A DNA stretch of 64,000 nucleotides from Planctomycetota bacterium. GTDB lineage: Bacteria > Planctomycetota > E44-bin39. The DNA lies in assembly GCA_004376375.1 (NCBI GenBank), contig SOJX01000023.1, positions 36,013 to 100,012 on the forward strand, read 5' to 3'. Positions 1 through 64,000 of this stretch are shown here, in pieces. The translations under genes and the position numbers were made by a program. The notes under the pieces were generated by a model. The model was not told where the DNA came from, did no database searches, and was given only the letters and a program-made list of their open reading frames with translations. How positions within the stretch are numbered: the first letter of the stretch is position 1; every line of letters starts with the position of its first letter.

Positions 1-220
1 GTGATTTCCATCTTTACTCCCTAATATTTCCCTCTTCCCTCAACTCCTCCCCCATCATTTCAATTTTCGATTAACGATTCTCGAATTTCGATTTTTTGCC
101 TGACTCTGCTTTGGAATTATCGCGCCGCAAGCGGCGCCTGCGGTCGACAGACAGGAATGTCTGTCCCACGATCTTATTATTTCTTTTTCCCGGTACTCGG
201 TACTCGGTACTTCTTATTCC

Positions 221-442
221 CTATTTCCGTTTATATATATTCAATCCGATTTTTATTTCTTCGTTCTCGGGGAGGGAAACGTTCCCCGAGGTCGTGGCGA
301 TAATCGTGGTCTTGCCGGATTTGGACGGCCCGAAATCCTTGGCCAGGTCAACCGTGATCGTGAGGATGTCTCCCTCGATTTTCATTTCTACATTCTTCAT
401 GGTTTGCTTCCCCTTATAAAAAGGCCTGATTGCATTGCCCAT
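221..442 (-). CDS. small hypothetical protein (73 aa)
   Basis: Intact ORF with a non-repetitive, hydrophilic sequence (MKIEGDILTITVDL...GPSKSGKTTIIATTSG). I do not recognise a family. The start could instead be an internal Met at residue 15 or 20. Confidence 0.3.
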   Translation of the reverse strand: MGNAIRPFYKGKQTMKNVEMKIEGDILTITVDLAKDFGPSKSGKTTIIATTSGNVSLPENEEIKIGLNIYKRK

Positions 443-515
443 ATTGTACCCTGAAACACCGGGAGTGCAAGAAGAAGGGACAAGGTAATAAGGGATAAGG
501 TAATATGGTCCGAGA

Positions 516-746
516 CTAGGTTGTTTTGAGTCGCTGCATGGGGGTGCGTCTGCCCATTCTGGTGCCGAGCTTGAGCTGCCAGACGCGGCGCAGGTTCATC
601 ATGTCGCGGCGGCCGGCCATGGCCCACGCGCTGGAGGTCGCGGTGTGGCTTGCGCCGTTGCCGCCGGTGAATCCGGTCTGTTCCGTACTCAGGTATGCAT
701 TTATCGCAGAGACAATAGCTGCAATCTTTTTCGAATCAATATCCAT
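516..746 (-). CDS. small hypothetical protein (76 aa)
   Basis: ORF begins MDIDSKKIAAIVSAINAYL. It is bracketed by inverted heptamer arrays (TAAGGGATAAGG at about 475-500, CCTTATTCCCTTATT at about 860-905). Coding status is uncertain in this high-GC context. Confidence 0.25.
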   Translation of the reverse strand: MDIDSKKIAAIVSAINAYLSTEQTGFTGGNGASHTATSSAWAMAGRRDMMNLRRVWQLKLGTRMGRRTPMQRLKTT

Positions 747-888
747 TTTGCCTCTTTGCTTTTAAAACACAAGCGGCTCATGCCGCTCTCAGTGTTTTTT
801 TGCTTACAGAATGTTAACCCATGGCTCGAGTTTTGTCAAGGTTTTTCTGCGCAGGATTGTTCCCTTTGTTCCTTATTCCCTTATTCCC

Positions 889-3066
889 TTATTTCCTTAT
901 TTCCTTGCACGAGCGGTAGATGAATCGAATTTCCTCAATCTTCCACGTGCCCGGTCCAGGGGGCAGATCGAGCCACAGGCTGTCCGCGATGCCGCGCTGA
1001 AAAACTGACTCGACCGGCTCTGAAAAGCGCCCGCTTCCCCCGGATTTATCAATGGAAACCAGGATATCTGAAAGCCTCATCCGCACGCCACGGACGCCCG
1101 GAACTTTCCCGATACCTCTCAGCCTGATACGCACGGGGAAACTCTCGTCAGGTTTCATGCGTAGGGGCAAGGCATGCCTTGCCCCTACAGACAATTCAAT
1201 CTCAACTTTCCACAAGCCGCAGAGCGGGACCGGCCGGTCCAGGAGCAAAGCCGTGCCGCCGCGGCCCGCGCGAAAAACGCCGGGGGAAACTATCTCGACA
1301 TCATGGCTCCGCGGTGAAAACTCTTCACCGGAAACGGTAACGGTTTCGTCGGCGCCGGCATACGCCTTCGCGGCCTCCGGGGTAACGTCTTCAAGCGTCA
1401 TCATGTCCGGATCGTACGCAATAAGGTGTGCGCCGTTCCCGAAGCGCGCGCAATCGTTTTGAAAATCTCCCGGCACGTGTGCGGAACCGGGAAAAAACGT
1501 CCATACATTTGCAGACATGGGAAAACCCGCGTGCGTAACCAGCATCGTCCTGAACCCGACCGCGAACGCCATCGCGCCGTCGACGTGCGGCGGGATATAG
1601 AGAAAATAGTAGCTGCCCGCGGCCGGCCCGGACTCCTTTACCAGCTTCCGCGCTTCACTCTCCAGCGATTTGCAGTGCATGCCCGCTTTCGTCCAGGGCG
1701 TAGTATTCAACTGGAGCATAACGCTCCACGCCAGCACAAGAAACAGTACGGCTGCTTTTCCGGGCGCACCCCGCCTTGCGAGTGCGGCCAGCGCCAGTGC
1801 AAGAATAATGCTGACCCCGAGCGTCGGCATATAGACGTACCTGGCGCAGCTCTGATAGTCGAGGTCCCTCAAGAGATGGAACACGGGCAGGAAGCTGAAC
1901 AGTGTTGCCGCGCCTGCAAAAACCATCAACCGCCAGCGGCGTCTGCGAAGGCAGAGAATTATTCCGAAACCGATAATCCCCGCGCAGATCGCCGAAAGCA
2001 ATATCGCAATAACGGGAATGCTTTCGCCGTACATCGCACGGTTTACCGGCGCCAGCCATGCGCCGAAAATATACCTCGGGTCGGCAAGCGCCCTTTTCAG
2101 CATCGTTATATGTCTTCCGGCGCTCGGGGGAATTGTCCTGTACGCGACAAGTCCCCCCAGGACACAGCATCTGATAATAAAAATGGTAATCACCGTAATC
2201 GAGCCGGCAAACCCAAGCGCCAGCCGCCGCCTGAAAACCTTTTTATTCAACGCCGCGCAAGCGCGGCCGCTAACATCACATGCCGGCAGGAGGATTACCA
2301 GCAGCAGTATGAGCGGCAGGGCCGCAAACCCGTTCTCTTTCGTCATCGGTGCCGTGCACAAAAAGGCCGCGCTGAGGACACACCGCCACCAGCCGCCGTG
2401 CCGCAGATAATTCAGACCGAAAATGAGCGCCAGCAGCGTAAACATCACGGTCATCTGATCGTGTATGCAGGAAGGCCACGCCACGGTCCCGACCGACGCG
2501 GGGTAAAGCAGGAAAAGCAGCCCGGCCAGCGCGGCCTCGATATTCAGGCGGAAAGCTCTCTTCATAAACAGGAATAGAAGCATGGCGCAGAGCGCATGAA
2601 CGACCAGGCTCGTCAGGTGGAATATCACCGGCGTAAAACCGAAAAGGCTGACCATGCAGTACCACTCGAGCCACGCGACGGGACGCCAGTACCCGACCAG
2701 AACCTGCTGCGAAAAAAAATACCCGACGCCCCGGGCACGGTGAACCGCCACGAAATTCTGCACATAGTCGTCGCAGAGGAAGCCGATTCCCAGCGTGCGG
2801 GAAAAAAGCAGAAGCGTTATCACGAAAAATACGGCGCCGACGACGGGAGCGCTAAGTCGGCGCGTCTCGCCCGGCAGCCGTCGTGACTCTTCCGGCATGC
2901 CGCTGCAAAGCGACAGGGCGATTCCAATCACAGCGACAGCAAGGCCCGGATAGTAATTAATCACATATTTCAGAAACCCCGGCAGAGCGGGAAGCTCGTT
3001 CCGGAAGAAACAGGAGACCGAGACGATAACAAACCCGAGAGCCGTGAGCGCGCACCCGGCATACAT
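889..3066 (-). CDS. polytopic membrane protein, GT-C-fold glycosyltransferase-like (YfhO/PMT-like), with a C-terminal extracytoplasmic domain
   Basis: At least 10 predicted TM helices, then a roughly 250-aa soluble C-terminal domain. The track ORF extends to 3603 but overlaps lspA, so the start is taken at the in-frame ATG at 3066 (residue 180 of the track ORF). The stop lies inside a CCTTATT tandem array. Two palindromic repeat copies sit in frame at 2246-2274 and about 1150-1185. Confidence 0.55.
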   Translation of the reverse strand: MYAGCALTALGFVIVSVSCFFRNELPALPGFLKYVINYYPGLAVAVIGIALSLCSGMPEESRRLPGETRRLSAPVVGAVFFVITLLLFSRTLGIGFLCDDYVQNFVAVHRARGVGYFFSQQVLVGYWRPVAWLEWYCMVSLFGFTPVIFHLTSLVVHALCAMLLFLFMKRAFRLNIEAALAGLLFLLYPASVGTVAWPSCIHDQMTVMFTLLALIFGLNYLRHGGWWRCVLSAAFLCTAPMTKENGFAALPLILLLVILLPACDVSGRACAALNKKVFRRRLALGFAGSITVITIFIIRCCVLGGLVAYRTIPPSAGRHITMLKRALADPRYIFGAWLAPVNRAMYGESIPVIAILLSAICAGIIGFGIILCLRRRRWRLMVFAGAATLFSFLPVFHLLRDLDYQSCARYVYMPTLGVSIILALALAALARRGAPGKAAVLFLVLAWSVMLQLNTTPWTKAGMHCKSLESEARKLVKESGPAAGSYYFLYIPPHVDGAMAFAVGFRTMLVTHAGFPMSANVWTFFPGSAHVPGDFQNDCARFGNGAHLIAYDPDMMTLEDVTPEAAKAYAGADETVTVSGEEFSPRSHDVEIVSPGVFRAGRGGTALLLDRPVPLCGLWKVEIELSVGARHALPLRMKPDESFPVRIRLRGIGKVPGVRGVRMRLSDILVSIDKSGGSGRFSEPVESVFQRGIADSLWLDLPPGPGTWKIEEIRFIYRSCKEIRK
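2246..2274. repeat. REP-like element copy located in frame inside the GT-C-like membrane protein gene
   Basis: TTCAACGCCGCGCAAGCGCGGCCGCTAAC on the plus strand encodes VSGRACAAL in the minus-strand CDS. Confidence 0.7.
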
Positions 3067-3134
3067 GACGGCGGGCCGACGAAAGACCTGGGGCAGTCCG
3101 GAATTTTCTTTTGCGTTATCGCTCAAGGTTGACT

Positions 3135-3851
3135 TCAGGATTCCTTCGGGGTCTCGGTTTCCACTTTGCGGGTAAGGAATTGCTTCGCCAGAATAAGCAC
3201 CACTCCGGCGACGATGAAGACGTCCGCCGGGTTGAAGGTCGGCCAGTGCGCGCCCGCCGGCGTACCGCGGACTTTTATCAGCCAATCGGCAAGGCCGGTC
3301 CAGAACTCGACTGAGAAATCGAGAAAGTCGCGGACCGCGTGGTGGAACATCCTGTCCCAGAGGTTCGCCACCGCGCCCGCCCCGATAAGAGAAAGCCCGA
3401 TCTGGTACACGCGCTCGCCGCCCGAAAGCCGGCTCAGAATCCAGATTATCACGCCGACGGCGACAACCGTGAAAACAATCAGGAAAGCCACGTTGGGGAG
3501 CATCCCGAACATCGCACCCGGGTTGAAAGAGAGCTGGACTGTAAAAAACTTTCTGATAACAACACGCCTGGGCGGCCGGACATCTACAACCCGTACGGGC
3601 CACTCCCCGGGGACGAGGGCAACCGGGTGAAGCCCGCTCCCGTACTCTTTTTGAAACATTGATTCAAAGGCTTTGGTATTTTTAACGTAGCCTATCTTGA
3701 ACGGGTCCTCGACGTAGACTATTCGATGGGGAACCGACCGAAACGCCAGCCACTTGCTTCCGAGGTCGATGAAGATGCCCGTAACCACCAGCACGTAAAA
3801 CAACCAGTGCGCCCTGAAATGGCGTGCAAGTTTTATTCGCAACGCTTTCAC
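3135..3851 (-). CDS. lspA: lipoprotein signal peptidase II (LspA), insertion-bearing
   Basis: Conserved LspA motifs NPGAMFG, GAVANLWDR, VRDFLDF and HWPTFNPADVFI, including both catalytic Asp residues. A roughly 70-aa insertion lies between TM1 and the NPGA motif. GTG start overlaps the stop of the upstream paralog (GTGA). Confidence 0.8.
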   Translation of the reverse strand: MKALRIKLARHFRAHWLFYVLVVTGIFIDLGSKWLAFRSVPHRIVYVEDPFKIGYVKNTKAFESMFQKEYGSGLHPVALVPGEWPVRVVDVRPPRRVVIRKFFTVQLSFNPGAMFGMLPNVAFLIVFTVVAVGVIIWILSRLSGGERVYQIGLSLIGAGAVANLWDRMFHHAVRDFLDFSVEFWTGLADWLIKVRGTPAGAHWPTFNPADVFIVAGVVLILAKQFLTRKVETETPKES

Positions 3852-4915
3852 TCTGAAGCCTCCGGCGCCTCTGGTGTCTCCGGTGCCCCTGGTGTCTCCG
3901 GCGGCTCAGGCGGCTTCGGCTTGAGAATACGGGGAAACGGCTCAGGCCCGTCCGGTATTCCCGGCCCATCCGCCTCGCGAGCGGAAGGCGGCGAAAAATC
4001 ACCGTCAGACACTTCAGGACCGTCCCATGTCTGTATTATCTGTTCCCCTGCATCTCCGGCAGCGCCTGTGCCGGATTCCGGAACAGGAGATGTTCCATCC
4101 AACACGGGCTGCGGAACAGCACCACCGGCTTCCCCTTCCGCCGCCATGTGCCCTTCACCGCTTATGACCTGCTTGATAAAGACGGTGAACACCCCGACGC
4201 AGATAAAAATATCGGCCACGTTGAAGGTGGGCCAGTGGCTCTGCCCGATCCATTCCACGCTTTCGAGCCAATTCGCAAGGCCCGGCCAGAACCCTGCGTG
4301 AAAATCCAGGAAGTCGCGCACGGCGTGGAAGTTCAGCCTGTCCCACAGGTTCCCGATCGCGCCGGCGACGATAAGCCCGAGGCTTATATGCATGGCATAC
4401 TGGGTGGGCATTAGGAACTGATGCACGATCCCGAGCATTATGGCAACCGCGACCGATGTGAACAGGATTAGAAACGCGGCCTTTGTCGGGAAAATCCCGA
4501 ACATCGCACCCGGGTTGAACGAACAGCGGACGTTCAGGAAGCCGGGAATCACCGTCCGCATGACATTCTTCTCGTCAACTCCGTCGGGGATACCTGGAAA
4601 ACGGTTTGGTTCATTGCCCCGGGCAGGCACTACGTATGTTTTGCCATCTTCTTTCTTAAGCACATATTCGCGTTGCGGCGGGTCTATAATGCTGAAAACC
4701 AGCTTCTTCGTGCCTATATCGGCGACAATTCCAAAAACAATCACGAAGTAGAAAATCCAGTGAACACGTACGGAACGGGCCATGCGAACCGCAAGCGGAA
4801 GGGATTCTTCCCATTCGGCAGCGCCGTCAACCGTTGAAGGTGGCTCGGATGTGACATCTTCGTGAACAACCGAGTCCGGAGCCGCATTATCTCTCAGTTC
4901 CGGGTTCTCATCCAT
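3848..4915 (-). CDS. lspA: lipoprotein signal peptidase II paralog with acidic N-terminal extension and Pro/Glu-rich C-terminal tail
   Basis: Same motif set as the downstream paralog (NPGAMFG, GNLWDR, VRDFLDF, HWPTFNVADIFI). Extra roughly 45 aa at the N-terminus and a roughly 100-aa low-complexity tail (PEPPETPGAPETPEAPE). Confidence 0.75.
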   Translation of the reverse strand: MDENPELRDNAAPDSVVHEDVTSEPPSTVDGAAEWEESLPLAVRMARSVRVHWIFYFVIVFGIVADIGTKKLVFSIIDPPQREYVLKKEDGKTYVVPARGNEPNRFPGIPDGVDEKNVMRTVIPGFLNVRCSFNPGAMFGIFPTKAAFLILFTSVAVAIMLGIVHQFLMPTQYAMHISLGLIVAGAIGNLWDRLNFHAVRDFLDFHAGFWPGLANWLESVEWIGQSHWPTFNVADIFICVGVFTVFIKQVISGEGHMAAEGEAGGAVPQPVLDGTSPVPESGTGAAGDAGEQIIQTWDGPEVSDGDFSPPSAREADGPGIPDGPEPFPRILKPKPPEPPETPGAPETPEAPEASE

Positions 4916-5034
4916 CTAGTATCTTTTACGCAAATAAGGGGTTCGGGTTTCAAAATATATATATGGTGTTCAGATTATAGCCCGAATTTGCCGATAGCCA
5001 AACAGGATTTGAAGTTTTTTAAGCGTACCGGTGT

Positions 5035-5904
5035 ATGTGCACCGGTATGTCCGGGGAGCGGTTTATGGCTGCCGAAAGCATGGCAAGTCGAATCTTTGTG
5101 GCGCCGATACGGGACAGAATACTGTCGCCCATCGGCTCGTACGTTGGCCGCAGCGTCCACAGCGCCGGCTATACCATGCTTATGACCTGCGAGGCGATTA
5201 TCAAGATCCCGACCCTTCTGAACTGGCGCAATTTCTGCGAGTTCCTGAGGCAGTGCTACCTGGCGGGCATCCAGAGCCTCCCGGTCGTATTCCTCGTCGG
5301 GCTTTTCGTAGGCATGATCCTCTCACTCCAGAGCGGGCTCACGCTCATGCAGTTCGGGCTTGAGCGGTTCATAGCGGAAATCACCGGCGCGGCCTTAACC
5401 CGTGAAATGGGCCCGCTCATGACGGCTATTATTCTTACCGGCCGGGTCGGAAGCTCGATGGCGGCGGAGCTGGGAACCATGTCCGTCTCCGAGGAAATCG
5501 ACGCCCTGCGCATCATGTCGATCAACCCGGTACGCTTCCTCGTCCTCCCGCGGATACTGGCGACGGTAATCATGATGGTGGTCCTTACAGTTTTCGCCAT
5601 CCTGATCGGAATATTCGGCGGTGCATTAATCGGGCAGGCGCAAATCGGAGTATCTTACGACATGTTCTTCAAGGGCGCATTCGACGTAATTACCTACAAA
5701 GACCTTTATTCCGGGCTTACCAAGGCCGCGGTTTTCGGCCTGCTGATTTCGATGATTTCCTGCTCGGAAGGCCTGCGGACCACCGGCGGCGCCGAAGGCG
5801 TCGGACGTGGCACCAGGCGGGCGGTCGTGAACTGCCTGCTTTACATAATCATGTTCAATTACATCATGGACAGCTTTATATTCCTCTTCGTTTATGGACG
5901 CTAA
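5035..5904 (+). CDS. mlaE: ABC transporter permease, MlaE/YrbE family
   Basis: Multi-TM permease with the typical MlaE core (EIDALRIMSINPVRFLVLPR). The real start may be an internal Met at about 5065-5080. A hairpin (ACCGGTG-N6-CACCGGT) overlaps the annotated start. Confidence 0.85.
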   Translation: MCTGMSGERFMAAESMASRIFVAPIRDRILSPIGSYVGRSVHSAGYTMLMTCEAIIKIPTLLNWRNFCEFLRQCYLAGIQSLPVVFLVGLFVGMILSLQSGLTLMQFGLERFIAEITGAALTREMGPLMTAIILTGRVGSSMAAELGTMSVSEEIDALRIMSINPVRFLVLPRILATVIMMVVLTVFAILIGIFGGALIGQAQIGVSYDMFFKGAFDVITYKDLYSGLTKAAVFGLLISMISCSEGLRTTGGAEGVGRGTRRAVVNCLLYIIMFNYIMDSFIFLFVYGR

Positions 5905-6724
5905 CGGAAACATCGTCATAAGCTTCGAGAACGCGTACAAAACGCTTTCCGGGCGCAATGTGCTCGACGGCATGACGTTCGACGTCAGGCGCGGCGAGAC
6001 GTTCGTCATCATCGGACCTTCCGGGATGGGGAAATCGGTCACGCTCAAGCACATGGTCGGCCTGATGCGGCCGGACGACGGCGAAGTCATTATCAGCGAC
6101 GAAGGCGAAGGCGGGCGGGTGAGATACGACGTTTCCCATCTGAAACCAATCCAGCTCGAGCGGCTGCGCGCAATCTTCGGTTACCTTTTCCAGGACGGCG
6201 CCCTCCTCGCCTCGCTCACGGTAGGTGAAAACGTCGCGCTGCCTTTATTCGAGAGGCGATTGCACGTCTTCCGCGAAAAGTACGGCCGCAGAAACGCTGA
6301 AAATAAAATCTGGGAGCGGGTCAGGGAAAAGCTCGGCATGGTCGACATGGTGCACGCCATCGACAACCTGCCGGCCGAGCTCTCGGGCGGTATGAGGAAA
6401 CGCGCGGGACTCGCCCGCGCCATCATACACGAGCCGAAGATAATCCTTTACGACGAGCCGACAAGCGGACTCGACCCCGTGATGGGCACGAACATCAACC
6501 GGCTGATACGACACCTCCAGGAAAAGCTCGGTGTAACAAGCCTGGTCGTCACGCACGATATCGACAGCGCATACTACGTCGGAGACCGCATCGCCATGAT
6601 TAACAGGGGACGCATGGAGCAGATCGGAACGCCGGATGAAATAAAAAACACGACCAATCCCGTCGTAAGACAGTTTATCGAGGGGAATATCGAAGGCCCG
6701 CTTACCGCTGGAAGAAAGCACTAA
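5894..6724 (+). CDS. mlaF: ABC transporter ATP-binding protein, MlaF family
   Basis: Walker A GPSGMGKS, signature LSGGMRKR, Walker B ILYDEPTSGLD. Overlaps the mlaE stop. Confidence 0.9.
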   Translation: MDANGNIVISFENAYKTLSGRNVLDGMTFDVRRGETFVIIGPSGMGKSVTLKHMVGLMRPDDGEVIISDEGEGGRVRYDVSHLKPIQLERLRAIFGYLFQDGALLASLTVGENVALPLFERRLHVFREKYGRRNAENKIWERVREKLGMVDMVHAIDNLPAELSGGMRKRAGLARAIIHEPKIILYDEPTSGLDPVMGTNINRLIRHLQEKLGVTSLVVTHDIDSAYYVGDRIAMINRGRMEQIGTPDEIKNTTNPVVRQFIEGNIEGPLTAGRKH

Positions 6725-6763
6725 AAAAAGAAACAGGGAAACAAGAAAACAGGGGAATAAGTA

Positions 6764-7147
6764 GTGGGGAAAAGTTTTGAAGATCTTGAAGTATGGAAAC
6801 TGGCAAGGAAATTACGGGTGGACATCTATGACATTACGGAGAGCTTTCCATCACGCGAAAAGTATTCTCTTGTGAGTCAAATGCGACGGGCTGTACTCTC
6901 TGTTCCGGGCAATATAGCGGAAGGATACGGCAGATATCACTATAAGGAAAACATTCAGATGTGCAGGATTGCACGAGGCTCTTTGAACGAGTTGATTGAT
7001 TATTTATTCGCATCTGTGGATACAAAATACATTACTCAGGCGGTTTTCGAAACTCTTTACGCACAGGCAAGGGAAGTGGAAAAGGTTCTGAACGGATATA
7101 TAAAGTATTTGCAGAAACAGGCCGGCAAGGAAAAAGAGAAAGAATAA
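6764..7147 (+). CDS. four-helix-bundle protein (TIGR02436, 23S rRNA intervening-sequence protein family)
   Basis: MGKSFEDLEVWKLARKL...FPSREKYSLVSQMRRAVLSVPGNIAEG is characteristic of the family. Inserted between mlaF and mlaD and flanked by inverted AACAAGG/CCTTGTT tandem arms (6725-6760 and 7150-7200). Confidence 0.8.
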   Translation: MGKSFEDLEVWKLARKLRVDIYDITESFPSREKYSLVSQMRRAVLSVPGNIAEGYGRYHYKENIQMCRIARGSLNELIDYLFASVDTKYITQAVFETLYAQAREVEKVLNGYIKYLQKQAGKEKEKE

Positions 7148-7206
7148 GTTCTTTACCTGTTTCCTTGTTGTCTTGTTCCCTTGTTACCTGTTTGAGGACT
7201 ATTATC

Positions 7207-9051
7207 ATGGATGAAAAAAAGCAACAGGATGCGCCGAAAGACCAGGTCGCAATAAGGCGCTCTCAGACACGCCGCGTTAACGCGATTGTCGGCCTAATCA
7301 CCGCGATCGGCGTGGTGGCGCTCCTGTGGTTTACCGTTAGGGTCACCGACGCGACGTTCTTCAAGTCCGGCTACTGGATCAAGGTCCGCTTCGACGAAAT
7401 CATCGGCCTGCAGGAAGGCGACCTCGTGACCTTCTCCGGCATGGTGGTGGGAAAAGTAAAATACATCGATCTCGTGGAAGACAGGGGAAAAACGCGCATC
7501 CAGTTGACCTGCTTTATCGAAGACAAGACACGTAAAAACGTGAAGGGGGAAGAAGAAACCTACCCCATCTACATCCCGGACGATTCCGTTTTCGATATCC
7601 GCTCGTCCAGCCTGCTCGGCGGCGTTACGCTCGTAATCGACCGCGGACAGTCGAAAGTCCCTATTCCTGATACGCGGAATCCTGACAAAATAGAAAAGGA
7701 AGACATTCGAAACGGACTGACTCCAATCTCTCTTGTTAAAGAAATTGAAAGAACCGCGAAATCCGTCGGCGACCTTGCGACGGAAACCAAGCCGTATATA
7801 AAAAACACTCTGCAGAACGTGGAAAACATAACCAGGAATGCCGAGGAATACGTCAAGCGGATGAACGAAGGCCCCGGCCTCCTCCACGGGCTCGCATACG
7901 ACAAGGAAACCTATGTGAAACTACGGTCCACCGTCGATTCGCTCAACAAGTTCGTGGGCAAGCTCGGGGAAAAGACCTCGATAGTCGATAACCTGGACGC
8001 TTCAATCTATAACGTAAAAAAAATCACCGACAACTTTGCCGGCGGCGAAGGGTTTCTCCCCTACCTGATAAGCGACAGATCGAAACCGATGGTCGGCAAG
8101 GTCAATTCAATACTGGACAACGTGAGCATCTTCTCCGCCAGGCTCGCGGCCGACAACAGCTTTATCGCGAGAATACAGGGACCGGAAGGCGAAGCCCTCT
8201 TCCACGATATCAGCGAAATCATAGGGCGTGTGAGGGCCCTCACAAACAACATGGAAAACTCCTCGGTCCACATGCTCCTTTCGGACGAGGGCAAGCTCTA
8301 CGAGGATTTCAAGGATTTCGCGGAGTCGCTGCGGCTTCTGGGACGCCAGGTCACCGGCCGCGGTGTTCCGAAGGACGAGCGTAACTCGATCGCGAGGCTC
8401 CTCACCGACAAGGGCGAACTGTACGACGACGCCATGGTGGGCGTAAAAAGTCTGCGCAAGTTCATGGAGCCGCTTGCGAGGCTTAAAACGAACGTCATCG
8501 TAGGTCATCACTCCTACAACGGTCAGGAACTCGGCGTCACCAGGTTCGGCATCAAGCTGATACCGCGCAGGTCGCGCTACTTCCTCCTCGGCGGCTCCCT
8601 CATGAGCCCGGACAAGAACGGGCCGATAGTCTTCGACGAAGACGATAAGGATAACGGTAAGAGCATTATATTCATAGACCTGCAGGTCGCGCAGCACATC
8701 TGGCTCAACGAAGTCGAGAACAAGCCCGACGACTGGCGCAACGTCATCCTTACCGGCCGCGTTGGCCTTCTCGAAGGCAAGTTCGGCGCGGGCGTCGACC
8801 TCGATTTCTGCAAAAATCTCCGCCTGACAGTCGAGGCGCGCGACTCCCACACCGACCACAAGGACTTCGACGAAAACGTGGAAGGCACGCTCCTGCGCTC
8901 CGAAATTTCATTCAAATTCGCAAAGTACTTCCGCGTCCACGTCGGGGCAGACAACCTTATCGACGACCCAGACTGGTCATTCGGCTTTTCGGTCGAATTT
9001 GAAGACCCCGACATCCGCGCGCTCGTGGCCGTCGCAGGAACCGGGCAATAA
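7207..9051 (+). CDS. mlaD: MCE-domain protein, long MlaD-like with beta-rich C-terminal domain
   Basis: N-terminal TM helix plus MCE domain, a long helical middle, then a C-terminal roughly 170 aa with alternating amphipathic beta-strand patterns (IIFIDLQVAQ, LRLTVEAR, SFGFSVEFE). Start taken at ATG 7207 (MDEKKQQ) rather than the track start at 7165. Confidence 0.8.
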   Translation: MDEKKQQDAPKDQVAIRRSQTRRVNAIVGLITAIGVVALLWFTVRVTDATFFKSGYWIKVRFDEIIGLQEGDLVTFSGMVVGKVKYIDLVEDRGKTRIQLTCFIEDKTRKNVKGEEETYPIYIPDDSVFDIRSSSLLGGVTLVIDRGQSKVPIPDTRNPDKIEKEDIRNGLTPISLVKEIERTAKSVGDLATETKPYIKNTLQNVENITRNAEEYVKRMNEGPGLLHGLAYDKETYVKLRSTVDSLNKFVGKLGEKTSIVDNLDASIYNVKKITDNFAGGEGFLPYLISDRSKPMVGKVNSILDNVSIFSARLAADNSFIARIQGPEGEALFHDISEIIGRVRALTNNMENSSVHMLLSDEGKLYEDFKDFAESLRLLGRQVTGRGVPKDERNSIARLLTDKGELYDDAMVGVKSLRKFMEPLARLKTNVIVGHHSYNGQELGVTRFGIKLIPRRSRYFLLGGSLMSPDKNGPIVFDEDDKDNGKSIIFIDLQVAQHIWLNEVENKPDDWRNVILTGRVGLLEGKFGAGVDLDFCKNLRLTVEARDSHTDHKDFDENVEGTLLRSEISFKFAKYFRVHVGADNLIDDPDWSFGFSVEFEDPDIRALVAVAGTGQ

Positions 9052-9097
9052 AACGCGTCAAACGTCGAACGTCCAACGTCAAACGTAATATTAAATT

Positions 9098-9130
9098 GTA
9101 GGGGCGGGTCTCAGACCCGCCCAATTCTTT
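9098..9130. terminator. GC-rich hairpin between convergent mlaD and lipoprotein genes (putative bidirectional terminator)
   Basis: GGGGCGGGTC-TCA-GACCCGCC stem-loop followed by AATTCTTT. Confidence 0.5.
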
Positions 9131-9145
9131 AACCTTATTCCCTTA

Positions 9146-10189
9146 TCAACTTGTTTCCTTATCCCCTTTTTCGACCGGCGGTTTTTCTTCTTCTTCCGAT
9201 TCGGATTCTTCTTCTACTTTTTCGGGGTCAATACGAAACTCATATAATGCTTTCCTTGCCGCCCGCCTTACACTGCTGTTACTATCTTCAAAATATGCCT
9301 GCTTCAGAGGTTCAATAGCCTTTTTATCACCAGTTGCGCTCAGGCAGTGTGCAGCTTCCCTGCGTACGCCTCCTGCCGGATCGTTCAGTAAAGCATAAAT
9401 TAGAGTCTTCATGTATTTCCTGCGATTCTTCCGGGTATTCTCCCAGAGCATTTCTTCACGCTTTCCAGGGTCTTGTTCATTTTTAAACTCATTCAGCAAC
9501 CTTTCAACTTCATCTTCATATCTTTTCTTCCGGGCTATATCCGTAGCTTCGTCATCTTGTTTAATGTCCAAACCGAACCAGCCACTTAAAAAGTCGGCCA
9601 TTTCAACCAGGCTGAGACCGAGTTCTATTCCTATTCCCACGCTTGCATGGACCGTCAGGTCCAGAAACCTGTCACTGTCTTCTGACCTCCAGTAATCACC
9701 TACCGTTCCCCATAAATCAGTGCTTACATCCAATCCGAGTATACCGCAATTACGCACTACCCATTTTCCATCCCAATCGACAATTTCAACACCGCTGGAG
9801 AACGGAAGGCAACATATTATTACCGTACCCTCAATCACTTCACCTAAGCCATCAAAGCTTGGAGTGTTGGTCGTTGTTGGAAAAGCACTGCTCTTCTCAA
9901 GTGCAAGGGAAGGACCCACTATATTAATAACAGGCAAGCCCAGGACAATAACTTTCTCGTCAACAAAATCGCGGCCAATAAACCCGATTCTTCGCTCCCA
10001 ACTCGCGCCGGCGGAGACATAAAACACGAGGCCCGATGTTCCAGCCGAAACGCCGTACCCATATCCGGCCTTTACCGTAAACATATCCACAAAATCCAGA
10101 CCGCGGTCTTTCAAATATGTCCCCAGCGACGCGCAGCCGGAAAAGGAAACAACAAACAGGAGGAGTAATGGAAAGATAAATCGTAACAT
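9146..10189 (-). CDS. lipoprotein with C-terminal HEAT (PBS-lyase-like) repeats and acidic tail
   Basis: Signal peptide with lipobox FSGC at the chosen ATG (10189). HEAT-like repeats (DPAGGVRREAAHCLSATGD, NSSVRRAARKAL). The track ORF extends upstream through a REP palindrome, so the shorter start is preferred. Confidence 0.6.
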   Translation of the reverse strand: MLRFIFPLLLLFVVSFSGCASLGTYLKDRGLDFVDMFTVKAGYGYGVSAGTSGLVFYVSAGASWERRIGFIGRDFVDEKVIVLGLPVINIVGPSLALEKSSAFPTTTNTPSFDGLGEVIEGTVIICCLPFSSGVEIVDWDGKWVVRNCGILGLDVSTDLWGTVGDYWRSEDSDRFLDLTVHASVGIGIELGLSLVEMADFLSGWFGLDIKQDDEATDIARKKRYEDEVERLLNEFKNEQDPGKREEMLWENTRKNRRKYMKTLIYALLNDPAGGVRREAAHCLSATGDKKAIEPLKQAYFEDSNSSVRRAARKALYEFRIDPEKVEEESESEEEEKPPVEKGDKETS

Positions 10190-10207
10190 TCTGCTACTCA
10201 TAAGGAT

Positions 10208-10271
10208 GTTAGCCGCGCCGCTTGCGGCGCGCGGTTTTCGGCACACCCGCCGCGCAAGCGCGGCGGCTAAC
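10208..10271. repeat. inverted pair of REP-like 29-bp elements upstream of the HEAT lipoprotein gene
   Basis: GTTAGCCGCGCCGCTTGCGGCGCGCGG ... CCGCCGCGCAAGCGCGGCGGCTAAC. Confidence 0.8.
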
Positions 10272-10441
10272 ACTGATTTCAATCAGATTACTTACATTCT
10301 ATGGCCGAATAACAATATTGCAATAAGAACATTCAACCGCCTGTCTTCCGAACCTCTTAACTTCTGAACTTCAACACTTCAGCACTTCAGCACTTCTTAA
10401 CCCCGGCACCCCAGCACCCCAGCACTCCTCCAAATTTCCCC

Positions 10442-10470
10442 TTGACAACAACAATCCATAACAGTATTAT
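10442..10470 (+). promoter_or_regulatory. sigma-70-like promoter upstream of nusA (TTGACA-17-TATTAT)
   Basis: TTGACA at 10442-10447, 17-nt spacer, TATTAT at 10465-10470. A GC-stem hairpin (GCGGGG...CCCCGC) lies in the leader. Confidence 0.5.
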
Positions 10471-10610
10471 AGGAATGTTTGGTAGACACTATAGCGCGTA
10501 TCTGTCAAATAGTGGGTCATGTCCCACTTTTTTATTTGTGCGGGGAAACCAGAGACCCGAAAAGATACAACCCCGCGCGAATGAAGCCGTTAGTGAATTA
10601 CAGGTAGAAT

Positions 10611-12029
10611 ATGAACCAGGATTTACTGCGCCTTGTGGATGTTATTCACAGGGACAAGAACATCGAGAAAGACATCATCTTCAGCGGCATCGAGGCGTGC
10701 CTGCTCTCGGCCGCGCGCAAGAACCTGGGCACCACTGACGATGTCGAAGTAACGATCGACCATGAAAGCGGCGATATCGTTATAACATGTAACGGAACGC
10801 CGCTTGACCCGAAAATGCTGGGCCGAATATCCGCGCTAACCGGCAAGCAGGTCCTCATCCAAAAGATAAAGGAAGCGGAGTCTAACACCATTTTCGAGGA
10901 CTATTCCGTAAAGCTCGGACAGGTCGTTACCGCGCAGGTGCAGCGCTTCGAGGGGCCGAACGTCATTGTAAACCTCGGCAAGACCGAGGGCTTTCTGCCC
11001 CGCAGACAGCAGATTCCGGGCGAAACGTACCAGCCGGGCGAGCGCCTCAAGCTCTTCATCACCGAGGTCAAGAAATCGGGCCAGAGGGTGAAGATAATGC
11101 TTTCGAGGGCGCACGCCGATTTCATACGCGCCCTCTTCGAGATCGAGGTGCCCGAGATAGCCGAGGCGATTATCGAGATCAAATCACTCGCCCGCGAGCC
11201 CGGCTACCGCACAAAGATAGCCGTACGCTCCCTCGACCCGAAGGTTGACTGCGTCGGCGCGTGCGTCGGCGTCCGCGGCGCGAGGATTCGCAGCATCGTC
11301 GACGAGCTCAACGGAGAGAAAATCGACATCATCAAGTGGAGCGATTCGCCGGAAGTGCTCATCATGAACTCTCTCAAGCCGGCGGAGATCGATGCCATTA
11401 CGCTCGACTACGAAAACGGCCGGGCACAGGTTATCGTCGACGAAAGCCAGCTCTCGCTCGCCATCGGGCGGCGCGGGCAGAACGTGCGGCTGGCCGCGAA
11501 ACTTTCCGGCTGGGAGCTCGACATCGTCAGCCCCGATAAAATCGCGGCCGGAGAAGCAATCGACATCGGCCTCATCGACGAGGAAGACCTTAAGAAAAAA
11601 CCGAACAAAAAACTCACGGCCGAGCAGGTCTTCGGCCCGGATAACGACGAGACGCAGGAAACGGACGCGGCGAAAGAGAAAGCTGAAGATACCGAGGCCG
11701 CAACCGAAGACGCGCCCGAAACTGAGGAAGATACCAAGGCGGAAACCGAAGACGCGCCCGGGACTGAGGAAGATACCAAGGCGGAAACCGAAGACGCGCC
11801 CGGGACTGAAGATGATTCAGAACCGGATTCGGCAGAGGATTCCGGTGAGTCGGAAGTAAAATCCGAGACGGACGACCTCGCGCAGTGCGCGGAAAAAGCC
11901 GTTTCGGACGCTGAAGAAGCGGTTCCCGACGACGAAGCGGATGAGACACCGCAGTCGGAAGAACCTGAAAAGGAAACAATTGACGCTCAACCAGAGAGCG
12001 TAACGGACGACGGCGATGAGACGACCTGA
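10611..12029 (+). CDS. nusA: transcription termination/antitermination factor NusA
   Basis: Full-length NusA with S1 and KH regions and an acidic C-terminal tail encoded by a tandem 48-bp DNA repeat (11700-11815). Confidence 0.95.
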   Translation: MNQDLLRLVDVIHRDKNIEKDIIFSGIEACLLSAARKNLGTTDDVEVTIDHESGDIVITCNGTPLDPKMLGRISALTGKQVLIQKIKEAESNTIFEDYSVKLGQVVTAQVQRFEGPNVIVNLGKTEGFLPRRQQIPGETYQPGERLKLFITEVKKSGQRVKIMLSRAHADFIRALFEIEVPEIAEAIIEIKSLAREPGYRTKIAVRSLDPKVDCVGACVGVRGARIRSIVDELNGEKIDIIKWSDSPEVLIMNSLKPAEIDAITLDYENGRAQVIVDESQLSLAIGRRGQNVRLAAKLSGWELDIVSPDKIAAGEAIDIGLIDEEDLKKKPNKKLTAEQVFGPDNDETQETDAAKEKAEDTEAATEDAPETEEDTKAETEDAPGTEEDTKAETEDAPGTEDDSEPDSAEDSGESEVKSETDDLAQCAEKAVSDAEEAVPDDEADETPQSEEPEKETIDAQPESVTDDGDETT

Positions 12030-12123
12030 TCATCTCATTGCCGATACATAAGCACCGGCGCCCCTATTAAAGTGGAGGCGCGCGGCGCTTCCACCGAATG
12101 AATGCTGAAAGGGGCTCCGGAGA

Positions 12124-14760
12124 ATGCGGGTTCGCGAGTTCGCCAAAGAATTCAACGTCACGCCGAAAGAGATCATCGCGCTTCTCGAAGCTGACGGTAT
12201 TACCGGCAAAGTTCCGGCAAGCTCGATGCCGGAAGATTCCATAAAACCCATTCGCGAGAAGGTCACCTCACCCGATTACGCCCCCCTCGTAGAACCCAGG
12301 AAAAGCCGCTCGCGTTCCAGGAAAGCAAAAAAGCCCGAAGGCCCCGCCACCCTGGAGCTATTCGACGAGGACGAGCCGCCGCCTCCTCCGCCGCCCAAAC
12401 CGAAAAAGAAAAAACCGAAAAAAGAAAAGAAAAAACCCGCCGCTGCGGCGACGGCGGTTGCTGAAGCGCCGCCCGGTAAGAAAACAGTAAGTGCCGAGCC
12501 GGGGAAAGCAGCGGCTGCGGCAGGAACAGTCGAAGCGCCGCCCGGGGAAGCGGCGGCTGAAGCCGCAAAAGCTGACGTTGCGACCGTAAAGAAAGTTGAG
12601 AAACAAAAGAAGAAAACCAAAAAGAAACCGAAGACCGTCGAGCGGGACCTGATGCCCGAGCGCGTTATTCCGACGATAGTTTTTCGCCCGCCCAGGCCCG
12701 AGAAACCGGTTGAAGAAAAACCGAAGCGCAAGAAAAAGGACAAGGCCATAGATAAAAGCGCTGAAAAGATAGAAACGCACCGGGTCGCCCGCATCCCGGA
12801 TTTCAAGCAGGGACCGCGGGAAAGCACGGAAAAAACCTCAGCGCCCGCAAAGGGGCGCCGGCGCGAACGCGAGCGCTTCTCCCGCGCACAGATTGCCGAC
12901 CGGCACGACCGGGGCCGTGGCCCGAGGCGAAGACAGAAGTTCGTGATGAAGAGAAGCGCGCCCGTTATCGAATTCAAGCGGCCCGAAGAACTTGAAATAT
13001 CTCTCCCGCTTACGCTGAAAGACCTCTGCCCCAAGATCGGCATCAAGGCGAACGAGATAATACGCGACTACATGATGCAGGGCATGTTCATGACAATCAA
13101 CGACTATCTCGACGAGCTTCAAGTTCTCGAGATAGGCGAGAAATACGGCGTCGACATAAACATTACCAAGGCCCGTGACGAAGAAGACGCGCTTGCCGAG
13201 TACCTGAAAAGCTTTACACGCGACCCGGCAAACAAAATTCCCCGCAACCCCATCATCACGCTGCTCGGTCACGTCGACCACGGCAAGACAACCCTGCTCG
13301 AACGCTTTCTCGACGTCACAGGCCTGGCAGCCGCGGAGGCCGGCGGGATTACGCAGCACATCTCCGCTTTTTATCTTGAACACAGCGAGGGCGATATCAC
13401 ATTCGTCGACACGCCCGGTCACGCCGCTTTCTCGGAAATGCGCGCCCGAGGCGCAAACGTTACCGACCTCGTCGTGCTCGTGGTCGCCGTGGACGACGGC
13501 GTCATGGAGCAAACCAAGGAAGCCATCGCGCACGCGAGAGAAGCCAATGTCCCGATAATAGTCGCGCTCAACAAGGTAGATAAGGCGAATGCAAACGTCA
13601 TGCGCACAAAGCAGCAGCTCGCCGGTCTCGGTCTTTCTCCGCCGGACTGGGGCGGCAATACGGAAATGATAGAAGTCTCGGCTTTGAAGGGGGGGGACGA
13701 AATCAAGACTTTGCTTGAGACTATCGTGCTTGAAACACAGATCATGGAGCTCACAGCCGACCCGACAATCCCCGCGGTCGGCACCGTGCTCGATGCGCAC
13801 CTCGACAGCGAGGTCGGCGTCGTGGCGTCCGTGCTGATAAGCGAGGGAACACTCCACCGCAGCGACATCGCGCTTGCCGGACCGGGTTTCGGAAAGGTCC
13901 GCGCAATGATGGACGTAGGCGGGAAGCCGATTGAGGAAGCAGGACCTTCAATGCCCGCGCGGATGCTCGGACTTTCGGCCGTGCCGTCCGCCGGCGATCG
14001 TCTTAATGTCTGCCCCAACCTCGAAACCGCGAAAAGGACTGCCGAAAACAGGCAAAAGCGGGCGCGCGAAAGCCAGCTGGCCAAGCGCAAGAGGCATATA
14101 ACGCTGGAAGGCCTTTTCGGCGCCATCGAGGCCGGTAAAATCGAGGAACTCAACCTCGTCCTCAAGGCGGACGTCCAGGGCTCGCTCGAGGTGCTCACAA
14201 AAGAGTTCAGCGAGTTGTCCACCGATGAAGTCCGCGTGCGGATAATTCATTCCGGCGTCGGCGGCATCAACCATGCCGACGTCGCGCTCGCCGATGCCTC
14301 GAACGCAATCGTAATCGGCTTCCACGTCGTGCCGGACGACGCGGCCCGCGGCTACTCGGAAGAGCACGGCGTTGAAATGCGTCTTTACCAGGTCATCTAC
14401 CACGCGACGAGCGAACTGAAAGACGCTCTCGAAGGCCTGCTCAAACCGGAAATAGAGGAGGTCGTGGCCGGCCACATCGAAATCCGCCAGGTCTTCCAAG
14501 CCTCTAAAATCGGAAACATCGCCGGCTGCTACGTCAAGGACGGCAAGGTCGCGCGCAACCACCGCGTCCGCCTCATCCGCGACTCGGTGATAATCTACGA
14601 CGGTGAAATCCAGACGCTCAGGCGCTTCAAGGATGACGTGAAAGAAGTGCAGACCGGCTACGAGTGCGGCCTGAAAATAAAGAACTACGACGACATCAAA
14701 ACCAACGACATCATCGAAAGCTATTATACACGCGAAATCGCCCGCACGATCGAAGTCTAA
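12124..14760 (+). CDS. infB: translation initiation factor IF-2
   Basis: G-domain motifs GHVDHGKTTLL, DTPGH and NKVD. Low-complexity Pro/Lys-rich N-terminal region. Confidence 0.95.
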   Translation: MRVREFAKEFNVTPKEIIALLEADGITGKVPASSMPEDSIKPIREKVTSPDYAPLVEPRKSRSRSRKAKKPEGPATLELFDEDEPPPPPPPKPKKKKPKKEKKKPAAAATAVAEAPPGKKTVSAEPGKAAAAAGTVEAPPGEAAAEAAKADVATVKKVEKQKKKTKKKPKTVERDLMPERVIPTIVFRPPRPEKPVEEKPKRKKKDKAIDKSAEKIETHRVARIPDFKQGPRESTEKTSAPAKGRRRERERFSRAQIADRHDRGRGPRRRQKFVMKRSAPVIEFKRPEELEISLPLTLKDLCPKIGIKANEIIRDYMMQGMFMTINDYLDELQVLEIGEKYGVDINITKARDEEDALAEYLKSFTRDPANKIPRNPIITLLGHVDHGKTTLLERFLDVTGLAAAEAGGITQHISAFYLEHSEGDITFVDTPGHAAFSEMRARGANVTDLVVLVVAVDDGVMEQTKEAIAHAREANVPIIVALNKVDKANANVMRTKQQLAGLGLSPPDWGGNTEMIEVSALKGGDEIKTLLETIVLETQIMELTADPTIPAVGTVLDAHLDSEVGVVASVLISEGTLHRSDIALAGPGFGKVRAMMDVGGKPIEEAGPSMPARMLGLSAVPSAGDRLNVCPNLETAKRTAENRQKRARESQLAKRKRHITLEGLFGAIEAGKIEELNLVLKADVQGSLEVLTKEFSELSTDEVRVRIIHSGVGGINHADVALADASNAIVIGFHVVPDDAARGYSEEHGVEMRLYQVIYHATSELKDALEGLLKPEIEEVVAGHIEIRQVFQASKIGNIAGCYVKDGKVARNHRVRLIRDSVIIYDGEIQTLRRFKDDVKEVQTGYECGLKIKNYDDIKTNDIIESYYTREIARTIEV

Positions 14761-14866
14761 AGAAGTACCAAGTACCGAGTACCGGGTACCGAGTGAAGAA
14801 TACCGTGATTATATTCTACTCGATACTCGGTACTCGGTACTTGGTACTTGGTACTTGGTACTTCTT
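14761..14866. repeat. about 100-nt imperfect hairpin built from GGTACTC/GAGTACC heptamer arrays, between infB and the DUF503 gene
   Basis: Left arm GAAGTACCAAGTACCGAGTACCGGGTACCGAGTGAAGAATA. Right arm TATTCTACTCGATACTCGGTACTCGGTACTTGGTACTTGGTACTTGGTACTTC. The right arm overlaps the DUF503 RBS and start. Confidence 0.85.
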
Positions 14867-14867
14867 C

Positions 14868-15149
14868 ATGATACACGGCACCGTCGTTCTGAAATTTTCA
14901 ATCGCTGAGGCCCGCAGCCTCAAGGACAAGCGCCGGGTCCTCAAAAGCATAAAGGACCGCCTGCGCAACAAATTCAACGTTTCGGTCGCCGAGATCGACG
15001 CGCAGGAAATATACCAGAGCGCCGTGCTCGCCGTGGCGATGGTCGGGTCCGACAAGCGGTACGTCGAGGGCGCGCTCTCAAAGGTCGTGAATTTCGTACG
15101 CCTCGCAAAGGGCGCAAGCCTTCTCGACTACGAAACGGAAATCTTCTGA
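14868..15149 (+). CDS. DUF503 family protein (YlxP-like)
   Basis: 93 aa, in the conserved position between infB and rbfA. Start at ATG 14868 lies inside the right arm of a long GGTACTC-repeat hairpin. The track ORF from 14664 runs through the hairpin. Confidence 0.75.
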   Translation: MIHGTVVLKFSIAEARSLKDKRRVLKSIKDRLRNKFNVSVAEIDAQEIYQSAVLAVAMVGSDKRYVEGALSKVVNFVRLAKGASLLDYETEIF

Positions 15150-15234
15150 AGAGGTCGTCCGGTCCTTCGGTCATGTATTTTTATTAAATACTCTTGACCG
15201 ATTGACCGAAGGACCGAGTGACCGAAGGACCATT
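15141..15234. repeat. imperfect hairpin built from GGTCCTTCGGTC/GACCGAAGGACC arrays between the DUF503 gene and rbfA
   Basis: GGTCGTCCGGTCCTTCGGTCA ... TGACCGATTGACCGAAGGACCGAGTGACCGAAGGACC. Confidence 0.8.
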
Positions 15235-15237
15235 CCC

Positions 15238-15621
15238 ATGCGCATCCGCCAGAAAAAAGTCGCCGAGTCGATAAAAAAAGCCGTCGCCGATATTTTCTTG
15301 CGCGACCTGAACGACCCGAGGATACGCCTGGCCACCGTAAACCGCGTGGAGATCAGCGGCGACCTCCAGAACGCAAAGGTATTCGTCTCCATCCTCGGCG
15401 AACCCGCCGAGCAGAGGACCGTGTTCAGAGGCATCGAGTCCGCCAGCGGCTTCATAAGAAACGAGCTGGCGAACAGGGTCTCGCTCCGGTTCGTGCCCAA
15501 CCTGAACTTCATACTCGACCACTCGACCGAGAAGGCCATGGAAATCACTAACCTGATTGACGAGATCTCGGCCGAACGCAGGGAACGCGAAGGCGAAGAT
15601 GAAGATAAGGATGAAGTGTGA
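15238..15621 (+). CDS. rbfA: ribosome-binding factor A
   Basis: RbfA core (KVAESIKKAVADIF...VNRVEISGDLQNAKVFVS). Start at ATG 15238. Acidic tail. Confidence 0.9.
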   Translation: MRIRQKKVAESIKKAVADIFLRDLNDPRIRLATVNRVEISGDLQNAKVFVSILGEPAEQRTVFRGIESASGFIRNELANRVSLRFVPNLNFILDHSTEKAMEITNLIDEISAERREREGEDEDKDEV

Positions 15622-15708
15622 AGTATGAAGGATGAAAAGAAGAATATATTATTAATAATATAATAATTAGCCGCCGAGCTTGCTCGGCGTGTCTTTTGGG
15701 TTAAAATA

Positions 15709-16500
15709 ATGGGCAAACCTTCCTCAAATAACGAAGCAGGTTCCAACGCATCAGCCGCTCCGATTGTGGAGATATTTTCTTCAATCCAGGGCGAAGGCCT
15801 GCGGGCGGGTGAGCGCCACTGCTTCGTCCGGCTCGCCGGATGCAATCGCGCCTGCGCATACTGCGACACTCCCCTGGGTCGTTCGGTTCCGGAAAACGCG
15901 CGGATCGAGCAATACGCAACCAGGCGGGATTTCGAGGAATCCAAAAACCCTCTCACCGCGCAGAACGTACGGAACGCCTGCATGAACCTCGATCTTCCGC
16001 CCGGCTTCCACCATGCCGCAGCCGTCACGGGAGGCGAGCCTCTCCTCCACCCGGATTTCCTCGGCGAACTGCTGCCGCTCCTCAAACAGAACGGCTGGAC
16101 CACGCTGCTCGAAACCAACGGCACGCTGCCCGATGAATTGGCAAGTATTATCGATTCTGTTGACGTCGTATCGATGGATATGAAACTCGAAAGCGCGACG
16201 GAAGAGCCGGCCGGTTTCGATCTCCACGAAAGCTTTCTTGAAATCGCGGCGCAGACGGACGTTTATGTAAAACTGGTTGTAGTAGAAAAAACAACAGAGG
16301 CAGAGCTTGCCGCGGCCGGTAAAATTGTTGCCGGGGTGAATAAGGCGATACCGCTGATTATCCAGCCGTGCACGAAGCCGGACGGCCGCTCTTTCGCCGT
16401 TTCACAGGACAGCCTTGAAAACTTTGCAGCAATATGCCGAAAATACCTCGGCCGGGTTGAAATAATTCCCCAACTCCACCGCCTGCACCGGATTCCGTAA
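15709..16500 (+). CDS. queE: 7-carboxy-7-deazaguanine synthase QueE (radical SAM)
   Basis: CNRACAYCDT cluster motif and overall QueE-like layout. Confidence 0.8.
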   Translation: MGKPSSNNEAGSNASAAPIVEIFSSIQGEGLRAGERHCFVRLAGCNRACAYCDTPLGRSVPENARIEQYATRRDFEESKNPLTAQNVRNACMNLDLPPGFHHAAAVTGGEPLLHPDFLGELLPLLKQNGWTTLLETNGTLPDELASIIDSVDVVSMDMKLESATEEPAGFDLHESFLEIAAQTDVYVKLVVVEKTTEAELAAAGKIVAGVNKAIPLIIQPCTKPDGRSFAVSQDSLENFAAICRKYLGRVEIIPQLHRLHRIP

Positions 16501-16560
16501 GTTTCATAACGCCATGTGCCGTTTACAGTTATCCACAGCATCGGCAGCCGCGTTTTTGTA

Positions 16561-16589
16561 TTGACACTACATACCCCCTTTGCTAGAAT
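16561..16589 (+). promoter_or_regulatory. sigma-70-like promoter upstream of the acyl-CoA dehydrogenase and decarboxylase operon (TTGACA-17-TAGAAT)
   Basis: Consensus -35 and good -10 with 17-nt spacing. Followed by the AGTCGTTAGTG hairpin in the 5-prime UTR. Confidence 0.5.
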
Positions 16590-16591
16590 CC

Positions 16592-16665
16592 GCGCCTGTT
16601 CTCAGTAGTTAGTCGTTAGTGATTAATAATATAGACTAACGACTAACCACTAACCACTAACAACC
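16592..16665. repeat. hairpin of AGTTAGTCGTTAGTG / CACTAACGACTAACC arrays in the 5-prime UTR of the acyl-CoA dehydrogenase gene
   Basis: Inverted arms around an AT-rich loop (TTAATAATATAG). Confidence 0.75.
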
Positions 16666-16676
16666 AGGAGACTGGC

Positions 16677-17876
16677 ATGGTCGATTTTGCGCTTTCCGAA
16701 GAAATGCAGATGGTTCGGGAGACTGCCCGCGATTTTGCGTGGAGCCGAATCTATCCGACCATCGAGGAAGACGAGGAAGCTCACCGCTTCAGGCCCGAAA
16801 TCGTACGCGAGATGGGCGAGCTCGGGTTTTTCGGCACACTTATCGACGAGCAGTACGGGGGCAACCCCGAGCTTGGAATGATGGCCGCCGTCCTCATGTC
16901 CGAGGAAACTGCCCGAGTCTCGGCTTCATGGGGTCTGCCGTTCAACATGCAGATGATCGGCTCTGCGCTCACGATTCAGAACTTCGGCACCGACGCTCAG
17001 AAGGAAAAATACATTCCGCAACTCGTCTCCGGTGAAAAACTGGGCTATTTCGCAATCACCGAACCGAACTCCGGAAGCGACGTTGCTTCGATGGGAACGA
17101 CCGCCTTGAAGAAAGGCGACCGCTACGTACTCAACGGCCAGAAGATGTGGATATCGAACGCACAGGTCGGCGACTACGGCATCACCTTCGCCAAGACCGA
17201 TCCGAACGCGGACAAACCGCACCGCGGCCTGTCGGCCTTCATCACCGAGACAAAGGATGCAAAGGGCGTCGAGGCCAAGGCTATCGAGAGCAAGTTCGGT
17301 CTCTTCTGCGCGCCGACCGGAGAGTTCGCGTTCAGCGATTACGAGGTGCCGGAAGAGAACCTTCTCGGCAAGGAAGGCGACGGCTTCAAGATATGCATGA
17401 CGCTCCTGGGCAATACCCGCCTTTCATGTGCCGCGCGTGCCGTCGGGGTTTCCCGTGCATGTCTGGAAGACTCGACGAAATACGCAAAAGAGCGCACCCA
17501 GTTCGGCAAGCCGATCGCAAGCTTCCAGATGATCCAGGAACAGCTCGCCGAGATGTGGCTCGAGCACGCCGCGGCCGAGCTCCTCGTATGGAAGGCCGCA
17601 TGGAACTATGACCGCATCAAGCGCGAAGGCCTGAAAGAGCGCAACACGATTGCCGTTTCGACGGCGAAGCTTTATTCGGCAACCGCAGCCATGCGCTCGG
17701 CCACGCTTGCCATGAAGATTTTCGGCTCTTACGGCTTCTCGACGGAATACCCCGCGGCGCGGTACCTGCGCGATGCCGCGAGTTACGCCGTGGTCGAAGG
17801 CACGAGCAACATCCAGACCACGATTATCGCTCGCTGGGTAATTGACGAAATGCAAATAACTGGTCCCAAGGCCTAA
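16677..17876 (+). CDS. acyl-CoA dehydrogenase
   Basis: Full ACAD-family protein. Preceded by a consensus-like promoter and a hairpin in the 5-prime UTR. Confidence 0.9.
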   Translation: MVDFALSEEMQMVRETARDFAWSRIYPTIEEDEEAHRFRPEIVREMGELGFFGTLIDEQYGGNPELGMMAAVLMSEETARVSASWGLPFNMQMIGSALTIQNFGTDAQKEKYIPQLVSGEKLGYFAITEPNSGSDVASMGTTALKKGDRYVLNGQKMWISNAQVGDYGITFAKTDPNADKPHRGLSAFITETKDAKGVEAKAIESKFGLFCAPTGEFAFSDYEVPEENLLGKEGDGFKICMTLLGNTRLSCAARAVGVSRACLEDSTKYAKERTQFGKPIASFQMIQEQLAEMWLEHAAAELLVWKAAWNYDRIKREGLKERNTIAVSTAKLYSATAAMRSATLAMKIFGSYGFSTEYPAARYLRDAASYAVVEGTSNIQTTIIARWVIDEMQITGPKA

Positions 17877-17881
17877 AAAAT

Positions 17882-17909
17882 GTAGGGGCACAGCGCGCTG
17901 TGCCCCTAC
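17882..17909 (+). terminator. hairpin TGTAGGGGCACAGCGCGCTGTGCCCCTACA between acyl-CoA dehydrogenase and carboxyltransferase genes
   Basis: Perfect 12-bp stem. Member of the TAGGGGC...GCCCCTA palindrome family. Attenuator or processing-site function is speculative. Confidence 0.4.
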
Positions 17910-17936
17910 AACATATACACCAGCCGGAGATTGAAA

Positions 17937-19496
17937 ATGTCACTCGAAGAAATGAACGAAAAAATCAAGGCCGTCGAGGACCGCCGCGCAGTTATCCACG
18001 CGGGCGGCGGCCCGAAAGCCGTCGAGAAGGTCCACAAGAGCGGAAAGATGACCGCACGCGAGCGGCTCGACTACCTGTACGACGACGGCACCTTCATGGA
18101 GTACGACGTCTTCGCAAAGCACATCGGCCGCGACTACGGCCTCGACAAGAAAGACGTGCCGGCCGACGGCGTCGTCACGGGCTACGGTAAGATCAACGGC
18201 AGGCCCGCATTCTGTTACAGCGAAGACTTCACCGTAATCGCCGGAACATTCGGCGAAATGCACGGACGCAAAATCGGCAAGACCGTCGACCTCGCCCGCG
18301 AAATGGGCGTACCGCTCATCGGCATCAACGACTCCGGCGGCGCCCGTGTCACCGAGGAGATGGGCGCGCTGTCGATGTACGGCCGGCTCTTCTACAGGCA
18401 CGTGCGCACCTCCGGCGTTGTCCCTCAGATCGCGCTGATTATGGGTCCGGTCGCAGGCGGGCAGGCATACTCGCCGGCGCTCATGGACTTCATCTTCATG
18501 GTCCGCAATACAAGCTACATGTTCATTGCCGGACCCCCGCTGGTGAAAGCCGTCGTCTTCGAGGACGTAACCGTCGACGACCTCGGCGGGCCCGACGTCC
18601 ACGCCCGGGTATCGGGCGTAAGCGACCTTACGACCGAAAACGACAAAGACTGCCTCGATAGAACCAAAAGATTGCTTTCGTTTCTACCACTGAACTCAAA
18701 GGAAGACGCCCCTTACATCGAGCCTGAGGACGACCCGGGACGAATCGATGAAGAACTCCGTAAAATCGTCCCGACCGACCCGAACGTGCTATACGACATG
18801 CACGAAGTCATCAACCGCATCGTGGACGGCAGTGATTTCTTCGAGATCAAGCCCGAGTACGCTGCAAACCTTATTATCGGCTTCGCCCGCATGAGCGGAC
18901 ACGTGACCGGCATCGTCGCAAACAACCCGAAAGTCATGGCCGGCTGCCTCGACTTCAAGGCGTCCGACAAGGGCTCCCGTTTTATCCGTTTCTGCAACGC
19001 GTTCAACATACCGCTTCTGAACCTTCAGGACGTGCCCGCATACCTCATCGGCTCCAAGTCGGAGCGCGACGGAATCATCCGCCACGGCGCGAAGATGCTT
19101 TACGCCTACGCCGAGTGCACCGTGCCGCTGGTTACCTGCGTTCTCCGCAAAGCATATGCCGGCGGATACCTTGCGATGTGCTCAAAAGACCTGGGCGCGG
19201 ATTTCCTTTTCGAGCTGCCGACCGGTGAAATATGCCTGATGGGCCCTCCGGGCGCGGTAAATATTCTTTTTAGAAAAGAAATCGCGGCGGCCGACGACCC
19301 GGAGGCCGAGCGCGCAAAGCGCCAGAAAGAGTTCTACGACAAGTTCGTCAACCCGCAGTACTCGGCGGCATTGCAGCATGTTGACGATATCATAGATCCT
19401 GCTATAATGCGGCCGACGTTTATAAAGGCGTTCGACATAATCAGGAACAAGGACGACCGGCTGCCGGACAAAAAATTCGGAATAACGCCCGTTTAG
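17937..19496 (+). CDS. acyl-CoA carboxyltransferase subunit (methylmalonyl-CoA decarboxylase alpha / propionyl-CoA carboxylase beta type)
   Basis: Carboxyltransferase domain pair (GGARVTEEMGALSMYG, AGGAYLAMCSKDLGAD). ATG at 17937 is preferred over the TTG at 17931. Confidence 0.9.
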   Translation: MSLEEMNEKIKAVEDRRAVIHAGGGPKAVEKVHKSGKMTARERLDYLYDDGTFMEYDVFAKHIGRDYGLDKKDVPADGVVTGYGKINGRPAFCYSEDFTVIAGTFGEMHGRKIGKTVDLAREMGVPLIGINDSGGARVTEEMGALSMYGRLFYRHVRTSGVVPQIALIMGPVAGGQAYSPALMDFIFMVRNTSYMFIAGPPLVKAVVFEDVTVDDLGGPDVHARVSGVSDLTTENDKDCLDRTKRLLSFLPLNSKEDAPYIEPEDDPGRIDEELRKIVPTDPNVLYDMHEVINRIVDGSDFFEIKPEYAANLIIGFARMSGHVTGIVANNPKVMAGCLDFKASDKGSRFIRFCNAFNIPLLNLQDVPAYLIGSKSERDGIIRHGAKMLYAYAECTVPLVTCVLRKAYAGGYLAMCSKDLGADFLFELPTGEICLMGPPGAVNILFRKEIAAADDPEAERAKRQKEFYDKFVNPQYSAALQHVDDIIDPAIMRPTFIKAFDIIRNKDDRLPDKKFGITPV

Positions 19497-19510
19497 TGGT
19501 TAGTCGTTTT

Positions 19511-19539
19511 GTTAGCGGCGCCGCTTGCGCGGCGTTGAA
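19511..19539. repeat. REP-like element GTTAGCGGCGCCGCTTGCGCGGCGTTGAA
   Basis: Consensus copy with an internal CGCCGC-TTGC-GCGGCG hairpin. Lies between the carboxyltransferase and gamma-subunit genes. Confidence 0.8.
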
Positions 19540-19560
19540 TAATAAAATCGGATTAAATTC

Positions 19561-19872
19561 ATGTTTCTTGCTGAGACAATCAACATCGACTGGAATTTCG
19601 CAGCCAAGGTTTCCGGTTACGGGTTCGCGGGCGTATTTATCGCCATGAGCGTTCTTGCGCTGGTCATCTGGCTGGTCGGGAAATGCCACAAGGCCTTTGA
19701 TGAAAAACTGAAGGGCAAGGGAGTTCTTGTCGGACTCATTGTATTGTTTGTGCTCGCCGCGCTCATCGCGGCGCATATCGTGACCGAAATGGGGAAGGAA
19801 TCGACCTCATCCCGGTTGGAACAGTCGGAAGTATCCGCAGCCGAACGTCAGGCCGCAATGGAGGACAGTTAG
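19561..19872 (+). CDS. small membrane subunit, OadG-like (gamma) of Na+-translocating decarboxylase
   Basis: 103 aa with an N-proximal TM helix. Positioned between the carboxyltransferase and biotin carrier genes. Confidence 0.5.
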   Translation: MFLAETINIDWNFAAKVSGYGFAGVFIAMSVLALVIWLVGKCHKAFDEKLKGKGVLVGLIVLFVLAALIAAHIVTEMGKESTSSRLEQSEVSAAERQAAMEDS

Positions 19873-19873
19873 C

Positions 19874-20092
19874 ATGGCAACTCAGGTCGTTGCACCTATG
19901 GTGTGTCAGGTAAAGAAGGTTCACGTTGAAGTGGGGGCCCAGGTTCAGGAAAACGATACGCTCGTCACAATCGAGGCGATGAAGGTGGAGATGCCGATCC
20001 CGGCCCCGGTCGCGGGCACGGTCGTGGCGATCCACTGCGCCGAGGGCGACACGGTAGAGGCCGAGACCGTACTTATCGATCTCGACGAGTAA
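19874..20092 (+). CDS. biotin carboxyl carrier (biotinyl domain) subunit
   Basis: Biotinyl-lysine motif EAMKVEM, 72 aa. Confidence 0.85.
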   Translation: MATQVVAPMVCQVKKVHVEVGAQVQENDTLVTIEAMKVEMPIPAPVAGTVVAIHCAEGDTVEAETVLIDLDE

Positions 20093-20185
20093 CCCCGGAA
20101 CTACTGTACTGCATATATCGCGGCGCCGTGGCGGCCGTCACGGCGCCGCGATATAAAAGCAGCCGACCGCTCAAGGAACTTTCGA

Positions 20186-21721
20186 ATGCCCGAGCTTGGC
20201 AAGAAACGCAGACTGCCGCAAACCTGGGTGATTCTTACAAGCATCCTTCTTTTTCTTGCGACGTTGTTCTTCTGCATGCGCGCAGGCGGCGGCGCGCCGG
20301 CCGGCAAACAAACACCCCTCCGCACACGTATCGGCGGTACAATCACCGCGGATGAGACACGCAAAATCCTGAAGAAAACCCGTTTCCACCCGACGCGCGA
20401 TGCCGTAACGCTGGACGAAATCATCGCGTTGGTGGAAGAGACCGGCCTGAAAGTCGAAATTGAAAAGGGGATAAAAACCGACCGCGATCTGAGAATCGGG
20501 AGCAAAGCGCGCAATCTCGAATCAATCCTGAAAGCCGCGGGACACATCGGCCATTTTCGCATGCGGGTTAAAGCCGGCGGTATCGTCATCGAATCGCCCA
20601 GTATCTTCCGCACCGTCGGCCTTCTGCGCCTCACTTTCGGCAACATCATCATGCTGATTATCGGCATGGTTTTCATATACCTCGCGGTTAAAAAAGACAT
20701 GGAGCCTTACGAGCTCCTGCCCATCGGTTTCGGTATTATTCTCGGCAATCTCCCGCTAACCAGACTTATGAGTTTCAGCGGCGCGGAAATCCAGCAGTCC
20801 GGAATTCTTGGCGTGTTTTTCCACTACGGGCTTTACTTTCATAACATTCTGCCGCCGCTGATTTTTCTCGGCCTCGGAGCGATGACCGATTTCGGACCGC
20901 TTATCGCAAACCCGAAAACGCTGATCTTCGGCGCCGCCGCGCAGCTCGGTATTTTTATCGCATTCTGGGGCGCGCTCTTTCTCGGATTCAACATCCACGA
21001 GGCCGCGGCCATAGGAATCATCGGGGGCGCCGACGGTCCCACCACGATCTATACGTCCGCAAAGGTGGCACCCGAAATCCTTGGGATAACGGCAGTCTGC
21101 GCATACACGTACATGGCGCTCGTCGCGATAATCCAGCCGCCCATAATGAAGCTGCTCACGACGAAGGAAGAACGAAAAATCAGAATGAAAATGCTCCGCC
21201 AGGTCTCCAAAGCGGAAAAAATTCTTTTCCCGATTGTCGGCACGTTCGTGATTCTCCTTCTCGTGCCGCTTGCCGCGCCGCTCCTGGGGCTCTTCATGCT
21301 CGGAAACCTGTTCCGCGAGTCCGGCGTCGTCCCCCGCCTCTCCGACGGCGCGCAGAACGAGCTCATGAACATCGTCACCATCTTCCTCATGCTCTGCATC
21401 GGCGCGTGGATGGGCGCGGAAAATATTCTCAAGGTGCGCACGCTCGCCGTGCTCGGGCTCGGCATCATCGCCTTCGCCTTCGGGACCGCGGGCGGTATCC
21501 TGCTCGCCAAGTTCATGAACCTGTTCCTCAAGGAAAAAATAAACCCGCTCGTCGGCTCGGCGGGAGTGTCGGCCGTCCCGATGGCTGCGAGAATCTCCCA
21601 GATAGTCGGCCAGAAGGAAGACCCGCAGAACTTCCTGCTCATGCACGCGATGGGCGCCAACGTCGCCGGCGTTATCGGCTCCGCAGTCGCAGCAGGACTT
21701 TTCCTCTCGCTGTTGACATAG
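20186..21721 (+). CDS. Na+-translocating decarboxylase beta subunit (OadB/MmdB family) with N-terminal extension
   Basis: OadB core runs from [14 protein letters not shown] onward, with [10 protein letters not shown]. An additional roughly 130-aa N-terminal region with one TM helix is not typical. The start is uncertain. Confidence 0.8.
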
Positions 21722-21890
21722 CATCGGTTATTGGTTATTGGTTATTGGTTATTGGTTAAAAATATGGGAAGCACCACGCCGGAAGGCGTGGTGACAATTG
21801 AGCGGGCGGGCTTGCCCGCCGTTAAAACAAAATTCGGGCGGGTCGCCGACCCGCCCAACACATAACGCGCGAAGCTCATTTGATTGGTGG

Positions 21891-21910
21891 GGCAGACATT
21901 CCTGTCTGCC
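21891..21910. repeat. GACAGACA-N4-TGTCTGTC palindrome family member (GGCAGACATTCCTGTCTGCC) adjacent to TAACGCGCGAAGCTC
   Basis: Other copies at 146-165, 23127-23146 and 45289-45310. The TAACGCGCGAAGCTC motif is at 21863-21877 and 45316-45330, and in reverse complement at 49745-49759. Confidence 0.8.
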
Positions 21911-22083
21911 CGCCGCAGGCGAAAGCCTGCGGCGAAACGCGGCGAGCAAGCTCGCCGGCTAATTACTGAGAAAACTCAATATCCATTGTATAAAAAACCG
22001 TTCTTAAAAAAGAAGTGATTCGACACTCGAAAATCGTAAATCGAAAATCACATATCGGCTACAATGAAGGCGCAGGTTGAACT

Positions 22084-22719
22084 ATGACGACAATGTTCGA
22101 GACTTACTACCGTTGCCCCCAGTGCGGCACGGCTTTCCAGAGCACGACCATAGGCTCCTGCGGGCACGCGGACAAATGGTCCGACCTCTGCCCCGACTTC
22201 TGGGGGGCCAGCCCCCGGATGTTTTTCGTCGCCTGCTGCCCCGACTGCGGCTACTGCGACTTCGCAAACGAGTTCGAGGACATGCCGCCCGAAACGGAAA
22301 CCGACGTGACGGACCCGGGGGGCGACATACTCGACCGCTACGTAAAAGCGTACGAACATGCCTTGAGCAGGAAAAAACCGGCGCGCCAGCTCGCCGATTA
22401 CGCGGTCCAGGTCGCGTGGTGCCGCCACGACGAGGATGACGACGCCGACTCGCCCACGCTGAAGAAATACCGCGAGGCAGCCGTCTTTCATTTCGAGGAA
22501 GCGCTGGGCGAGGGAGAGGTCGAAGAAGAGGAAATGCCCACCATTCACTACCTTATCGCCGAGTTCTCCCGCCAGAACGGCGATTTCGAGAAGGCGAAAA
22601 AACACCTCGACAAGATACCCGACGACGCGGGCATTGCCGAGGCAGCGCCCCACCTCCGCAAACATGCTGAAGCTGAAGATTCAGAACCCTACCGCCTGGG
22701 CGAGGAAAAAGCAGATTGA
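22084..22719 (+). CDS. zinc-ribbon-containing hypothetical protein (DUF2225-like)
   Basis: N-terminal CPQCG...CGH and CCPDCGYC motifs followed by a helical acidic domain. Confidence 0.5.
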   Translation: MTTMFETYYRCPQCGTAFQSTTIGSCGHADKWSDLCPDFWGASPRMFFVACCPDCGYCDFANEFEDMPPETETDVTDPGGDILDRYVKAYEHALSRKKPARQLADYAVQVAWCRHDEDDDADSPTLKKYREAAVFHFEEALGEGEVEEEEMPTIHYLIAEFSRQNGDFEKAKKHLDKIPDDAGIAEAAPHLRKHAEAEDSEPYRLGEEKAD

Positions 22720-22721
22720 AG

Positions 22722-22855
22722 AAAGTATGAAGGATGAAGGATAAAGGATGAAATTTATATTTAATAATTCTTAATTCATATTTCAGACTTCACACTTCTG
22801 CCTTCATACTTCAGCCTTCATACTTCATCCTTTCTTTACGGTTCGCGCTCTGAAT
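22722..22855. repeat. long hairpin of AGTATGAAGGATGAAGG / CCTTCATACTTCAT arrays between convergent genes
   Basis: AGTATGAAGGATGAAGGATAAAGGATGAAA ... CTTCATACTTCAGCCTTCATACTTCATCCTTTC around an AT-rich loop. Confidence 0.8.
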
Positions 22856-23099
22856 TTAATCGGTAGACGAAGGCGAGAATCTCCGCGATGACCTGGTAAA
22901 GCTCGTGCGGGATTTCAGTCTCCAGATCGAGCTTTGAAAGGACCGATGCGAGGTCCGCGTCCTCGTGCACAGGCACGCCGGCCTCGCGGGCTATCCGCAT
23001 AATCGCCTCCGCGACTATGCCCTTCCCTTTCGCGACGACGCGGGGGGCGGCGTCGCGTTCGGGCTCGTATCTGAGAGCTACGGCTACCTGTCTTTCCAT
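22836..23099 (-). CDS. FlhB C-terminal-domain-like small protein (YlqH-like)
   Basis: VAVALRYEPERDAAPRVVAKGKG...AEAIMRIAREAGVPVHEDADLA...ELYQVIAEILAFVYRL matches the FlhB/EscU C-terminal fold family. Start at ATG 23099. Confidence 0.75.
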   Translation of the reverse strand: MERQVAVALRYEPERDAAPRVVAKGKGIVAEAIMRIAREAGVPVHEDADLASVLSKLDLETEIPHELYQVIAEILAFVYRLNSEREP

Positions 23100-23182
23100 T
23101 GCGTATACCCGCAAAATAATCGGTACGACAGACATTTCTGTCTGTCGATTGCAGGGGCAAGGCATGCCTTGCCCCTACATTT

Positions 23183-24688
23183 TTACACGATAATATCTAT
23201 CAGTTGCAATCCCTCGGGCCCGCCGAAACCTTCGAGGAAACGCCTCGGCGGCGCTTCCGGGTCGCGCACGGCCGTGCGCACCTCGACCTCGTAACCGAGC
23301 TGCCGGAGCGCGCCCTCGAGAATGTATGCGCGCGTATCGAAAAGCGCCTTCGTCGCCTCGTCATCTACAATGAATCCGACGACGATGTTGCGCCGGTCCA
23401 TCACCACTTCGCCGAGCACGTCGCCGAGATACTCGAGCGACAGATCGATAACCGCCCTGCGCGGGGTTTCGTCATCGCCGGCTTCGCGGCCCCCGCGCCT
23501 GACGTTGAACCGCAGGCGAATGCAATCCTCGGCCGCGCCGAACGCAACGAGAAGCTGGGCGTAGCTGACGTCGTCGAGCGCCGCCGTCGCCGCCGCGTTC
23601 AAAGCCTTGACCGCCGCGAACCTGTCGGAAAGCCGATCGAGCTCTCCGTACGCCCGGGCAAGGGGCTTGAAGATTTCATACCGCGAAATCTCGAATTTCT
23701 CCCGGTCCTGGAGTAATCGGTGCGCGTCTTTCAATTCCGCCGGGCGAAGCTGCTTCAGGAGATTAACCAGGGCATCGCCGTCGGGCTTTTCCGCAATTAT
23801 CGCCGCGCGGACGTCTTTGCCGAGGACAGCCTTTCCCCCCGCTTCGCCTGCTTCCTGACCGGCTTCGGCAATCAGCTTCGCCGCCGCGGCGACAGCCTTG
23901 CCGAGCTCGACGAGCACCGGGTCTGATTTCAGAATGCCGCTTGCTATCGATTCGATCCCGGCCTGGAACGCCCGCGCCTGCTCGACAGCTCCGCCGCGCG
24001 CAAGGTTTGCAAGCTCTCCGGCCGTCCCCGCCTGCTCCAGAGTAACATGCAGGGCGTGAAGCCCGCCCGCAATCTCCTTTACGGCAGCGGTCTGCCCGAG
24101 CCCGGGAAAATGCGCCCGGTCGAGCGCGTTCGCAGCGTTACGCAGAACCCGTGCGGTTTCTCCCACGGGCCGTGCAAGGTCGGCCGCGGCCGCCACCAGG
24201 CGCGGGGTAAGCGGAATATTATTTTTTACCAGATACGCCGCCGCGGTCACCGCGGCGGGGAAATCGACCGGCGCATGCGCCGCAGCCGTTCGGACGGCCT
24301 CGATATTTTCCAGCGTCGCCGACGCGCCCGCGCGGTTGAGCGCTTCTACGATAACCAGGTTTTCGCGCGTCGGCTGCAGCCCCATATCGGCCAGAGCGGT
24401 CATAATCGTCCGCGGCGCGGCCGGCGCAGTCGCGTCGAGGGACGGGGCGACCGGCACAAGCGTAACACCGCCCCCGTCGCGCGGTTCAACGGCAAACTGC
24501 ACAAGTTCGCCTTCGGCGAGCGTGAACGGAACGGTCATTGAAAACGTGGCGCCGAAAAGGTTGACGAGGGGCTGACCGTCGGGCGAAATTCCGACGACGC
24601 GGCCGGTGACGGTCGAACCGATGTAGGCCGCCAGCGTGTCGGGCAGACCGCCCGGAGTTGGTGAAAATCCGAATGCAGATATATCCAT
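23183..24688 (-). CDS. Flg_hook-domain-like protein (FliK-like / YlqG-like), function unknown
   Basis: 501 aa, Ala-rich. The C-terminal segment VIDLSLEYLGDVLGEVVMDRRNIVVGFIVDDEATKALF resembles the hook-length-control C-terminal domain. Immediately upstream of the FlhB-C-like gene. Confidence 0.45.
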   Translation of the reverse strand: MDISAFGFSPTPGGLPDTLAAYIGSTVTGRVVGISPDGQPLVNLFGATFSMTVPFTLAEGELVQFAVEPRDGGGVTLVPVAPSLDATAPAAPRTIMTALADMGLQPTRENLVIVEALNRAGASATLENIEAVRTAAAHAPVDFPAAVTAAAYLVKNNIPLTPRLVAAAADLARPVGETARVLRNAANALDRAHFPGLGQTAAVKEIAGGLHALHVTLEQAGTAGELANLARGGAVEQARAFQAGIESIASGILKSDPVLVELGKAVAAAAKLIAEAGQEAGEAGGKAVLGKDVRAAIIAEKPDGDALVNLLKQLRPAELKDAHRLLQDREKFEISRYEIFKPLARAYGELDRLSDRFAAVKALNAAATAALDDVSYAQLLVAFGAAEDCIRLRFNVRRGGREAGDDETPRRAVIDLSLEYLGDVLGEVVMDRRNIVVGFIVDDEATKALFDTRAYILEGALRQLGYEVEVRTAVRDPEAPPRRFLEGFGGPEGLQLIDIIV

Positions 24689-25164
24689 CAGTCGCGTCCG
24701 CGTTTCATCCGGACCATGTAATCCTTGAAGCCGAAGCGCTCCCAGAATTTCTTCGTCTTTTCATTCAGGACGAGAGCGTTCAACTGAACGGTAACGGCGC
24801 CGTTATTCTCGAGTATCTTGAGCGCGTCCTCGATGAGGGCGGTGCCGAAGCCGAAACTCCGGACTTCCTTTATAACGAAAACGTTTGATATGTAACCGAT
24901 GCGCCTTGTCTTGAAAAACGGCGCATCCGTCACGCTCGAGATGGCAAAACCGAACGGTTTATCTTCCCACGTAATCAGCCTGATAAAGAGGTCGTTGCGC
25001 TTCATCTCGGCAAGGTAGAAATCGCGCGCGCTCCCCTGCCAGTCCGGAGCGGGGGTGAAGTCAGGCTCTATCTCGGATTTTTCCGCAAGGTATTCCCCCA
25101 CGAGGCCGATAAAAACATCTACCCGCTCTTCGGTAAGGTTGGTTATTACGGCTTCTCCCGCCAC
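24688..25164 (-). CDS. GNAT family N-acetyltransferase
   Basis: Acetyl-CoA binding motif RSFGFGTALI and overall GNAT layout. Confidence 0.8.
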   Translation of the reverse strand: MAGEAVITNLTEERVDVFIGLVGEYLAEKSEIEPDFTPAPDWQGSARDFYLAEMKRNDLFIRLITWEDKPFGFAISSVTDAPFFKTRRIGYISNVFVIKEVRSFGFGTALIEDALKILENNGAVTVQLNALVLNEKTKKFWERFGFKDYMVRMKRGRD

Positions 25165-25217
25165 CGTTTTACTCCATTCAGGTAATATCCAATAGTATCA
25201 GGATGAAGCCGCCCCGG

Positions 25218-25300
25218 CAAGCGAAAAGGAAGTGCTGGAGTGCTGGCGTGCTGGAGTGCTGGCGTGCTGGAGTGCTGGGGTGCTGGGGTGCTGGAGTTAG
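25218..25300. repeat. tandem array of nine (A/G)GTGCTGG octamers
   Basis: GTGCTGGAGTGCTGGCGTGCTGG and so on. The same unit appears in reverse complement at 10365-10430 and 40525-40560. Confidence 0.85.
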
Positions 25301-25305
25301 CGGCC

Positions 25306-25381
25306 GTGATTGCGCGGCGTTGATTAATTATGATTAAGACCAACGCGCCGCCGACCACACCCGCCACGCGGCCCCGCTAAC
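25306..25381. repeat. inverted pair of REP-like elements around TTAATTATGATTAAGACC
   Basis: GTTAGCGGCCGTGATTGCGCGGCGTTGA ... CAACGCGCCGCCGACCACACCCGCCACGCGGCCCCGCTAAC. Confidence 0.75.
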
Positions 25382-25411
25382 AAACCCACCAACGGCCAAC
25401 CACTAACGACC

Positions 25412-25447
25412 ATTAAAATACAACGCCCGGGAGCAGAGCTCCCGGGC
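25412..25447 (-). terminator. intrinsic terminator downstream of the LysM-protein gene
   Basis: GCCCGGGAGCAGAGCTCCCGGGC hairpin followed on the minus strand by a U-rich tract (GUUGUAUUUUAAUGG). Confidence 0.6.
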
Positions 25448-25484
25448 AGGTGCACAACACGTAAAGCAGTTACTTCTTCTTCGC

Positions 25485-27257
25485 TTACCAGCTCCGGTAA
25501 GGTTCTCTTTTGACTTCCGAAGCCTTCTTGACAGCCTTCTTCTTTTTCGGCGGCACAAGGATATCCTTCGGCGGCAGCTTGAGCTCCATGCCGATCTTCA
25601 GTATCTGCCCCTTCTTCAGGTTGTTGTACTTCGACAGGGCTTCGTGGTGTATGCCGCTCCCGTACTCTTTCCTGCAGATCACCCACAGGCTGTCACCGGG
25701 CTTTACTTTGTAGATTTTATCCTTCGGCTTCGGCGGCTTTGGTGCTTCCATTTCGGGAAACATCCGCCTCTGCCCGTCGAACTGAATGGGCACCAACGCT
25801 GACGGTCCCCCCCTGTTCTCAATCGCCGGGCCGGCCGGTGCCGCAGCCGGGTTCCAGGACGCGCCGCCGATGGCTGCGCGCTCGGTCTGGCGGATAACAC
25901 CGGTCACGCTGTTATCTTCCCCGGCAACGGTTTGCTCAATCTGCTGCTCCGGCATCTGCGCAAGGTCGGTCTCGCCCGGCGCGTTTGAAAAGAACGCGCG
26001 CGCGCCGAGAACAACCAGGACCAGGAACGCAATCGGCAATGCAACCAGCAGGGCCTGGCGGTAGCGCCGGCTCTTTCCGCGGGTTGAAGAAAGATAGTAT
26101 GCAATCCGGTTTACCGGGGTGGCGCCGGTTTCAACAGCGGCGCCTTTCGTTTCCGCTTGAGTCTCCTTTTCCGGCTCCGGTTTTTCGAGCTCAATAGTCG
26201 GCAGGCCGTCGAAAATCGGGTTGTCCTTGCTCAGGTCGCCGAGGCTGGTGAAGACCGAATCCGACTTGGAGCTGATCTCGGCGGCAGCTTCGGGCACGGC
26301 TTCGGGCGCCGCCGGCCTGGGCGCTTTCCTGGTCTGTATCGTTTCGATAATCGCGGTTATCTTCTTGTTGGCCCGCTCGTCAATCTGTTTCTTGTAACGG
26401 AAAATTTCGCGATCCCTTTCCGCAAGCATATCGCGCAGGCGCATGATTTCGCATTCGGCGTTCATACGCTCGGTCGTGCCGGCCCTGAGATTCCCCATCT
26501 CCATCTTCAGCTCGTCGAGCTCTCTGAGTATCGCAGACTTGGCCTGGGTCTCCATTTTCAGCTTTGATTCGAGCTCGTCCTTTATCCGGCGCTTCTCTTC
26601 GCGCTCCGCCTTGAGAATCTTGCGGGCCGTATCTTCCACCCTCGAACGCGCCTCCGCTTTCAGCCTTGCCTCGCGCTCCGCTCTGAGCTTTTTCTCATAT
26701 TCTTCCTTTATCACTTCCTCCTTCATGCCCGCCTGCTGCAGGGACGGCTCGCTGTTGACGGTATCGCGCAGGATATCATCAGGGAAAGTCGCCGTCCGCT
26801 GCCTGGCAAAAGCCTCGTCGGCCTTCTTCTTTGCAGCCGCACGCCTCGCTTTCGCACGCTCCGCGGCCTCGAACTTCTTCTTCCCGTCCACCGTTTTCGG
26901 CTTCGTTCTGCCCGCGCGTGCGGTGACGAGTCTGTTCTTCAACTTCTCTTCCCTGGGTCTGGGCAAACCATTCGGCGCCGACTCCTCGGGAAGCGGCAGA
27001 TCAGGCACCGTACCTTTCTTCTTCGAGGTCTTCGGCGTCGCGGTCGCCCCGGTTTTCCGCGGCCGGCGGGGCCTGGCCGTTTTTTTCATCTTCCCCGCAC
27101 CGGTCTTGTTGTTGATTTTCTTCCCCCGCCTTTTCTCGAGAATAGCCATTGCAGCGTCGAGAACGCTTTTCCGCTCATCGGCTGTCGCGCGTTCTCTCGG
27201 TTTCTTTCTTGCCGGCTTTCCTTTTTGTTCCGACAAAGCTTTAGTGTCCTGCCCCAC
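25485..27257 (-). CDS. LysM-domain membrane protein with basic N-terminus and long coiled-coil
   Basis: C-terminal LysM (YKVKPGDSLWVICRKEYG...ILKIGMELKLP), one TM helix, and an extended charged coiled-coil region. Confidence 0.65.
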   Translation of the reverse strand: MGQDTKALSEQKGKPARKKPRERATADERKSVLDAAMAILEKRRGKKINNKTGAGKMKKTARPRRPRKTGATATPKTSKKKGTVPDLPLPEESAPNGLPRPREEKLKNRLVTARAGRTKPKTVDGKKKFEAAERAKARRAAAKKKADEAFARQRTATFPDDILRDTVNSEPSLQQAGMKEEVIKEEYEKKLRAEREARLKAEARSRVEDTARKILKAEREEKRRIKDELESKLKMETQAKSAILRELDELKMEMGNLRAGTTERMNAECEIMRLRDMLAERDREIFRYKKQIDERANKKITAIIETIQTRKAPRPAAPEAVPEAAAEISSKSDSVFTSLGDLSKDNPIFDGLPTIELEKPEPEKETQAETKGAAVETGATPVNRIAYYLSSTRGKSRRYRQALLVALPIAFLVLVVLGARAFFSNAPGETDLAQMPEQQIEQTVAGEDNSVTGVIRQTERAAIGGASWNPAAAPAGPAIENRGGPSALVPIQFDGQRRMFPEMEAPKPPKPKDKIYKVKPGDSLWVICRKEYGSGIHHEALSKYNNLKKGQILKIGMELKLPPKDILVPPKKKKAVKKASEVKREPYRSW

Positions 27258-27271
27258 AGTTCATCCTCCTT

Positions 27272-28000
27272 TTATGCTACCAAAGGTTTTATCGTAGTCT
27301 TAGCGGAACCTGCCTTTCCTGCACGAGCCTTCCGGCCCCACGCATGTTCCAAACTAAAAACGGCAGCTCGCCCGTGCCCGGCTGCCTCTGAATTCCTGCT
27401 TTTATCCGTGCCCGAGAAAATCATCGTCCCTGCAGAATCGCATTCCTTGAACGTTCGAAGCGGAACAGAAAAAGGGATGCGGTCAATAAAGCGGTATAAC
27501 CTGAAACGCTCCCGCCTCAGGTCGAGAACCAGCATGACCTGGTTCGGACGGCGGAAATAACATTCATGCGTTACGGCATCAACATGCAGGGGATAAAGCC
27601 CGGTTTTCCTGGCCGCAAACCAGCCAAGCAACTGGCGGCCGCCCATTTTCAACTGGTTTGACTCGAAGGCTTCAAGAAATACGTCTTCACTGAAAAGGGG
27701 TGTGCGGCAAATGCCGTCGTCAGCATCCAGCAATACACTGGATGTAATCGAAAGCAGGTCGTTGCGCCGCCTTTCTTCAAAACGGCCGAGAAGTATGCCG
27801 TAAACAGCTCTGTCAGGCTGCAGGCTTGCAATCCTGTGAATTCTCTGAAGCAGAGGCTCAGAAAGGTAGGCCTGGACCGGGATATGCTGAAGGCGGGTGC
27901 CGGCACAACTGTCGGCACTCCGGTTAGTTATGTTCCTCATTTTCCCCCTCTCGCGGATCGGCAGAGACCGATTCCGAACCGAGAAACATCTTCCTCGCAC
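27272..28000 (-). CDS. hypothetical protein, possibly degenerate MPN/JAB-like
   Basis: Co-directional and adjacent upstream of the LysM gene. GILLGRFEE and LLGWFAARKTG loosely resemble an MPN scaffold lacking the His ligands. Low confidence. Confidence 0.3.
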   Translation of the reverse strand: MRGRCFSVRNRSLPIRERGKMRNITNRSADSCAGTRLQHIPVQAYLSEPLLQRIHRIASLQPDRAVYGILLGRFEERRRNDLLSITSSVLLDADDGICRTPLFSEDVFLEAFESNQLKMGGRQLLGWFAARKTGLYPLHVDAVTHECYFRRPNQVMLVLDLRRERFRLYRFIDRIPFSVPLRTFKECDSAGTMIFSGTDKSRNSEAAGHGRAAVFSLEHAWGRKARAGKAGSAKTTIKPLVA

Positions 28001-28136
28001 TACTTATTTTAGGTCGCCCGGGAGTATGGTCAAGTCAACAGATGTGTTTTTTTATACGCACGACATAACGCAAATGGAAATATATAGTTATAACAAGCAT
28101 ACCCCCGGATGATTTTTCAAATCACATTATTTTCCG

Positions 28137-28310
28137 TGCGCTGTCACAAAAAGTTCACTAATTATTCAGTTATTCAGTTACCCGGTTATTCAGTTATTCA
28201 GTTACCCGGTTATTCAGTTATTCAGTTAAAAATAAAACTGAATAACTGAATTACTGAATTACTGAATAACCAAAATAGCTGATAGCTGATAGCTGAACGC
28301 TGACAGCTCA
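28137..28310. repeat. hairpin of CAGTTATTCAGTTA / TAACTGAATAACTG arrays followed by a TAGCTGA tandem array
   Basis: Inverted arms 28137-28200 and 28215-28265. Then TAGCTGATAGCTGATAGCTGAACGCTGACAGCTCA. Confidence 0.8.
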
Positions 28311-28376
28311 TAATTATCTCTAAATACAAACTTATCGAACCCGAATAACGTCTGATAATAAGTATAAAGTTTTTGC

Positions 28377-28405
28377 TTGACAAGGATTGCAGAAAATGTT
28401 ATAAT
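28377..28405 (+). promoter_or_regulatory. consensus sigma-70 promoter (TTGACA-17-TATAAT) upstream of 28488-28952
   Basis: Perfect -35 and -10 hexamers with 17-nt spacing. A second TTGACA and a GCCGGCAA...TTGCCGGC hairpin sit in the leader. Confidence 0.55.
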
Positions 28406-28487
28406 TCGGTGGAAAATGAGTTGACAGGCCGGCAACGCGGGTCGTTTGCCGGCTGGCTGAACTGTGCGTCCTGAGAGGGAGAAGTAA

Positions 28488-28952
28488 ATGGTCGCGCCTC
28501 TGGCCGAAAATGCGTTCTATTTCAACGGCATAACGTCGCCGGGCAACAGCCCGAACGCAGCCCAGGTGGCGCAGTCTACGCAGACCACACCGGCGACTGC
28601 TGACCGGGTTGAAATCTCCAATGCGGCTGAAGACGTCCTCCGCGCGGCTACGGGAACGCCCAAAACGACTGAAAGCCCGCAAAGCAAGGCATCGACGGCT
28701 GAAAGTGCAAGCAGAATGCCGCCGCAGTCTTCTGTCGCGGCCCAGCAGCAGGTTGCGGACGAGACACGCGAACGGCAGGTGCGAAATATTTCCACAACAT
28801 ACAAGGTTGTCGGTGAATCCGACGACATTCAGTCCAACCTTATCGACCCCATCACCGGCGAAAACTTTTATCAGGCCCCGACCGACCAGACAGTTGTCGT
28901 CGAGGAGCAGGATATCGTCCTGGTCGGCCAGATTTTCGATTCGCTGATGTAG
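28488..28952 (+). CDS. hypothetical secreted/disordered protein, possibly FlgM-like
   Basis: Ser/Thr/Gln-rich N-terminal half and a DRVEISNAAEDVL segment reminiscent of FlgM. Flanked by a consensus promoter upstream and a clean intrinsic terminator downstream. Confidence 0.35.
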   Translation: MVAPLAENAFYFNGITSPGNSPNAAQVAQSTQTTPATADRVEISNAAEDVLRAATGTPKTTESPQSKASTAESASRMPPQSSVAAQQQVADETRERQVRNISTTYKVVGESDDIQSNLIDPITGENFYQAPTDQTVVVEEQDIVLVGQIFDSLM

Positions 28953-28985
28953 AGTTTCGATCACAATTCGCAGAAGCAATATAAA

Positions 28986-29011
28986 CCCGGAACAGGACTC
29001 CGGGTTTTTTT
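28986..29011 (+). terminator. intrinsic terminator downstream of 28488-28952
   Basis: CCCGGAACAGGACTCCGGG stem-loop followed by TTTTTTT. Confidence 0.7.
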
Positions 29012-29134
29012 ACAGCGTTATGAAAGAATTGTAACCGTCATGTCATGATTGCGGGCATATCAAAAAAAACCGTTGCAATCCGGGCTCCGGGTGATAATAT
29101 CGTAACTAATAGAACGCCTACAAACCGGATTTAA

Positions 29135-29821
29135 GTGAGTACTCGTGTGGCAATACTATTACCATGCCCGAAGTGCGGCAAACGCGTAAACCTTCAGAAC
29201 GAGTACGCTGGCAAAAAGTGGAAGTGCGCGGGCTGCAAGCTCAAATTCCGCGTACCGGACCCGAAGAGACACAAGCTCGGTTCCGTTAAATGCACCTGCG
29301 GAAGCATGATCGAGACGTGGGACGTTTTCGCAAAAGAGGGGGTATTCTGCCCGGGGTGCAAAAAAATCTACTCCTCCGGCAAGGCCTCAAAACTGCCGTC
29401 CATAATTCCCGTCGGGGGGAAGAAAAAGAAAGGAAAAGAAAAAAAGAAAAAGAAGGAAAAGAAAAAAGCACGTCCTTCCCCTGCCCCCGAAGTCCTGGAA
29501 ATCCCCGAGCTGGAAGTCGACGACGAAGACCTGCTGCTTAACGTGGAAGAGGAAGTGATAGACGGGGCGGAACTCCTGATCGAAAACGATCTGGAGCTTG
29601 CCGACGAAATCAAACTTGTTGAAAACATCGAGCATGTTGAAAACATCGAGCTTGTTGAAGACATCGAGCATGTTGAAAACATCCAGCTTGTTGAAGAGAT
29701 CGAGCTTGTTTCAGACGAACAGGAAAAGCTCCCGTTTCCCGACCGCCGCAGAGGCGCCCGCAGAAAAGGCGACAGGCGCAAGGGCGACCGCCGCAAAGGC
29801 GGCAGAAGGAAAAGCGAATAA
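29135..29821 (+). CDS. double zinc-ribbon protein with poly-Lys, acidic pentapeptide repeats and Arg-rich tail
   Basis: CPKCG...CAGC and CTCG...CPGC ribbons. Repeats of VENIEH/VEDIEL are encoded by six tandem 15-bp DNA repeats (29610-29710). C-terminal RRKGD repeats. Confidence 0.55.
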   Translation: MSTRVAILLPCPKCGKRVNLQNEYAGKKWKCAGCKLKFRVPDPKRHKLGSVKCTCGSMIETWDVFAKEGVFCPGCKKIYSSGKASKLPSIIPVGGKKKKGKEKKKKKEKKKARPSPAPEVLEIPELEVDDEDLLLNVEEEVIDGAELLIENDLELADEIKLVENIEHVENIELVEDIEHVENIQLVEEIELVSDEQEKLPFPDRRRGARRKGDRRKGDRRKGGRRKSE

Positions 29822-30035
29822 GAATTATGAAGTATGAAGTATGAAGGCTGAAGTATGAAAAAGAATTGTAAATTGAGAATTGTAGATTGAGAATTGCAAA
29901 TTGGAAATTGTCAATACTCAATTTCCAATACTCAATTCGCAAACGGAAAGGACGAATTAAGAATTATTAAATATAAATTTTATCCTTCATCCTTCATACT
30001 TCATACTTCATACTTTATCCTTCATCCTTTGTTTA
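29822..30035. repeat. nested double hairpin: outer ATGAAGTATGAAGG arms, inner AATTGAGAATTGTAGATTGAG arms
   Basis: Outer arms 29825-29855 and 29970-30035. Inner arms 29860-29905 and 29905-29945. Directly upstream of the GH lipoprotein gene. Confidence 0.8.
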
Positions 30036-30047
30036 AAGAGGTGTAAC

Positions 30048-31112
30048 ATGCAAAAACGTCTTCTTCTCCCCGTTCTGCTTGTACTTGTTTTCCTTCTCAG
30101 CACCGGAGCCTGCAAAGACAAGAAAAAGACGCCGTTCTTCCCGATATCGCTGACGGTAACGCCGCTCGACAACCCCACGCTTCCATCACGCGGGTATTTC
30201 ATGGGAATGCTGCCCAATCCGGCGACGGGGTCGGACTATGATATCTCGACCACGCTTGCCGCGCAGTACTGCGACTGGACGCCGATATGGGGCACGCCGT
30301 CGCCTTTCTGGGAAATGGCAACCGACATCGGAGGCGGCTGGGGCGATATCTTCGTCGACCAGTTCTGCCGCGCAAAAGGCATGTTCCCGCTCATGCACTT
30401 GTCGTTCATGGACGCGGGGATGATGCTCGCGCTACCGCCCGAGCTTGCAAGCGCTACGCTCGAGTTGCCTGCATGGCGGACGGCCTACAAGGCGGCGGCG
30501 ATCGCGGTCGTAAAAGCCGGACGGCCCAAGTACTTCTCGGTCGGTAACGAAGTAAACCGCTGGTTCGAGACCTACGGCACGGACCCCGGCAATTCGAACG
30601 GCTTCCAGCATTTCGTAAGCCTGTACGAGGAAGTCTACGACGAGGTAAAGGCCCTCTCCCCCGACACGCAGGTCTTCTGCACATTTGCAAGAGAAATCGT
30701 CGACAACAACTCCGAAGCCGACGTCCTGACCGTACTCAACATGTTCAACTCCGACAAAATGGACATGGTTATGCTGACTACATACCCGTACGCACTCGCG
30801 GGCGTGAACAATGTCAGCGACCTGGCGAATGATTACTACTCGAGCGTTATTCCCGCCGCGTTCCAGTCCAAGCCGTTCGGTTTCAGCGAGGCCTGCTGGA
30901 CATCCCTCGCTCCCTTCGGCGGCGAGCAGGGCCAGGCTGACTTCATAAACGAGGTCGTGACGCGGCTGACCGTGGACCAGTCTCTGTACTTTCAGTTTTT
31001 CGGCTGGCCGTGGCTGCACAACCTCGACGACGTGGTCGGCGCAGGCCTGATTATGAAGGACGGCACGGAGAAACTCGGCTGGCTCGCATGGCAGGCGCTC
31101 GCGGGGTCGTAG
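30048..31112 (+). CDS. lipoprotein, clan GH-A-like glycoside hydrolase
   Basis: Signal peptide plus lipobox STGAC. Candidate acid/base motif VGNEVN and nucleophile context FGFSEACW. Confidence 0.5.
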   Translation: MQKRLLLPVLLVLVFLLSTGACKDKKKTPFFPISLTVTPLDNPTLPSRGYFMGMLPNPATGSDYDISTTLAAQYCDWTPIWGTPSPFWEMATDIGGGWGDIFVDQFCRAKGMFPLMHLSFMDAGMMLALPPELASATLELPAWRTAYKAAAIAVVKAGRPKYFSVGNEVNRWFETYGTDPGNSNGFQHFVSLYEEVYDEVKALSPDTQVFCTFAREIVDNNSEADVLTVLNMFNSDKMDMVMLTTYPYALAGVNNVSDLANDYYSSVIPAAFQSKPFGFSEACWTSLAPFGGEQGQADFINEVVTRLTVDQSLYFQFFGWPWLHNLDDVVGAGLIMKDGTEKLGWLAWQALAGS

Positions 31113-31174
31113 AGCACGGCTATTACGAAACAGGATTTGTCTTTCACTTTCAGTCAAACACTAAAGAACACGCC

Positions 31175-31480
31175 ATGAGAAAACTTGTTATTATATTAGC
31201 GGCAATCGTATCACTCTCACTGCTTGCCGGCTGCACCGATAATCCGTATTCAGAAGGTAAGGCACTCGGCATAAAACATGCCGAAATGATCATCAAGTCA
31301 GGCAAAGTGGACAACGCGGTAATGGAAGCAGACATCAACAAGTATAGTGCAAAATACGAAAACAACGAAATAGCGAAAAGAGCATTCAACAAAGGCTATA
31401 TGGAGGCAATGGAATCCATGATGGGCGAAATGATGAAAGGCATGGAAGAGGCAACGAAAAAGGAAATGATGTCGAAATAA
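31175..31480 (+). CDS. small lipoprotein (101 aa)
   Basis: MRKLVIILAAIVSLSLLAGC lipoprotein signal. The track ORF from 31010 is longer, but ATG 31175 fits the signal peptide. Confidence 0.5.
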   Translation: MRKLVIILAAIVSLSLLAGCTDNPYSEGKALGIKHAEMIIKSGKVDNAVMEADINKYSAKYENNEIAKRAFNKGYMEAMESMMGEMMKGMEEATKKEMMSK

Positions 31481-31546
31481 GGTGAGTAATCCTCCGCCAA
31501 TAATCATGAAACATAAAATCGGGACGGCTCCTGACCCGTTCCAACA

Positions 31547-31575
31547 ACGCGCCGGACATTACCGGCGCGTTTTTA
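31547..31575 (+). terminator. intrinsic terminator downstream of the small lipoprotein gene
   Basis: ACGCGCCGG-ACATT-ACCGGCGCGT stem-loop followed by TTTT. Confidence 0.65.
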
Positions 31576-31595
31576 ATCAATAAAAAGACGAACAT

Positions 31596-32063
31596 TCAGA
31601 ACCGCGACCCGGACAAAACCCACCACAGTAAAAAAAATGTCCAAAACGCAAGCGGAATGCCAACAATGTAAAACAATGCTTGCCCGGACGCCCTTGCAGA
31701 AACCACAATCAGTTTCCTGACACTCGTCGGTCCCCTATCCAGATTCACTCCCCACAGAATCACCGCGCACGACAGAAAAGCGGTTGAATAGAAAACAAGC
31801 AGTGCGAGCAAACTCCATAAATCGGACGAACCCGGAGCGGCAAGAATCACGCAGGCAGAACAGATCAGAGCAAACACTATCATTATCAGCGCTTTTACTG
31901 CACCTTGAGAACGGGGCATATCGTATTGCTTTTTGAAAAAAGACGAAACGCGAAGTAACGAAACCGGTACGCTTATTAAAAGAGCTACAACGAACACTCC
32001 AAGTACAGGGTCCTCTGTGAACCTGTCAAAACGGAAGTAGGAATAACCGAACAGTGTTATCAT
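31596..32063 (-). CDS. integral membrane protein, hypothetical
   Basis: Four predicted TM helices. No recognised family. Confidence 0.45.
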   Translation of the reverse strand: MITLFGYSYFRFDRFTEDPVLGVFVVALLISVPVSLLRVSSFFKKQYDMPRSQGAVKALIMIVFALICSACVILAAPGSSDLWSLLALLVFYSTAFLSCAVILWGVNLDRGPTSVRKLIVVSARASGQALFYIVGIPLAFWTFFLLWWVLSGSRF

Positions 32064-32114
32064 AACATTACAGCGCTCCGTAGCCGGACCGGGCAGCCTT
32101 CCTTCCCGTTCTAC

Positions 32115-32558
32115 TTAGAATGGTTTCGACCACAGGTCTTTAGGCTCCATCCCGTATTTCGGAATGTTCCTGTAAAGAACCGATGTCGGGTCGACCTTGA
32201 GGACCATAAGCTGCGGGTCATCAACGCCGCCGGGGAAAGCGAACGTGAACGCGTCAATCCAGATATCTTCCTTCGCCTCTTTTGTGTCGATCTGCTCCAC
32301 GTTTCCGTAAACCCTCAGGTCCTGCTGCTCGAGCAGATATGCCACGCATATTTTCGGATTATCCGTAAGCTGCTTCACCTTTGCGCTCGACTTATGAGTT
32401 GCAAACCAGAGTGTGAAATCGTCCTCGATTTTCGCGGTGGTCATCACGCGCACATGGGGCGTATCGCCATCGACCGTACCTACATGCACAAGCGGATTCG
32501 CCCGGGCGAACTCCAGGGCTTCATTTCTCATTTCACCTGACATGCTTATTCCTTTCAT
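32115..32558 (-). CDS. pyridoxamine 5-prime-phosphate oxidase-like FMN-binding protein
   Basis: Split-barrel PNPOx-like pattern (VHVGTVDGDTPHVRVM). Confidence 0.7.
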   Translation of the reverse strand: MKGISMSGEMRNEALEFARANPLVHVGTVDGDTPHVRVMTTAKIEDDFTLWFATHKSSAKVKQLTDNPKICVAYLLEQQDLRVYGNVEQIDTKEAKEDIWIDAFTFAFPGGVDDPQLMVLKVDPTSVLYRNIPKYGMEPKDLWSKPF

Positions 32559-32581
32559 CTCAACTTCGAACTTGAGGGATT

Positions 32582-34852
32582 TTACTTAACGCCCCTTATC
32601 GCCGCAAGAACCTTTTCCGGCGTAATCGGCAAATCCCGGATGCGGGCGCCGATGGCGGATTCGACCGCGTTCGCAATCGCGGCCGCCGTCGGGATCAGCC
32701 CGGCCTCGCCGATACCCTTCGCACCGTACGGACCCTCCGGGTCGTCGGTCTCGATAAAAATAAGCTCCATCGGCGGCATGTCGCGTGCCATGACGAGTTT
32801 ATAATCGAGCAGGTTGGGATTGAGCAGTTTGCCGTCCTCGAAAACCATGTCTTCCATCAACGCGTAGCCGATGCCCTGTGCGATACCGCCGTGGAGCTGG
32901 CCCTCGATGCCCTGCCGGTTAATAACTTTTCCGACGTCGTGCGCGGCAACGAACTTCAGAATCTTCACCTTCCCGGTTTCGGGATCGACCTTGACACGGC
33001 ACGCATGCGTCCCGTATGCATAGGTTGACGAAACGTTGCCTTTAAGAGTTTTCATATCCTGCAATTCGTTCGGCGGGTCGTAATAGTAGGTCGCCATCGG
33101 GTGTTTGCCCTGCCGGCGAAAGTGCATCGAGCGAGCGACCTTGTCAACCTTCATCCCGTCTTCGGGCGAGCCGCCTTCGGGATAAAAAACACCTTTCTCG
33201 AAAACAACTTTTCCCGGCTCGATTTTCATCTTCTTCGCGGCAGCCTCGATAAGCTGTTCCTTCACCATCCTGCATGCACGGAGCGTTGCGTTGCCGACGA
33301 TAAACGTAGTGCGCGAGGCATGCACGCCCGCGTCCCACATCCCGTAATCGGTATCGCTGTTCAGAATGGAAATATTTTCAAGCGGCACGCCGAGCTCTTC
33401 CGAGGCGATCATCGCCATCGCGGTGTCGGTCCCCTGCCCTATCTCGGTCGCGCCGGTGATAATCACGACGCGGCCGAAGTCGTCCACCTTGACCGTGACG
33501 CCGGAGCCGTCGGAAAGGTAGATGCGCGCGCCGCCACCGACGTGTATCATGTTCGCAAACCCGACGCCTTCCCACTCCTCGAGCGGTTTGTCGTAATCAA
33601 TCGCCTCGACCGCGGCCTCGGTGCACTCCTTCATGCCGCATGTAGTAATTTTCAGGTCCTGCGGCGTTGTCTCGCCCGGCTCGTTGAAGTTCCGCCTGCG
33701 CAATTCCAGCGGGTCTATACCCGCGACCTTCGCAAGCTCGTCGAGGTTGGACTCTATCGCAAAGGTCGCCTGCGGATTGCCGTAACCGCGAAACGCGCCC
33801 GCGTATGCGTTATTCGTGTAGACCATCTTCGCTTTCATGCGGACGTTTTCGACCTTATAGAGCGAGCTGACCGGGTTCGCCATGATGTGCGGCGTCGTCG
33901 CGCCCCAGGAAGAGTTCGAGCCGTTGTCGAGGACGGCATCGAAAATCCGCGCCGTGAGTTTGCCGTCTTTCGTGCAGCCGTGGGAAACCGTGATAACCGC
34001 GGGCTGGCGGGTTACCGAAGCAATAAACTCTTCCTCGCGGTCGAACGCGATGCGCACGGGCCGCCCCGTTTTCTTTGCAAGCAGGCAAGTAATGATTTCG
34101 TATGGATATGTATCCAGCTTCGAGCCGAACGCGCCGCCGATTACCATCTGCTTGATGCGGATATGCGCGGCCGGGATGCCGAGGACGCGGCCGAGGTCGC
34201 GCTGCATCAGGTGCGGTATCTGCGTCGTCGAATAAACCGTGAGCCGGTCCGGCCCGTCCCACTGCGCGGCCGCGAAACACGGCTCCATGCAGCAGTGGGC
34301 GACGTACTGAAGTCTGTAGGTCGAAGTGACTTTGAAGTCGGCCTCTTCGAGCGCTTTTTCCGGATCGCCGTGAACGAAGTCGTAACGGTGCTTGAGAATA
34401 TTGTCAGGCGCATGCTCGTGGAGCACAGGTGCATTTTCCATGCAGGCGAATTCTATATCGCATACATTCGGCAAATCCTCGTACTCGACTTCGATTGCAT
34501 TAATCGCATCCTCAGCCGTTTCAGGATTCACCGCTGCGACGGCTGCAATCTCGTCGCGGTACGAACAGACCTTTCCTTTTTTGAGCGCAGGGTTATCCTG
34601 GAGAAAACCGAGGTTTTTCACATGCGGGTAAGTCTCGGCCGTGATAACCGCGACGACGCCGGGAATCTTTTCCGCCTTCGATATGTCGATTGTGAAGTTT
34701 GCATGTGCCCGTTTGCTGCGAAGAATTTTCCCCTCGAGCATTCCCGGCAGTCTGAGGTCATGCCCGAAAATCGCCGCCCCCGTCGCCTTCTCGCGCGCAT
34801 CAACCTTCGGCACGCGTTTGCCGATAACGTTGTATTCGTTATTCTCAGTCAT
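32582..34852 (-). CDS. xanthine dehydrogenase family molybdopterin-binding large subunit
   Basis: 756 aa with aldehyde oxidase/xanthine dehydrogenase a/b hammerhead and Moco-binding regions. Confidence 0.9.
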   Translation of the reverse strand: MTENNEYNVIGKRVPKVDAREKATGAAIFGHDLRLPGMLEGKILRSKRAHANFTIDISKAEKIPGVVAVITAETYPHVKNLGFLQDNPALKKGKVCSYRDEIAAVAAVNPETAEDAINAIEVEYEDLPNVCDIEFACMENAPVLHEHAPDNILKHRYDFVHGDPEKALEEADFKVTSTYRLQYVAHCCMEPCFAAAQWDGPDRLTVYSTTQIPHLMQRDLGRVLGIPAAHIRIKQMVIGGAFGSKLDTYPYEIITCLLAKKTGRPVRIAFDREEEFIASVTRQPAVITVSHGCTKDGKLTARIFDAVLDNGSNSSWGATTPHIMANPVSSLYKVENVRMKAKMVYTNNAYAGAFRGYGNPQATFAIESNLDELAKVAGIDPLELRRRNFNEPGETTPQDLKITTCGMKECTEAAVEAIDYDKPLEEWEGVGFANMIHVGGGARIYLSDGSGVTVKVDDFGRVVIITGATEIGQGTDTAMAMIASEELGVPLENISILNSDTDYGMWDAGVHASRTTFIVGNATLRACRMVKEQLIEAAAKKMKIEPGKVVFEKGVFYPEGGSPEDGMKVDKVARSMHFRRQGKHPMATYYYDPPNELQDMKTLKGNVSSTYAYGTHACRVKVDPETGKVKILKFVAAHDVGKVINRQGIEGQLHGGIAQGIGYALMEDMVFEDGKLLNPNLLDYKLVMARDMPPMELIFIETDDPEGPYGAKGIGEAGLIPTAAAIANAVESAIGARIRDLPITPEKVLAAIRGVK

Positions 34853-34856
34853 GATG

Positions 34857-35363
34857 TTATCTCACGCTTGTTTCAACCGCATTCATCTGTTGGGCGGCCG
34901 TAAGAACCGCGTCGACGATTTTTTCGTAGCCGGTGCAGCGGCAGAGGTTGCCTTCGAGTCCGGCGCGGACTTCTTCCGGCGTCGGATCGGGGTTCTGCTT
35001 CAGAAACCAGATCGCCTGCATAATCATCCCCGGCGTGCAGAAACCGCACTGGATCGCGCCGCAGTCGATAAAGGCCTGCTGGACCGGGTGCAGGTCGCCG
35101 TTCGGTCCGCCGATTCCTTCGATTGTCGTCACTTCTTTTCCGTCCGCGTCTACCGCGAGGACGATGCACGAGTTGACCGATGAACCGTCGAGGAAAACGG
35201 TGCACGCGCCGCACTCGCCCTCCCCGCATCCGACGTTTGTGCCGGTCAGGTTGGCGACCTCGCGGATGAAATCAGTAAGATTCATTGTAGCCGACACGGC
35301 AGCCGTATACGGCAGGCCGTTTATCGTTACCGTTATACTTATCATTTCACCTTTTGCCGTCAT
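34857..35363 (-). CDS. (2Fe-2S)-binding small subunit of xanthine dehydrogenase family enzyme
   Basis: CGEGECGACTV and CGFCTPG cluster motifs. Start at ATG 35363 (MTAKGEM). The track ORF extends spuriously upstream. Confidence 0.9.
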   Translation of the reverse strand: MTAKGEMISITVTINGLPYTAAVSATMNLTDFIREVANLTGTNVGCGEGECGACTVFLDGSSVNSCIVLAVDADGKEVTTIEGIGGPNGDLHPVQQAFIDCGAIQCGFCTPGMIMQAIWFLKQNPDPTPEEVRAGLEGNLCRCTGYEKIVDAVLTAAQQMNAVETSVR

Positions 35364-36223
35364 GAAGTTGCTCCGTCGGCGATCTCCTGCAGAGTCCGCC
35401 TGGTGAGTATCTCGACAATATGCCGTCGGTAGTTCGCGGACGCGCGGACGTCGTCTATCGGTTTGCAGGCCTCGCGCGCCTCGACGCCGGCCGCGATAAT
35501 CCGTTCGGGAATAAACGGCTGGCCCTCGAGCACCTCGGCGGCCTCGGGCACGAGCATCGGCACGGGCGCGACCGCGCCGAGGGCGACGCGCGCTTTGCCG
35601 ACTTTTCTCCTGCCCTTGATATACGCGGCGACGGAAACCATCGAGATGTCCATTGCCTCGCGCAAAGTATGGACGCGATAGATGCATCGTGCACCCTTCG
35701 GCATGAGCGGGATTTTTATCCGTGTAAGAATGTTCTCACCCGTCATAACTGTCTCGCCCGGACCGGTGAAAAAATCGGCAAGCGGGATCAACCGTTTTTT
35801 CGGAGGTCCGTGAATTTCAACCTTTGCAGCAAGCACCAAAAGCGGCGGCGCCATGTCGGCCGAAGGCGCTGCGTTTGCCAGGTTGCCGCCGACGGTCGCG
35901 ACGTTGCGCACCTGCGGACTCGCCATGAGCGATGCCGTGTACGGCAGGACGGGAAAATGCTCGGCAAGAATTTCCGAGTTCTGTATCTCGAAAAGTGTGG
36001 TCAGCGCACCGATGGTTACGGTCTTTCCCGTAACGGCAATGCCGCGCAGCTCTTCAACGTCCTTTAAGTTCACAAGCGCGGCCGGCGTTTTCGCGCCTTT
36101 CTTGATCTGGTTCAGAAGGTCGGTCCCGCCGGCGATTATTTTAGCGTTACCGCCGTGCTTCTGAAGAAACTTCAGCGCTTCTTTCACCGTCTTCGGCTTC
36201 ATATATGCGATAGTAGTTTCCAT
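35360..36223 (-). CDS. FAD-binding subunit of xanthine dehydrogenase family enzyme (CoxM-like)
   Basis: FAD-binding PCMH-type domain (AGGTDLL, VGGNLANA). Stop overlaps the small-subunit start. Confidence 0.85.
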   Translation of the reverse strand: METTIAYMKPKTVKEALKFLQKHGGNAKIIAGGTDLLNQIKKGAKTPAALVNLKDVEELRGIAVTGKTVTIGALTTLFEIQNSEILAEHFPVLPYTASLMASPQVRNVATVGGNLANAAPSADMAPPLLVLAAKVEIHGPPKKRLIPLADFFTGPGETVMTGENILTRIKIPLMPKGARCIYRVHTLREAMDISMVSVAAYIKGRRKVGKARVALGAVAPVPMLVPEAAEVLEGQPFIPERIIAAGVEAREACKPIDDVRASANYRRHIVEILTRRTLQEIADGATS

Positions 36224-36263
36224 GGAAACCCCCGCGGATTGTTGGCGGTTTTGAAGGAAAGGT

Positions 36264-36292
36264 ATTTAATCACAGGCAGGGATAAGTGTCAA
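36264..36292 (-). promoter_or_regulatory. candidate promoter on the minus strand for the xanthine-dehydrogenase-family operon (TTGACA-17-TTAAAT)
   Basis: The reverse complement of 36264-36292 reads TTGACACTTATCCCTGCCTGTGATTAAAT. Confidence 0.4.
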
Positions 36293-36363
36293 CAATTATA
36301 ATAGGCCAATGCAGGTCTTCCAGGTTCTTAACTTATAACTTTTAACTTAAAACTTATAACTGA

Positions 36364-37314
36364 TTAGAAGCGCTCGATATGGCCGACGAGGCGCCACCAG
36401 TCGATAATTTCCTCGCGGTGGAAGATCGACGGCGCGTAGTTCCTGTTCAGGGGCTGGAGGCGGATGGTTCCGTTCGGGTCGAAGAAAACCTGGCGGAAGG
36501 TCGGGCGCTCGCCCTCGATTCGGGCGAAGACGAAATCGCGGCTCTTGATTTCGACCTTGGATGCGAACGCGGCGATATCGCCCTCGCGGAACGACGGCGC
36601 CTGGTCCTGCGTCATCGAGTCGCCGATGACGTAGATCGCGAACGCGTGCTTGTCGTCGATGCGCGGCAGGAAGATGTAATCGTCGACCTCGCCGAGCGGC
36701 ACGCCTTCCTTTGCGAACTCGGTCGGGTAGCCGCTCGAAAGAGTATTGATAATCGGGATGCTCTGCCTCTGGACGGGCTCGCCTTCCTCATCGGTCAGTA
36801 TTCGGCCGAGCGTCGAGTCGGCGTGCGCGCGCTGCATCCTGAGCACCTGCTGCTTGAGCGAGTCGATAGTATCCTGCTGCGTCTCGAAGAAATAGGTCGG
36901 TTCGATTTTCAGGACCTTGCAGATCCGCTTTGCAAGCTCGGACGTCATGAAGTCGAGGTTGCCGTTCTCGATCTCGTTTATATAACTTTTTGTCTTGCCG
37001 ACTTTCGACGCGAGCTCCTCGGGCGTGAGGTGCCGCTCGCGGCGGCGCTTCCTTATCAGGCGGCCGATGTTCCTGTTCACCAGCGCGATGTTGATGTCTT
37101 TAAGTTCTTCTTCGTCTTCCTTGAAAAAGAAAGACGGCTTAACGTCGAGCGCTTCGGCGATTTTCGCAAGCGTTTTCGTGTCGATCCGCCGCTGGCCTTT
37201 TTCGAGCCGCGACATCTGGCTCTGCGAAAGGTCGATCTTTTCGGCGAGTTCTTTGCCGGTGACACCCTTCCGCTCGCGAAGAATTTTTATTTCCATGCCG
37301 ATGTTGTGTATCAT
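36364..37314 (-). CDS. transcriptional regulator with two XRE-type HTH domains and a C-terminal LexA/CI-like S24 peptidase domain
   Basis: Two HTH_XRE segments (LRERKGVTGKELAEKIDLSQSQMSRLEKG and RRRERHLTPEELASKVGKTKSYINEIENG) and an S24 motif GDSM with downstream Lys. Confidence 0.7.
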   Translation of the reverse strand: MIHNIGMEIKILRERKGVTGKELAEKIDLSQSQMSRLEKGQRRIDTKTLAKIAEALDVKPSFFFKEDEEELKDINIALVNRNIGRLIRKRRRERHLTPEELASKVGKTKSYINEIENGNLDFMTSELAKRICKVLKIEPTYFFETQQDTIDSLKQQVLRMQRAHADSTLGRILTDEEGEPVQRQSIPIINTLSSGYPTEFAKEGVPLGEVDDYIFLPRIDDKHAFAIYVIGDSMTQDQAPSFREGDIAAFASKVEIKSRDFVFARIEGERPTFRQVFFDPNGTIRLQPLNRNYAPSIFHREEIIDWWRLVGHIERF

Positions 37315-37551
37315 GACAGACTCCGTGCGCGCCTGAGGTATGGTTTTACGCGCCGCCCCCTCGAGTTACGGACTTGCAGTTACGTCATTCCAGAAAGCAG
37401 TATAACACAAATATCGCGTTTCGGCAAGTCCAAAGGTAAATTTTCAACGGAGTTGCAACGTATTGCAATTGCGGGGATTAGAGAAAACACACCAAGGGGG
37501 GAACATTTAAAAGGACGATACCTTTGCCAAAAGCGCAACAACCAGGATTTA

Positions 37552-38313
37552 TTAAAGTTCGGTCTTTTTCAGGATTTCGGAGACCGCTCTCACTGCCGGC
37601 GAATCGGCCGGCAGATCCAGAAGCGAATCGCCGTTCATGTTGGCGGCCATAACCGCTTCGTCGTCCGGTATTCTGCCGAGGTATTCTGCAGACCCGGTTC
37701 CGGTCAGTTTTTCTTCCATCGATTCGGGCACGCCCGCGCCCGCGACGACGTATACGTATTTGAACGTCACGCCGACCTCGCCGAGAATCACGCGGGAGCG
37801 GTCGAGGTTTGCGCGCGCTTTTTTCGACGCGTCGACAATCTGGATTATCGCGTCGACGTCACTGAAGAGTTTGCGGTTGAGATGCTCGAGCCCGCCCGGC
37901 GAATCGACTACGACGTAATCGTAACCGTTGACCAGACCCTCCATAATGCTTCGCAGCGTGTTGTTTGCGCTACAGTAACAGCCGCGGTCCCACTTCGTAC
38001 CGAGCGCGACAAGGTCGAACTTCTTACTTTCGTAAAACTCATTATGAAAGAGGTATTCGACCTGCTCGGTAAATGGAAGGTTTCCGACCGAGTCCGAAAC
38101 TTTTTTCTTTTTTATATCGTAAAGCAGGTCGCTAATGGTCCTGATGCCGGCAGCCTCGAGGTCAACGCCAAGCATCTCGGCCAGTGAAGTGTCGGGGTCG
38201 GCGTCGACGGCAAGGATTCTGCCGCCGCCTTTTTCGGCAAAGTGTTTAATGGCAAGCGCGGCAAAAGTGGACTTGCCGACGCCGCCTCTTCCTGTTACGA
38301 CCATGATGGCCAC
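37552..38313 (-). CDS. CooC-like P-loop ATPase (MinD/ParA superfamily)
   Basis: Deviant Walker A GRGGVGKST. Size and layout match CooC-type maturation ATPases. Confidence 0.7.
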   Translation of the reverse strand: MAIMVVTGRGGVGKSTFAALAIKHFAEKGGGRILAVDADPDTSLAEMLGVDLEAAGIRTISDLLYDIKKKKVSDSVGNLPFTEQVEYLFHNEFYESKKFDLVALGTKWDRGCYCSANNTLRSIMEGLVNGYDYVVVDSPGGLEHLNRKLFSDVDAIIQIVDASKKARANLDRSRVILGEVGVTFKYVYVVAGAGVPESMEEKLTGTGSAEYLGRIPDDEAVMAANMNGDSLLDLPADSPAVRAVSEILKKTEL

Positions 38314-38430
38314 TTATTCCTCCCAGCGCACAACAAACTTGTTAAGTCCAGACGCGGCGACAAGACGACAAGGAGACCCGGCGACAAGGAGACAAGGAGA
38401 AATATTCTATTTTAAGAATTTCAAGGCTCG

Positions 38431-38820
38431 TCATTTTTTGCTTTCCCCTATAATCCAGTCTTCAGGCTTATTAATCATTATTACCAGCTGTGAGCAAACA
38501 TGCTCGTATTTGTTCGACAATTCCGCTGCTATTGCGCTATCAAGATACTTGCATCGGACTGCAATTTCGATCCATGTCTCAGTTTCAGCAGCTTCACTCT
38601 CCGAGTCATTGAGTTTGCTTATGAATGCCGCCTTATACCGCCTTTTCCTCCAGGCCTCTGCAATATTGGCTGCAACTGACCTGGATGATCTGCGTATCTG
38701 ATCGGTTAACGAATATTTCTCTTCAGGTGGAAACTTTTTGGATATCTCAAATATTTCCATTGCCAGTTCAAACGCTGCCTGCCAGACCCTTAGTTCTTTG
38801 AAGTGATTTATTTTCCCCAT
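38431..38820 (-). CDS. four-helix-bundle protein (TIGR02436, 23S rRNA intervening-sequence protein family)
   Basis: MGKINHFKELRVWQAAFELAMEIF...PPEEKYSLTDQIRRSSRSVAANIAEA. Flanked by inverted GACAAGG/CCTTGTC tandem arms (38330-38400 and 38840-38880). Confidence 0.8.
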   Translation of the reverse strand: MGKINHFKELRVWQAAFELAMEIFEISKKFPPEEKYSLTDQIRRSSRSVAANIAEAWRKRRYKAAFISKLNDSESEAAETETWIEIAVRCKYLDSAIAAELSNKYEHVCSQLVIMINKPEDWIIGESKK

Positions 38821-38918
38821 TTTCTCTCCGAAAGCCTTGTTTTATTTTCGCCTTGTCTCCTTGTCTCCTTGTCAACTTGTCTGAGCGCTCAACACATTAT
38901 CGTCCAAACAGGCAGAAC

Positions 38919-39476
38919 TTATCGATTGCCAATCAGCGACATGGCCTCGTTACGGGTCGCGATTTTGTCGCGGAAGATGCCGCGGACGACCGAGGTCACC
39001 GTGCGCGCGCCCGGTTTCTTGACGCCGCGCATGGTCATGCAGAGGTGCTCGGCGTCCATGACGACAATCACGCCCTTCGGGTCCAGGTCGCGCATCAGGG
39101 TGTCGGCAATCTGCGAGGTCAGGCGCTCCTGCACCTGGAGCTTGCGGGCGTGGAACTCGACGACGCGCGCAAGCTTGGAGATGCCGCTTATCGATTCTTT
39201 CGGGATATACGCCACGTGGCAGATTCCGAGAAACGGAATCATGTGATGCTCGCATACGGAATAAAACGGGATGTCCCGCACGAGTATGATTTCGTCGTGC
39301 CGCTCGGCGGGCAGTTTCTTGATAATATCCTCATCCGACTTGCCGATGTTGCCGCAGATCTCGCCGTACATCCTGGCGACACGCTCGGGCGTCTCGGCCA
39401 GGCCGGGCCGCTCGGGGTCGTCGCCGAGGCCATCAATCAGCAGGCGAATCGCTTCTTCGATTTTCTTTTCATCCAT
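38919..39476 (-). CDS. folE: GTP cyclohydrolase I
   Basis: FolE core with the CEHHM motif. Confidence 0.95.
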   Translation of the reverse strand: MDEKKIEEAIRLLIDGLGDDPERPGLAETPERVARMYGEICGNIGKSDEDIIKKLPAERHDEIILVRDIPFYSVCEHHMIPFLGICHVAYIPKESISGISKLARVVEFHARKLQVQERLTSQIADTLMRDLDPKGVIVVMDAEHLCMTMRGVKKPGARTVTSVVRGIFRDKIATRNEAMSLIGNR

Positions 39477-39491
39477 GTGGTTCTCCGCAAG

Positions 39492-40370
39492 TTATTTATC
39501 CAGCAGGCCGAGTTTCCGCATTACCTCGAGCATTGTTTTCTCGTTCTTTTCCAAAAGCGGTACAAGCGGCAGGCGAAGCTCGCCCGTTATCATGCCCATG
39601 CACTTCATCATCGCCTTCACGGGGATCGGGTTCGACTCGATCATCGACATTTTGAAAAGCAGCCAGAGCTCATCGTGGATTTCCCTCGCGCCCGTAAAAT
39701 CGCCCTCGAGCACTTTACGTGCAAGCTCGGCCATCCGCGCAGGCACGACGTTGGCGACGACCGAGATAACGCCTTTCGCGCCGACCGACATGAGCGGAAG
39801 CGTAAGCGCGTCGTCGCCCGAAAGAATCGTGATATCGCAAAGGTTCAGAATCGAGCTCGCCTGCGCAAGCGAGCCGGTCGCCTCTTTCACCGCCACGATG
39901 TTGGGATGCCCGGCAAGCTCGGCAATCGTCTCCGGCGTCATGCTTATTACGCTGCGGCCCGGGATGTTGTAAAGCACGATCGGCAGGTCAACGTCGTCGG
40001 CGATCTTCCTGAAATGCGCGACAAGGCCGGCCTGGGTCGGCTTGTTATAGTACGGCGTGACCTGGAGAGTCGCGTCCGCGCCGACGCTTTTTGAAAACTT
40101 TGTCAGGCTTATTGCCTCGGTGGTATTATTCGACCCCGCGCCCGCGATAACGGGAACGCGCCCGCCTGCGGCCTCGGTCACGGTTGCGATAACTTTTTCA
40201 TGCTCCCCGTGGGAAAGCGTCGGCGATTCGCCGGTAGTGCCGACCGGGACAATCCCATCGGTCCCGTGCTTTATATGAAATTCGACGAGCTCTTTCAGCT
40301 TTTCATAATCCACATCGCCGTTTCTAAACGGCGTTACCAGCGCGACAATCGATCCTTTGAACACATTCAC
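39492..40370 (-). CDS. dapA: 4-hydroxy-tetrahydrodipicolinate synthase
   Basis: DapA motifs GTTGES and the conserved Lys-containing region. Confidence 0.95.
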   Translation of the reverse strand: MNVFKGSIVALVTPFRNGDVDYEKLKELVEFHIKHGTDGIVPVGTTGESPTLSHGEHEKVIATVTEAAGGRVPVIAGAGSNNTTEAISLTKFSKSVGADATLQVTPYYNKPTQAGLVAHFRKIADDVDLPIVLYNIPGRSVISMTPETIAELAGHPNIVAVKEATGSLAQASSILNLCDITILSGDDALTLPLMSVGAKGVISVVANVVPARMAELARKVLEGDFTGAREIHDELWLLFKMSMIESNPIPVKAMMKCMGMITGELRLPLVPLLEKNEKTMLEVMRKLGLLDK

Positions 40371-40374
40371 CTCC

Positions 40375-40470
40375 GGTTATTCGGTTCTTCGGTTACTCGG
40401 TTCTTCGGTTCCTCGGTTATTCGGTTATCCGGTTCTTCGGTTCTTCGGTTCTTCGGTTTTATTTCTTAAG
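40375..40470. repeat. tandem array of about twelve CGGTT(C/A)TT octamers between dapA and pdxJ
   Basis: CGGTTATTCGGTTCTTCGGTTACTCGGTTCTTCGG and so on. Followed by GCGCAGCAAGCTGCGC palindrome, CACTTCAGCACTTCAAC and CATCCTTCATACTTCAT arrays up to 40600. Confidence 0.85.
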
Positions 40471-40587
40471 AAACGCGCAGCAAGCTGCGCCGCTATATAT
40501 ATTATTAAATTATTCCCTCTTAACTTCAGCACTTCAACACCTCAGCACTTCAACACTTCTTAACTTTCATCCTTCATACTTCATCCT

Positions 40588-41322
40588 TCATACTTTCTTC
40601 TCGAATTTATCCAGGAGTTCGCGCATCTCGCGCACGGCCGGGCCGATGCCCGTGAAAATCGCGCGCGCGATAATCGCGAACCCGATGTTGACTTCCTCGA
40701 GCTCGGGAATCGCCGCCACCGGGCCGATGTTATGGTAATCAAGCCCGTGACCGGCGATAACGGCCAGGCCATTTTTCGCGGCAATCTGCGAGCCGAGAAT
40801 CAGGTCGGCCAGCGCTTGTTCCCGCGCAGTGCCGCGGGCGTTGCAGTATATTCCGGTGTGAAGCTCGACGGCCTGCGCGCCGACCTTTGCCGAAGCCTCG
40901 ATCTGCTCCGGCACGGGGTCGATGAACAGCGACACGAAAATCCCGCTGTCCCGAAGCCGCCCGGCCACGGCCTGCACTTTGTCTGCCGAGCCCGCGACGT
41001 CGAGACCGCCTTCGGTCGTCACCTCTTCGCGCCGCTCGGGGACGAGCGTGCATTGATAAGGTTTCACCTCGCATGCGATATCGACGATTTCATCCCACGT
41101 CGCCATTTCAAGGTTGAGGTGCGTCTTCACGGTTTCGCTCATCAGGCGCACGTCGCGGTCGTTGATATGTCGTCGGTCCTCGCGCAGGTGAATAGTTATC
41201 CCGTCGGCACCGTTCATCTCGCAGACGGCCGCGGCCGCCACGGGGTCGGGAAACGGCTCACGCCTCGCCTGCCGCACGGTTGCGACATGGTCTACATTAA
41301 CACCAAGACGAATCATTTTCAC
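40588..41322 (-). CDS. pdxJ: pyridoxine 5-prime-phosphate synthase
   Basis: PdxJ N-terminal signature [15 protein letters not shown]. Confidence 0.95.
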
Positions 41323-41451
41323 CCTCCGTATACGTTGTTCGGTCCGGAAATTATAACACCATGCGCCTGTTTAGCAAAAATCTTTTCAGGAAAAAACGGA
41401 AGAAGAAATTCGTCGTTGAAATGGGAGAGTAAATCATTCATTATATGTTCC

Positions 41452-42162
41452 ATGAAATGGCCCGCTGACTTGGAACTAGTATTGATGCCAGGGCTGGACG
41501 GCACGGGGATAATGTTCGAGCCGTTTCTCAAGGTCCTGGCTCCGGAAATCAGAACAACTGTAATAAGCTATCCCAGCGAAGACAAGCCTCTTTCATATCA
41601 GCAACTTATAAGTCATGCTGAAGGGAAAATCCCAAGAGACAGGCCGATTGTAATTCTTGCAGAATCGTTTTCCGGTCCGATTGCAATCAACCTGCTCGGG
41701 CGCGGCATGCCGAACGTAAAAGGGGCGGTTTTCTGCGCGACTTTTGCCAGGCCGCCTTACCCGTTCCTGCTGGAATTCACAAAACTTCTTCCTCTCGACC
41801 AGCTTTTTCGCCTGCCCATGCCTGATTTTGCACTTGGAAAGTTCTGTTTCGGACCGGACGCTCCCGATTCACTGCCCGCTTTACTTCAGAAAGCTGTCGA
41901 AACTGCAAAGCCGGTCAACATTGCCGCGCGGTTCAAAATGCTGGCCGACATCGACGAGCTTTCAGCGTTGCGTAAAATTAAAATTCCCTGCTGTTATATC
42001 CAGGCATCGGCGGATCATCTCGTCCCGTCCAACTGCATCGAGCCGTTCAGAGAAGCATTGCATGATTTAGTTGTAAGGAAAATAGATGGGCCGCATTTTT
42101 TATTGCAGGTCAAGCCGGCCGAGACACTTGAAGTCATTTACGAATTCGTCAATAACCTGTAG
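41452..42162 (+). CDS. alpha/beta-fold hydrolase
   Basis: 236 aa. Start at ATG 41452 (MKWPADLELVLMPG). The 5-prime part of the track ORF 40732-42162 is antisense to pdxJ and rejected. Confidence 0.65.
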   Translation: MKWPADLELVLMPGLDGTGIMFEPFLKVLAPEIRTTVISYPSEDKPLSYQQLISHAEGKIPRDRPIVILAESFSGPIAINLLGRGMPNVKGAVFCATFARPPYPFLLEFTKLLPLDQLFRLPMPDFALGKFCFGPDAPDSLPALLQKAVETAKPVNIAARFKMLADIDELSALRKIKIPCCYIQASADHLVPSNCIEPFREALHDLVVRKIDGPHFLLQVKPAETLEVIYEFVNNL

Positions 42163-42198
42163 CCTCATAAAAGCTGATTTCAAGGGCCTGCCGAGTAT

Positions 42199-43359
42199 TT
42201 AACTTTTCAGCCGCCGTCTGCGCAGGGCGATAAGGAGGATAATGCCGAGGGCGCAGGCGGCGAGCGAGCCTGCCACAAATCCGCCTCTGTATTCGCGCAT
42301 GAGGTCGGGAAGGTGCCACGCGAAGGAAAGCATCCTGTCGCCGGCTATAAGGTAGACAAACGCGCCGCCGACAAGGAACGGGCCGAACGGAACCTTCGCG
42401 TCGCCCTTGCGGTAGAACAATCGGATGGGCGCGCCGATAAGCGTTGCCGAAAGCACGCCGACCACGAGAATCGAAAACACGCCGATAACGCCGAAAAAAC
42501 CGCCGAGCATCGCCATCAGCTTGACGTCCCCGAAGCCCATCGCCGCAGGCGAAGGCTTACCTGCATCGCCCTCTCCCTCTTCTTCTGAAATTCCAAGCTC
42601 CTTCCGCTCGCGCGCCTCGTCCTGTTCGAGCGTCTTTTTGAATACTGCGCCGCCGAGGATGCCGAGCGACCAGATAATCGCGCCGCCGACGCACATGCCC
42701 ACGATGGAATGCGCAAACGCGGCAACGTTTTCAAAAAGCGGCGTGCCGAGGACGGGCGCGGTCATCTTCTGAAGGCCTGCCGTAAATGAGGGCCAGTTCG
42801 CGTCAAAGACTTTCTCCAGGTACGGCATCGCGGGCGCGTGGAGCGCGGGTATAAGAAAACTTATAATCGGTGCGGCGATTATTCCGGGGATGTCAATCTC
42901 ATCGGGGATAATGCGAAAATCAACGTCGATGAAGAGAATAACAATAAACGCGCCGGTCAGGACGGCCCCGATGAAAAGCATTTCCCATTGCGGGTCGCGC
43001 GGCTGCGAGGCGACAAACCTCCAGGCAAGACACCCGAAGAGGACGGCCGTGAGTAATTCTATCATGGCGTAGCGGATGGAAAACTTCGCCCCGCAGTGCC
43101 GGCACTTCCCCCCGAGAACAAACCAGCTTATTATCGGGATATTGTCGAACCAGAAGATATCTTTTTTACACGCCGTGCAGAACGAATGCTTCGGGCGGAT
43201 AATGGAAAGACAGTTTCTCGGCAGGCGGTAGATGCAGACGTTGAGAAAACTTCCCACCACGGCGCCGAAGATAAACGAGAACGGCACCGACAGCCAGAGC
43301 ATGAACGCGCTCGCCGCCTCGGGTGAATCGACTGTAATATGTATTTGTGAGAGTATCAT
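42199..43359 (-). CDS. prepilin (type IV leader) peptidase, A24 family, with large insertion
   Basis: N-terminal Cys-tetrad region (CxxC...CxxC) and the catalytic-region motif FGDVKLMAMLGGF. At 386 aa it is much longer than typical PilD. Confidence 0.8.
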   Translation of the reverse strand: MILSQIHITVDSPEAASAFMLWLSVPFSFIFGAVVGSFLNVCIYRLPRNCLSIIRPKHSFCTACKKDIFWFDNIPIISWFVLGGKCRHCGAKFSIRYAMIELLTAVLFGCLAWRFVASQPRDPQWEMLFIGAVLTGAFIVILFIDVDFRIIPDEIDIPGIIAAPIISFLIPALHAPAMPYLEKVFDANWPSFTAGLQKMTAPVLGTPLFENVAAFAHSIVGMCVGGAIIWSLGILGGAVFKKTLEQDEARERKELGISEEEGEGDAGKPSPAAMGFGDVKLMAMLGGFFGVIGVFSILVVGVLSATLIGAPIRLFYRKGDAKVPFGPFLVGGAFVYLIAGDRMLSFAWHLPDLMREYRGGFVAGSLAACALGIILLIALRRRRLKS

Positions 43360-43674
43360 ACGTGCATTTCCGGCCCGTTCGGCGGCATGGTAGCACGGTC
43401 CCGCAAAAGCGGCAAGGGGAAAATAGGGTACGGAGCATCAATCGCGTAAGTTCAGACACGGCAATGGGAAGACACGGTGACAAGGAGACACGGAGAAAAG
43501 GAGACACGGAGAAAAAAGATATATTGACGGAAGGACCGAAAGACCGAAGGACCAAAGGACCAATAGACCACTTCACAAAAATGAAAAAAATTCTCGAATC
43601 CGCGTTTGAATCGGTTACAATACCCACTGTAAGGAGTACCCAGCCTGGAAGAATCTTCACCTGAGGGGGATAAC

Positions 43675-44232
43675 ATGGCGACAATCGGGGCCCGCCTGAG
43701 AAACTGGTGGCTCAACCGGTATTACCAGCGGAAATTCAACGAGCTCGGCGGACCGATAAAGTTCCGTGGAACGCCGATAATAAGAAACTCCGGCACGCTG
43801 AAAGCGGGGAAGAAACTATACTTACTTTCATACTGGAAGCCGATCTTTATAATGGTCCGCAGGGGCGGCGTGCTCGAGTTCGGCGACGGGGTGAATATTA
43901 ACCACGGCGTGCACATCGCCGCTTTCAAGAGCATAAAGATCGGACACCAGTGCGGCATCGGCATGGACGTGATGATAATGGACAGCGACTTCCACGAGCT
44001 GGACTCGGAAAAGGGAACAATCGAGGCCGCCGAGGTCGTGCTGGAGGACCACGTCTGGATCGCAAACCGGGCGATCGTGCTGAAGGGAGTGCGCATCGGC
44101 GCCGGGGCCGTCGTCGCGGCGAACTCGGTCGTAACGAAAGACGTGGAGCCCAATATGCTTGTCGCGGGAATCCCCGCGAAGCCGATCAAGAAAGTCAACC
44201 GCAACATGCTGCATCCGGAAGATAAGCTTTAA
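43675..44232 (+). CDS. hexapeptide-repeat (left-handed beta-helix) acetyltransferase
   Basis: Repeated [LIV]-G-x-x-x-x hexapeptides ([17 protein letters not shown]). Confidence 0.8.
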
Positions 44233-45197
44233 TGAAAATCCTTATCGCCGGCGCGTACGACAACGTGCCCCACACGACCGTGAAATTCATGGAAAAGGCT
44301 TTCAGAAGCCTCGGGCACGACGTCGAGATTTTCGATTTCCGCAGGATAAGGAAAGAGCGCGGCGGCTCGGAGATGGAATCGCAAATGCTGGCGACGGTCC
44401 GCGAAACAGAACCGGACACCATGATTCTCATGAAGGGCGAAGACATCAACTTGCGTACTATTATAGCAATAGGAGAACACACGCACGTCTCGCTCAGGTA
44501 TATGGATTCGCCGCTCCCGCGCTGGCTGAGGAAGCTCGCCGCCGCATGCGATTCGACTTTTATCACCGCCGGCGGGCTTGTCGCTGAATTCGAGAAGGCC
44601 GGCGTGAAAAACGTATTCCATCTCTGGGAGGGCGTCGACCCCGAGGTCCACAGGCACTGGGAAACGGATACAGATGATTTCGAATGCGACGTCGCGTTCG
44701 TGGGCGTGAACAAGGCCGGGCGTGACGCGCTTCTCTCCACCGTGATCGAGACCGGCGCGGACGTCGCCGTATACGGCCGCAAATGGCCCGCGGGCTTCCC
44801 GGTCAGAGGCGAGGGAATATATCTGGACGATTTTGCAAAACTCTGCAGCAGGGCGAAAATCGTTCTCGGCATGAACGACAACAACTCTATCGAGAATTAT
44901 TTCTCCGACCGCACGTTCCAGATCCCGGCCTGCCGCGGCTTTCACATTACCAGCCGCGTGCCGGGCATGGAAAACTGGTTCACCGACGGCGGACACCTGG
45001 TATGCTTCGACATAGGGCGCGGACGCGGTAAAAAAAAGTACGCCGACGCGGCGGATAAGGTAAAATACTGGCTCGACCGGCCGGACGAGCGGGTCCGTAT
45101 AGCCGCCGCCGGACAGAAATGGGTCTACGAGCGCTACACCTGGAAAAAAGTGTGCGCCGGGATGACGGGAAAGATAGAAGCTCTGATTTCCTGTTAG
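44232..45197 (+). CDS. glycosyltransferase-like protein (CgeB/DUF3880-like)
   Basis: Soluble GT-B-like layout. Translationally coupled to the upstream acetyltransferase (TAATG overlap). Confidence 0.5.
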   Translation: MKILIAGAYDNVPHTTVKFMEKAFRSLGHDVEIFDFRRIRKERGGSEMESQMLATVRETEPDTMILMKGEDINLRTIIAIGEHTHVSLRYMDSPLPRWLRKLAAACDSTFITAGGLVAEFEKAGVKNVFHLWEGVDPEVHRHWETDTDDFECDVAFVGVNKAGRDALLSTVIETGADVAVYGRKWPAGFPVRGEGIYLDDFAKLCSRAKIVLGMNDNNSIENYFSDRTFQIPACRGFHITSRVPGMENWFTDGGHLVCFDIGRGRGKKKYADAADKVKYWLDRPDERVRIAAAGQKWVYERYTWKKVCAGMTGKIEALISC

Positions 45198-45405
45198 CGG
45201 CCGCGCTTGCGCGGCGCTGAATAAAAAAAGGAAAACAAGGGAACAAGAAAACAAGGAAACAAGGAAGAAAGGAATAAGGAAATGGTAGGACAGACATTCC
45301 TGTCTGTCCATAAGATAACGCGCGAAGCTCCTTAACCCTTGTTGCCTTGTCAACCTGTTACCTTGTCACTTCCCCAGTCAACGCGCCGCAAGCGGCGCCG
45401 CTAAC
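45193..45405. repeat. composite nested palindromic element with no gene inside
   Basis: GTTAGCGGCCGCGCTTGCGCGGCGCTGAA (45193-45221) and its inverted copy (45378-45405) bracket the AACAAGG array (45225-45285), the GGACAGACATTCCTGTCTGTCC palindrome (45289-45310), TAACGCGCGAAGCTC (45316-45330) and the CCTTGTT array (45335-45370). Confidence 0.85.
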
Positions 45406-45426
45406 AAATAAACGCAAAGGGTTTTT

Positions 45427-45933
45427 ATGTTCGACTTCATACGACAATGGAGCTACCGCAGGAAGTTCCACAAGATCGGGCCGGGATCACGATTCAAAGG
45501 AAAAGTTAAAATGCAGGGCACGGGCAAGGTGATCTGCGGCAAGGACTGCCGTTTCGGAGGCCCTGTCACGTTCAAAACGACGCGCAACGGCGTTATCGAG
45601 ATCGGGGACGACAGCCTGTTCTCACCCGCGGTATTCATCGCCGCTGACGAGTCGATTATTATCGAAAAGTACGGCATGATAGGTCCCTACGTGCACATTT
45701 TCGATTCCGACCACGGCATCGGCCGCGACACCCACGTCCGCTGGCAGCCGGTGCACTCGGACCCCGTACGAATATGCGAAGGTGCATGGCTTTGCGCCGG
45801 CGTCATCGTTACCAAAGGCGTTACGATAGGCAAGGGCGCGATAATCGCCGCGGGCGCGGTCGTTACAAAGGATATCCCGGAATGGGCGATTGCAGTCGGA
45901 ATCCCGGCCAGGGTCATAAGATACCGTGAGTGA
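45427..45933 (+). CDS. hexapeptide-repeat acetyltransferase
   Basis: Left-handed beta-helix repeats ([17 protein letters not shown]). Confidence 0.8.
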
Positions 45934-47575
45934 TGACCGAAAGGCATTCACAGCAATCATGATTGCCGGCGCCGCCATCCGGGTGGTCATTGTCGTTCTC
46001 CCCTTTCACTACCTTATGCAGATTTTCCTCCCGGACGACGCTTACTACTATTTCGATATTGCACAAAACATCGCGGCCGGTAACGGCATCACATACGACG
46101 GGCTCGGGCCGACAAACGGGTTCCACCCCTTATGGCTTGCGATACTCGTACCAGTATTCGGAATTCTGCCAAAGCTCGCGGCGGTCCGGGTGGCGGTCGG
46201 GCTCTCGGCTCTGATCGACGTCTTCAACATAGCTCTCGTCGGACGCGCCGCCCGTCAGATAACCGGCAAACCCGCCGCCGCGAATATCGCGGCGTTTATC
46301 TACGCGATAAACGTACCGGTTATTCTGATAGTGATTAATGCGATGGAAAGCGCGCTCCTTGTCGCGTTCATGCTCGGCCTGCTCATCGCCTACCTGGCGT
46401 GGCGGGGGAACTGGACCCTGAAGCGTGCCGTTATCTTCGGGCTGATCGGAGGCGGGCTCATCCTCTCCCGCACGGACGGCGCGATATTCTTCGCAATCGT
46501 CCTGCTGGCCATCCTGATAAGGGAATCCGGGAAGAACCGGATTATGATTCCGGTCATCTCGGGCGTGCTTGCAACTGCCATCGTTGCGCCGTTTCTTATC
46601 TGGAACACGGTAAAGTTCGGAAGCCCGATGCAGGTCTCCGGCAAGGCAATACCGCTCGCCGTACACAGGGAACATAAAGTCCGTTCTGCAGAGCTCGCCG
46701 TACACAGGGAATTTGGTGTCCATCCTACAGAGCCCGGCGTGAAAGTAAGAAGCCCGATCTCCGAGGGAATAAAAAAGGCGCGCAACGCGTTCTTCTCGAA
46801 GATGTTCAGCCTGACCGGCCTGCGCAGGGGCGGCATCTGGCTTTCCGGAGTACTCTTAATCTTTTTTCTGATCATATATATTGTCCAGAAACGCGGAGGC
46901 AACCCTGAACCGACGCCATATTTCAGACACATTGCCGCACTCGGCCTTCCCATGCTCTTCATGCTGCTGCTGGCGGTGATTCACGGCGGTCTAAGATGGT
47001 TTATCATGACGTGGTACTTCGCGGGCGCGGCCGCGATATGGGCGATGTTCCTGGGAATCTCCGCCTACAACCTCCTGTATATAAAAGGCGAACCGCCGCG
47101 CTGGGCGGGGATCATCGCAAGCGTAATAATCGCCCTTCTCCCCGTCGTCGGGCTCGCGGCAAACCCGCCGAAGCTTATAGATGAAAATCCATCCTACGTG
47201 TTTCACAAATTCGTCAGAATACATGTGGACGACGTGCTTCGATCCCGCGACATTCCACCCGATACTCTCATCGGCGCGTTCAACAGCGGTATATTCCGCT
47301 TTTATTCCGATTACTCGTGCGTCAATCTCGACGGCGTGGTAAGCTACAACGCCTTTCGCGCCATTGAAAACAGGACTCTTGACAAGTACATCCGCGACAA
47401 CGAGATTAAATACATAGTCGACCGTAGTATAGATTTCGACCGTTACCGGGACGCGGCCGGTTTGAACATGAAAAGACTGAGGATGGTGCGTGAAATAGAA
47501 GTCGCCGAGAAACGAGACCACTGGACCAGGGAGATTATAAAGGTGAAGCTGGTGCTTTACGAGGTACTGCCGTGA
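45926..47575 (+). CDS. GT-C-fold membrane glycosyltransferase (DDAYYY-motif family)
   Basis: Polytopic membrane protein with a first-loop DDAYYYF motif typical of GT-C enzymes. Internal 17-bp direct repeat at 46650-46700. Confidence 0.6.
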
Positions 47576-48459
47576 GCGGGGAGTTCCTGAAAATCAGGGC
47601 AGGGAAGATGCGCGGATACCTGAATCCGGATTACGATTCGGATGATGTCCGCGAATTCCTCAAAAACCCCGACCGCGCGCTCGTGCGGGGCGCGGAGCTT
47701 CTGAAAGATTCTCCGACAACGACGGCGGCTTTCGTGAAAGTCGGCGTCGGCGGGACGGAGAAGGAATTCCACCTCAAGCGCGCAAACAACAAGGGGTTCC
47801 TCTACTCGCTTGAAAGTCTTGCGAAGAAATCCCGCCCCCTCAGGACGTATAAGAACATCATGAGACTCATGGCCGCGGACATCCCGACCCCGACCCCGGT
47901 CGCAGCGGTCGAGGAAAGGCGCTTTGGAATTCTGAAGCGCAGCTTCCTGATTACCGAGCGCATCACGGGCGGCGCGAACTTCTACTACTGGCTGAAGGCA
48001 AACTTCCGCAACCTGCCCGAGCTGGACAGAATCGCGACGACAAAAGGCTTCGCAGCCTTTGTCCGCAAAATCCACCTCGCCGGAATAACGCACGGCGACC
48101 TGAAATGCTCGAACGTTATTATCCTGCCGGAAGAGCGGCCGTTCAGGTTTTTCATAACCGACCTCGATGCGACACGTTTTTCCAAGAACGGCTGGCCGCT
48201 CGAAGCGGCCGTCACGGAGATCGCCCGGCTCTCGCTTTCGGCTTATGACACGGTTGACGCTGAAGACCGGGAGCGGTTTCTGAAATCGTATTTCGACGAC
48301 GCCTGCGACGCCGACGGGTGGGGCGAGAAAAACCGCTTCCGCCGAATGGCCGCGATTGTCATGAAAAAACACCTTGCACGCCAGCGGCGAAAGAAAAAGT
48401 ATCCCGAAGAATACTTCACCTACTTCGAAACCGGAGCGGGAAAGTGCCCGAGCGACTGA
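47572..48459 (+). CDS. lipopolysaccharide kinase (Kdo/WaaP) family protein
   Basis: Kinase catalytic loop HGDLKCSNVII and a DLD metal-binding region. Confidence 0.7.
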   Translation: MSGEFLKIRAGKMRGYLNPDYDSDDVREFLKNPDRALVRGAELLKDSPTTTAAFVKVGVGGTEKEFHLKRANNKGFLYSLESLAKKSRPLRTYKNIMRLMAADIPTPTPVAAVEERRFGILKRSFLITERITGGANFYYWLKANFRNLPELDRIATTKGFAAFVRKIHLAGITHGDLKCSNVIILPEERPFRFFITDLDATRFSKNGWPLEAAVTEIARLSLSAYDTVDAEDRERFLKSYFDDACDADGWGEKNRFRRMAAIVMKKHLARQRRKKKYPEEYFTYFETGAGKCPSD

Positions 48460-49118
48460 CACGCCGAAACCTCGAAGACCACGTCGAGCGCGTGCTCTGG
48501 AAAGGGCACGGGAGCCGCGCCGACGTGAAGCTCCTCAGGCTCGACGGCGTGCCGTACGTTGTGAAGGACTTCGCGGGCAAGCCGTGGTACACGACGGCGT
48601 TCCTCGGCCCGTGGCTTGTCTCGCGCGAATGCAGGATATACGGCGCGCTTTCCGGCGTCGAGGGCGTGCCGACGCTTATACGAAAAATCGACAGGCTCGC
48701 ATACGTCCTTCAGTACGTTGAAGGCATGCCGCTCAAGGAACACCGCTGGGCCGGACTGCTGCCCGACGAGCTCTACTTCTCTATCGAACGCACCGTGCGC
48801 GAACTCCACCGCCGCGGAGTCGTCCATTTCGACCTGCGCCAGAGACGTAATTACGTCGTAAGCGACGACGCCCGCCGCGCGTACCTTCTGGACTTCGGAA
48901 CAAGCGTGTACTTCGGCAAGAGCGGCATCGCCCGCGACATACTCGTGCCGATGTTCAAAGGCTCGGACCTGGGCGGGCTTCTGAAAATCAAGTGGCGGCT
49001 GTGGCCGCACCTCCTGACGGATGAGGACCGAAGGCAGATCAACCGCAAAAACTTCTGGCGGAAATTCTGGTTTTTCACCCCCACGAGAGAAGACGAATGG
49101 CACACGGCACCAAAGTAA
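48444..49118 (+). CDS. lipopolysaccharide kinase (Kdo/WaaP) family protein, second paralog
   Basis: VHFDLRQRRNYVV catalytic-loop-like segment and a DFG equivalent. Start set at an in-frame GTG overlapping the upstream stop. The track start at 48318 overlaps the previous gene. Confidence 0.6.
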   Translation: MPERLTRRNLEDHVERVLWKGHGSRADVKLLRLDGVPYVVKDFAGKPWYTTAFLGPWLVSRECRIYGALSGVEGVPTLIRKIDRLAYVLQYVEGMPLKEHRWAGLLPDELYFSIERTVRELHRRGVVHFDLRQRRNYVVSDDARRAYLLDFGTSVYFGKSGIARDILVPMFKGSDLGGLLKIKWRLWPHLLTDEDRRQINRKNFWRKFWFFTPTREDEWHTAPK

Positions 49119-49708
49119 TCTATTACGCCCGCAAGCTCGGCGTGTACATTATCATGCTCGTCCTGCTCGCGCTTGCGGTTTTCCAGACGCCGCGCATCGA
49201 CAGCTTCATCGTCGGCGCGGTACTGGCCGCCGTCGGGCTTGCCCTGCGCGTGTGGGCGTGCGGACACCTTTATAAAAACGAAAAACTCGCCTGCACGGGA
49301 CCGTACGCGCACCTGAAGCACCCGCTTTACCTGGGAACTTTTTTCATCGTCTTCGGCCTGCTCTCGCCGATGTTTTTCCATTTCGAAATGACTGCCGACA
49401 ACTTCTTCAAGTTTCCAACCTTCTACCTGGCGATTTTCTGCATCCTGGTTCTTATTATCGTCTACCTGCCCCGTAAGGCGCGCGACGAGCATGAGCGGCT
49501 TGTCAAGCGGTTCGGTGAGCCCTACGTCAAGTGGGACGAAAACGTGCCCAACTACTTCCCCCGCCTGCGCGGTTACGACATGGGCGACAAGGCGCGCTTC
49601 TCGTTCTCACAGATGTTTGTCAACAGCGAGCACTTGACCGTAGCCGCCGTCACGGTCGGATTTATCGTTATTGCCTTCCGCTGGTGGCAAGCACTTTTTA
49701 AGGGATAA
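49097..49708 (+). CDS. isoprenylcysteine carboxyl methyltransferase (ICMT/PEMT) family membrane methyltransferase
   Basis: Multi-TM protein with the C-terminal ICMT-like motif region (HLYKNEKLACTGPYAHLKHPLYLG). Confidence 0.65.
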   Translation: MAHGTKVIYYARKLGVYIIMLVLLALAVFQTPRIDSFIVGAVLAAVGLALRVWACGHLYKNEKLACTGPYAHLKHPLYLGTFFIVFGLLSPMFFHFEMTADNFFKFPTFYLAIFCILVLIIVYLPRKARDEHERLVKRFGEPYVKWDENVPNYFPRLRGYDMGDKARFSFSQMFVNSEHLTVAAVTVGFIVIAFRWWQALFKG

Positions 49709-49888
49709 GGGATAGGGGATAAGGGATAAGGGACAAGTAATAACGAGCTTCGCGCGTTATTAAACAGAAATTCTTCCATATATACACATTCCTGAATTGC
49801 CAAAACAGATACCCGCTACTGAGATTAGGTATTTTATCGGGTATTATATGCCGTTATCGCATTTTTTAGGCAATTATTCATTTTCCAT

Positions 49889-49916
49889 TTGACAATATCT
49901 CAATTATGCGTATAAT
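49889..49916 (+). promoter_or_regulatory. sigma-70-like promoter upstream of the first YfbK-like VWA gene (TTGACA-16-TATAAT)
   Basis: Sits in a 260-bp AT-rich intergenic region. Confidence 0.5.
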
Positions 49917-49971
49917 CCTGATAGAAAGCCTGCGATGTTCAAATTATCGAATTCAAAAAAGGAGAAGTGTT

Positions 49972-51945
49972 ATGACAGCAGGAAAAAAGGAAATCGAGAG
50001 CATTTTCAACAGTAAAGGGAAGCGCAGGTGGATTGGATCATCAGGTGTTTTTCTTTTCTCCATCGGGTTTCACGCCCTTGTTTTGCTCGTCGCAGCGGGA
50101 ATCACGTTCTGCCTGGCGGTGAAGAAAAAGGATATAACTTTTTCTATCAAACGTGAAACCAAGGTGCAGGAGTACGACCCCGAACTCGTGCGCGATATTT
50201 TCAAAAGGCCGAGAGTCCTCGCCGACAGGATTGTAGAAAGACCGATCATAATGCTTGAAGATGAAATCGAAATCACAAAAGACATCCCGCTTGGGACCAG
50301 CTTCGACAGCCTGTCCAACAAACACCTTGAATCCGACTCGATTATCGATGCTTATGGAAGCATCGGCGGCGCTTCCGGCGCCTACGGAGAAAAGGCGCCT
50401 GGCGGAAGTAGTTATTGCATGTGCTGGGGTGCTTGCGGCAGTTGTTCAGCAGAATCAGCCAAAACGCCTGAGGAAAAAGGTCCGCACGCGATTTTCTATC
50501 TGGACAACGGGGAGAATCCGTTCATCGACGCGAGCTGGGACCGCCTCTCCACCTTCGCCATAGACGTTGACACGGCGTCATACACGATAGCGAGAGACTA
50601 TATTAAGAAAGGCGAACTCCCGCCGAAAAAAACCGTCCGCATCGAAGAATTCATTAACTACATGAATTACGAATACACATCCCCCTGGAACAATAATTTT
50701 GCCATCCACCTCGAAGCCGCGCCGTCGAAGTTCGGGAGGGAAGATGCGCACAAACTCCTCAGGGTTGCCATCAAGGGAATGGACCTGACTTCGAGCGAGC
50801 GCAAACCGGCTGTGCTTACGTTCGTCATCGACGTATCGCAGTCGATGAGCGAGGAAAACCGGCTGGTGCTTGTCAAGAAATCGCTCAAACTTCTTCTGGA
50901 CCAGTTGATGGACGGCGACAAGGTCGGGATTGTTATTTACAGCACCGAGGCGACACTTATTACGGAACCGCTTCCGATATCCGAGCGCGAGAAGCTTGTG
51001 AGCGCGATCGAGAGCCTCCAGATCGACTACTGGACCAACCTCGATGCCGGGCTGATGCTGGGTTACGAAATCGCGGAAAGGCATTTCCAGAGGCATGCGA
51101 CCAACCGCATAATCCTCTGCTCCGACGGTGTGCCCACCAGGGGGGAAACTTCTGCGGAAAAAATCCTGGAGAAGGCGAAAAAGTATATCGAAAAAGGAAT
51201 CAACATCTCAACCATAGGTATCGGGACGGGCCACGACGACGAGTTTATGGAAAAACTTGCCGACAAGGGTAACGGAAACTACGTCTACCTGGATACCTGC
51301 AAAGAGGCAGAACGCCTCTTTGCCGACTGCGCGGTCGGCCTTCTGGAGGTTCTCGGCAGCGATATGAAAGTGCAGGTCGATTTCAATCCCGACGTTGTCG
51401 ACTCTTACCGCCTGCTCGGTTACGAGAACCGGAAGATCGCGGACAAGGATTTCAGGAACGATAAAGTCGACGCGGGCGAGATCGGGCCCGGGCATTCCGT
51501 TACCGCGCTCTACGAGCTGAAGCTGCATGACGACGTTGCGGAAGGCATCGTCGCCACCGTTTTCGTCCGCTACAAAGACCCCGAATACCAGGATGAGGTA
51601 AAGGAAATCAAGCAGAGTTTTCCGCTTGCGAGCATAAGGGAGACATTCGAAGACGCCTCGGCCGATTTCCGCCTCGCCGCGGCGACCGCCGAGCTCGCCG
51701 AGGTCCTGAAAGACAGCTTCTTCGCGCGGGAATCCGACCTCGAGCCGGTGGTGGAGCTCACCGAATACCTTGCACACGAGATGTACGACAGGGAAGACGT
51801 TCAGGACCTGGCCAAGCTTGTCAAGAAAGCAAGAGAGGTCCGGACGGATAAGGTTCAAAAGCGCGTCGCTCTTGAGAGAAGCGAAGATAACGTCAGCAGA
51901 ATACCACGCGACAAAAGCGCGATAATAGTCGGCATACCCCGATAA
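49972..51945 (+). CDS. von Willebrand factor A domain protein, YfbK-like (N-terminal TM, VWA, DUF3520-like C-terminus)
   Basis: MIDAS motif DVSQSMS, VWA fold, and a conserved C-terminal domain. Start at ATG 49972 downstream of a TTGACA-16-TATAAT promoter. Confidence 0.8.
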   Translation: MTAGKKEIESIFNSKGKRRWIGSSGVFLFSIGFHALVLLVAAGITFCLAVKKKDITFSIKRETKVQEYDPELVRDIFKRPRVLADRIVERPIIMLEDEIEITKDIPLGTSFDSLSNKHLESDSIIDAYGSIGGASGAYGEKAPGGSSYCMCWGACGSCSAESAKTPEEKGPHAIFYLDNGENPFIDASWDRLSTFAIDVDTASYTIARDYIKKGELPPKKTVRIEEFINYMNYEYTSPWNNNFAIHLEAAPSKFGREDAHKLLRVAIKGMDLTSSERKPAVLTFVIDVSQSMSEENRLVLVKKSLKLLLDQLMDGDKVGIVIYSTEATLITEPLPISEREKLVSAIESLQIDYWTNLDAGLMLGYEIAERHFQRHATNRIILCSDGVPTRGETSAEKILEKAKKYIEKGINISTIGIGTGHDDEFMEKLADKGNGNYVYLDTCKEAERLFADCAVGLLEVLGSDMKVQVDFNPDVVDSYRLLGYENRKIADKDFRNDKVDAGEIGPGHSVTALYELKLHDDVAEGIVATVFVRYKDPEYQDEVKEIKQSFPLASIRETFEDASADFRLAAATAELAEVLKDSFFARESDLEPVVELTEYLAHEMYDREDVQDLAKLVKKAREVRTDKVQKRVALERSEDNVSRIPRDKSAIIVGIPR

Positions 51946-52025
51946 TCAGCCGATTATCCGGCATACAGTCTATGCAGAACTGAAGATTGGACTCAGATTA
52001 TGTTGTTATAAAAAGGAGAAGTGTT

Positions 52026-54017
52026 GTGAAAGAAGGAAAAAGGGAAATTGAAACCAACGCTCTCAGTCAATGTATTCAAAACCGGCTTGGATCGTCGGGT
52101 ATATTCTTTTTCTCTCTCGGGCTCCATGGTTTTCTGATCCTCATTGCCACGGGAATCACTCTCTTTCTGGTTGAAAAGGAAAAAGACATAACACTGACGT
52201 TCAAACGCGAAGCCAGAGAAGAGCAATATGACCCAGAGATCGCGCGCTGGATTTTCAAAACGCCGAGAATCCTCGCAAACCGAATAATTGAAAAACCCAT
52301 ATTAATTTTCGAAGAAGAAGTCGAAATTTCAAGGGACATTACGCGAGGAACAAGTTTCGACAGTCTGGCAAATAAAAACATTAACGCCAGGTCAATTATT
52401 GACGCCTATGGAATGGGAGGAAAAGCAGCCGGCGTTTACGGCCAGCGCTGGGGTAAAGGAGGCGTTATATTATGCGAAGGAGGGTCTCCCGGCAGCTGCG
52501 CATGCTGCATAGGCGGTTGCACGGGTTCACTCGCGCATCCTGAAGACGAAGGGCGAAGCGCCATATTCTTTCTCGACAGCGGCGAAAACCCGTTTATCGA
52601 TACCAGTTGGGACCACCTCTCCACTTTCGCTATAGACGTCGACACTGCCTCATACACGATGGCGAGAAGCTATATTGAAAAAGGCGAACTCCCACCCAAG
52701 AAATCCATCCGCATTGAAGAGTTCATTAACTACATGAACTATGAATACACTTCTCCCTGGAGCGACGTGATAGCGATCCACCTCGAGGCCGCGCCTTCGA
52801 AATTCGGCAGGGAAGACGCGCACAAGCTGATGCGAGTCGCCGTAAAAGGGCTGGAGGCGAATATGGCTGACCGCCGGAACGCTGTTCTCACATATGTTAT
52901 TGACATTTCCGGCTCAATGTCCAGCGCAAACCGCCTGCCGTTAGTAAAGAAATCGCTCAAGCTGCTTCTTGAGCAGTTGACGGACGGCGACAAGGTCGGA
53001 ATTATCGTATACAGTGACGATGCAAAAGTCGTCACCGAACCGCTGCCGATAGCGGAACGCGAGAAGCTAATCAAAACCATCGACAGCCTCGAGACTGAAG
53101 GGTCTACCAACGTAGAGGCTGGGTTGATGCTTGGTTATGAAATGGCGGACAGGCATTTCCGGAAACATGCAATAAACCGCATTATTCTGTGCTCCGACGG
53201 CATCGCCAACACGGGGGAAACGTCTGCGGAAAAAATCCTCCAAAAGGTGAAAACCTACAAGGAGAAAGGCATCTATATTTCAACAATAGGTTTTGGCATC
53301 GATCATAACGACGATCTGATGGAAAAACTGGCTGACAAGGCAGACGGTGTTTACGCGTATATCGATACACCGGACGAGGCAACACGCCTTTTCGTTAACA
53401 ATACAATGGGCATTATGGGCGTCCTCGCGAAGGACATGAAAGTGCAGGTGGACTTCAATCCCGACGTTGTCGACTCTTACCGCCTGCTCGGTTACGAGAA
53501 CCGGAAGATCGCGGACAAGGATTTCAGGAACGATAAAGTCGACGCGGGCGAGATCGGGCCCGGGCATTCCGTTACCGCGCTCTACGAGCTGAAGCTGCAT
53601 GACGACGTTGCGGAAGGCATCGTCGCCACCGTTTTCGTCCGCTACAAAGACCCCGAATACCAGGATGAGGTAAAGGAAATCAAGCAGAGTTTTCCGCTTG
53701 CGAGCATAAGGGAGACATTCGAAGACGCCTCGGCCGATTTCCGCCTCGCCGCGGCGACCGCCGAGCTCGCCGAGGTTCTGAAGGACAGCTTCTTCGCGCG
53801 GGAATCCGATCTCGAGCCTGTGGTGGAGCTTACCGAATACCTTGCACACGAGATGTACGACCGGGAAGAAGTCAAGGAGCTTGCCGGGTTGGTAAAGAAA
53901 GCAAGGAATATCCGGCAGAAGACCATGCAAAAGCGCGTCGCTCTTGAGAGAAGCGAAGACAACGTCAGCAGAATACCGCGCGACAAAAGCGCGGTCATAG
54001 TCGGCCTGCCGAGATAA
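52026..54017 (+). CDS. von Willebrand factor A domain protein, YfbK-like, tandem paralog
   Basis: MIDAS DISGSMS. The C-terminal roughly 175 codons are nearly identical at the DNA level to the upstream paralog (53448-53773 matches 51375-51700). GTG start at 52026. Confidence 0.8.
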   Translation: MKEGKREIETNALSQCIQNRLGSSGIFFFSLGLHGFLILIATGITLFLVEKEKDITLTFKREAREEQYDPEIARWIFKTPRILANRIIEKPILIFEEEVEISRDITRGTSFDSLANKNINARSIIDAYGMGGKAAGVYGQRWGKGGVILCEGGSPGSCACCIGGCTGSLAHPEDEGRSAIFFLDSGENPFIDTSWDHLSTFAIDVDTASYTMARSYIEKGELPPKKSIRIEEFINYMNYEYTSPWSDVIAIHLEAAPSKFGREDAHKLMRVAVKGLEANMADRRNAVLTYVIDISGSMSSANRLPLVKKSLKLLLEQLTDGDKVGIIVYSDDAKVVTEPLPIAEREKLIKTIDSLETEGSTNVEAGLMLGYEMADRHFRKHAINRIILCSDGIANTGETSAEKILQKVKTYKEKGIYISTIGFGIDHNDDLMEKLADKADGVYAYIDTPDEATRLFVNNTMGIMGVLAKDMKVQVDFNPDVVDSYRLLGYENRKIADKDFRNDKVDAGEIGPGHSVTALYELKLHDDVAEGIVATVFVRYKDPEYQDEVKEIKQSFPLASIRETFEDASADFRLAAATAELAEVLKDSFFARESDLEPVVELTEYLAHEMYDREEVKELAGLVKKARNIRQKTMQKRVALERSEDNVSRIPRDKSAVIVGLPR

Positions 54018-54159
54018 AGTATGAAGTATAAAGTATGAAGGATGAAAACAAGAAATACTGAAGTCATTTTGACTTCGGATTGCGGATTGAGAATTAATGT
54101 CAACAGGGGCGCGGCACGCCGCGCCCCTGCAATCCTATTTGTCAATTAATGGACAGCAG

Positions 54160-54963
54160 CTATCTCGGGCCGCCGCCTCCGCGGTCTCCGCCGCCGCCGC
54201 GGTTTCCACCGCCGCCGCGACCGCCACGGCTACTGCGACCGCGTCTGCCGCCGAACATTCCACCCATACCTCCACGACCGCCTTGATTCATTTCCTTGAA
54301 TTTATCATACTGGTCCGGGGTAAGAATTTCCTGCATGGCCAGGTCCATATCCTCGCGTGCCTTCTCCATTAGCGCTCTTCTTTCTTCGCGGGTCATTTGC
54401 TCGTCCTGGTTTCTATTACTCCATATCTCCCGCATCTTCTTACTCATTTCATCCGTGATAGCCTTGACCTTTGCCTTCTGGTCATCGTCCAGTCCCAGGC
54501 GCTCCGCCATCCTGTCGGCGCTGCTGCTGCGATGCCTGTTCATCATGCCGCGCATCAGTTTCTCGGGATTCTTCTGAATCTCCTCTATCACTTTCTCAGC
54601 GAGAGAGGTGGAGCCTTCGCCGTCTCCCGAGTCTGATGCAAGGCCTGACCTTATGTCCTGAATTCCCTCCATCCTGTCTTCCAGACTCGCAACCCGCTCC
54701 TGGAGAGTGTCCACTTTGCCGCCCAGCTTACCGTCAATTTTCGCCAGCGGCCTGTCCGGCTTCATAAGCGCCTTTCTTTCCATCGCCTCGAACCTTGCCT
54801 GATAGTCGCTCTCGAGGTTCTTGATCTTGGCCTCCAGCTTGGCGATCTTCGCGGTATCGCCGGAAGTGCCGGCCTTCTCCTTGCCTGCAGTCGAGATAAA
54901 GGCAATGCCGCCTCCGACTACAGCTGCAATAATAAGGGTCAATACGATTTGTGATGCTTTCAT
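54160..54963 (-). CDS. periplasmic Spy/CpxP-like protein with coiled-coil and Gly/Arg-rich tail
   Basis: Signal/TM at the N-terminus, an LTPDQ (LTxxQ-like) motif, and a C-terminal GGRGGGGNRGGGGDRGGGG tail. Start overlaps the kinase stop. Confidence 0.5.
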   Translation of the reverse strand: MKASQIVLTLIIAAVVGGGIAFISTAGKEKAGTSGDTAKIAKLEAKIKNLESDYQARFEAMERKALMKPDRPLAKIDGKLGGKVDTLQERVASLEDRMEGIQDIRSGLASDSGDGEGSTSLAEKVIEEIQKNPEKLMRGMMNRHRSSSADRMAERLGLDDDQKAKVKAITDEMSKKMREIWSNRNQDEQMTREERRALMEKAREDMDLAMQEILTPDQYDKFKEMNQGGRGGMGGMFGGRRGRSSRGGRGGGGNRGGGGDRGGGGPR

Positions 54964-57116
54964 TTCTCCTCCTTTGTTTTAGGAATATCGGTTTTCCCTT
55001 CTCCGTTTTTCTGCATTCCTTCCAGTCTGTTTCCGCGGTGCACCCCGGGCGGACGCCCGTGTCCGCGCCCGTCTCTGCGGCCCCACCTTCCTCCCCTGGG
55101 GGGAAACATCATACGACGAAAGTCCGGGATTTCCCTGAGGAATTCATCCGCCTCTTCGGGTGTCATATGTTCAAGAAGCTTCGTACGTGTATCCCCGAGC
55201 ATTTCCTGGAGATTCTTACTTCTTTCCCGCCAGTCGTCGGGCGAGTTCTCCGATTGAAAACCCTGGCTGAACACCTTCTCGATACTTTTCACGTGTTCGC
55301 TGAAGACTGCTTTTGCAGCCTCGAGTTTTGTGGAATCCCAGTCGTTTTCCACGGCATACTCGACGATCCTGTCGTCGATTCTCCGGGCAAGCACCTTTAT
55401 GCTTTCCATTATCATTTTGGAGCGTCTTTCACTTTCCTGCTGGCGTCTTTCGGCTTCGCGCTCTTTCAGCGTTTCATCCAAAAGCTGTTTCATCTCTTCT
55501 TTTTTCTTTTTGTCCGTCGTTTTATCGACAACGGGCTTCACGTTATTGAAGACGCTCATCAGGACAGATACCGCGATTACAATCAGTACAACCACGACCA
55601 CGCTGACGGCGGCAATCCACGGGGCGGTTTTCCTGGACGGCTCGACCGGAATAAACTGCGGCACCGATTCCGGAGCGGGCCGTACCGGTTTGGGCACCTC
55701 CGGCACAAACATGTATTTTGCGAGCGCCTCCCTTTCGGCAAACGCGAGAAACACCTTTCTCATGTCCGCTATCAGTTCCGTAACGTCCGGGTAACGCTCG
55801 TCAGGATTCTTTTCCATCATCCTGTAGACGATACGGCATACTTCCGGCGGAATATTGTCGGCCAGCGAATCCAGCGGCGGCGGCGGCGCCTTGGAGTGCT
55901 TTTCATGAAGCTCGGTAAACGAGTCGCCGACAAACGGGGGCCTGCCCGCAAGCATGTGGTAGAAGGTCGCGCCCAGGGAATATATATCGCTCCTTGCGTC
56001 AAGGCGCTCCCCCTCGAACTGCTCGGGCGACATGTACGAAGGAGTCCCGAGCACCGTTCCGGCCGCCGTGACCGCCATATCGGGCGAGGCTTCCCCGCCT
56101 TCAGTATCCGCCTCCGGCAACTCCATCTCGCCCTTGGCGAGGCCGAAATCCGTAACCTTTATCTCGCCGGTCCCGGTAATCATTATGTTGTCGGGCTTCA
56201 GGTCGCGGTGAATCAGTTTCTTCGCGTGCGCCGCTTCGAGGCCCTTTGCGGCGCCCTCGATAATAAGCAGCGCCTGCTCCGAAGAAAACCTGCCTTCCTC
56301 TTTCAGGACTTCGCCGACGCTCTTGCCCTCGATCAGCTGCATTACGATGTAGGAATAGCCGTCTTCCTCACCGGCGTCGTGGACTACGACGACGTTCGGG
56401 TGCTCGAGGCTCGCGGCTGCGCGCGCCTCTCTGAGAAACCGCTGCTTATGGACCTCGCTTATAAGGGCGGGGGTCATAATCTTGACCGCCACCATCTTGC
56501 TCAGGGTAATGTGCCTTGCCCTGTAAACGGCGCCCATGCCGCCTTCGCCGATTTTCTCGATAACCTCGCATGGACCAATCTGCTTTCCGATAAAGCGGGC
56601 ATCAAGGTCCGCCATCGCGTCGGCCATCTCCGGGCTGATGGTTCCCGCAGTCCCCGTGAGTGCCTGGCGGCGCGCCAGAATCTCCTTGAGCCTGCGGCCC
56701 AGGCCCTTGTTCTTTTCCCTCTCCTGCAGGTTCAGGGCGCCCCATACTTCCGCATAGGTAACCTGTTTCTTTTGGGCGGCGTCAAGGCCGAATGCCAGGT
56801 CCGCGAGCAGGTCTTTTTCGCCCTCACCGGACAGCGATTCTTTATAGAGTTTCAGCAGGTTGCCGAGCTGCCTGTCCCGCACGTATTTTCTTTTTGAAAA
56901 CTCTACTGCCAGGGAATGCAGCACGCCCTCAAATTTTTGTGAATCAAGACATTCGAGCAATTGATCCTTGGATATCATTCCTTCCTGGACTGCCGTCGTC
57001 CTCAGGAAAACTTCGGACGTGGTCTCATTTTCCGGATCTTCCAGGCTTATGCCCTCCGAGAGGGCATGCTCCAGCATTTTATCGCTCGTGTCAGATGTAA
57101 AATAATCATCCTGCAT
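54960..57116 (-). CDS. Hanks-type serine/threonine protein kinase, membrane-anchored
   Basis: GEGGMGAVYRA glycine loop, VAVK, HRDLKPDNIM, DFGLA. One TM helix after the kinase domain, then a coiled-coil C-terminal region. ATG 57116 is preferred over TTG 57128. Confidence 0.9.
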   Translation of the reverse strand: MQDDYFTSDTSDKMLEHALSEGISLEDPENETTSEVFLRTTAVQEGMISKDQLLECLDSQKFEGVLHSLAVEFSKRKYVRDRQLGNLLKLYKESLSGEGEKDLLADLAFGLDAAQKKQVTYAEVWGALNLQEREKNKGLGRRLKEILARRQALTGTAGTISPEMADAMADLDARFIGKQIGPCEVIEKIGEGGMGAVYRARHITLSKMVAVKIMTPALISEVHKQRFLREARAAASLEHPNVVVVHDAGEEDGYSYIVMQLIEGKSVGEVLKEEGRFSSEQALLIIEGAAKGLEAAHAKKLIHRDLKPDNIMITGTGEIKVTDFGLAKGEMELPEADTEGGEASPDMAVTAAGTVLGTPSYMSPEQFEGERLDARSDIYSLGATFYHMLAGRPPFVGDSFTELHEKHSKAPPPPLDSLADNIPPEVCRIVYRMMEKNPDERYPDVTELIADMRKVFLAFAEREALAKYMFVPEVPKPVRPAPESVPQFIPVEPSRKTAPWIAAVSVVVVVLIVIAVSVLMSVFNNVKPVVDKTTDKKKKEEMKQLLDETLKEREAERRQQESERRSKMIMESIKVLARRIDDRIVEYAVENDWDSTKLEAAKAVFSEHVKSIEKVFSQGFQSENSPDDWRERSKNLQEMLGDTRTKLLEHMTPEEADEFLREIPDFRRMMFPPRGGRWGRRDGRGHGRPPGVHRGNRLEGMQKNGEGKTDIPKTKEEK

Positions 57117-57200
57117 TTGCCGCCTCAACTCTCTACCTCTATATAGCGAAAAAGGGGGGAACTCCGACAGGAAAAGAAGATTTTTCGGCTTTTATAACCC

Positions 57201-57950
57201 CTATCCCCGGCCCAACATACGCCAGAGGTCGCGGATTTCTTCCTCGATTTCGGACTGTTTTTCGACGTATGCGGCAACTTCTTCCCTAAGCAGAAACCGG
57301 TACCAGCGAAGCGCCTTCTTATAATGGCCTTCGACCTGGCGCACCGAAATGCCCATTTCCCGGGCAATACGATTATTTGCACCGTAGTCCGCAGCCCCGC
57401 CCCGTGCAAACCGCCGCCTGAAAACTTCAAAAGTATCCATGCAGTCACGGTCGGTACACATATCTTTCAGACGTGAAAAAATCGTATTAAGAAGCGAGAT
57501 CGCCCACTGGCGGTTGAACTCTCTCTCAGGCGTGAGCTGATCGCTCGGTTCACAGGCGGGAAACTCCGAGCTTGCCATCTGTTCGATAAACTTCGTTCCT
57601 TTCGGGAAGTCGGTTTTTCCAGCGGCCTGCTGCCCCTCCCTGGACGAAAGGAACCTCGTGACGGACGTCAATAAATAACTTCTGAAACGTCCTTTTGCGG
57701 GATCGGCGCGGCCTACTATATCCACTTCCAGCATTTTCGCAAAAAAGGCCTGGGTGAGGTCCTTTGCCTCCTCGTTGTTTCTGCCCTTCCGGCGGATAAA
57801 GAAATACACGGGCCGCCAGTATCTTTCCAGCAGGAAATCCAGGCGTTTCAGGCGATCTTCGGACGACAGCTCTTTTACGCTCAGGATGTCGGTCCAGGGC
57901 GTCGACATGAAGGCGTATCCGTTTCCGCCGATGTCAGTATCCCGCTTCAT
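57201..57950 (-). CDS. ECF-type RNA polymerase sigma factor
   Basis: Sigma-70 region 2-like (ERYWRPVYFFIRRKGRNNEEAKDLTQAFF) and region 4-like HTH (IAREMGISVRQVEGHYKKALRWYR). Immediately upstream of the kinase. Confidence 0.7.
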   Translation of the reverse strand: MKRDTDIGGNGYAFMSTPWTDILSVKELSSEDRLKRLDFLLERYWRPVYFFIRRKGRNNEEAKDLTQAFFAKMLEVDIVGRADPAKGRFRSYLLTSVTRFLSSREGQQAAGKTDFPKGTKFIEQMASSEFPACEPSDQLTPEREFNRQWAISLLNTIFSRLKDMCTDRDCMDTFEVFRRRFARGGAADYGANNRIAREMGISVRQVEGHYKKALRWYRFLLREEVAAYVEKQSEIEEEIRDLWRMLGRG

Positions 57951-58089
57951 CCGTCACTCCAATTGACGAGAGAAAGTTCCGCCCCGCCCTGCAATACGGG
58001 AAACGATATGGAAATGTTTAAATCACAGGCGGTCCATCCAACGGACCGCCGTCCTGAAACGCGACATTTTTCAAAACATTACTATGGAA

Positions 58090-59622
58090 CTATTTCATAA
58101 GGTTCGGCGGTTTAAGCTGCTTTACTTCGCCGAAGTCCTCGAGCCTGTCCTTGTGCCGGCCGTCGCCTTTTTTCATTTCCTCGATCTTACCTACGACCAC
58201 TACCTTCAAGCCGTCGGGGTTAAGGTATTTTTTCGCCACCTCGAGAACCTTTTCGCGCGTTACCTTCCTGTAGTTGTCCCGGTAATGCTCGTAGTAGTCA
58301 AGCGGGCGCTTATTGTACTCGTTTCCGGCAAGCACCTTCACCTTGGCGTATGCGGACGAGCCCCTGCCGCTGAAGATGCTCGGAAACCGCTCGATATAAA
58401 GGTCTTTTGCGCGCTTGAGCTCTTCCTCGCTGACGAGCTCGGTCCTGATCCTGTTTACCTCCTCCATCACGATGGAAACGGCAAATGCAACGCTTTTGGC
58501 CTTCGTCTGAAACGAACACAGGAACATACCGGTGTATTCCACCGGTATGTCGAACCAGGAGCCCACCGAATAAGCCAGTCCTTCGTCGTTGCGCACGCGG
58601 TTGGGAATCCGGGACATGAACCCGCCGCCGCCGAGAACGGCATTCATAATTCTGACCGTGTAGACGTCCGGGTTGTCTTCGCGGATTCCGACGTGCCCGA
58701 TCCTGACGTATCCCTGGTTTATTTCTTTTTCGAGAAGGAAAACGCCTTTTTTGAACTTTATCTCCACGGCCGGCACTTCGGGGAAATCAACCTTTCCCTG
58801 TTTCCACCCGGAAAACAGTTTTTCAATCTTCTTTATCATCGCGCCGCGCTCGAAATCGCCCGCGACCGCGACGATGCAGTTGTTCGGGTAAAAATATTTC
58901 TTATGGAAAGCGAGAAGGTCATCGCGGGTAATCGAGTTTATCGTCGACTTCTTCGTCACGCGGCCGGCCGGATGGCCGCCGTACAGGAGCTTCCCGGACG
59001 TATCGCCAAGTATGCTGCGGGCCCGGTCGTAACGGTGCCGGAGGCCCTGCAGTGTCTTTTCCCTGTACCTGCGGATCTCGTCCTCAACAAACACCGGGTT
59101 CATCAGCACGTCGGCAAGGACTTTGAGGCCATTGTCGATATCCTCTTTCAGAACGGAAAGGCTCACGGTGCCCGACGTGAACCCGATACGGCTTTCGAGC
59201 CTGCCTGCGAGCTGGGCCATGTAATCGTCGATCTCCTCGCCCGTCATGCTTTTCGTGCCGCCCTTCTTCATAAGGTTCCCGCACGCGGAGGCCAGCCCCG
59301 TCTTCTCTTCGGGCTCGTAAAGCGAACCCGTGCGGACCGTGACTTCCATGTCGAAAGTGGGAAGCTCGCGGTCCTCCGCGATGTAAAGTATCATTCCGTT
59401 TGGCAGCTTTACGCGGTAATCCGACGCCTTCGGCGGATCGAACTTCAGCGGTTTGAACTTGAGCTTTAAAGGATGGTCGGCGATATCCCCCCCGGTTCTA
59501 CCGGCTTTTTCAACGCCTTTTACGGCATCGGCCTTGCCCTTGACCGGCTCCGCGCTGGAACACGAAACAGGCGGAATCGCCAGAGTCACCAGAGCCAGTA
59601 CTATCATGAAACGCTTCAGCAT
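58090..59622 (-). CDS. M16 family peptidase, non-catalytic-type subunit
   Basis: Insulinase fold with lipoprotein-like signal peptide and no HxxEH motif. Confidence 0.8.
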   Translation of the reverse strand: MLKRFMIVLALVTLAIPPVSCSSAEPVKGKADAVKGVEKAGRTGGDIADHPLKLKFKPLKFDPPKASDYRVKLPNGMILYIAEDRELPTFDMEVTVRTGSLYEPEEKTGLASACGNLMKKGGTKSMTGEEIDDYMAQLAGRLESRIGFTSGTVSLSVLKEDIDNGLKVLADVLMNPVFVEDEIRRYREKTLQGLRHRYDRARSILGDTSGKLLYGGHPAGRVTKKSTINSITRDDLLAFHKKYFYPNNCIVAVAGDFERGAMIKKIEKLFSGWKQGKVDFPEVPAVEIKFKKGVFLLEKEINQGYVRIGHVGIREDNPDVYTVRIMNAVLGGGGFMSRIPNRVRNDEGLAYSVGSWFDIPVEYTGMFLCSFQTKAKSVAFAVSIVMEEVNRIRTELVSEEELKRAKDLYIERFPSIFSGRGSSAYAKVKVLAGNEYNKRPLDYYEHYRDNYRKVTREKVLEVAKKYLNPDGLKVVVVGKIEEMKKGDGRHKDRLEDFGEVKQLKPPNLMK

Positions 59623-59689
59623 TGAATCCTCCCCTGTTGACGTATCTGAAGGTTCGGGTGCCGTGGTTCAATCCTCCCGGCGCCCGATT

Positions 59690-61465
59690 CTATCTATCAT
59701 CATCCTCTTCGCCGGAGCCTTCTTCAGAATCACCGACTGTAACAATCCTGGGCCTGAAGGGCAGCATTCCGCCCATTTCATCCATCTTATCCTCTATCAG
59801 TTTCAGTCTTTCTTCGGCGACTTCACGCTCATCGAGTCCGAACCGTCCGACTTCGATATAGATATTTTCGTCATCCATACGGACGCTGACGCCCGCCTGC
59901 TGCGTGCTTATGAACTTTTCCATTCTTCCCATTTGAGTCTCCATCTCGGGCGTACGCGGTACTTCCATAAGCCGTATCGTAAGGTAAGTTTCCAGCACTT
60001 TTTCAGGCTGAGTGATTATGCCGACCGTCCGGTTGGTTTTCACGAAATACTTCTTCGCGACGCGCATTATGTCTTCCTCGGTGACTTTTGCGATCTTCGC
60101 GGGAGACTCGAGCAGGTTCCGCCAGCCGTGCATGCACTCGCCGCCGGCAAGCATGTACGCGAGAAAACCGTTCGAGGCCAGCATCCGTATCACCTGCGCC
60201 CTGATCTGTTTCTTCGCCCTCTCGAGGTCCTTTTTGGGAACGGGTTTGCTTTTTATCTCGTCAATAATTTCATAGATTGCCTCTTCAACCTCTTCGGGCG
60301 AGACTTCGCCCTTCGCCGTGCCGTAAAAGCTGAACGAGCTGGGGAATTTATCCCTGCCGGCGCTGCAGCTGCAGGACGTTGCAAGCTCCCGGTCCCGGAC
60401 TATCTTCTTGTAAAGAGGTCCCGCGTTGCCCGAAAGGACTCTATCAAGCACCTGAAGCGGGTAAATGTCGGGATGTTTGATGGAAGGAGCATGATACGAT
60501 ATCATGACCTGGGGCTGGGTGTCGATTTCACCGTAAACGCGCTTCTCGTAGCGCTGGGGGTGTTCCATCGTCACGACCGGCGGCGGGTCCTCGCCGCGGG
60601 GTATGCGGCCGAAATATTTTTCCGCCAGTTCGAATGCTTCTTCGCTCTTCACGTCGCCGACCAGAACCACCACCGCGTTATTGGGCACGTAATAGGTCTT
60701 CTGGTATTTCAGGGCTTTCTCCAGAGTCATGTTTTCCAGGTCGACCATCCACCCCACTATCGGGTGGGAATAAGGATGAGCGTCATACATCACCGCTTCG
60801 AAGGTTTCATGGAAGAATCCCGTCGGCCTGTTCTCATGGAGCCTGCGCTCTTCCTTGATAACGCCGAGCTCGGCGTAGAACTCCCTGAACACCGAGTTCG
60901 CCATGCGGTCCGACTCGAGCCAGAAAAAAAGCTCCAGCTTGTTCGACGGCACACTAACGACGTAACCGGTATAGTCGGTGCCCGTCATTGCATTCAGTCT
61001 TGTGCCGCCTTTGCGCTGGTAATGCTCCCATATTTCCTCTGAAACAGTTATCTCCTTCTGGGCGACGCGAAGTTCATCCAGTTCCTTCTGAAGCTCTTTC
61101 AGCTTCGCGGCGTTTTTATCAGCGTCAGCTTCCAGGCCGCGCATCTCGAGGACGATTTCATTTATCCGCCTGTTGTACTCGGCGTCCTTTACGGGGTCTT
61201 TTGTGCCGATTATCCCGGTGCCTTTGAACATCATATGCTCGACCAGGTGCGACACGCCCGTAATACCCGGAACCTCGTTGGCCGAGCCCACCTTGAAGAA
61301 AACACGGCAGGCAATCTCCGGCGTCCCGGGGCGCTCCACAACGAGCACTGTCAACCCGTTGTCAAGAATCTTCTCCTTTACGTCAATCTTCAGAACCTCG
61401 TCCTCGGAGTGCGACGCGACGCAGAAAAGGGCTACTCCGATAACTGCAAGAAGAAGCTTTCTCAT
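59690..61465 (-). CDS. M16 family zinc peptidase (HxxEH)
   Basis: Inverted zinc-binding motif HLVEHMMFKGT. Long coiled-coil insertion. Confidence 0.85.
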   Translation of the reverse strand: MRKLLLAVIGVALFCVASHSEDEVLKIDVKEKILDNGLTVLVVERPGTPEIACRVFFKVGSANEVPGITGVSHLVEHMMFKGTGIIGTKDPVKDAEYNRRINEIVLEMRGLEADADKNAAKLKELQKELDELRVAQKEITVSEEIWEHYQRKGGTRLNAMTGTDYTGYVVSVPSNKLELFFWLESDRMANSVFREFYAELGVIKEERRLHENRPTGFFHETFEAVMYDAHPYSHPIVGWMVDLENMTLEKALKYQKTYYVPNNAVVVLVGDVKSEEAFELAEKYFGRIPRGEDPPPVVTMEHPQRYEKRVYGEIDTQPQVMISYHAPSIKHPDIYPLQVLDRVLSGNAGPLYKKIVRDRELATSCSCSAGRDKFPSSFSFYGTAKGEVSPEEVEEAIYEIIDEIKSKPVPKKDLERAKKQIRAQVIRMLASNGFLAYMLAGGECMHGWRNLLESPAKIAKVTEEDIMRVAKKYFVKTNRTVGIITQPEKVLETYLTIRLMEVPRTPEMETQMGRMEKFISTQQAGVSVRMDDENIYIEVGRFGLDEREVAEERLKLIEDKMDEMGGMLPFRPRIVTVGDSEEGSGEEDDDR

Positions 61466-61645
61466 GTTATTTATCTCCCGAACAGCGGTTACCCGTGTTT
61501 ATGGATATTTATACGTACGCGGCGCCCGGATGTTGACGTAAATCCCGGGTTAAACGATTTTTACGCACGCTGCGAAAATATACCCTTATGGCCCGAATAT
61601 GTCACGTTAATTTCGAAAAAACATGGACACAAGGCGGGCATAACT

Positions 61646-63331
61646 TTAAACGTTACGCTCCTCGATCCGAAACAACGCCTGCCGCACGCGGAATAGAACG
61701 TGCTCGTCTTCATCCTCGAACAGCTTCCTCAGTTCGGTTTTTGCATTCTCCGCATCCTGTTCACCGGCAAGGGCGCCGACGGCCAGAGCGCCGGACGAGC
61801 GGACGCGTATCCTTTCATCTTTAAAAAGCTCCAGCAGCAGCGGAACAGCTTCCGAGCAACCGAGCAGTCTTAACGTATTCGCGGCGCGCCCCCTGCCTCC
61901 CTCCGAAAGTCTCGGCCATGCATGTATAATTCTCTGACCCGAATCGGGATTATGAAACTTCCCGAGTGCTTCGGCCGCGTTATCGCACACCAGCATGCTT
62001 GAGTCTTCCAGCGCGTTCCAGATATATGGAAGAGCTTCCTCGTCCCCCGTTTCCGCCAGCGCGGCAACGGCGACAGCGCGCGCATCCGGCTCATTTTCAG
62101 AAAGATAGGGAACAATTATTTCAATCGCTTCCGGCCCGCCTGCCTGCGCTATCGCATATAGCTGGTCTGCAAGATTAATTCCCTTGCGTCGCCAAAGAAG
62201 TTTTTTCATCGCAGGAAGCGCTGCCGGGTCGCCCAGTACCCCGAGTGCCCGATATGCAGCCGCATAGGTTTCATAATCACCGCTTTGAAGCAGTTTTTCC
62301 AGGATTGCCTTTGCATCGGGTGACTTCGTCGCCGCGATTGAAATCATCGCCTCGCCCGCGAGTGTGGGGTGCCTGTCAAGGAAAGGGGTCAGATATTTAA
62401 TATCCTCCGGTTCCGAAATAATCTGAAATGCTCTGATCGATTCCCTGCCCTGCCAGTAGGAGGCCCCGTACTCATCATATAAAAACTGCTCTATGATTCT
62501 TGTCATCATTTCCCGGGTTCCAGCCTTATCAAGCACGTTTGCTGTTATAACCGCATCTTGACTCCACTCTCTTTCAAATCCACTGTAATTCTTTTCAATA
62601 AGTTCAAATGATGATTCACTTCCGATAAGCCGTAACGTTTTCATAATATCGTAAACAGAAAAAATTCTTACATCCTTTCTCCACAGCTCCAGGAGCGGTT
62701 GTTCATCTTTTTCATCCAGTAAACCGCCTATTGCATATATCGCCTCTTTGAAATGCCTGTGCGTGCCTCCCTCGAACAGCCCCGAACCTAGCAGAACTTC
62801 CAGCACGTCCAGTATTGCTGGCGTCGCATCTGACAAAGCCAAATTTCCCAGACCGCGGATAACGCCCAAGTGACCGAAATCAAGCACATCCTTATCCATT
62901 ATGGAAACAAGCTTCGGCAGGTCTTCTTCGTCTCCCACAAGGCCGAGATAATAGGCCGCGCCCGCGCCGAGTCTGTCATTCGATGATTCCAGTTCCGCTC
63001 GGGCCGCTTTCTGCCCTTCACGGTGACGGTCGGGGTCACGATAAGTACGCAGAACTTCATTTACACTTTCGTCGTCCGGAGCATACAGCCTGGCTTTCTG
63101 ATACGCCCAGCGCGCGCAGCAGTAACGGTGGCACAGCTCGAAGGGATGGTAAACTTCATCCCCCTGCGTGCATGAATATAAACCGGAACGCGACAGCAGC
63201 TGCCCCAGCCGCATGTATAACGCGGGATTGTGCGGGTCCAGGCGGATTGCTTCCCGCAGCTCGGATACATTGTTTATATCGGAAGCTGGTGTCATAAGAA
63301 TTATTATACGCCTAATAATACAGACTGGCAA
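61646..63331 (-). CDS. HEAT/TPR-like repeat protein
   Basis: Multiple PBS-lyase HEAT-like repeats (DARAVAVAALAETGDEEALPYIWNALED). Start may be the internal Met at residue 13. Confidence 0.55.
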   Translation of the reverse strand: MPVCIIRRIIILMTPASDINNVSELREAIRLDPHNPALYMRLGQLLSRSGLYSCTQGDEVYHPFELCHRYCCARWAYQKARLYAPDDESVNEVLRTYRDPDRHREGQKAARAELESSNDRLGAGAAYYLGLVGDEEDLPKLVSIMDKDVLDFGHLGVIRGLGNLALSDATPAILDVLEVLLGSGLFEGGTHRHFKEAIYAIGGLLDEKDEQPLLELWRKDVRIFSVYDIMKTLRLIGSESSFELIEKNYSGFEREWSQDAVITANVLDKAGTREMMTRIIEQFLYDEYGASYWQGRESIRAFQIISEPEDIKYLTPFLDRHPTLAGEAMISIAATKSPDAKAILEKLLQSGDYETYAAAYRALGVLGDPAALPAMKKLLWRRKGINLADQLYAIAQAGGPEAIEIIVPYLSENEPDARAVAVAALAETGDEEALPYIWNALEDSSMLVCDNAAEALGKFHNPDSGQRIIHAWPRLSEGGRGRAANTLRLLGCSEAVPLLLELFKDERIRVRSSGALAVGALAGEQDAENAKTELRKLFEDEDEHVLFRVRQALFRIEERNV

Positions 63332-63426
63332 GGCTCGACATTCTTGGGCTCAAACATCTTGCATCGGCAGGTGCAGATGTTATAATGCCCCGCAATCGTC
63401 AATACCTTCCTAAAAGGAGAAAACCG

Positions 63427-64000
63427 ATGATAAGCCGTATCCTTCTTCTCGGACTTGCGGGCTTCGTTCTGTTTTTCGGCACCGGCTGCACGGGCGAGGA
63501 CGAAAACGTCATCGTCATAGGCTTTGCCGGCCCGCTTTCCGGTGGCTCGTCCGCGCAGGGACAGATAATAATCAAGGCCATCCGGATGCACGTCGAGGAA
63601 ATCAACGCAAGGGGCGGCATCAACGGCAAAAAGGTAAAACTGATCGAAATGGACGACGCCTCCAACCAGACGCAGGCGGCCACCGTGGCGACAAAACTCG
63701 CCGGCAACCCCGCGGTTGTCGCCGTCCTCGGACACTTCAACTCCCGCTGCACAAACGCCGGGAAAAACGTCTACGAGCAGGCAAAGGTTCCGCAGTTCAG
63801 CTACGCGTCGACAAACCCGGAAATCTGCATCGGCCACCCGTGGACGTTCCGCAATATCTACAAGGACATCCAGCAGGGCATCAAGCTCGCGCAATATGCC
63901 AAGAAGAACCTCAAGCTCGAGAACGTCGTCGTATTTTTCCAGAAAGACGATTACGGCGAGGGGCTGAAGGATGCCTTCATGAACGAGGCAAAGAACCTGG
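63427..64000 (+). CDS. branched-chain amino acid ABC transporter substrate-binding lipoprotein (LivK family), 5-prime partial
   Basis: Not in the ORF track because the ORF is open at the window end. ATG 63427 has an AAAGGAGAA RBS, lipobox GTGC, and a type-I periplasmic binding fold. Confidence 0.8.
   Translation, partial: MISRILLLGLAGFVLFFGTGCTGEDENVIVIGFAGPLSGGSSAQGQIIIKAIRMHVEEINARGGINGKKVKLIEMDDASNQTQAATVATKLAGNPAVVAVLGHFNSRCTNAGKNVYEQAKVPQFSYASTNPEICIGHPWTFRNIYKDIQQGIKLAQYAKKNLKLENVVVFFQKDDYGEGLKDAFMNEAKNL

Follow-up and report, generated by a model that had tools for sequence, protein, structure and literature searches.

Tandem heptamer repeats in the spacers of bacterial genomes have been known for decades, and those of the cyanobacterial STRR type have units such as CCCCAGT, TTGGTCA and CAACAGT. 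Intervening sequences (IVSs) of 23S rRNA that contain an open reading frame (ORF) occur in Leptospira, Xanthomonas and Brucella as well as in Coxiella, shorter rRNA IVSs without an ORF exist too, and the sporadic distribution of these insertions suggests horizontal spread. In the Coxiella burnetii IVS, a 28-bp stem has the S23p gene in its loop, tandem GACAGAT heptamers are present at the 5' end in strain-dependent numbers, and the first of these heptamers is the site of RNase III cleavage (PMC4990558); the family member of X. campestris is a homopentamer (as cited in PMC4990558). Geobacter metallireducens has 24 + 21 + 8 opposite-strand pairs of variably spaced sites, in which each site consists of 3-5 octa- or heptanucleotides in tandem. 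The pairs are intergenic and intercistronic (proB-proA, nifD-nifK), and none were identified in G. sulfurreducens (PMC2700814); classes 1-3 were read as DNA-binding sites of a global regulator (Aklujkar et al. 2009, PMC2700814). TAACTGA direct repeats are found in Beggiatoaceae, Cyanobacteria and Bacteroidetes, with 169 direct sets, one inverted set and a single dominant unit in BOGUAY (PMC4679880). Hence, the initial annotation of the DNA studied here, which knew of no described repeat class with this architecture, was overstated on this point, as the paired sites of G. metallireducens, the cyanobacterial STRR and the Coxiella 23S IVS are all precedents.

In a 64-kb stretch of the genome of an uncultured planctomycete (hereafter, the window), tandem arrays with 7-8-nt units fill the spacers between genes. 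TRF periods concentrate at 7 (23 rows), 8 (21 rows) and their doubles, and the previously listed repeat units were recovered at the places given for them. The window is 89% coding, yet 33 of its 37 period-7/8 arrays are located outside genes, 29 of them entirely and the others in part. When TRF was run on the spacers alone (6.3 kb), 32 period-7/8 arrays were obtained in 22 of 42 spacers vs. 0-1 array in each of 20 dinucleotide shuffles of the same spacers. The window-wide listing gives 24 array-bearing spacers out of 42 (57%), equivalent to 24 of the 38 up to position 54159, with no spacer array found from 54.2 to 64 kb; that is, about 60% of the spacers carry arrays and not almost every one, as had been claimed. 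The arrays do occupy a 5' UTR, intercistronic gaps and gaps between convergent genes, although the nusA-infB gap, named among these sites before, is free of them. Further arrays are present in 13.6 kb of flank, so the repeats are not confined to the window, and the term "genome-wide" is to be read against the ~78 kb covered here. About half of the arrays are paired as inverted copies, the rest being unpaired and at least 12 of them solitary, so "very often paired" holds for one half only. More than 10 unrelated unit sequences occur within the 64 kb. Besides the arrays, the window contains a distinct set of GC-rich repeats that are truly REP-like.

Seven of the paired structures are hairpins without an ORF, with stems of 17-47 bp and z scores of -4 to -11 (L014 denotes a syntenic relative):

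14760..14867, + strand: family C hairpin (AGTACCG / GGTACTY) from the infB stop to the DUF503 start, based on folding, complementarity and the L014 gap.
15150..15235, + strand: family D hairpin (GGTCCTTC / GACCGAAG) in the DUF503-rbfA gap (dG -36.8, z -4.5).
16600..16665, + strand: family L hairpin (GTTAGTC / ACTAACC) in the 5' UTR of an acyl-CoA dehydrogenase gene (z -4.2).
22720..22835, + strand: family A hairpin (GAAGKAT / ATMCTTC) between convergent genes (z -4.1).
28160..28312, unstranded: family H hairpin (TTATTCAG x8.4 / AACTGAAT x4.4; TRF, z -10.3), then a solitary ATAGCTG array, in a divergent spacer.
29820..30032, + strand: nested hairpin, with outer family A arms (29820-29860, 29978-30032) and an inner AATTGWR hairpin (29860-29942), based on folding.
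45193..45405, + strand: triple nest, with outer GC-rich REP-like arms (45193-45220, 45378-45405), family B arms (45228-45282, 45334-45372) and an inner GGACAGACATTCCTGTCTGTCC hairpin (45288-45309), based on folding and REP copies.

All six hairpins named in the initial annotation fold as described there: for the five single ones and for the inner hairpin within the nested structure, dG ranges from -22 to -65 kcal/mol and z from -4.1 to -11.4 against dinucleotide shuffles. The most stable of these, at 14760, has a 45-bp stem (dG -65.5, z -11.4) with 46-nt arms that are 83% complementary, and at its base the infB stop codon faces the DUF503 start codon; the stems at 15150 and 16600 are 17-28 bp long. 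Hairpin loops also hold other elements. Against mononucleotide shuffles, the whole nested structure (29815-30040) reaches dG -72 and z -8.8 (inner hairpin, z -5.8), and the triple nest (45190-45410) dG -93 and z -8.1.

Arrays also bracket genes and a REP-like hairpin, and both genes of the PF05635/TIGR02436 four-helix-bundle family in the window lie within inverted octamer arrays:

470..908, - strand: complementary family B arrays (475-505 and 860-906, 77% over 22 nt) around a 76-aa PccX-like resident gene.
6722..7195, + strand: gene cassette #1, GAAACAGG-type arm, four-helix-bundle gene (6764-7147; PF05635 E 2.6e-36, TIGR02436 E 6e-34), CCTGTTTC-type arm.
25231..25420, - strand: AGTGCTGG x8.4 array (TRF) and a degenerate partner (25386-25412; weak pairing) around a REP-like hairpin.
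38345..38885, - strand: gene cassette #2, AGACAAGG-type arm, four-helix-bundle gene (38431-38820; PF05635 in the gene call of assembly L015, TIGR02436 E 3e-32), CCTTGTCG-type arm, as read on the - strand.

Cassette #1 is a 482-nt insertion between two Mla cistrons that extends exactly from the ABC ATPase stop to the MlaD start, where L014 has a gap of 4 nt, and its gene has a GC3 of 0.45 vs. ~0.72 in the adjoining genes. Cassette #2 has 49-nt arms, 76% complementary and 437 nt apart (38-49 nt and 74-76% for the cassettes overall), and its protein is 36% identical to that of cassette #1. The two cassettes and the seven ORF-less hairpins have arm families in common. Both proteins score below the cut-off of 80 bits for NF033474 (Avd), at 29 and 24 bits, and no RVT gene is present in the window, so the cassettes do not belong to a diversity-generating retroelement. 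That these two array pairs enclose PF05635 genes had been missed in the initial annotation. The other two bracketing pairs are of a different kind: the resident gene at 516-746 (a weak PccX match; the second array overlaps the stop codon at 889) is an ordinary one, which means that bracketing does not always imply cargo, and the whole region at 25231..25420 folds no better than shuffles (z 0.3).

The association with PF05635 extends well beyond the window. An array of period 7-9 lies within 150 nt of 74 of the 77 metagenomic PF05635 loci (96%) vs. 41 of 184 control ORFs, such arrays are found on both sides in 49 of the 77 vs. 3 of the 184, and the flank inverted-repeat score is at least 12 in 57% of PF05635 loci compared to 2.7% of other ORFs and 2% of cross-locus pairs. 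Flank periodicity is 7 in 19 flanks, 8 in 14, 9 in four and 12 in a single one. Element orientation follows transcription with the C-poor arm first (in 54 PF05635 loci, the upstream arm has 5% C and the downstream arm 5% G). In the window, 12 of the 17 arrays located after stop codons, with genes of both strands represented, have more G than C on the sense strand; among the remaining five are two downstream arms belonging to a bracketed gene and a complete hairpin that TRF had merged. Similar flanks exist in MAGs labelled Methanosarcinales, Saprospiraceae and Calditrichaeota, and ORF-less tandem-armed hairpins in other PF05635-bearing contigs (e.g., L062, 487-564 and 4325-4494). Since arms like these bracket the four-helix-bundle gene here and in many other microbes, the repeats can be tied to the rRNA IVSs that are cut by RNase III.

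Based on these patterns, the reading that we favor, and to which we would give about an even chance (probability ~0.5), is that the hairpins represent a lineage-specific bloom of IVS-like palindromic elements, with inverted 7-8-nt arrays as arms and with or without a PF05635 gene as cargo. The long form would carry the TIGR02436/PF05635 four-helix-bundle gene (S23p, Avd-like) and, when located in 23S rRNA, would be an ORF-containing IVS. Upon transcription, the arms would pair into 17-47 bp of dsRNA and fold the insert out of the message, and RNase III could then cut the stem, as in the Coxiella IVS, which would either split the operon transcript or release the mRNA of the cassette. Arm length would change by slipped-strand mispairing, and solitary arrays would either be half elements or provide the material from which hairpins form. 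The orientation rule might reflect selection against start codons that contain G and against SD-like sites, both immediately ahead of the following gene, and possibly also against an unpaired C-rich arm that could load Rho. By analogy with Coxiella, the elements are probably RNase III substrates, and a role of RNase III at the hairpins, as suggested previously, is plausible; we also infer that the elements are mobile. As counterpoints, about half of the arrays in the window lack a partner, and only 2 of the ~10 paired structures carry a PF05635 gene. It may also be that causation runs in reverse, with the PF05635 gene simply landing in hairpin loops.

The hairpins are real, non-random and lineage-specific. 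Six other assemblies (L001, L015 and L096-L099) show 0-10 mismatches each to the window and neither indels nor copy-number differences in the arrays, the only indel being one 42-nt unit in the NusA coding repeat; therefore, the arrays are not an assembly artefact, and slippage at them is not fast. L014, whose infB is 71% identical, has one array in 17.8 kb. Compared to it, the elements are insertions with precise boundaries in the spacers of otherwise tightly packed operons: the infB-DUF503 gap is 107 nt in the window vs. 60 nt without repeats in L014, the DUF503-rbfA gap is 88 vs. 6 nt, and L014 has the promoter found upstream of the 16600 hairpin (TTGACA-N17-TAGAAT; 14242-14393 in L014) but not the hairpin itself. 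The junctions of cassette #1 and the 14760 hairpin show no visible target-site duplication, with L014 as the sole relative for comparison and the palindrome reaching the ends.

The initial annotation had argued instead for local expansion and not for transposition of a fixed element. In this explanation, slippage and template switching at a local low-complexity seed would have produced each hairpin where it now stands, with neither mobility nor a dedicated function, similar to microsatellites or STRR. Consistent with this view, unit numbers do differ between arms, as had been noted (TRF; 4.4 vs. 6.6 at 14764/14817 and 8.4 vs. 4.4 at 28162/28236), the number of units on each of the two arms is not the same at the orthologous loci L070 and L072, and the Pfam calls of the 64 kb (27941-32114 and 41485-42162 untyped) include neither a transposase nor a reverse transcriptase or RAYT gene. 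Further, the statement that arms match each other better than same-family arrays elsewhere is correct for the five unit families with a single paired locus, but it fails for the two families with several paired loci, in which the match of an arm to arms at other loci equals or exceeds that to its own partner. For family A, arm plus loop at 22723-22777 and the reverse complement of 29954-30008 share 94.5% identity across 55 nt, and for family B, the left arm of the 45231 hairpin pairs with the right arm of cassette #1 (7150-7195) at 91%, compared to 80% and 74%, respectively, with their own partners. Such cross-locus matches indicate that copies have spread and have not only expanded locally, and the loop sequence common to copies of one family indicates that whole elements were copied to new sites. 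Thus, local copy-number change does occur, but its use as an argument against transposition does not hold. Recurrence of each unit at 3-7 loci, the precise insertion boundaries and the near-universal link with one gene family across unrelated contigs are also unexpected from local slippage alone, and we consider this explanation unlikely. Overall, the earlier observation is partly confirmed and its interpretation partly supported.

A second alternative emerges from the solitary arrays, all detected by TRF:

191..211, - strand: family C array that follows the stop of a 73-aa gene and shares 96% identity with one arm of the 14761 hairpin.
9056..9172, unstranded: arrays of CGTCAAA (9056-9086) and of family B CCTTATTC (9133-9172; L014 ortholog at 8424-8454).
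10359..10425, unstranded: ACTTCAGC and CACCCCAG arrays located before the nusA promoter and matching 40516-40564 at 92% across 49 nt.
15595..15636, + strand: family A array encoding the final residues and stop codon of RbfA.
21726..21758, + strand: GGTTATT x4.7 array, 5 nt past the OAD beta stop; position 21728 is one of the five inter-assembly differences.
36329..36361, - strand: TAAGTTA-type array, 3 nt past the stop of an HTH-S24 gene.
40374..40595, - strand: three arrays between PdxJ and DHDPS, AAGAACCG x10.6, GCTGAAGT and family A over the PdxJ stop (units on the - strand).
43470..43570, + strand: two adjoining arrays (AGACACGG, GACCGAAG) upstream of a hexapeptide transferase gene.
49699..49743, + strand: family B TAAGGGA x5.6 array supplying the stop codon of an ICMT-like gene.
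54014..54046, + strand: family A array supplying the stop codon of the second VWA gene.

Many of these lie at stop codons or directly before start codons. In line with the gene-end overlaps reported earlier, arrays overlap the stop codons of six genes and one abuts the DUF503 start. Accordingly placed arrays could be single-stranded RNA sites for a CsrA-, Csp-, S1-like or pentameric four-helix-bundle protein that tunes translation or stability, with hairpins as a by-product or sequestered state, a role of the kind that MacGregor proposed for the TAACTGA repeats (PMC4679880). Families A and B do provide GGA-containing runs in sense RNA (GAAGGAU, UAAGGGA, ACAAGGA), and the typical copy number of 4-6 is compatible with the homopentameric X. 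campestris protein (as cited in PMC4990558). However, several families lack GGA (GGTTATT, TAAGTTA, AGTACCG) and paired arms would conceal the sites, which makes this hypothesis an unlikely one as well.

Alternatively, the arrays might be DNA sites for a nucleoid-associated or global regulatory protein, with one protomer per 7-8-bp unit and opposite-strand pairs that loop or bend the DNA. The same idea was put forward for G. metallireducens, which has the same architecture and intergenic/intercistronic placement (PMC2700814), and deletion of heptamer repeats altered the activity of a recO promoter reporter in a Nostoc preprint (10.1101/2022.06.06.494920). Arrays of 4-6 units that stand alone are frequent, and stem mismatches in 54 cassettes comprise 72 G.U vs. 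82 A.C in the sense RNA, i.e., G.U is no commoner and there is no sign of selection on RNA pairing itself, which counts against the IVS-like reading and fits a DNA-level feature. Yet the more than 10 unrelated units would require many proteins or a sequence-blind one, many arrays are inside transcribed operons, distant from promoters, and their orientation tracks transcription on both strands, for which a symmetric DNA site has no need; accordingly, we regard this possibility as rather improbable. Finally, that the hairpins are intrinsic terminators or attenuators is highly improbable even though stable stem-loops follow stop codons, since no T-run follows any of the six named hairpins, loops are AT-rich, stems are AT-rich and 17-47 bp long, several hairpins precede cistrons of a conserved operon (DUF503, rbfA) that they would sever from the promoter, and separate GC-rich terminator-like hairpins are present in the same spacers.

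Returning to the IVS-like elements, it is intriguing to hypothesize, as a tentative and on balance doubtful extension, that pentameric PF05635/TIGR02436 proteins and inverted 7-9-nt arrays form one widespread, unnamed class of mobile elements of bacteria and some archaea, for which rRNA IVSs are only the best-known landing site. In such a case, ORF-less or half derivatives could explain STRR, the Beggiatoaceae TAACTGA repeats, the G. metallireducens sites and the Chloroflexus heptamer satellites, and the protein would recognize its own arms, one subunit per unit. What is new here is the location of the PF05635/TIGR02436 genes of the window within inverted octamer arrays, the array architecture itself having precedents, together with the side-by-side occurrence of heptamer-type arrays and the S23p/four-helix-bundle family in 96% of sampled loci. 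In addition, essential operons of a single genome contain forms with the gene as well as empty ones. Should this link be confirmed, it would offer an origin that can be tested for an entire set of orphan repeats, suggest what role a very common family of orphan proteins, related to Avd of DGRs (an accessory protein), may have, and imply that operon messages of some lineages are routinely interrupted by RNase III-type stems, with consequences for annotation, operon prediction and the fragmented assembly of such genomes.

Among known systems, the elements resemble REP/BIME/REPIN and MITE-like repeats in being short, multicopy intergenic palindromes that are nested, clustered and tolerated in operons. 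REPs, however, have a fixed 20-40-nt sequence and a RAYT transposase elsewhere in the genome, whereas the arms here are periodic and variable in length. We therefore rejected REP/REPIN with RAYT: the arms are not fixed-sequence, and no Y1_Tnp or other transposase appears in the Pfam calls of most of the window. Likeness to the STRR/TAACTGA repeats is closer, with tandem 7-nt units in non-coding DNA (23 TRF rows of period 7, next to 21 of period 8) that often touch start or stop codons (PMC4679880; 10.1101/2022.06.06.494920), an orientation bias relative to genes, stops in all frames and a patchy phylogenetic distribution; those repeats differ in being mostly direct and unpaired, with no hairpin or cargo gene described. 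STRR proper was rejected, as the host is a Planctomycetota MAG and not a cyanobacterium, and the STRR units are absent among those found. The arrays share with the G. metallireducens sites the pairing on opposite strands, the 7-8-nt units, the intergenic location and the restriction to a lineage. The units of the latter (GTTGCTYN, TCTCCGTS, MTYCTGA) are different, so this is the same architecture and not the same sequence family, and those sites are often occupied by insertion sequences of the IS110 and IS481 families, with no link to a four-helix-bundle gene reported (PMC2700814).

Lastly, compared to 23S IVSs, the window elements lie in mRNA spacers and a 5' UTR and not in helix 25 or 45: no rRNA or other Rfam family was found in the window, so insertion into an rRNA helix does not apply, and none of 20 other PF05635 loci tested has an rRNA location. 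They also differ in the many copies, in the at least 10 unit families per 64 kb, in 8-nt units being as frequent as 7-nt ones and in the many solitary arrays; RNase III cleavage is known for the Coxiella IVS (PMC4990558) and argued here by analogy. Nonetheless, six of the seven hairpin stems exceed 20 bp, consistent with the ~20 bp or more of IVS stems, the PF05635 gene lies in the loop between terminal inverted repeats in both cassettes (6764-7147 and 38431-38820), as in 23S IVSs, and the seven ORF-less hairpins would correspond to the ORF-less IVSs.

The hairpins with tandem-repeat arms that the initial annotation reported in the spacers are real and unusual, but of a kind that is already known, if poorly understood. 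Our preferred reading, to which we assign a probability of about one half, is that they are IVS-like palindromes with tandem-repeat arms, with or without a PF05635 gene, which were inserted in the spacers of this lineage, can spread, and probably undergo RNase III cleavage once transcribed; their insertion, family relations and orientation, and the association with PF05635 across metagenomes, are direct observations. TRF returned 101 rows for the window, with 7 (23 rows) and 8 (21 rows) as the dominant periods, together with their doubles, and 33 of the 37 period-7/8 arrays are located at least partly outside genes. Spacers of at least 25 nt (42 spacers, 6.3 kb in total) contain 32 arrays, distributed over 22 of them, vs. 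none or one in each of 20 dinucleotide shuffles. The main hairpins gave the following z-scores against dinucleotide shuffles:

14760-14867: hairpin, z = -11.4
15150-15235: hairpin, z = -4.5
16600-16665: hairpin, z = -4.2
22720-22835: hairpin, z = -4.1
28160-28312: hairpin, z = -10.3
29820-30032: nested hairpin, z = -5.8 for its inner hairpin

The nested structures have dG values of -72 (29815-30040) and -93 kcal/mol (45190-45410). Arrays also continue beyond the window in the 13.6-kb flank (e.g., TCAGTTAT, 13.8 copies at 3024-3133 of contig L096), and an assembly artefact is rejected outright, since the same DNA in six other assemblies (JGI metagenome contig L001; L015, L096 and L098 of GCA_030588815.1; and L097 and L099, two Logan assemblies of SRR7716471) shows 0-10 substitutions each, with arrays identical in length and free of indels.

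Parts of the initial description were too broad. Rather than almost every spacer, about 57% carry arrays, with none between 54.2 and 64 kb, and the nusA-infB gap holds a GC-rich hairpin and no array. Paired inverted arms, said to be very frequent, do exist, although at least 12 arrays have no inverted partner. A search for arm-length polymorphism found none in the arrays of the seven same-population assemblies, whose sole length polymorphism is an in-frame 42-nt coding repeat (3.1 copies, 11685-11816) in the C-terminal region of NusA; L098 appears one unit longer, and L001 begins within this repeat (window 11745). JAUUWX010000082.1 ends (window 25339) about 40 nt from a AGTGCTGG array and a REP copy, and thus short-read assemblies seem to be broken by such repeats.

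The gene map (gene calls and Pfam hits of these records, plus our own scans) gives a coding share of 89% for the window, at 55% GC. It includes two lspA-like genes, MlaE-ABC-MlaD, NusA-InfB-DUF503-RbfA-QueE-like, an acyl-CoA dehydrogenase and decarboxylase cluster, a xanthine-dehydrogenase-like cluster, PdxJ, DHDPS and others. The gene calls and Pfam hits, which cover most of the window, include no transposase, reverse transcriptase or RAYT gene, and an Rfam search of the window gave no match. Tandem VWA/YfbK_C paralogues (49906-51945 and 51987-54017) share ~82% DNA identity over 1.4 kb. Just upstream of the nested hairpin at 29820-30032 lies a hypothetical 228-aa gene (29135-29821, plus strand) with paired CxxC motifs near its N-terminus, a lysine-rich AAAAG-type run (29420-29467), an 18-nt coding repeat (5.3 copies, 29615-29710) and a 15-nt Arg/Gly-rich repeat (29740-29805).

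Two cassettes, missed by the initial annotation, consist of inverted octamer arrays around a PF05635 / TIGR02436 gene:

6722-7195 (+): cassette #1; GAAACAGG-type arm 6724-6754, gene 6764-7147, complementary arm 7158-7189
38345-38885 (-): cassette #2; GACAAGGA-type arm 38350-38400, gene 38431-38820, CCTTGTCT arm 38851-38882

Both genes have low GC3 (0.45) and match PF05635 (23S rRNA intervening sequence protein) and TIGR02436 (four helix bundle protein) with E-values of 1e-32 to 1e-36. Cassette #1 is a 482-nt insertion that fits exactly between the stop codon of the Mla ABC ATPase gene and the MlaD start codon, two codons separated by 4 nt in the syntenic relative L014. The arms of this cassette form one family with those of an ORF-less hairpin (45231-45369), pairing across loci at 91%. 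A 76-aa gene at 516-746 was considered as a second kind of cargo and dropped, since it weakly matches PccX and adjoins carboxylase genes, that is, it is a resident gene.

The association extends well beyond this organism. An alignment of 27 homologues led to 80 metagenomic loci, 77 of which have both flanks and were counted. A period 7-9 array lies within 150 nt on either side in 74 of these 77 loci vs. 41 of 184 other ORFs of the same loci, and on both sides in 49 of 77 vs. 3 of 184. A gapless flank inverted-repeat score of at least 12 is reached by 57% of the PF05635 loci, compared to 2.7% of other ORFs and 2% of cross-locus pairs (54 or 44 of 77 loci, depending on which of two mismatch penalties is used). 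Strong periodicity is mostly 7 (19 flanks) or 8 (14), followed by 9 (4) and 12 (one flank), and unit sequences vary widely between loci (e.g., GGTGTGA, GTTAAGA, GGGTTGATT, CGGTTCTC). The same kind of flanks occurs in MAGs labelled Methanosarcinales, Saprospiraceae and Calditrichaeota, ORF-less tandem-armed hairpins accompany the gene on other contigs (e.g., L062, 487-564 and 4325-4494), and none of the 20 loci tested for context lies within rRNA. Unit number differs on both arms between the orthologous loci L070 and L072. The more alike two PF05635 proteins are, the more similar their arm k-mers tend to be (rho 0.32), which is no proof that the protein recognizes the repeats, since three of the four closest protein pairs are orthologous loci (L026/L035, L057/L074 and L070/L072). 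The 2.6-kb metagenome contig L017 (56% GC; positions of interest 29-65, 438-702 and 1379-1408) carries a PF05635 gene with 59% identity to that of cassette #1, along with window-type units (CACCCCAG, AAGGGAAA / TCCTTTT, AATAGGGG); by these likenesses it may come from a related organism.

Comparison with L014 reveals further insertions. An InfB search of genome contigs found best relatives of at most 48% identity, and L014, from the protein database, was the single useful relative; it is the only moderately close one on record (InfB 71% identical), has the gene order of the window from lspA to biotin carrier, and contains a single period-7 array in 17.8 kb. The infB-DUF503, DUF503-rbfA and rbfA-queE gaps measure 60, 6 and 41 nt in L014 vs. 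107, 88 and 87 nt in the window. The acyl-CoA dehydrogenase promoter (TTGACA-N17-TAGAAT) is common to both, and the 5' UTR of this gene holds a hairpin (16600-16665) in the window but not in L014. A family B array follows MlaD in both (window 9133-9172, L014 8424-8454), and hence at least one array is older than the split. The HEAT-repeat gene at 9146-10282 (minus strand, GC3 0.46), between MlaD and the nusA promoter, is missing in L014 and is flanked by non-complementary arrays, and is thus probably a separate insertion. Arrays supply the stop codon and last codons of resident genes (15595-15636, 49699-49743, 54014-54046, 40566-40595 and 860-906), and RbfA ends in ...EDEDKDEV in the window vs. 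...NTDNSEET in L014; such repeats thus alter the C-terminal ends of proteins.

The spacers also hold GC-rich, REP-like repeats (GTTAGCGGCGCCGCTTGCGCGGCGTTGA; GGACAGACATTCCTGTCTGTCC; TAACGCGCGAAGCTC; GGGCGGGTC..GACCCGCCC) that form a second set, unrelated to the tandem arrays. They are nested with the tandem-armed hairpins and have two copies inside genes; an ortholog of the GGGCGGGTC..GACCCGCCC type lies near 8380 in L014.

REP-like repeats in the window, by group
First: 2247-2274, 19511-19538, 25296-25323, 45193-45220, 45378-45405
Second: 145-166, 21890-21911, 23126-23147, 45288-45309
Third: 21863-21877, 45316-45330, 49745-49759
Fourth: 9102-9122, 21836-21856

One alternative is that originally favored, i.e., local expansion rather than transposition, on the grounds that the arms of a hairpin match each other better than same-family arrays elsewhere. 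This matching holds in five single-locus families but fails in the multi-locus families A (GAAGKAT, five loci) and B (AAGGGA / ACAAGG, seven loci), in which an arm resembles arms of other loci at least as closely as its own partner. Families C (AGTACCG) and D/E occur at two or three loci, and CAGCACYY at four. Further, an arm with its AT-rich loop (22723-22777) matches the reverse complement of 29954-30008 at 94.5% identity over 55 nt, and one element lies inside another at 29820-30032 and 45193-45405 (weakly so at 25231-25420). The shared arm and loop, foreign-arm matches and nesting argue that whole elements were copied and inserted into the loops of hairpins, with slippage acting in addition. 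Other candidates were discarded: a DGR is rejected since both PF05635 genes score under the cut-off of the DGR Avd model, CRISPR since the units are contiguous, without spacers, and terminators outright. On L102 (Calditrichaeota label), an RVT_1 gene (1-951) lies 1.5 kb upstream of a PF05635 gene (2501-2881) preceded by a GGGTTAAG-type array, a neighbourhood that may reflect either a DGR or chance.

The copied elements are also oriented. In the 54 cassettes, C makes up just 94 of 1755 bases of the upstream arm in gene sense, so that this arm is nearly C-free, as the downstream arm is nearly G-free, and the window agrees with this rule: 12 of the 17 arrays that start at a stop codon or at most 15 nt past it have G>C in gene sense, most of them being nearly C-free. 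The remaining five comprise two arms that lie downstream of a bracketed gene, one entry in which TRF merged a whole hairpin (with a C-free first arm), one tie and one true exception (CGTCAAA at 9056). Since the rule is seen on genes of both strands despite a cumulative GC skew that falls across most of the window, orientation follows transcription, not replication. On L101 (2260-3110, Saprospiraceae), a PF05635 gene lies within very long CAACTTAA arrays that exceed 25 units on either side, a GTTGAGT-type array standing between them, and the G-poor upstream arm of this gene is an exception. A filter might act in that a G-poor arm just before the next gene could hardly hold start codons or SD-like sites, and a C-rich arm, made second, would pair at once; this latter idea builds on the loading of Rho on unstructured C-rich RNA. 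Downstream arms have 0.8 vs. 7.1 ATG/GTG/TTG per 100 nt, a scarcity that follows from composition. A role of C-poor upstream arms in stopping all three reading frames is weakly supported (44% vs. 30% of arms). Stem mismatches in the 54 cassettes show no excess of G.U (72) over A.C (82), that is, no sign of RNA-helix selection, and comparing the MFE of the two strands gave no decisive difference in this respect.

Given precedents in Coxiella, Geobacter metallireducens and others, the architecture is not undescribed, as the initial annotation had it, although it is nameless. Outside the Coxiella IVS/rRNA, we found no literature link of PF05635 genes to tandem-repeat arms, most subscription journals being beyond reach. 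The closest mechanistic precedent is the Coxiella burnetii IVS, where S23p, of the PF05635 family, sits in the loop of a 28-bp stem, tandem GACAGAT heptamers stand in the 5' region, three or four of them depending on the strain, and RNase III cuts at the first of these repeats (PMC4990558). G. metallireducens has 24, 21 and 8 pairs of opposite-strand sites built from tandem octa- or heptanucleotides, located inside operons as well as between them, with none identified in G. sulfurreducens; these were read as regulator-binding sites and often adjoin IS110-family elements (PMC2700814, supplement 5). Alike in kind to the window elements are also the TAACTGA repeats of Beggiatoaceae (PMC4679880), the heptamer repeats of Nostoc (10.1101/2022.06.06.494920) and the heptamer satellite of Chloroflexus (PMC6749651).

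Follow-up and report, generated by a model that had tools for sequence, protein, structure and literature searches.

How can a gene come to contain copies of two different palindromic repeat families and still be open from end to end? This question is raised by a gene located on the minus strand at positions 889–3066 of the 64-kb stretch of Planctomycetota DNA analysed here (the window). An earlier note had described in-frame elements of two families, translated as VSGRACAAL and VGARHALPL, in an intact membrane glycosyltransferase-like gene. We found the same arrangement: the ORF is open over its whole length, encodes a membrane protein of 725 aa and contains both peptides in its own frame. 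The database version of the gene starts at 3126 and gives a product of 745 aa (TET38450.1, locus tag E3J72_02875, the same protein as P0001 and P0028). Another part of this genome is present in SRR7716471.

The first element, A, covers 36 nt at 2240–2275 on the minus strand (TGTTAGCGGCCGCGCTTGCGCGGCGTTGAATAAAAA) and encodes the peptide VSGRACAALNKK (aa 265–276), the gene frame reading VSGRACAALNK(K). It had been delimited as a 29-bp repeat at 2246–2274 (GTTAGCGGCCGCGCTTGCGCGGCGTTGAA on the minus, coding strand); the repeat was recovered at that position, but the shared stretch really extends to 36 nt. The core of the element (2252–2267) is a hairpin with a 6-bp stem and a CTTG loop, and its RNA, folded in a 50-nt context, has a predicted energy of −15.1 kcal/mol. 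The nearest intergenic twin, at 45192–45227 on the plus strand, is identical to the genic copy at 35 of 36 positions (97%), and the copy at 19510–19545 is 92% identical. When the 29-nt part was used as a query, the copy at 45193 had no mismatch, and copies with up to three mismatches were found at 19511, 25296 and 45193, with 0 expected from shuffled sequences. In a loop-anchored alignment of 16 A copies, the genic copy is nearest to those at 45200 (38/46) and 19511 (36/46), both on the plus strand, the others scoring 18–34/46.

Family A can be described as TTAGC at a fixed distance from a variable self-complementary stem of 6–8 bp with a CTTG loop. Besides imperfect copies, the window contains 10 perfect hairpins of this type, against 0.16 expected from first-order Markov simulations. 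In the about 80 kb of the genome that were covered, 15 A-type hairpins other than the genic one were found (12 in the window and three in 16.6 kb of additional sequence from the same genome), all of them intergenic. The usual setting is one sense copy, 5–100 nt past a stop codon, often accompanied by an inverted partner. In the case of the twin at 45192–45227, the TAG of the element is the stop codon of a glycosyltransferase gene (44232–45197), and the far end of the same intergenic region holds an inverted partner (45383–45398, minus strand; pair 45200/45383). The copy at 19510–19545 (plus), which has an imperfect stem, is located 14 nt past the stop codon of a carboxyltransferase gene (17931–19496), and the copy at 25295–25330 (plus), with a degenerate ATTG loop, has a partial inverted partner about 90 nt downstream. 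Two other inverted pairs occur at 10214–10231 (plus) and 10247–10266 (minus), and at 21805–21820 (plus) and 21940–21957 (minus), the latter enclosing a hairpin-rich intergenic region. Finally, two hairpins have T-rich tails: a terminator-like one at 15672–15689 (plus), 3′ of rbfA, and one at 40475–40490 (minus), 3′ of pdxJ (40588–41322, minus). In the list of copies given in the earlier note, the copy at 25306 starts at 25296, and the copy at 119 is a degenerate hairpin (122–137, minus) that has the CTTG loop without the TTAGC flank. The list was also incomplete, the copies at 10247 (minus), 15672, 21805, 21940 (minus) and 40475 (minus) having been missed.

In every A copy, the loop reads G-CUUG-C on the strand that is transcribed. 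The tag of the family, (G/A)TTAGC at a fixed offset, is found in 11 of 16 copies, or 12 if GTTTAGC in the related contig L061 (from JGI metagenome 3300040952) is included, and corresponds to neither GTAG nor CGTC. The stems are compensated, with 21 double-sided changes at four of seven pairs, a count that is biased because most copies were picked as perfect hairpins. The class is not limited to this genome: an A-class hairpin is also intergenic in L061 (position 4336), where it is followed by a canonical T-run terminator tail, and others are present in MAGs of further Planctomycetota, one of which, a Tepidisphaerales MAG, has about 32 copies. A scan of contigs for family A returned a related repeat of about 100 nt in a Tepidisphaerales MAG, together with chance matches in coding DNA of Alphaproteobacteria. 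At the Tepidisphaerales loci, no repeat copy lies convincingly within a gene, the copies being located upstream of the first plausible starts of the open frames. A metagenome scan with the A subfamily produced 0 matches, and an Rfam search of the whole window returned nothing.

The second element, B, is a perfect palindrome of 28 nt (GTAGGGGCAAGGCATGCCTTGCCCCTAC) with GTAG at both ends, which encodes VGARHALPL (aa 627–635). It had been placed at about 1150–1185; the palindrome is indeed there and in frame, with actual coordinates 1161–1188. Its stem is 12 bp long and its RNA is predicted to fold with −25.0 kcal/mol. The intergenic twin reported near 23151–23179 proved to be identical over 23153–23179 (27/27) and to have one mismatch over 23151–23178, with 0 such matches expected from shuffles; a minus-strand gene (23183–24688) ends 5 nt before it. 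Two variants with a compensated inner stem are located at 17881–17910, 5 nt past the stop codon of an acyl-CoA dehydrogenase gene, and at 54104–54129, between convergent genes. The three B copies other than the genic one are therefore all intergenic. Among the four copies, stems measure 10–13 bp and GTAG is present at one end at least in three, with GCAG or ACAG otherwise. Further long perfect hairpins within coding sequences (24238, 51299 and 58524) were considered as possible repeats and rejected, all being singletons; the one at 51299 is ordinary coding sequence common to the gene and its paralogue.

Both families resemble REPs, which are palindromic stem-loops of 20–40 nt, present in many copies, mostly intergenic, clustered just downstream of ORFs, often arranged as inverted dimers and divided into sub-families with alternative complementary stem residues. 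The GTAG- and CGTC-tagged superfamilies of REPs occasionally have in-frame copies in known genes, and the highest GTAG count is that of the PVC bacterium Opitutus terrae (Di Nocera et al. 2013, PMC3733652). Copies of family B mostly have GTAG at one end at least; family A differs from REPs in carrying GTTAGC or ATTAGC instead of GTAG or CGTC. Neither the A nor the B sequence string occurs in the supplementary files of PMC3733652. In-frame insertions had been presented as rare outside Rickettsia, which was overstated, since intragenic REPs are known in several species, including O. terrae, and some ORFs contain two (PMC3733652). The phenomenon is therefore not new in kind, and this doubly hit case from an uncultured Planctomycetota genome joins a short list of genes with translated REP-type palindromes. 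The REP-bearing genes of PMC3733652 are often involved in DNA repair, whereas the gene studied here encodes a GT-C-like membrane protein. The Rickettsia RPEs are likewise palindromic repeats found in frame in unrelated protein genes and tolerated as an extra peptide (Ogata et al. 2000, as summarized in PMC10969869). However, as far as the account in PMC10969869 goes, they are about 100–150 bp long, encode a conserved peptide tens of residues long and occupy dozens of genes of obligate intracellular Alphaproteobacteria, compared with elements of 28–36 nt (9–12 aa) in a single gene within the about 80 kb covered of a Planctomycetota MAG. A and B have only the in-frame property in common with RPEs and do not belong to them.

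What kind of protein has received these elements? A Pfam search gave no match at E≤1, PF13231 (PMT_2) included. Matches obtained with phmmer, at E = 3.5e-15 and weaker, are to proteins with PF13231 or TPR domains, and F96, D99, D100, P129, H150, H157, K243, P394 and R409 are invariant between the host protein and these PMT_2/TPR homologues. F96, D99 and D100, invariant in 15 sequences, correspond to the GT-C acidic motif (DD/DE) of the first extracytoplasmic loop, and the hydropathy profile shows several hydrophobic segments, as in a polytopic membrane domain of the GT-C type. When a model of the protein was submitted to Foldseek, the top 33 matches were all GT-C enzymes, among them AftA (8if8, E = 3.5e-6), STT3, Pmt4, PglB and ArnT, with TM-scores of only 0.3–0.4 and an AF2 query model of mean pLDDT 53. 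Remote homology and predicted fold thus support the earlier description of the protein as glycosyltransferase-like, more precisely GT-C-like, despite the lack of a Pfam match. The GT-C glycosyltransferase-like domain is N-terminal (about aa 70–470) and is followed by an uncharacterised C-terminal domain.

Element A is flanked by hydrophobic segments at 241–273 and 280–312 and lies between conserved residues, with K243 upstream of it and P394 and R409 downstream. Its proposed position in a loop between membrane helices is consistent with the hydropathy profile, and the AF2 model, with low pLDDT in this region, predicts a helix at 244–259, coil at 260–267 and a helix at 268–302. We place it tentatively in a loop of basic character that joins two hydrophobic helices. 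Element B is predicted to lie in a coil of the C-terminal domain, between β-strands at 620–625 and 645–650, in a part of the model whose pLDDT (<50) is too low for reliable placement.

Our initial protein search yielded homologues with at most 29% identity. P0029, the nearest full-length homologue, came to light when the C-terminal 256 aa were used as the query of an exhaustive search; it is 37–39% identical to the host protein and collinear with it throughout (1e-154). Its gene has the same neighbourhood, being located behind the same two lspA-like genes. The DNA of the P0029 gene has no palindrome at the A site or at the B site, and alignment shows the host protein to have 7 additional residues at A and 4 at B, the former being the largest and the latter the joint second largest gap on the query side. 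With five gaps on that side in all, we calculate a chance of about 0.01 that A and B would both overlap a gap. In-frame homology resumes on both sides of each element and continues to the last residues. The idea that the true gene ends upstream of 2274 is thus contradicted: the ORF is coding in its 3′ part as well, since protein homology reaches the C-terminus. A gene fusion, with element A marking an old gene end, was also considered and ruled out by the GT-C homology and by the collinearity of P0029 across A.

This comparison favours insertion, with several qualifications. The insertions are not clean, because gaps of 7 and 4 aa fall short of elements that encode 12 and 9 aa, which means that native residues have been replaced or lost or that the loops already differed. 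The loop holding A has 13–20 residues in 14 distant homologues and 20 in the host protein; without element A it would have eight, fewer than in all 14, which counts against insertion. P0029 may be a paralogue, since a second tandem copy begins at the end of L061. No close relative with a true empty site was seen. In the protein libraries and metagenome contigs searched, no relative closer than P0029 was found, and a metagenome scan for relatives of the host protein gave pattern matches in 66 stretches, 0 of which were confirmed. No target-site duplication is visible at either element.

We consider it probable that two REP-like hairpin elements were gained secondarily and have been tolerated in variable loops of a GT-C-type gene. 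Two unrelated short families, A and B, would be scattered through the intergenic DNA of the genome, and one copy of each would have been copied into a fast-diverging gene for a membrane glycosyltransferase-like protein. Both copies would happen to preserve the frame, to be read in one of the element's frames without stop codons (one of three sense frames is open in A and two of three in B, and each genic copy uses an open one) and to fall in variable, indel-tolerant segments. The protein would therefore stay intact and the copies would not be purged. The elements would thus be passengers rather than adaptations of the gene, adding 12 and 9 element-encoded residues for a net gain of 7 and 4. 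That the gain was recent is suggested by the near identity of each genic copy to one particular intergenic copy, and the element-bearing protein is presumably made. Copying may have proceeded by RAYT-type single-strand transposition, which has been proposed for REPs; alternatively, hairpins may have recombined ectopically or served for template switching. Of the approximately 46 ORFs of the window, none was found to encode a transposase.

The gene could instead be decaying or dispensable, so that repeats pile up in it without selection and the peptides are never made. Two insertions in a single 2.2-kb gene, when about 53 kb of the window are coding, would fit such a pseudogene, the second having a probability of about 4% by chance, as would the strong mRNA hairpins expected from both elements (−15 and −25 kcal/mol) and the failure of any Pfam model to fit. 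Moreover, the identity of 37–39% to the syntenic counterpart compares with 80–89% for the neighbouring genes, the host gene having diverged far more than they have. However, the 725 codons are uninterrupted in two assemblies, every residue invariant in 15 family members, including the DD motif, has been kept, and the homology to P0029 is in frame up to the last residues. Furthermore, both elements are read in the only type of frame that leaves the ORF uninterrupted, as selection on an expressed gene predicts. We regard loss of function as unlikely.

Another explanation is that the genic hairpins are selected regulatory features, acting in pausing, attenuation or RNA processing and recruited from the intergenic hairpins. 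Both genic copies are indeed in the sense orientation, like the intergenic copies located 3′ of genes, and the constant loop and compensated stems of the A class, as well as the terminator tail of its copy in L061, would agree with a function at the RNA level. Both families share with intrinsic (Rho-independent) terminators the GC-rich hairpin right after a stop codon, and some intergenic A copies also share the T-rich tail (15672, 40475 and 4336 in L061). In contrast, most copies, both genic ones included, have no T-run, and many are paired inverted or located upstream of genes. The sequences that follow the genic hairpins (GTTGAATAAAAAGG after A, GCATGAAACC after B) contain no U-run, so that a hairpin with an immediate U-run, as expected of a terminator, occurs in some intergenic copies only. 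Neither genic element coincides with a domain boundary, each lying mid-domain (A in the GT-C membrane domain, B in the C-terminal one); P0029 lacks both, and the bias of the covariation count towards perfect hairpins weakens the argument from compensation. A regulatory role is, in our opinion, quite improbable.

It is very unlikely that the elements are ancestral or convergent coding sequence and that the intergenic copies are unrelated to them or derived from the gene. The A-bearing loop does equal in length that of some distant homologues, but matches of 35/36 and 27/27 nt (0 in shuffles) are impossible by chance, the hairpin class is also intergenic in the related contig and in other Planctomycetota MAGs, and none of the homologues compared carries the peptides, contrary to the convergence that the earlier note had named as a possible refutation. 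An assembly artefact can be dismissed with near certainty: although palindromes and repeats are prone to mis-joining of reads in a short-read metagenome assembly such as this one, the non-identical assembly GCA_030588815.1 (three substitutions in 11.7 kb) has both elements base for base, and frame and P0029 homology are unbroken over both sites.

The case lends support to the idea that elements of this kind can extend protein loops without destroying the gene. In a bolder version, which we think unlikely, family A would represent a third REP tag class beside GTAG and CGTC, shared by this MAG, L061 and Tepidisphaerales/Phycisphaerales MAGs and still mobile, and would with B seed new loop sequence in a hypervariable, cassette-like GT-C gene for surface glycans. 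If so, REP insertion would repeatedly give rise to new protein loops in this lineage instead of being a one-off accident. For annotation, a stable palindrome in an ORF need not indicate an assembly error or a gene end. The hyperdivergent GT-C gene and the architecture of the genome may prove to be the more interesting leads: modular hairpins and 7/8-nt tandem arrays are present in nearly every spacer of the surrounding genome.

Two palindromic repeat elements lie in frame within the minus-strand gene at 889-3066, which encodes a GT-C glycosyltransferase-like protein (725 aa with the ATG at 3066 as start). The feature itself is real and well supported, and the elements are probably two REP-like (repetitive extragenic palindrome) hairpins that the gene gained secondarily and has tolerated in variable loops. 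Element A is the genic copy of a hairpin class (family A) with a TTAGC flank, a variable stem and a CTTG loop. Its palindrome, queried as GTTAGCGGCCGCGCTTGCGCGGCGTTGAA on the coding (minus) strand at 2246-2274, has copies with at most 3 mismatches at 19511, 25296 and 45193 (0 expected from shuffles). The likeness to intergenic copies spans 36 nt (2240-2275), with 97% identity to 45192-45227 and 92% to 19510-19545, and corresponds to exactly 12 codons, VSGRACAALNKK, residues 265-276. Element B, the genic copy of a 28-nt GTAG-tagged palindrome (family B), is the perfect 28-nt palindrome GTAGGGGCAAGGCATGCCTTGCCCCTAC at 1161-1188 in the coding strand of the same gene, translated as VGARHALPL (residues 627-635). 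It recurs at 23151-23178 with 1 mismatch and matches at 27/27 over 23153-23179. Both in-frame palindromes described in the earlier note are present in the gene, but the coordinates needed correction (25296 for a copy placed at 25306, and 1161-1188 for a palindrome placed at about 1150-1185) and the list of copies was incomplete. Of the three sense frames, stop codons close two in element A and one in element B; both genic copies are read in an open frame, which is what the survival of rare compatible insertions predicts.

In databases, the host protein is a 745 aa product with its start called at 3126 (P0001, from JGI, and P0028, TET38450.1, entitled 'MAG: hypothetical protein E3J72_02875 [Planctomycetota bacterium]'). 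It has no match in Pfam. Its N-terminal half matches 'protein O-mannosyl-transferase'/PMT_2+TPR proteins with E-values down to 3.5e-15, and it shares with them the invariant residues F96, D99, D100, P129, H150, H157, K243, P394 and R409. The AlphaFold model has a mean pLDDT of 53 (60-90 in the membrane domain, below 50 in the C-terminal domain), and GT-C glycosyltransferases (AftA, STT3, Pmt4, PglB, ArnT) account for every one of its 33 best PDB matches. The homology, the shared residues and the fold matches therefore support the label 'membrane glycosyltransferase-like' at superfamily level. Because conserved residues flank element A on both sides, it is placed within the catalytic membrane domain rather than where two genes meet. 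A silent or decaying host gene, as an alternative to tolerated acquisitions, appears unlikely. Element A sits between hydrophobic segments 241-273 and 280-312, where the model places a helix (244-259), a coil (260-267) and a second helix (268-302). Element A and the VFRRR that comes after it make up a strongly basic segment, and the positive-inside rule points to a cytoplasmic loop. Element B is located in a coil that separates two predicted strands, 620-625 and 645-650 (low confidence), in a poorly conserved stretch that comes after a conserved GLWK(V/I)E motif.

The census of family A was anchored on perfect hairpins whose loop is CTTG and whose stem has 6 bp or more. The window holds 10 of these against 0.16 expected from first-order Markov simulations, and no other tetraloop is nearly as common as CAAG/CTTG in its perfect hairpins (10/46). 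Sixteen copies were aligned in register: the 10 perfect and 2 imperfect ones, 3 from the flanking sequence of this genome and 1 from a relative. At a constant spacing 5' of the stem, A/G/C hardly vary; they belong to a (G/A)TTAGC flank found in 11 of the 16 copies, or 12 when the GTTTAGC of the relative's metagenome contig (L061) is counted. Only the degenerate copy at 25296 (ATTG) departs from the G-CTTG-C of closing pair and loop. The stems vary yet remain complementary, with 21 double-sided changes at 4 of 7 pairs, a count biased by the choice of most copies as perfect hairpins. Family B has 4 copies, with a conserved outer stem (AGGGGC/GCCCCT), compensated inner stems and, in 3 of the 4, GTAG on at least one end. 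All copies of both families are intergenic apart from the two genic ones. Typically, one sense copy lies 5-100 nt past a stop codon, and an inverted second copy often occupies the other end of the spacer; inverted A pairs occur at 10214/10247, 21805/21940 and 45200/45383. The A copy at 45192 supplies the TAG stop codon of the Glyco_trans_1_2 gene at 44232-45197 (overlap 45192-45197), so these repeats can also shape C-termini. Rfam returned nothing for these repeats. In about 80 kb (the window plus 13127-22238 of L001 and 1-7500 of L062, from the same genome) no further A or B copy falls within a CDS, and other long hairpins in CDS are singletons. That the two genic hairpins were selected as intragenic regulatory elements is quite unlikely.

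The spacers carry other repeats as well. A third hairpin family, GACAGACAGGAATGTCTGTC, with an 8-9-bp stem and a GGAA/TTCC loop (146-165, 21890-21911, 23126-23147, 45288-45309), is always intergenic and always adjoins an A or B element. The spacer between the oxaloacetate decarboxylase beta and DUF2225 genes packs six different perfect hairpins (stems 6-10 bp) into 186 nt (21772-21957), with A-type hairpins near both ends (21805, 21940). Nearly every intergenic spacer contains arrays in which a unit of 7 or 8 nt is repeated 3-10 times in tandem. The arrays are often paired in inverted orientation on either side of a hairpin, and their unit changes from spacer to spacer (TTCCCTTA, AGTGCTGG, TTATTCAG, CGGTTCTT, GACCGAAG, TACTCGG and others). 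Arrays were found at 860-906, 10359-10425, 14764-14862, 15196-15231, 21726-21758, 22723-22832, 25231-25297, 28162-28312, 29822-30029, 38350-38400, 38851-38882, 40374-40595, 43470-43561, 45231-45279, 49699-49743 and 54014-54046, and in the relative's contig at L061 4285-4400.

Both families resemble published REPs in being short, intergenic, near ORF 3' ends, dimer-forming and divided into sub-families of alternative complementary stems (PMC3733652). Family B fits the GTAG class, whereas the GTTAGC tag of family A differs from the GTAG and CGTC tags of the two defined superfamilies, so that family A is at most a candidate member of them. In-frame palindromic elements are classic for Rickettsia palindromic elements (RPEs; PMC10969869), a precedent on which we agree with the earlier note; neither family is an RPE, as size and taxon do not fit. 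Such insertions had also been called rare elsewhere, but intragenic GTAG/CGTC REPs are already listed in several species, with the highest GTAG count in the PVC bacterium Opitutus terrae, where some ORFs are hit twice (Di Nocera et al. 2013, PMC3733652). REPs and tyrosine transposases have been reported in the planctomycete R. baltica (PMC3733652). Translated in-frame palindromes are thus already known, and the present pair is a further example. The core GTTAGCGG with stem and CTTG loop also occurs in other Phycisphaerae-type MAGs and, about 32 times, as part of a longer, roughly 100-nt repeat in a Tepidisphaerales MAG (JBBRYX01 contigs, L002-L060). These copies share the core GTTAGCGGCCCCGCTTGCGGGGCG, inverted arms TTAATTCCTGCGCC/GGCGCGAGAATTAA flank the repeat, and none is convincingly intragenic in the Tepidisphaerales loci. 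In this repeat, family A has a MITE-like relative from a different Planctomycetota order.

The comparison with homologues proposed earlier as a check for insertion was made with P0029 (712 aa), the sole real relative recovered when the last 256 residues of the host protein served as query in an exhaustive HMMER search. P0029 is collinear with the whole host protein (37% identity, 1e-154 by BLASTP; 39% by MAFFT), and its gene, on the 4.4-kb JGI metagenome contig L061, follows the same pair of lspA-like (Peptidase_A8) genes. Since this homology runs in frame to the C-terminus, a non-coding 3' part of the ORF is ruled out. The query is longer at both sites: at A, PACDVSGRACAALNKKVFRRR aligns with PGKGEEGRL-------QFRRK (gap of 7 aa) and at B, LSVGARHALPLRMKPDESF aligns with SSL----ADGSEYKDWEAL (gap of 4 aa). 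The DNA of P0029 has a palindrome at neither site. The five query-side gaps measure 3, 7, 4, 4 and 3 aa, so that element A corresponds to the largest and B to one of the next largest; by our own arithmetic, the chance of both elements overlapping one of the five is about 0.01. The test is not clean, however, because neither gap is as long as its element (12 and 9 aa) and because P0029 may be a paralogue. Moreover, the loop holding A has 13-20 residues in 14 distant homologues against 20 in the query, and excising A would leave it unusually short. Ancestral sequence or convergence, in place of acquisition, is very improbable.

The host locus is strongly divergent. The two lspA-like neighbours show 80% and 89% protein identity between the window and L061, against 37-39% for the GT-C protein and its syntenic counterpart (889-3066 versus L061 2143-4281). 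Nucleotide identity is 87% as far as 60 nt into the GT-C gene (breakpoint at 3007), beyond which no DNA similarity is detectable. At its end (4424-4448), L061 runs into the beginning of another GT-C paralogue in tandem, whose first 25 nt match 3063-3039 of the window at 24/25; at this locus the window genome carries a single copy. The host gene therefore behaves like a hypervariable or cassette-type locus, and P0029 may be a paralogue rather than a strict orthologue. These sequence comparisons suggest a hypervariable or recombination-replaced surface-glycan gene, a character that may explain its tolerance of two insertions.

Genic A scores 38/46 against its intergenic twin and 18-36/46 against other copies; genic B matches its twin at 27/27, and the two B variants are 78% identical. 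As each genic copy has one near-identical intergenic twin while other members differ substantially, the pattern suggests that the genic copies arose by recent copying. No target-site duplication is visible at the elements, and no transposase was found among the approximately 46 window ORFs. An assembly artefact is hardly credible: over 11,774 nt, contig JAUUWX010000023.1 of a second assembly (GCA_030588815.1) shows 3 differences from the window, none of which touches either element.

Directly upstream of the GT-C gene are tandem signal-peptidase-II (Peptidase_A8) paralogues (3135-3851 and 3848-4915), an arrangement kept in the relative; in the second of the pair the N-terminus carries a long extension and the tail is rich in PE/PET. 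Palindromes based on TACCGGTG...CACCGGTA are found at 5026-5047, in the divergent lspA/mlaE promoter region, and at 58524-58550, inside an M16 peptidase gene. The first may be an operator site; a similar sequence lies upstream of the relative's lspA (L061 about 165-195). Elsewhere in the window, a 23S-rRNA-IVP/bAvd-like four-helix-bundle gene (6764-7147) is inserted in an Mla operon between mlaF-like and mlaD-like genes, and two VWA/YfbK genes (49906-51945 and 51987-54017) are tandem duplicates with 72-79% DNA identity over repeated blocks.

Follow-up and report, generated by a model that had tools for sequence, protein, structure and literature searches.

Two adjacent lspA paralogs on the minus strand of the window, the whole 64-kb stretch of DNA that was analyzed, probably encode a pair of co-expressed isoenzymes of the signal peptidase II, LspA, with diverged substrate-facing caps. 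They represent a lineage-specific variation on a well-known enzyme and not a new kind of system. Judging from the alignments, both copies look catalytically competent; their decorations are real; and the pair is old, co-conserved, translationally coupled, and part of an operon. This combination fits two non-redundant isoenzymes, which appear to stem from an ancient duplication in a single uncultured lineage of Planctomycetota.

Organization of the locus

The upstream copy, paralog B (positions 3848 to 4915, minus strand), starts with ATG and codes for 355 aa; the downstream copy, paralog A (positions 3135 to 3851, minus strand), starts with GTG and codes for 238 aa. At their junction (positions 3848 to 3863), the GTG start codon of A overlaps the TGA stop codon of B by 4 bp in the sequence GTGA (positions 3848 to 3851) and is preceded, at a spacing of 7 nt, by a GGAGG sequence (positions 3859 to 3863). 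The lengths, the overlap, and the GGAGG sequence bear out the description of two translationally coupled open reading frames in an earlier note on this DNA. An identical 4-bp overlap is seen in the contigs L001, L002, L003, and L095. Paralogs A and B are co-transcribed and translationally coupled.

The third gene of the operon (positions 889 to 3126, minus strand) encodes a 745-aa polytopic membrane protein, possibly GT-C-like, with a C-terminal soluble part; its TTG start codon lies 9 nt past the stop codon of A. Consensus scans revealed a promoter-like site upstream of B (TTGGCT and TATAAT with a 16-nt spacer, positions 4974 to 5001, minus strand, score of 10 out of 12) and a terminator-like hairpin followed by a T-run past the membrane protein gene (positions 771 to 788, minus strand), both of which are pattern matches only. 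The Rfam scan of the 64-kb window returned zero RNA families. A third lspA was not detected by tblastn within the same window; if a canonical third copy sits elsewhere in the genome, the A/B pair may be accessory.

Family assignment, fold, and active site

Both proteins match the Peptidase_A8 family (Pfam accession number PF01252) far above its cutoff of 25 bits, A with 111.4 bits (E value of 5.5e-32) and B with 94.4 bits (E value of 9.4e-27); the canonical LspA proteins of known structure (5DIR from Pseudomonas aeruginosa and 6RYO/6RYP from Staphylococcus aureus) belong to this family as well. In the TIGR00077 (lspA) model, A scores 84.4 bits, above the 73.95-bit cutoff, and B, with 69.6 bits, falls slightly under it. 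The two paralogs are 41% identical over 228 aa.

The catalytic dyad of the solved LspA, D118 and D136 in SaLspA, belongs to a set of 14 conserved residues (PMC6952399) and corresponds to D124 and D143 of PaLspA, as checked on the alignment. These 14 residues (DKNGGNDRVDFNAD) are identical in A, B, their orthologs, and PaLspA. They are represented by D29, K33, N110, G112, G159, N163, D166, R167, V173, D175, F206, N207, A209, and D210 in A and by D66, K70, N134, G136, G185, N189, D192, R193, V199, D201, F231, N232, A234, and D235 in B. The first catalytic Asp, found in the VRDF motif, is D175 in A (positions 3327 to 3329, minus strand) and D201 in B (positions 4313 to 4315, minus strand; SaLspA D118, PaLspA D124). 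The second is D210 in the TFNPAD motif of A (positions 3222 to 3224, minus strand) and D235 in the TFNVAD motif of B (positions 4211 to 4213, minus strand; SaLspA D136, PaLspA D143). All four fall into invariant columns in the alignments of 112 to 114 homologs (112 for B). The catalytic residues had previously been assigned to the WDR and VRDF motifs; the latter assignment is correct, but the Asp of WDR, while one of the 14 conserved residues, lies outside the catalytic dyad, whose second member is the Asp of FNxAD. With this correction, careful alignment finds neither copy devoid of catalytic residues, and the complete set of conserved residues supports the view that both are catalytically competent.

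The AlphaFold2 (AF2) model of A has a pLDDT of 88.3 and a pTM of 0.85, and that of B has a core pLDDT of >90. Both models contain four long helices and the beta-cradle strands. Foldseek searches retrieved LspA structures alone at E values of <1e-7: the A model matched 5dir (E value of 2e-9, target-normalized TM-score of 0.79), and the B model matched 6ryp and 5dir (0.75 to 0.80). The four-TM and beta-cradle fold of canonical LspA, the Asp dyad, and the other conserved residues are thus common to A, B, and the solved enzymes, with target-normalized TM-scores of 0.75 to 0.80.

Insertions in the periplasmic loops

From the conserved Lys of TM1 to the Asn of the NxGA motif, A has 76 residues and B has 63, compared to 26 in PaLspA, so that the net insertion after TM1 is ∼50 aa in A and ∼37 aa in B. 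An insertion in this place had been noticed before in both copies and is indeed there, but the proposed size of ∼70 aa was too large. In A, it covers residues 40 to 94 (positions 3570 to 3734, minus strand) and is predicted to form two strands (residues 43 to 47 and 75 to 79) and helices (residues 50 to 53 and 59 to 70) ahead of the canonical cradle strands, with a pLDDT of 64 to 82, i.e., with moderate confidence. In B, it covers residues 77 to 118 (positions 4562 to 4687, minus strand) and is predicted, with a pLDDT of 82 to 88, to form a beta-hairpin (residues 82 to 89 and 92 to 97) and a short strand (residues 106 to 108) ahead of the canonical beta-cradle. The A insertion is 49 to 51% identical to those of the L002 and L003 orthologs, with pN < pS, and the B insertion is 69% identical to that of the L002 ortholog (pN of 0.18 versus pS of 0.85); only about six sequences are informative for these regions. 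The two insertions are unlike each other in sequence and in predicted structure, as expected for substrate-facing parts that have diverged.

The second elaboration, also found in both copies but overlooked in the earlier note, adds ∼15 aa between the catalytic Asp residues (30 to 31 residues versus 15 in PaLspA). In A, it spans residues 181 to 202 (positions 3246 to 3311, minus strand) and includes an amphipathic helix with the sequence FWxGLAxWL (residues 185 to 195 in the AF2 model); the equivalent stretch of B is residues 207 to 227. A longer inter-Asp loop ending in HWPTFNVAD is widespread among the homologs. Long TM1-cradle loops are found in 14 to 19% of the sampled homologs. This loop is a hot spot for insertions, which are unrelated in L085, L089, and the P0004 protein; the P0004 loop reaches 136 residues. 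By comparison, the extracellular loop that covers the binding pocket is 4 to 5 residues shorter than in canonical LspA (20 to 21 residues versus ∼25) and is among the shorter ones in the family. In LspA, both the N terminus and the C terminus are cytoplasmic and the cradle and the loop are extracytoplasmic (PMC8689077); therefore, the insertions in A and B can be assigned to the periplasm and the tails of B to the cytoplasm.

Terminal extensions of paralog B

In addition to the insertions, B differs from canonical LspA by an acidic N-terminal extension of ∼40 aa and a disordered C-terminal tail of ∼100 aa with a conserved motif. The N-terminal extension, residues 1 to 44 (positions 4784 to 4915, minus strand), has a net charge of −10. 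A comparable acidic counterpart is present in one full-length ortholog, P0006, and comparison with L001 gives a pN of 0.45, lower than the pS of 0.96. Helices in the region of residues 29 to 51 are modeled with a pLDDT of 72 to 91. Translation of B may alternatively start from M45.

The C-terminal tail, residues 252 to 355 (positions 3851 to 4162, minus strand), is rich in Pro (20%), Gly (15%), and Glu (13%), has a net charge of −17, and is predicted to be disordered (pLDDT of 40 to 65). The acidic N terminus and the ∼100-aa Pro/Glu-rich tail reported earlier for the upstream copy thus stand as described. There are 120 residues past D235 in B, compared to 106 other homologs with 40 at the median and 95 at most, and the tail is found in all B-type orthologs. 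It includes a PEPFPRIL motif (positions 3923 to 3946, minus strand), which aligns in four orthologs as D[GA]PEPFPR[IV]L, shows a dN of 0.089 and a dS of 1.57 in the comparison with L002, and occurs only once in the six-frame translation of the window. The simplest reading of this motif would be a docking site for a cytoplasmic partner.

NusA and a HEAT-repeat protein, both encoded in the window, have acidic low-complexity tails as well. Because of this similarity, part of the B tail may reflect a habit of the proteome rather than a specific device.

Orthologs, age of the duplication, and selection

Orthologous A/B pairs with the 4-bp overlap are encoded in L001, L002, and L003. The recurrence of the pair and its overlap in three other contigs indicates that the duplication is old and has been maintained. 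In the phylogenetic tree, the A clade and the B clade, both with a bootstrap support of 100%, form sister groups with 83% support. A recent duplication, which the earlier note had proposed to look for by phylogeny, is therefore not what the tree and the recurrence of the pair reveal; the conservation of the arrangement in relatives, also raised there, was confirmed. In the comparison with L002, the dN/dS ratio of A is ∼0.27 and that of B is ∼0.22, and pN is lower than pS in the insertions and in the tail, a pattern indicating that these additions, too, are under purifying selection.

Scans of genome and metagenome contigs yielded no further relative closer than ∼35%; the A/B clade is known only from the organism of the window and from L001 to L003. 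An exhaustive search of representatives returned 16,433 LspA matches, only 4 of them with E values below 1e-30. A literature search turned up nothing specific on planctomycete LspA.

Comparison with other multicopy lspA loci

The presence of two lspA genes had at first been considered a rarity, which was an overstatement: a tandem lspA1-lspA2 pair in an operon with lgt has been published for Myxococcus xanthus (Xiao and Wall 2014, as cited in PMC8689077), and 10 of the 90 unrelated loci in the present analysis contain such pairs as well. Such lspA-lspA-lgt loci are present in Polyangium (L004 to L008) and in the metagenomic contigs L084, L085, L089, and L093. By the account in PMC8689077, all four LspA paralogs of M. 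xanthus are active peptidases. Like the M. xanthus-type pairs, A and B are adjoining same-strand paralogs, both apparently active, and L085 and L089 resemble them further in having TM1-cradle insertions in both copies. However, the A and B genes overlap by 4 bp, whereas the M. xanthus-type genes are 50 to 100 bp apart; the tail of B is long and disordered, in contrast to tails of 31 to 65 aa in those pairs; and the third gene encodes the 745-aa membrane protein instead of lgt. Of the 10 other tandem-pair loci, 9 have lgt next to the pair, and a tblastn search with an Lgt sequence placed this gene in the flanking DNA of 64 out of 94 loci. In the same type of search, the 64-kb window yielded nothing below an E value of 0.08, and L001 and L002 yielded nothing. 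The sister relationship of the A and B clades shows that their duplication was independent of those that produced the M. xanthus-type pairs. As it stands, the locus mainly documents the repeated origin of tandem lspA pairs and the ability of LspA to accommodate large insertions in two of its periplasmic loops.

Functional interpretation

Paralogs A and B retain the complete four-helix aspartyl-protease core and, as enzymes expected to be active, can be predicted to cleave diacylglyceryl-modified prolipoproteins before the +1 Cys, like canonical LspA. The lineage-specific elaborations of each copy are concentrated at two sites, the loop from TM1 to the cradle and that between the catalytic Asp residues, both of which map to the beta-cradle/cap that lies over the substrate in the solved structures. 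The most likely outcome would be subfunctionalization, with the substrates or the membrane microenvironment divided between A and B. The earlier note had suggested lipoprotein subsets with dedicated processing, which may be the case. Should the lipoprotein pool indeed be divided between A and B, they would offer a natural system for studying the role of the beta-cradle and cap in substrate choice by LspA, an antibiotic target, and the conserved tail motif would point to a new partner in the maturation of lipoproteins in Planctomycetota, a group in which little is known about envelope biogenesis.

Several other explanations of the pair have to be considered. The two genes could be redundant housekeeping copies, as proposed for lspA1 and lspA2 of M. 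xanthus, with the decorations resulting from neutral loop growth; the recurrence of tandem pairs and of long TM1-cradle loops in unrelated lineages, the propensity of this loop for insertions (L085, L089, and P0004), and the abundance of disordered acidic tails in the window are all compatible with this. However, both copies have been kept since before the lineages of the window and L001 split, as have their distinct insertions and the tail motif, all with pN < pS; this argues against pure redundancy and neutral junk, and the explanation is unlikely. It is likewise doubtful that A and B act as a single unit, in which they would form a heteromer or one paralog would regulate the other; translational coupling would then ensure their matched amounts. 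The 4-bp overlap is kept in four contigs despite the 41% identity of the paralogs, and the metagenomic protein P0126 (L097) is a single chain with two complete LspA domains, a fusion that is topologically compatible because LspA has both of its termini inside. On the other hand, P0126 comes from a single 1.7-kb contig, start/stop overlaps are common in ordinary operons, PMC6952399 and PMC8689077 describe no pairing interface, and the active site is complete in both paralogs, so that neither looks like a pseudo-enzyme. An obligate A/B pair would make a heteromeric signal peptidase II, the first of its kind, with the enlarged cap and the PEPFPRIL tail coupling cleavage to another step, but this is very unlikely; such a step might be glycosylation or sorting by the co-operonic GT-C-like protein or might involve a cytoplasmic partner, and P0126 would then serve as a Rosetta-stone hint.

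Resistance or immunity conferred by one copy against LspA inhibitors of the globomycin type, brought up in the earlier note, or of the myxovirescin type is also highly improbable. Such a role has been proposed for the additional lspA genes of producers. Producers of both antibiotics have extra lspA copies (PMC8689077), such as lspA3 and lspA4 in the myxovirescin cluster of M. xanthus and the second copy of the globomycin producer, and the short pocket loop of A and B might seem to fit. This loop, though, is short in both copies and in about one-quarter of the other homologs, and the conserved inhibitor-contacting residues are all unchanged in A and B. Unlike the producer genes, A and B have no biosynthetic cluster nearby: the 64-kb window and the 10 kb past its left end contain no open reading frame of NRPS/PKS size (the largest are 878 to 904 aa) and no biosynthetic hallmark. 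The neighbors in the window are mlaEFD, nusA, infB, the genes for decarboxylase subunits, and a sigma-54 activator gene, and housekeeping genes (mlaEFD, nusA, and infB) surround the pair in all syntenic contigs. Finally, a frameshift, a misassembly, or a decaying pseudogene behind the unusual lengths has a negligible probability and can be ruled out: the frames are continuous, LspA motifs flank the insertions in frame, the orthologs share these insertions, an identical protein is present in three assemblies, and both genes show the signs of purifying selection. Two LspA isoenzymes with diverged caps remain the preferred interpretation.

The downstream membrane protein

An operon shared by A, B, and the large polytopic membrane protein is seen among the closer relatives, in the window as well as L002; in L001, ankyrin-repeat genes take the place of the membrane protein gene. 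The 745-aa protein has no Pfam match at E values up to 0.01 and no sequence match in the PDB, and its sole NCBIfam match, to TIGR03663, has an E value of 0.025 and is far below the cutoff. Its only homologs beyond the operon are distant (E values of 1e-13 to 1e-6, 25 to 28% identity) and represent TPR-bearing membrane proteins. One of these is annotated with the PMT_2 domain (PF13231). The protein itself matches no GT-C family profile (PMT, PMT_2, ArnT-like, and similar), and the label of GT-C-like given in the earlier note is only tentative. Starting at residue 1, the protein aligns at 40% identity with the product of the gene that follows the pair in L002, and a DD motif past the early TM helices is common to both, with FLCDDY in the window aligned with FLADDF in L002.

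Organization of the lspA locus

The tandem lspA pair lies at positions 3135 to 4915 of the window, as first described, and consists of two minus-strand ORFs arranged head to tail: the upstream paralog B355 (3848-4915, ATG start, 355 aa; hereafter B) and the downstream paralog A238 (3135-3851, GTG start, 238 aa; hereafter A). They overlap by 4 bp (GTGA), the TGA stop of B sharing bases with the GTG start of A, and a GGAGG sequence is found 7 nt upstream of this GTG, within the 3' end of B. A third minus-strand gene (889-3126), coding for a 745-aa protein, starts with TTG at 3126, 9 nt past the stop of A. A promoter-like site ahead of B (5001-4974) and a terminator-like hairpin after the third gene (788-771), both on the minus strand, are pattern matches only. 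The opposite strand, facing the pair, carries mlaE-mlaF-(bAvd-like)-mlaD, followed by nusA and infB.

Family assignment and active sites

Both proteins match the Pfam family Peptidase_A8 (E values of 5.5e-32 for A and 9.4e-27 for B); against the TIGR00077 lspA equivalog, A scores above the cutoff and B slightly under it (69.6 bits versus 73.95). Their only sequence matches among solved structures are the LspA proteins of P. aeruginosa (PaLspA; 5DIR, 9EMZ) and S. aureus (SaLspA; 6RYO). Foldseek searches with the AlphaFold2 models of A (mean pLDDT 88.3, pTM 0.85, confident core) and B (mean pLDDT 77.5, core >90) also retrieved only LspA structures, with TM-scores, normalized to the target, of 0.75 to 0.80. 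A and B are an LspA-family pair carrying lineage-specific decorations.

For SaLspA, 14 conserved residues have been listed and the catalytic dyad has been shown to be D118/D136 (PMC6952399). In the HMMER alignment, these two correspond to D124 (VVDF) and D143 (FNLAD) of PaLspA, so that the dyad is D175/D210 in A and D201/D235 in B, within the motifs VRDF and TFNxAD. The earlier note had placed the catalytic Asp residues in WDR and VRDF; the latter belongs to the dyad, but the conserved Asp of WDR (D166 in A and D192 in B) lies outside it, and the partner Asp is that of TFNxAD. In alignments of 112 to 114 homologues, A, B, their orthologues, and PaLspA all have DKNGGNDRVDFNAD at these 14 positions; no catalytic residue is missing from either copy and, judged by sequence, neither looks like a pseudo-enzyme.

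Insertions and tails

Segment lengths were counted between conserved columns and compared with those of 106 other homologues, a sample biased towards relatives. From the TM1 Lys to the NxGA Asn there are 76 residues in A, 63 in B, and 26 in PaLspA (median of 31 in the others, 14 to 19% of which are as long), so the net insertion amounts to ∼50 aa in A and ∼37 aa in B; both copies thus have the proposed insertion after TM1, but not at the proposed size of ∼70 aa. A second insertion of ∼15 aa, previously overlooked, is present in both and forms an amphipathic helix (FWxGLAxWL); the first catalytic Asp and FN are 31 residues apart in A, 30 in B, and 15 in PaLspA (14 to 15% of the others are as long). 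The extracellular loop over the pocket (20, 21, and 25 residues, respectively) is at the short end of the range. Ahead of the TM1 Asp there are 28 residues in A, 65 in B, and 22 in PaLspA (median of 30 in the others), and past the second catalytic Asp there are 28, 120, and 26 (median of 40, maximum of 95).

As the termini of LspA are cytoplasmic and its beta-cradle and loop are extracytoplasmic (PMC8689077), both insertions are periplasmic and the tails of B cytoplasmic. In the AlphaFold2 models, the first insertion sits immediately past TM1, ahead of both canonical strands of the cradle. That of B forms a beta-hairpin and a short strand (residues 82-89, 92-97, and 106-108; pLDDT 82 to 88), and that of A forms two strands (43-47 and 75-79) with helices (50-53 and 59-70) between them (pLDDT 64 to 82). 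The long Pro/Glu-rich C-terminal tail ascribed to B is indeed there (residues 252-355): it is P/G/E/A-rich, has a net charge of -17, is predicted to be disordered, and contains a D[GA]PEPFPR[IV]L motif that can be aligned across the four B-type orthologues.

Origin and distribution

A and B share 41% identity. In a neighbor-joining tree of 114 LspAs (162 columns), the A-type and B-type clades each have 100% support and are sisters at 83%. Since each holds orthologues, the duplication is lineage specific and predates the split from the organism of contig L001, contrary to the recent origin previously considered. The arrangement is conserved in relatives: the pair, with its 4-bp overlap, recurs in L001 (GCA_054868705.1; proteins of 377 and 301 aa), L002 (a JGI metagenome), and L003 (a Logan assembly), as does the mlaEFD-nusA-infB synteny where visible. 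The clade is rare; among 16,433 LspAs from an exhaustive profile search, only 4 scored below an E value of 1e-30. No close relatives were found in the species-representative genome set or the metagenome contig set, and none of 14 other loci titled Planctomycetota or a subgroup had a second adjacent lspA. In the A-type orthologue from L001 (P0004; L001:11131-12036, 301 aa in total), the TM1-cradle loop has expanded to 136 residues, so this loop is still growing within the clade.

Tandem lspA genes, which the earlier note regarded as unusual, are already known. M. xanthus has four LspA paralogs, all active; lspA1 and lspA2 form a tandem within an lgt-containing operon, the myxovirescin cluster contains lspA3 and lspA4, and the globomycin producer has two lspA copies (PMC8689077). 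Among the unrelated loci fetched in this analysis, 10 of 90 had adjacent same-strand pairs (Polyangium/Polyangiaceae loci L004 to L008 and L013 and metagenomic contigs L084, L085, L089, and L093), followed by lgt in 9 of the 10, as published for M. xanthus. The pair studied here is distinguished by its independent origin, its coupling by overlap, a long disordered B tail bearing a conserved motif, and the lack of lgt in the 64-kb window (no tblastn hit below an E value of 0.08). Both members of the L085 and L089 pairs have insertions of their own in the TM1-cradle loop (77/61 and 53/50 residues, respectively), which bear no sequence relationship to those of A and B; taken together with the expanded loop of P0004, this evidently marks the TM1-cradle loop as a hot spot for insertions in the LspA family. 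In Polyangium, the second copy is N-terminally extended by an acidic stretch of ∼45 aa.

Functional interpretation

A and B are probably two co-expressed, active signal peptidase II isoenzymes with diverged substrate-facing periplasmic caps, the best-supported reading of the data. Such divergence implies that labor would be divided between them over lipoprotein substrates or membrane context, and B might additionally provide a cytoplasmic docking motif. An assembly or frameshift artefact is refuted: each insertion is flanked on both sides by LspA motifs in one reading frame, the identical B protein occurs in a JGI contig, NCBI assembly GCA_030588815.1, and a Logan assembly, the A and B orthologues share the decorated architecture, and the genes are under purifying selection. 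Nei-Gojobori estimates against L002, rough because dS is near saturation, give dN/dS values of ∼0.27 for A and ∼0.22 for B; pN is below pS in both insertions and the B tail, whose motif has a dN of 0.089 and a dS of 1.57. Long-term retention under such selection makes neutral redundancy of the two copies unlikely.

A paired or heteromeric enzyme, at which the conserved coupling and a lone fused two-domain LspA (P0126) hint, appears equally doubtful: each copy has a full active site, and neither PMC6952399 nor PMC8689077 describes a pairing interface. Still less probable is the earlier suggestion that one copy confers resistance to globomycin-type inhibitors, as the contact residues are unaltered and the window and 10 kb beyond its left end contain no biosynthetic cluster. 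P0126 (L097:244-1320; ENA ERZ27256924 k141_4307866), seen in a single short contig only, is a 358-aa ORF that immediately follows the ileS 3' end. A P/E/S/A-rich linker connects its two complete LspA domains, both of which have the D..K, NxGA, NxxDR, VIDF, and FNVAD motifs; the tail of the ORF, APETPASESGAGTGAA, is similar in composition to that of B.

Neighboring genes

The 745-aa protein matched nothing in Pfam or among PDB sequences and nothing meaningful in NCBIfam. The sole homologues, all distant, are TPR-repeat membrane proteins, one of which bears PMT_2, so its description as GT-C-like is plausible but weakly supported. The gene also follows the pair in L002 (the two proteins share 40% identity starting at their first residues, and both have an FL[CA]DD[YF] motif), but L001 has ankyrin-repeat genes in its place; its linkage to the pair is not universal within the clade. 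Downstream of the lspA operon, positions 1 to 1000 are low in GC (0.46 to 0.53) and strongly AT skewed, and their ORFs are all small; in L095, a contig with the same locus that reaches past the left end of the window, the gene calls for this stretch comprise three small proteins, one of which weakly matches PccX.

Between mlaF and mlaD, a plus-strand gene (6764-7147) in a GC dip (0.47 versus ∼0.58) codes for a 127-aa four-helix bundle, assigned to Pfam 23S_rRNA_IVP/bAvd from the identical gene in L095. In L001, the syntenic mlaEFD operon lacks this gene, so it looks inserted. Low-complexity acidic tails appear to be a common feature of proteins in this organism. NusA (10611-12029, plus strand) has an acidic, repeat-rich C-terminal tail of ∼130 aa with TEDAPxTEEDTKAE units, and the neighboring HEAT-repeat protein (9146-10282, minus strand) ends in an acidic run. 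The latter has a lipobox-like VSFSGC past a hydrophobic stretch and may be an LspA substrate. Clustered genes for an acyl-CoA dehydrogenase, a carboxyltransferase, and a Na+-translocating decarboxylase beta-subunit (16677-21721, plus strand) suggest a sodium-pumping acyl-CoA decarboxylase system; a matching PYC_OADA/biotin subunit is encoded in the flanking sequence to the left of the window (L095:16016-17974).
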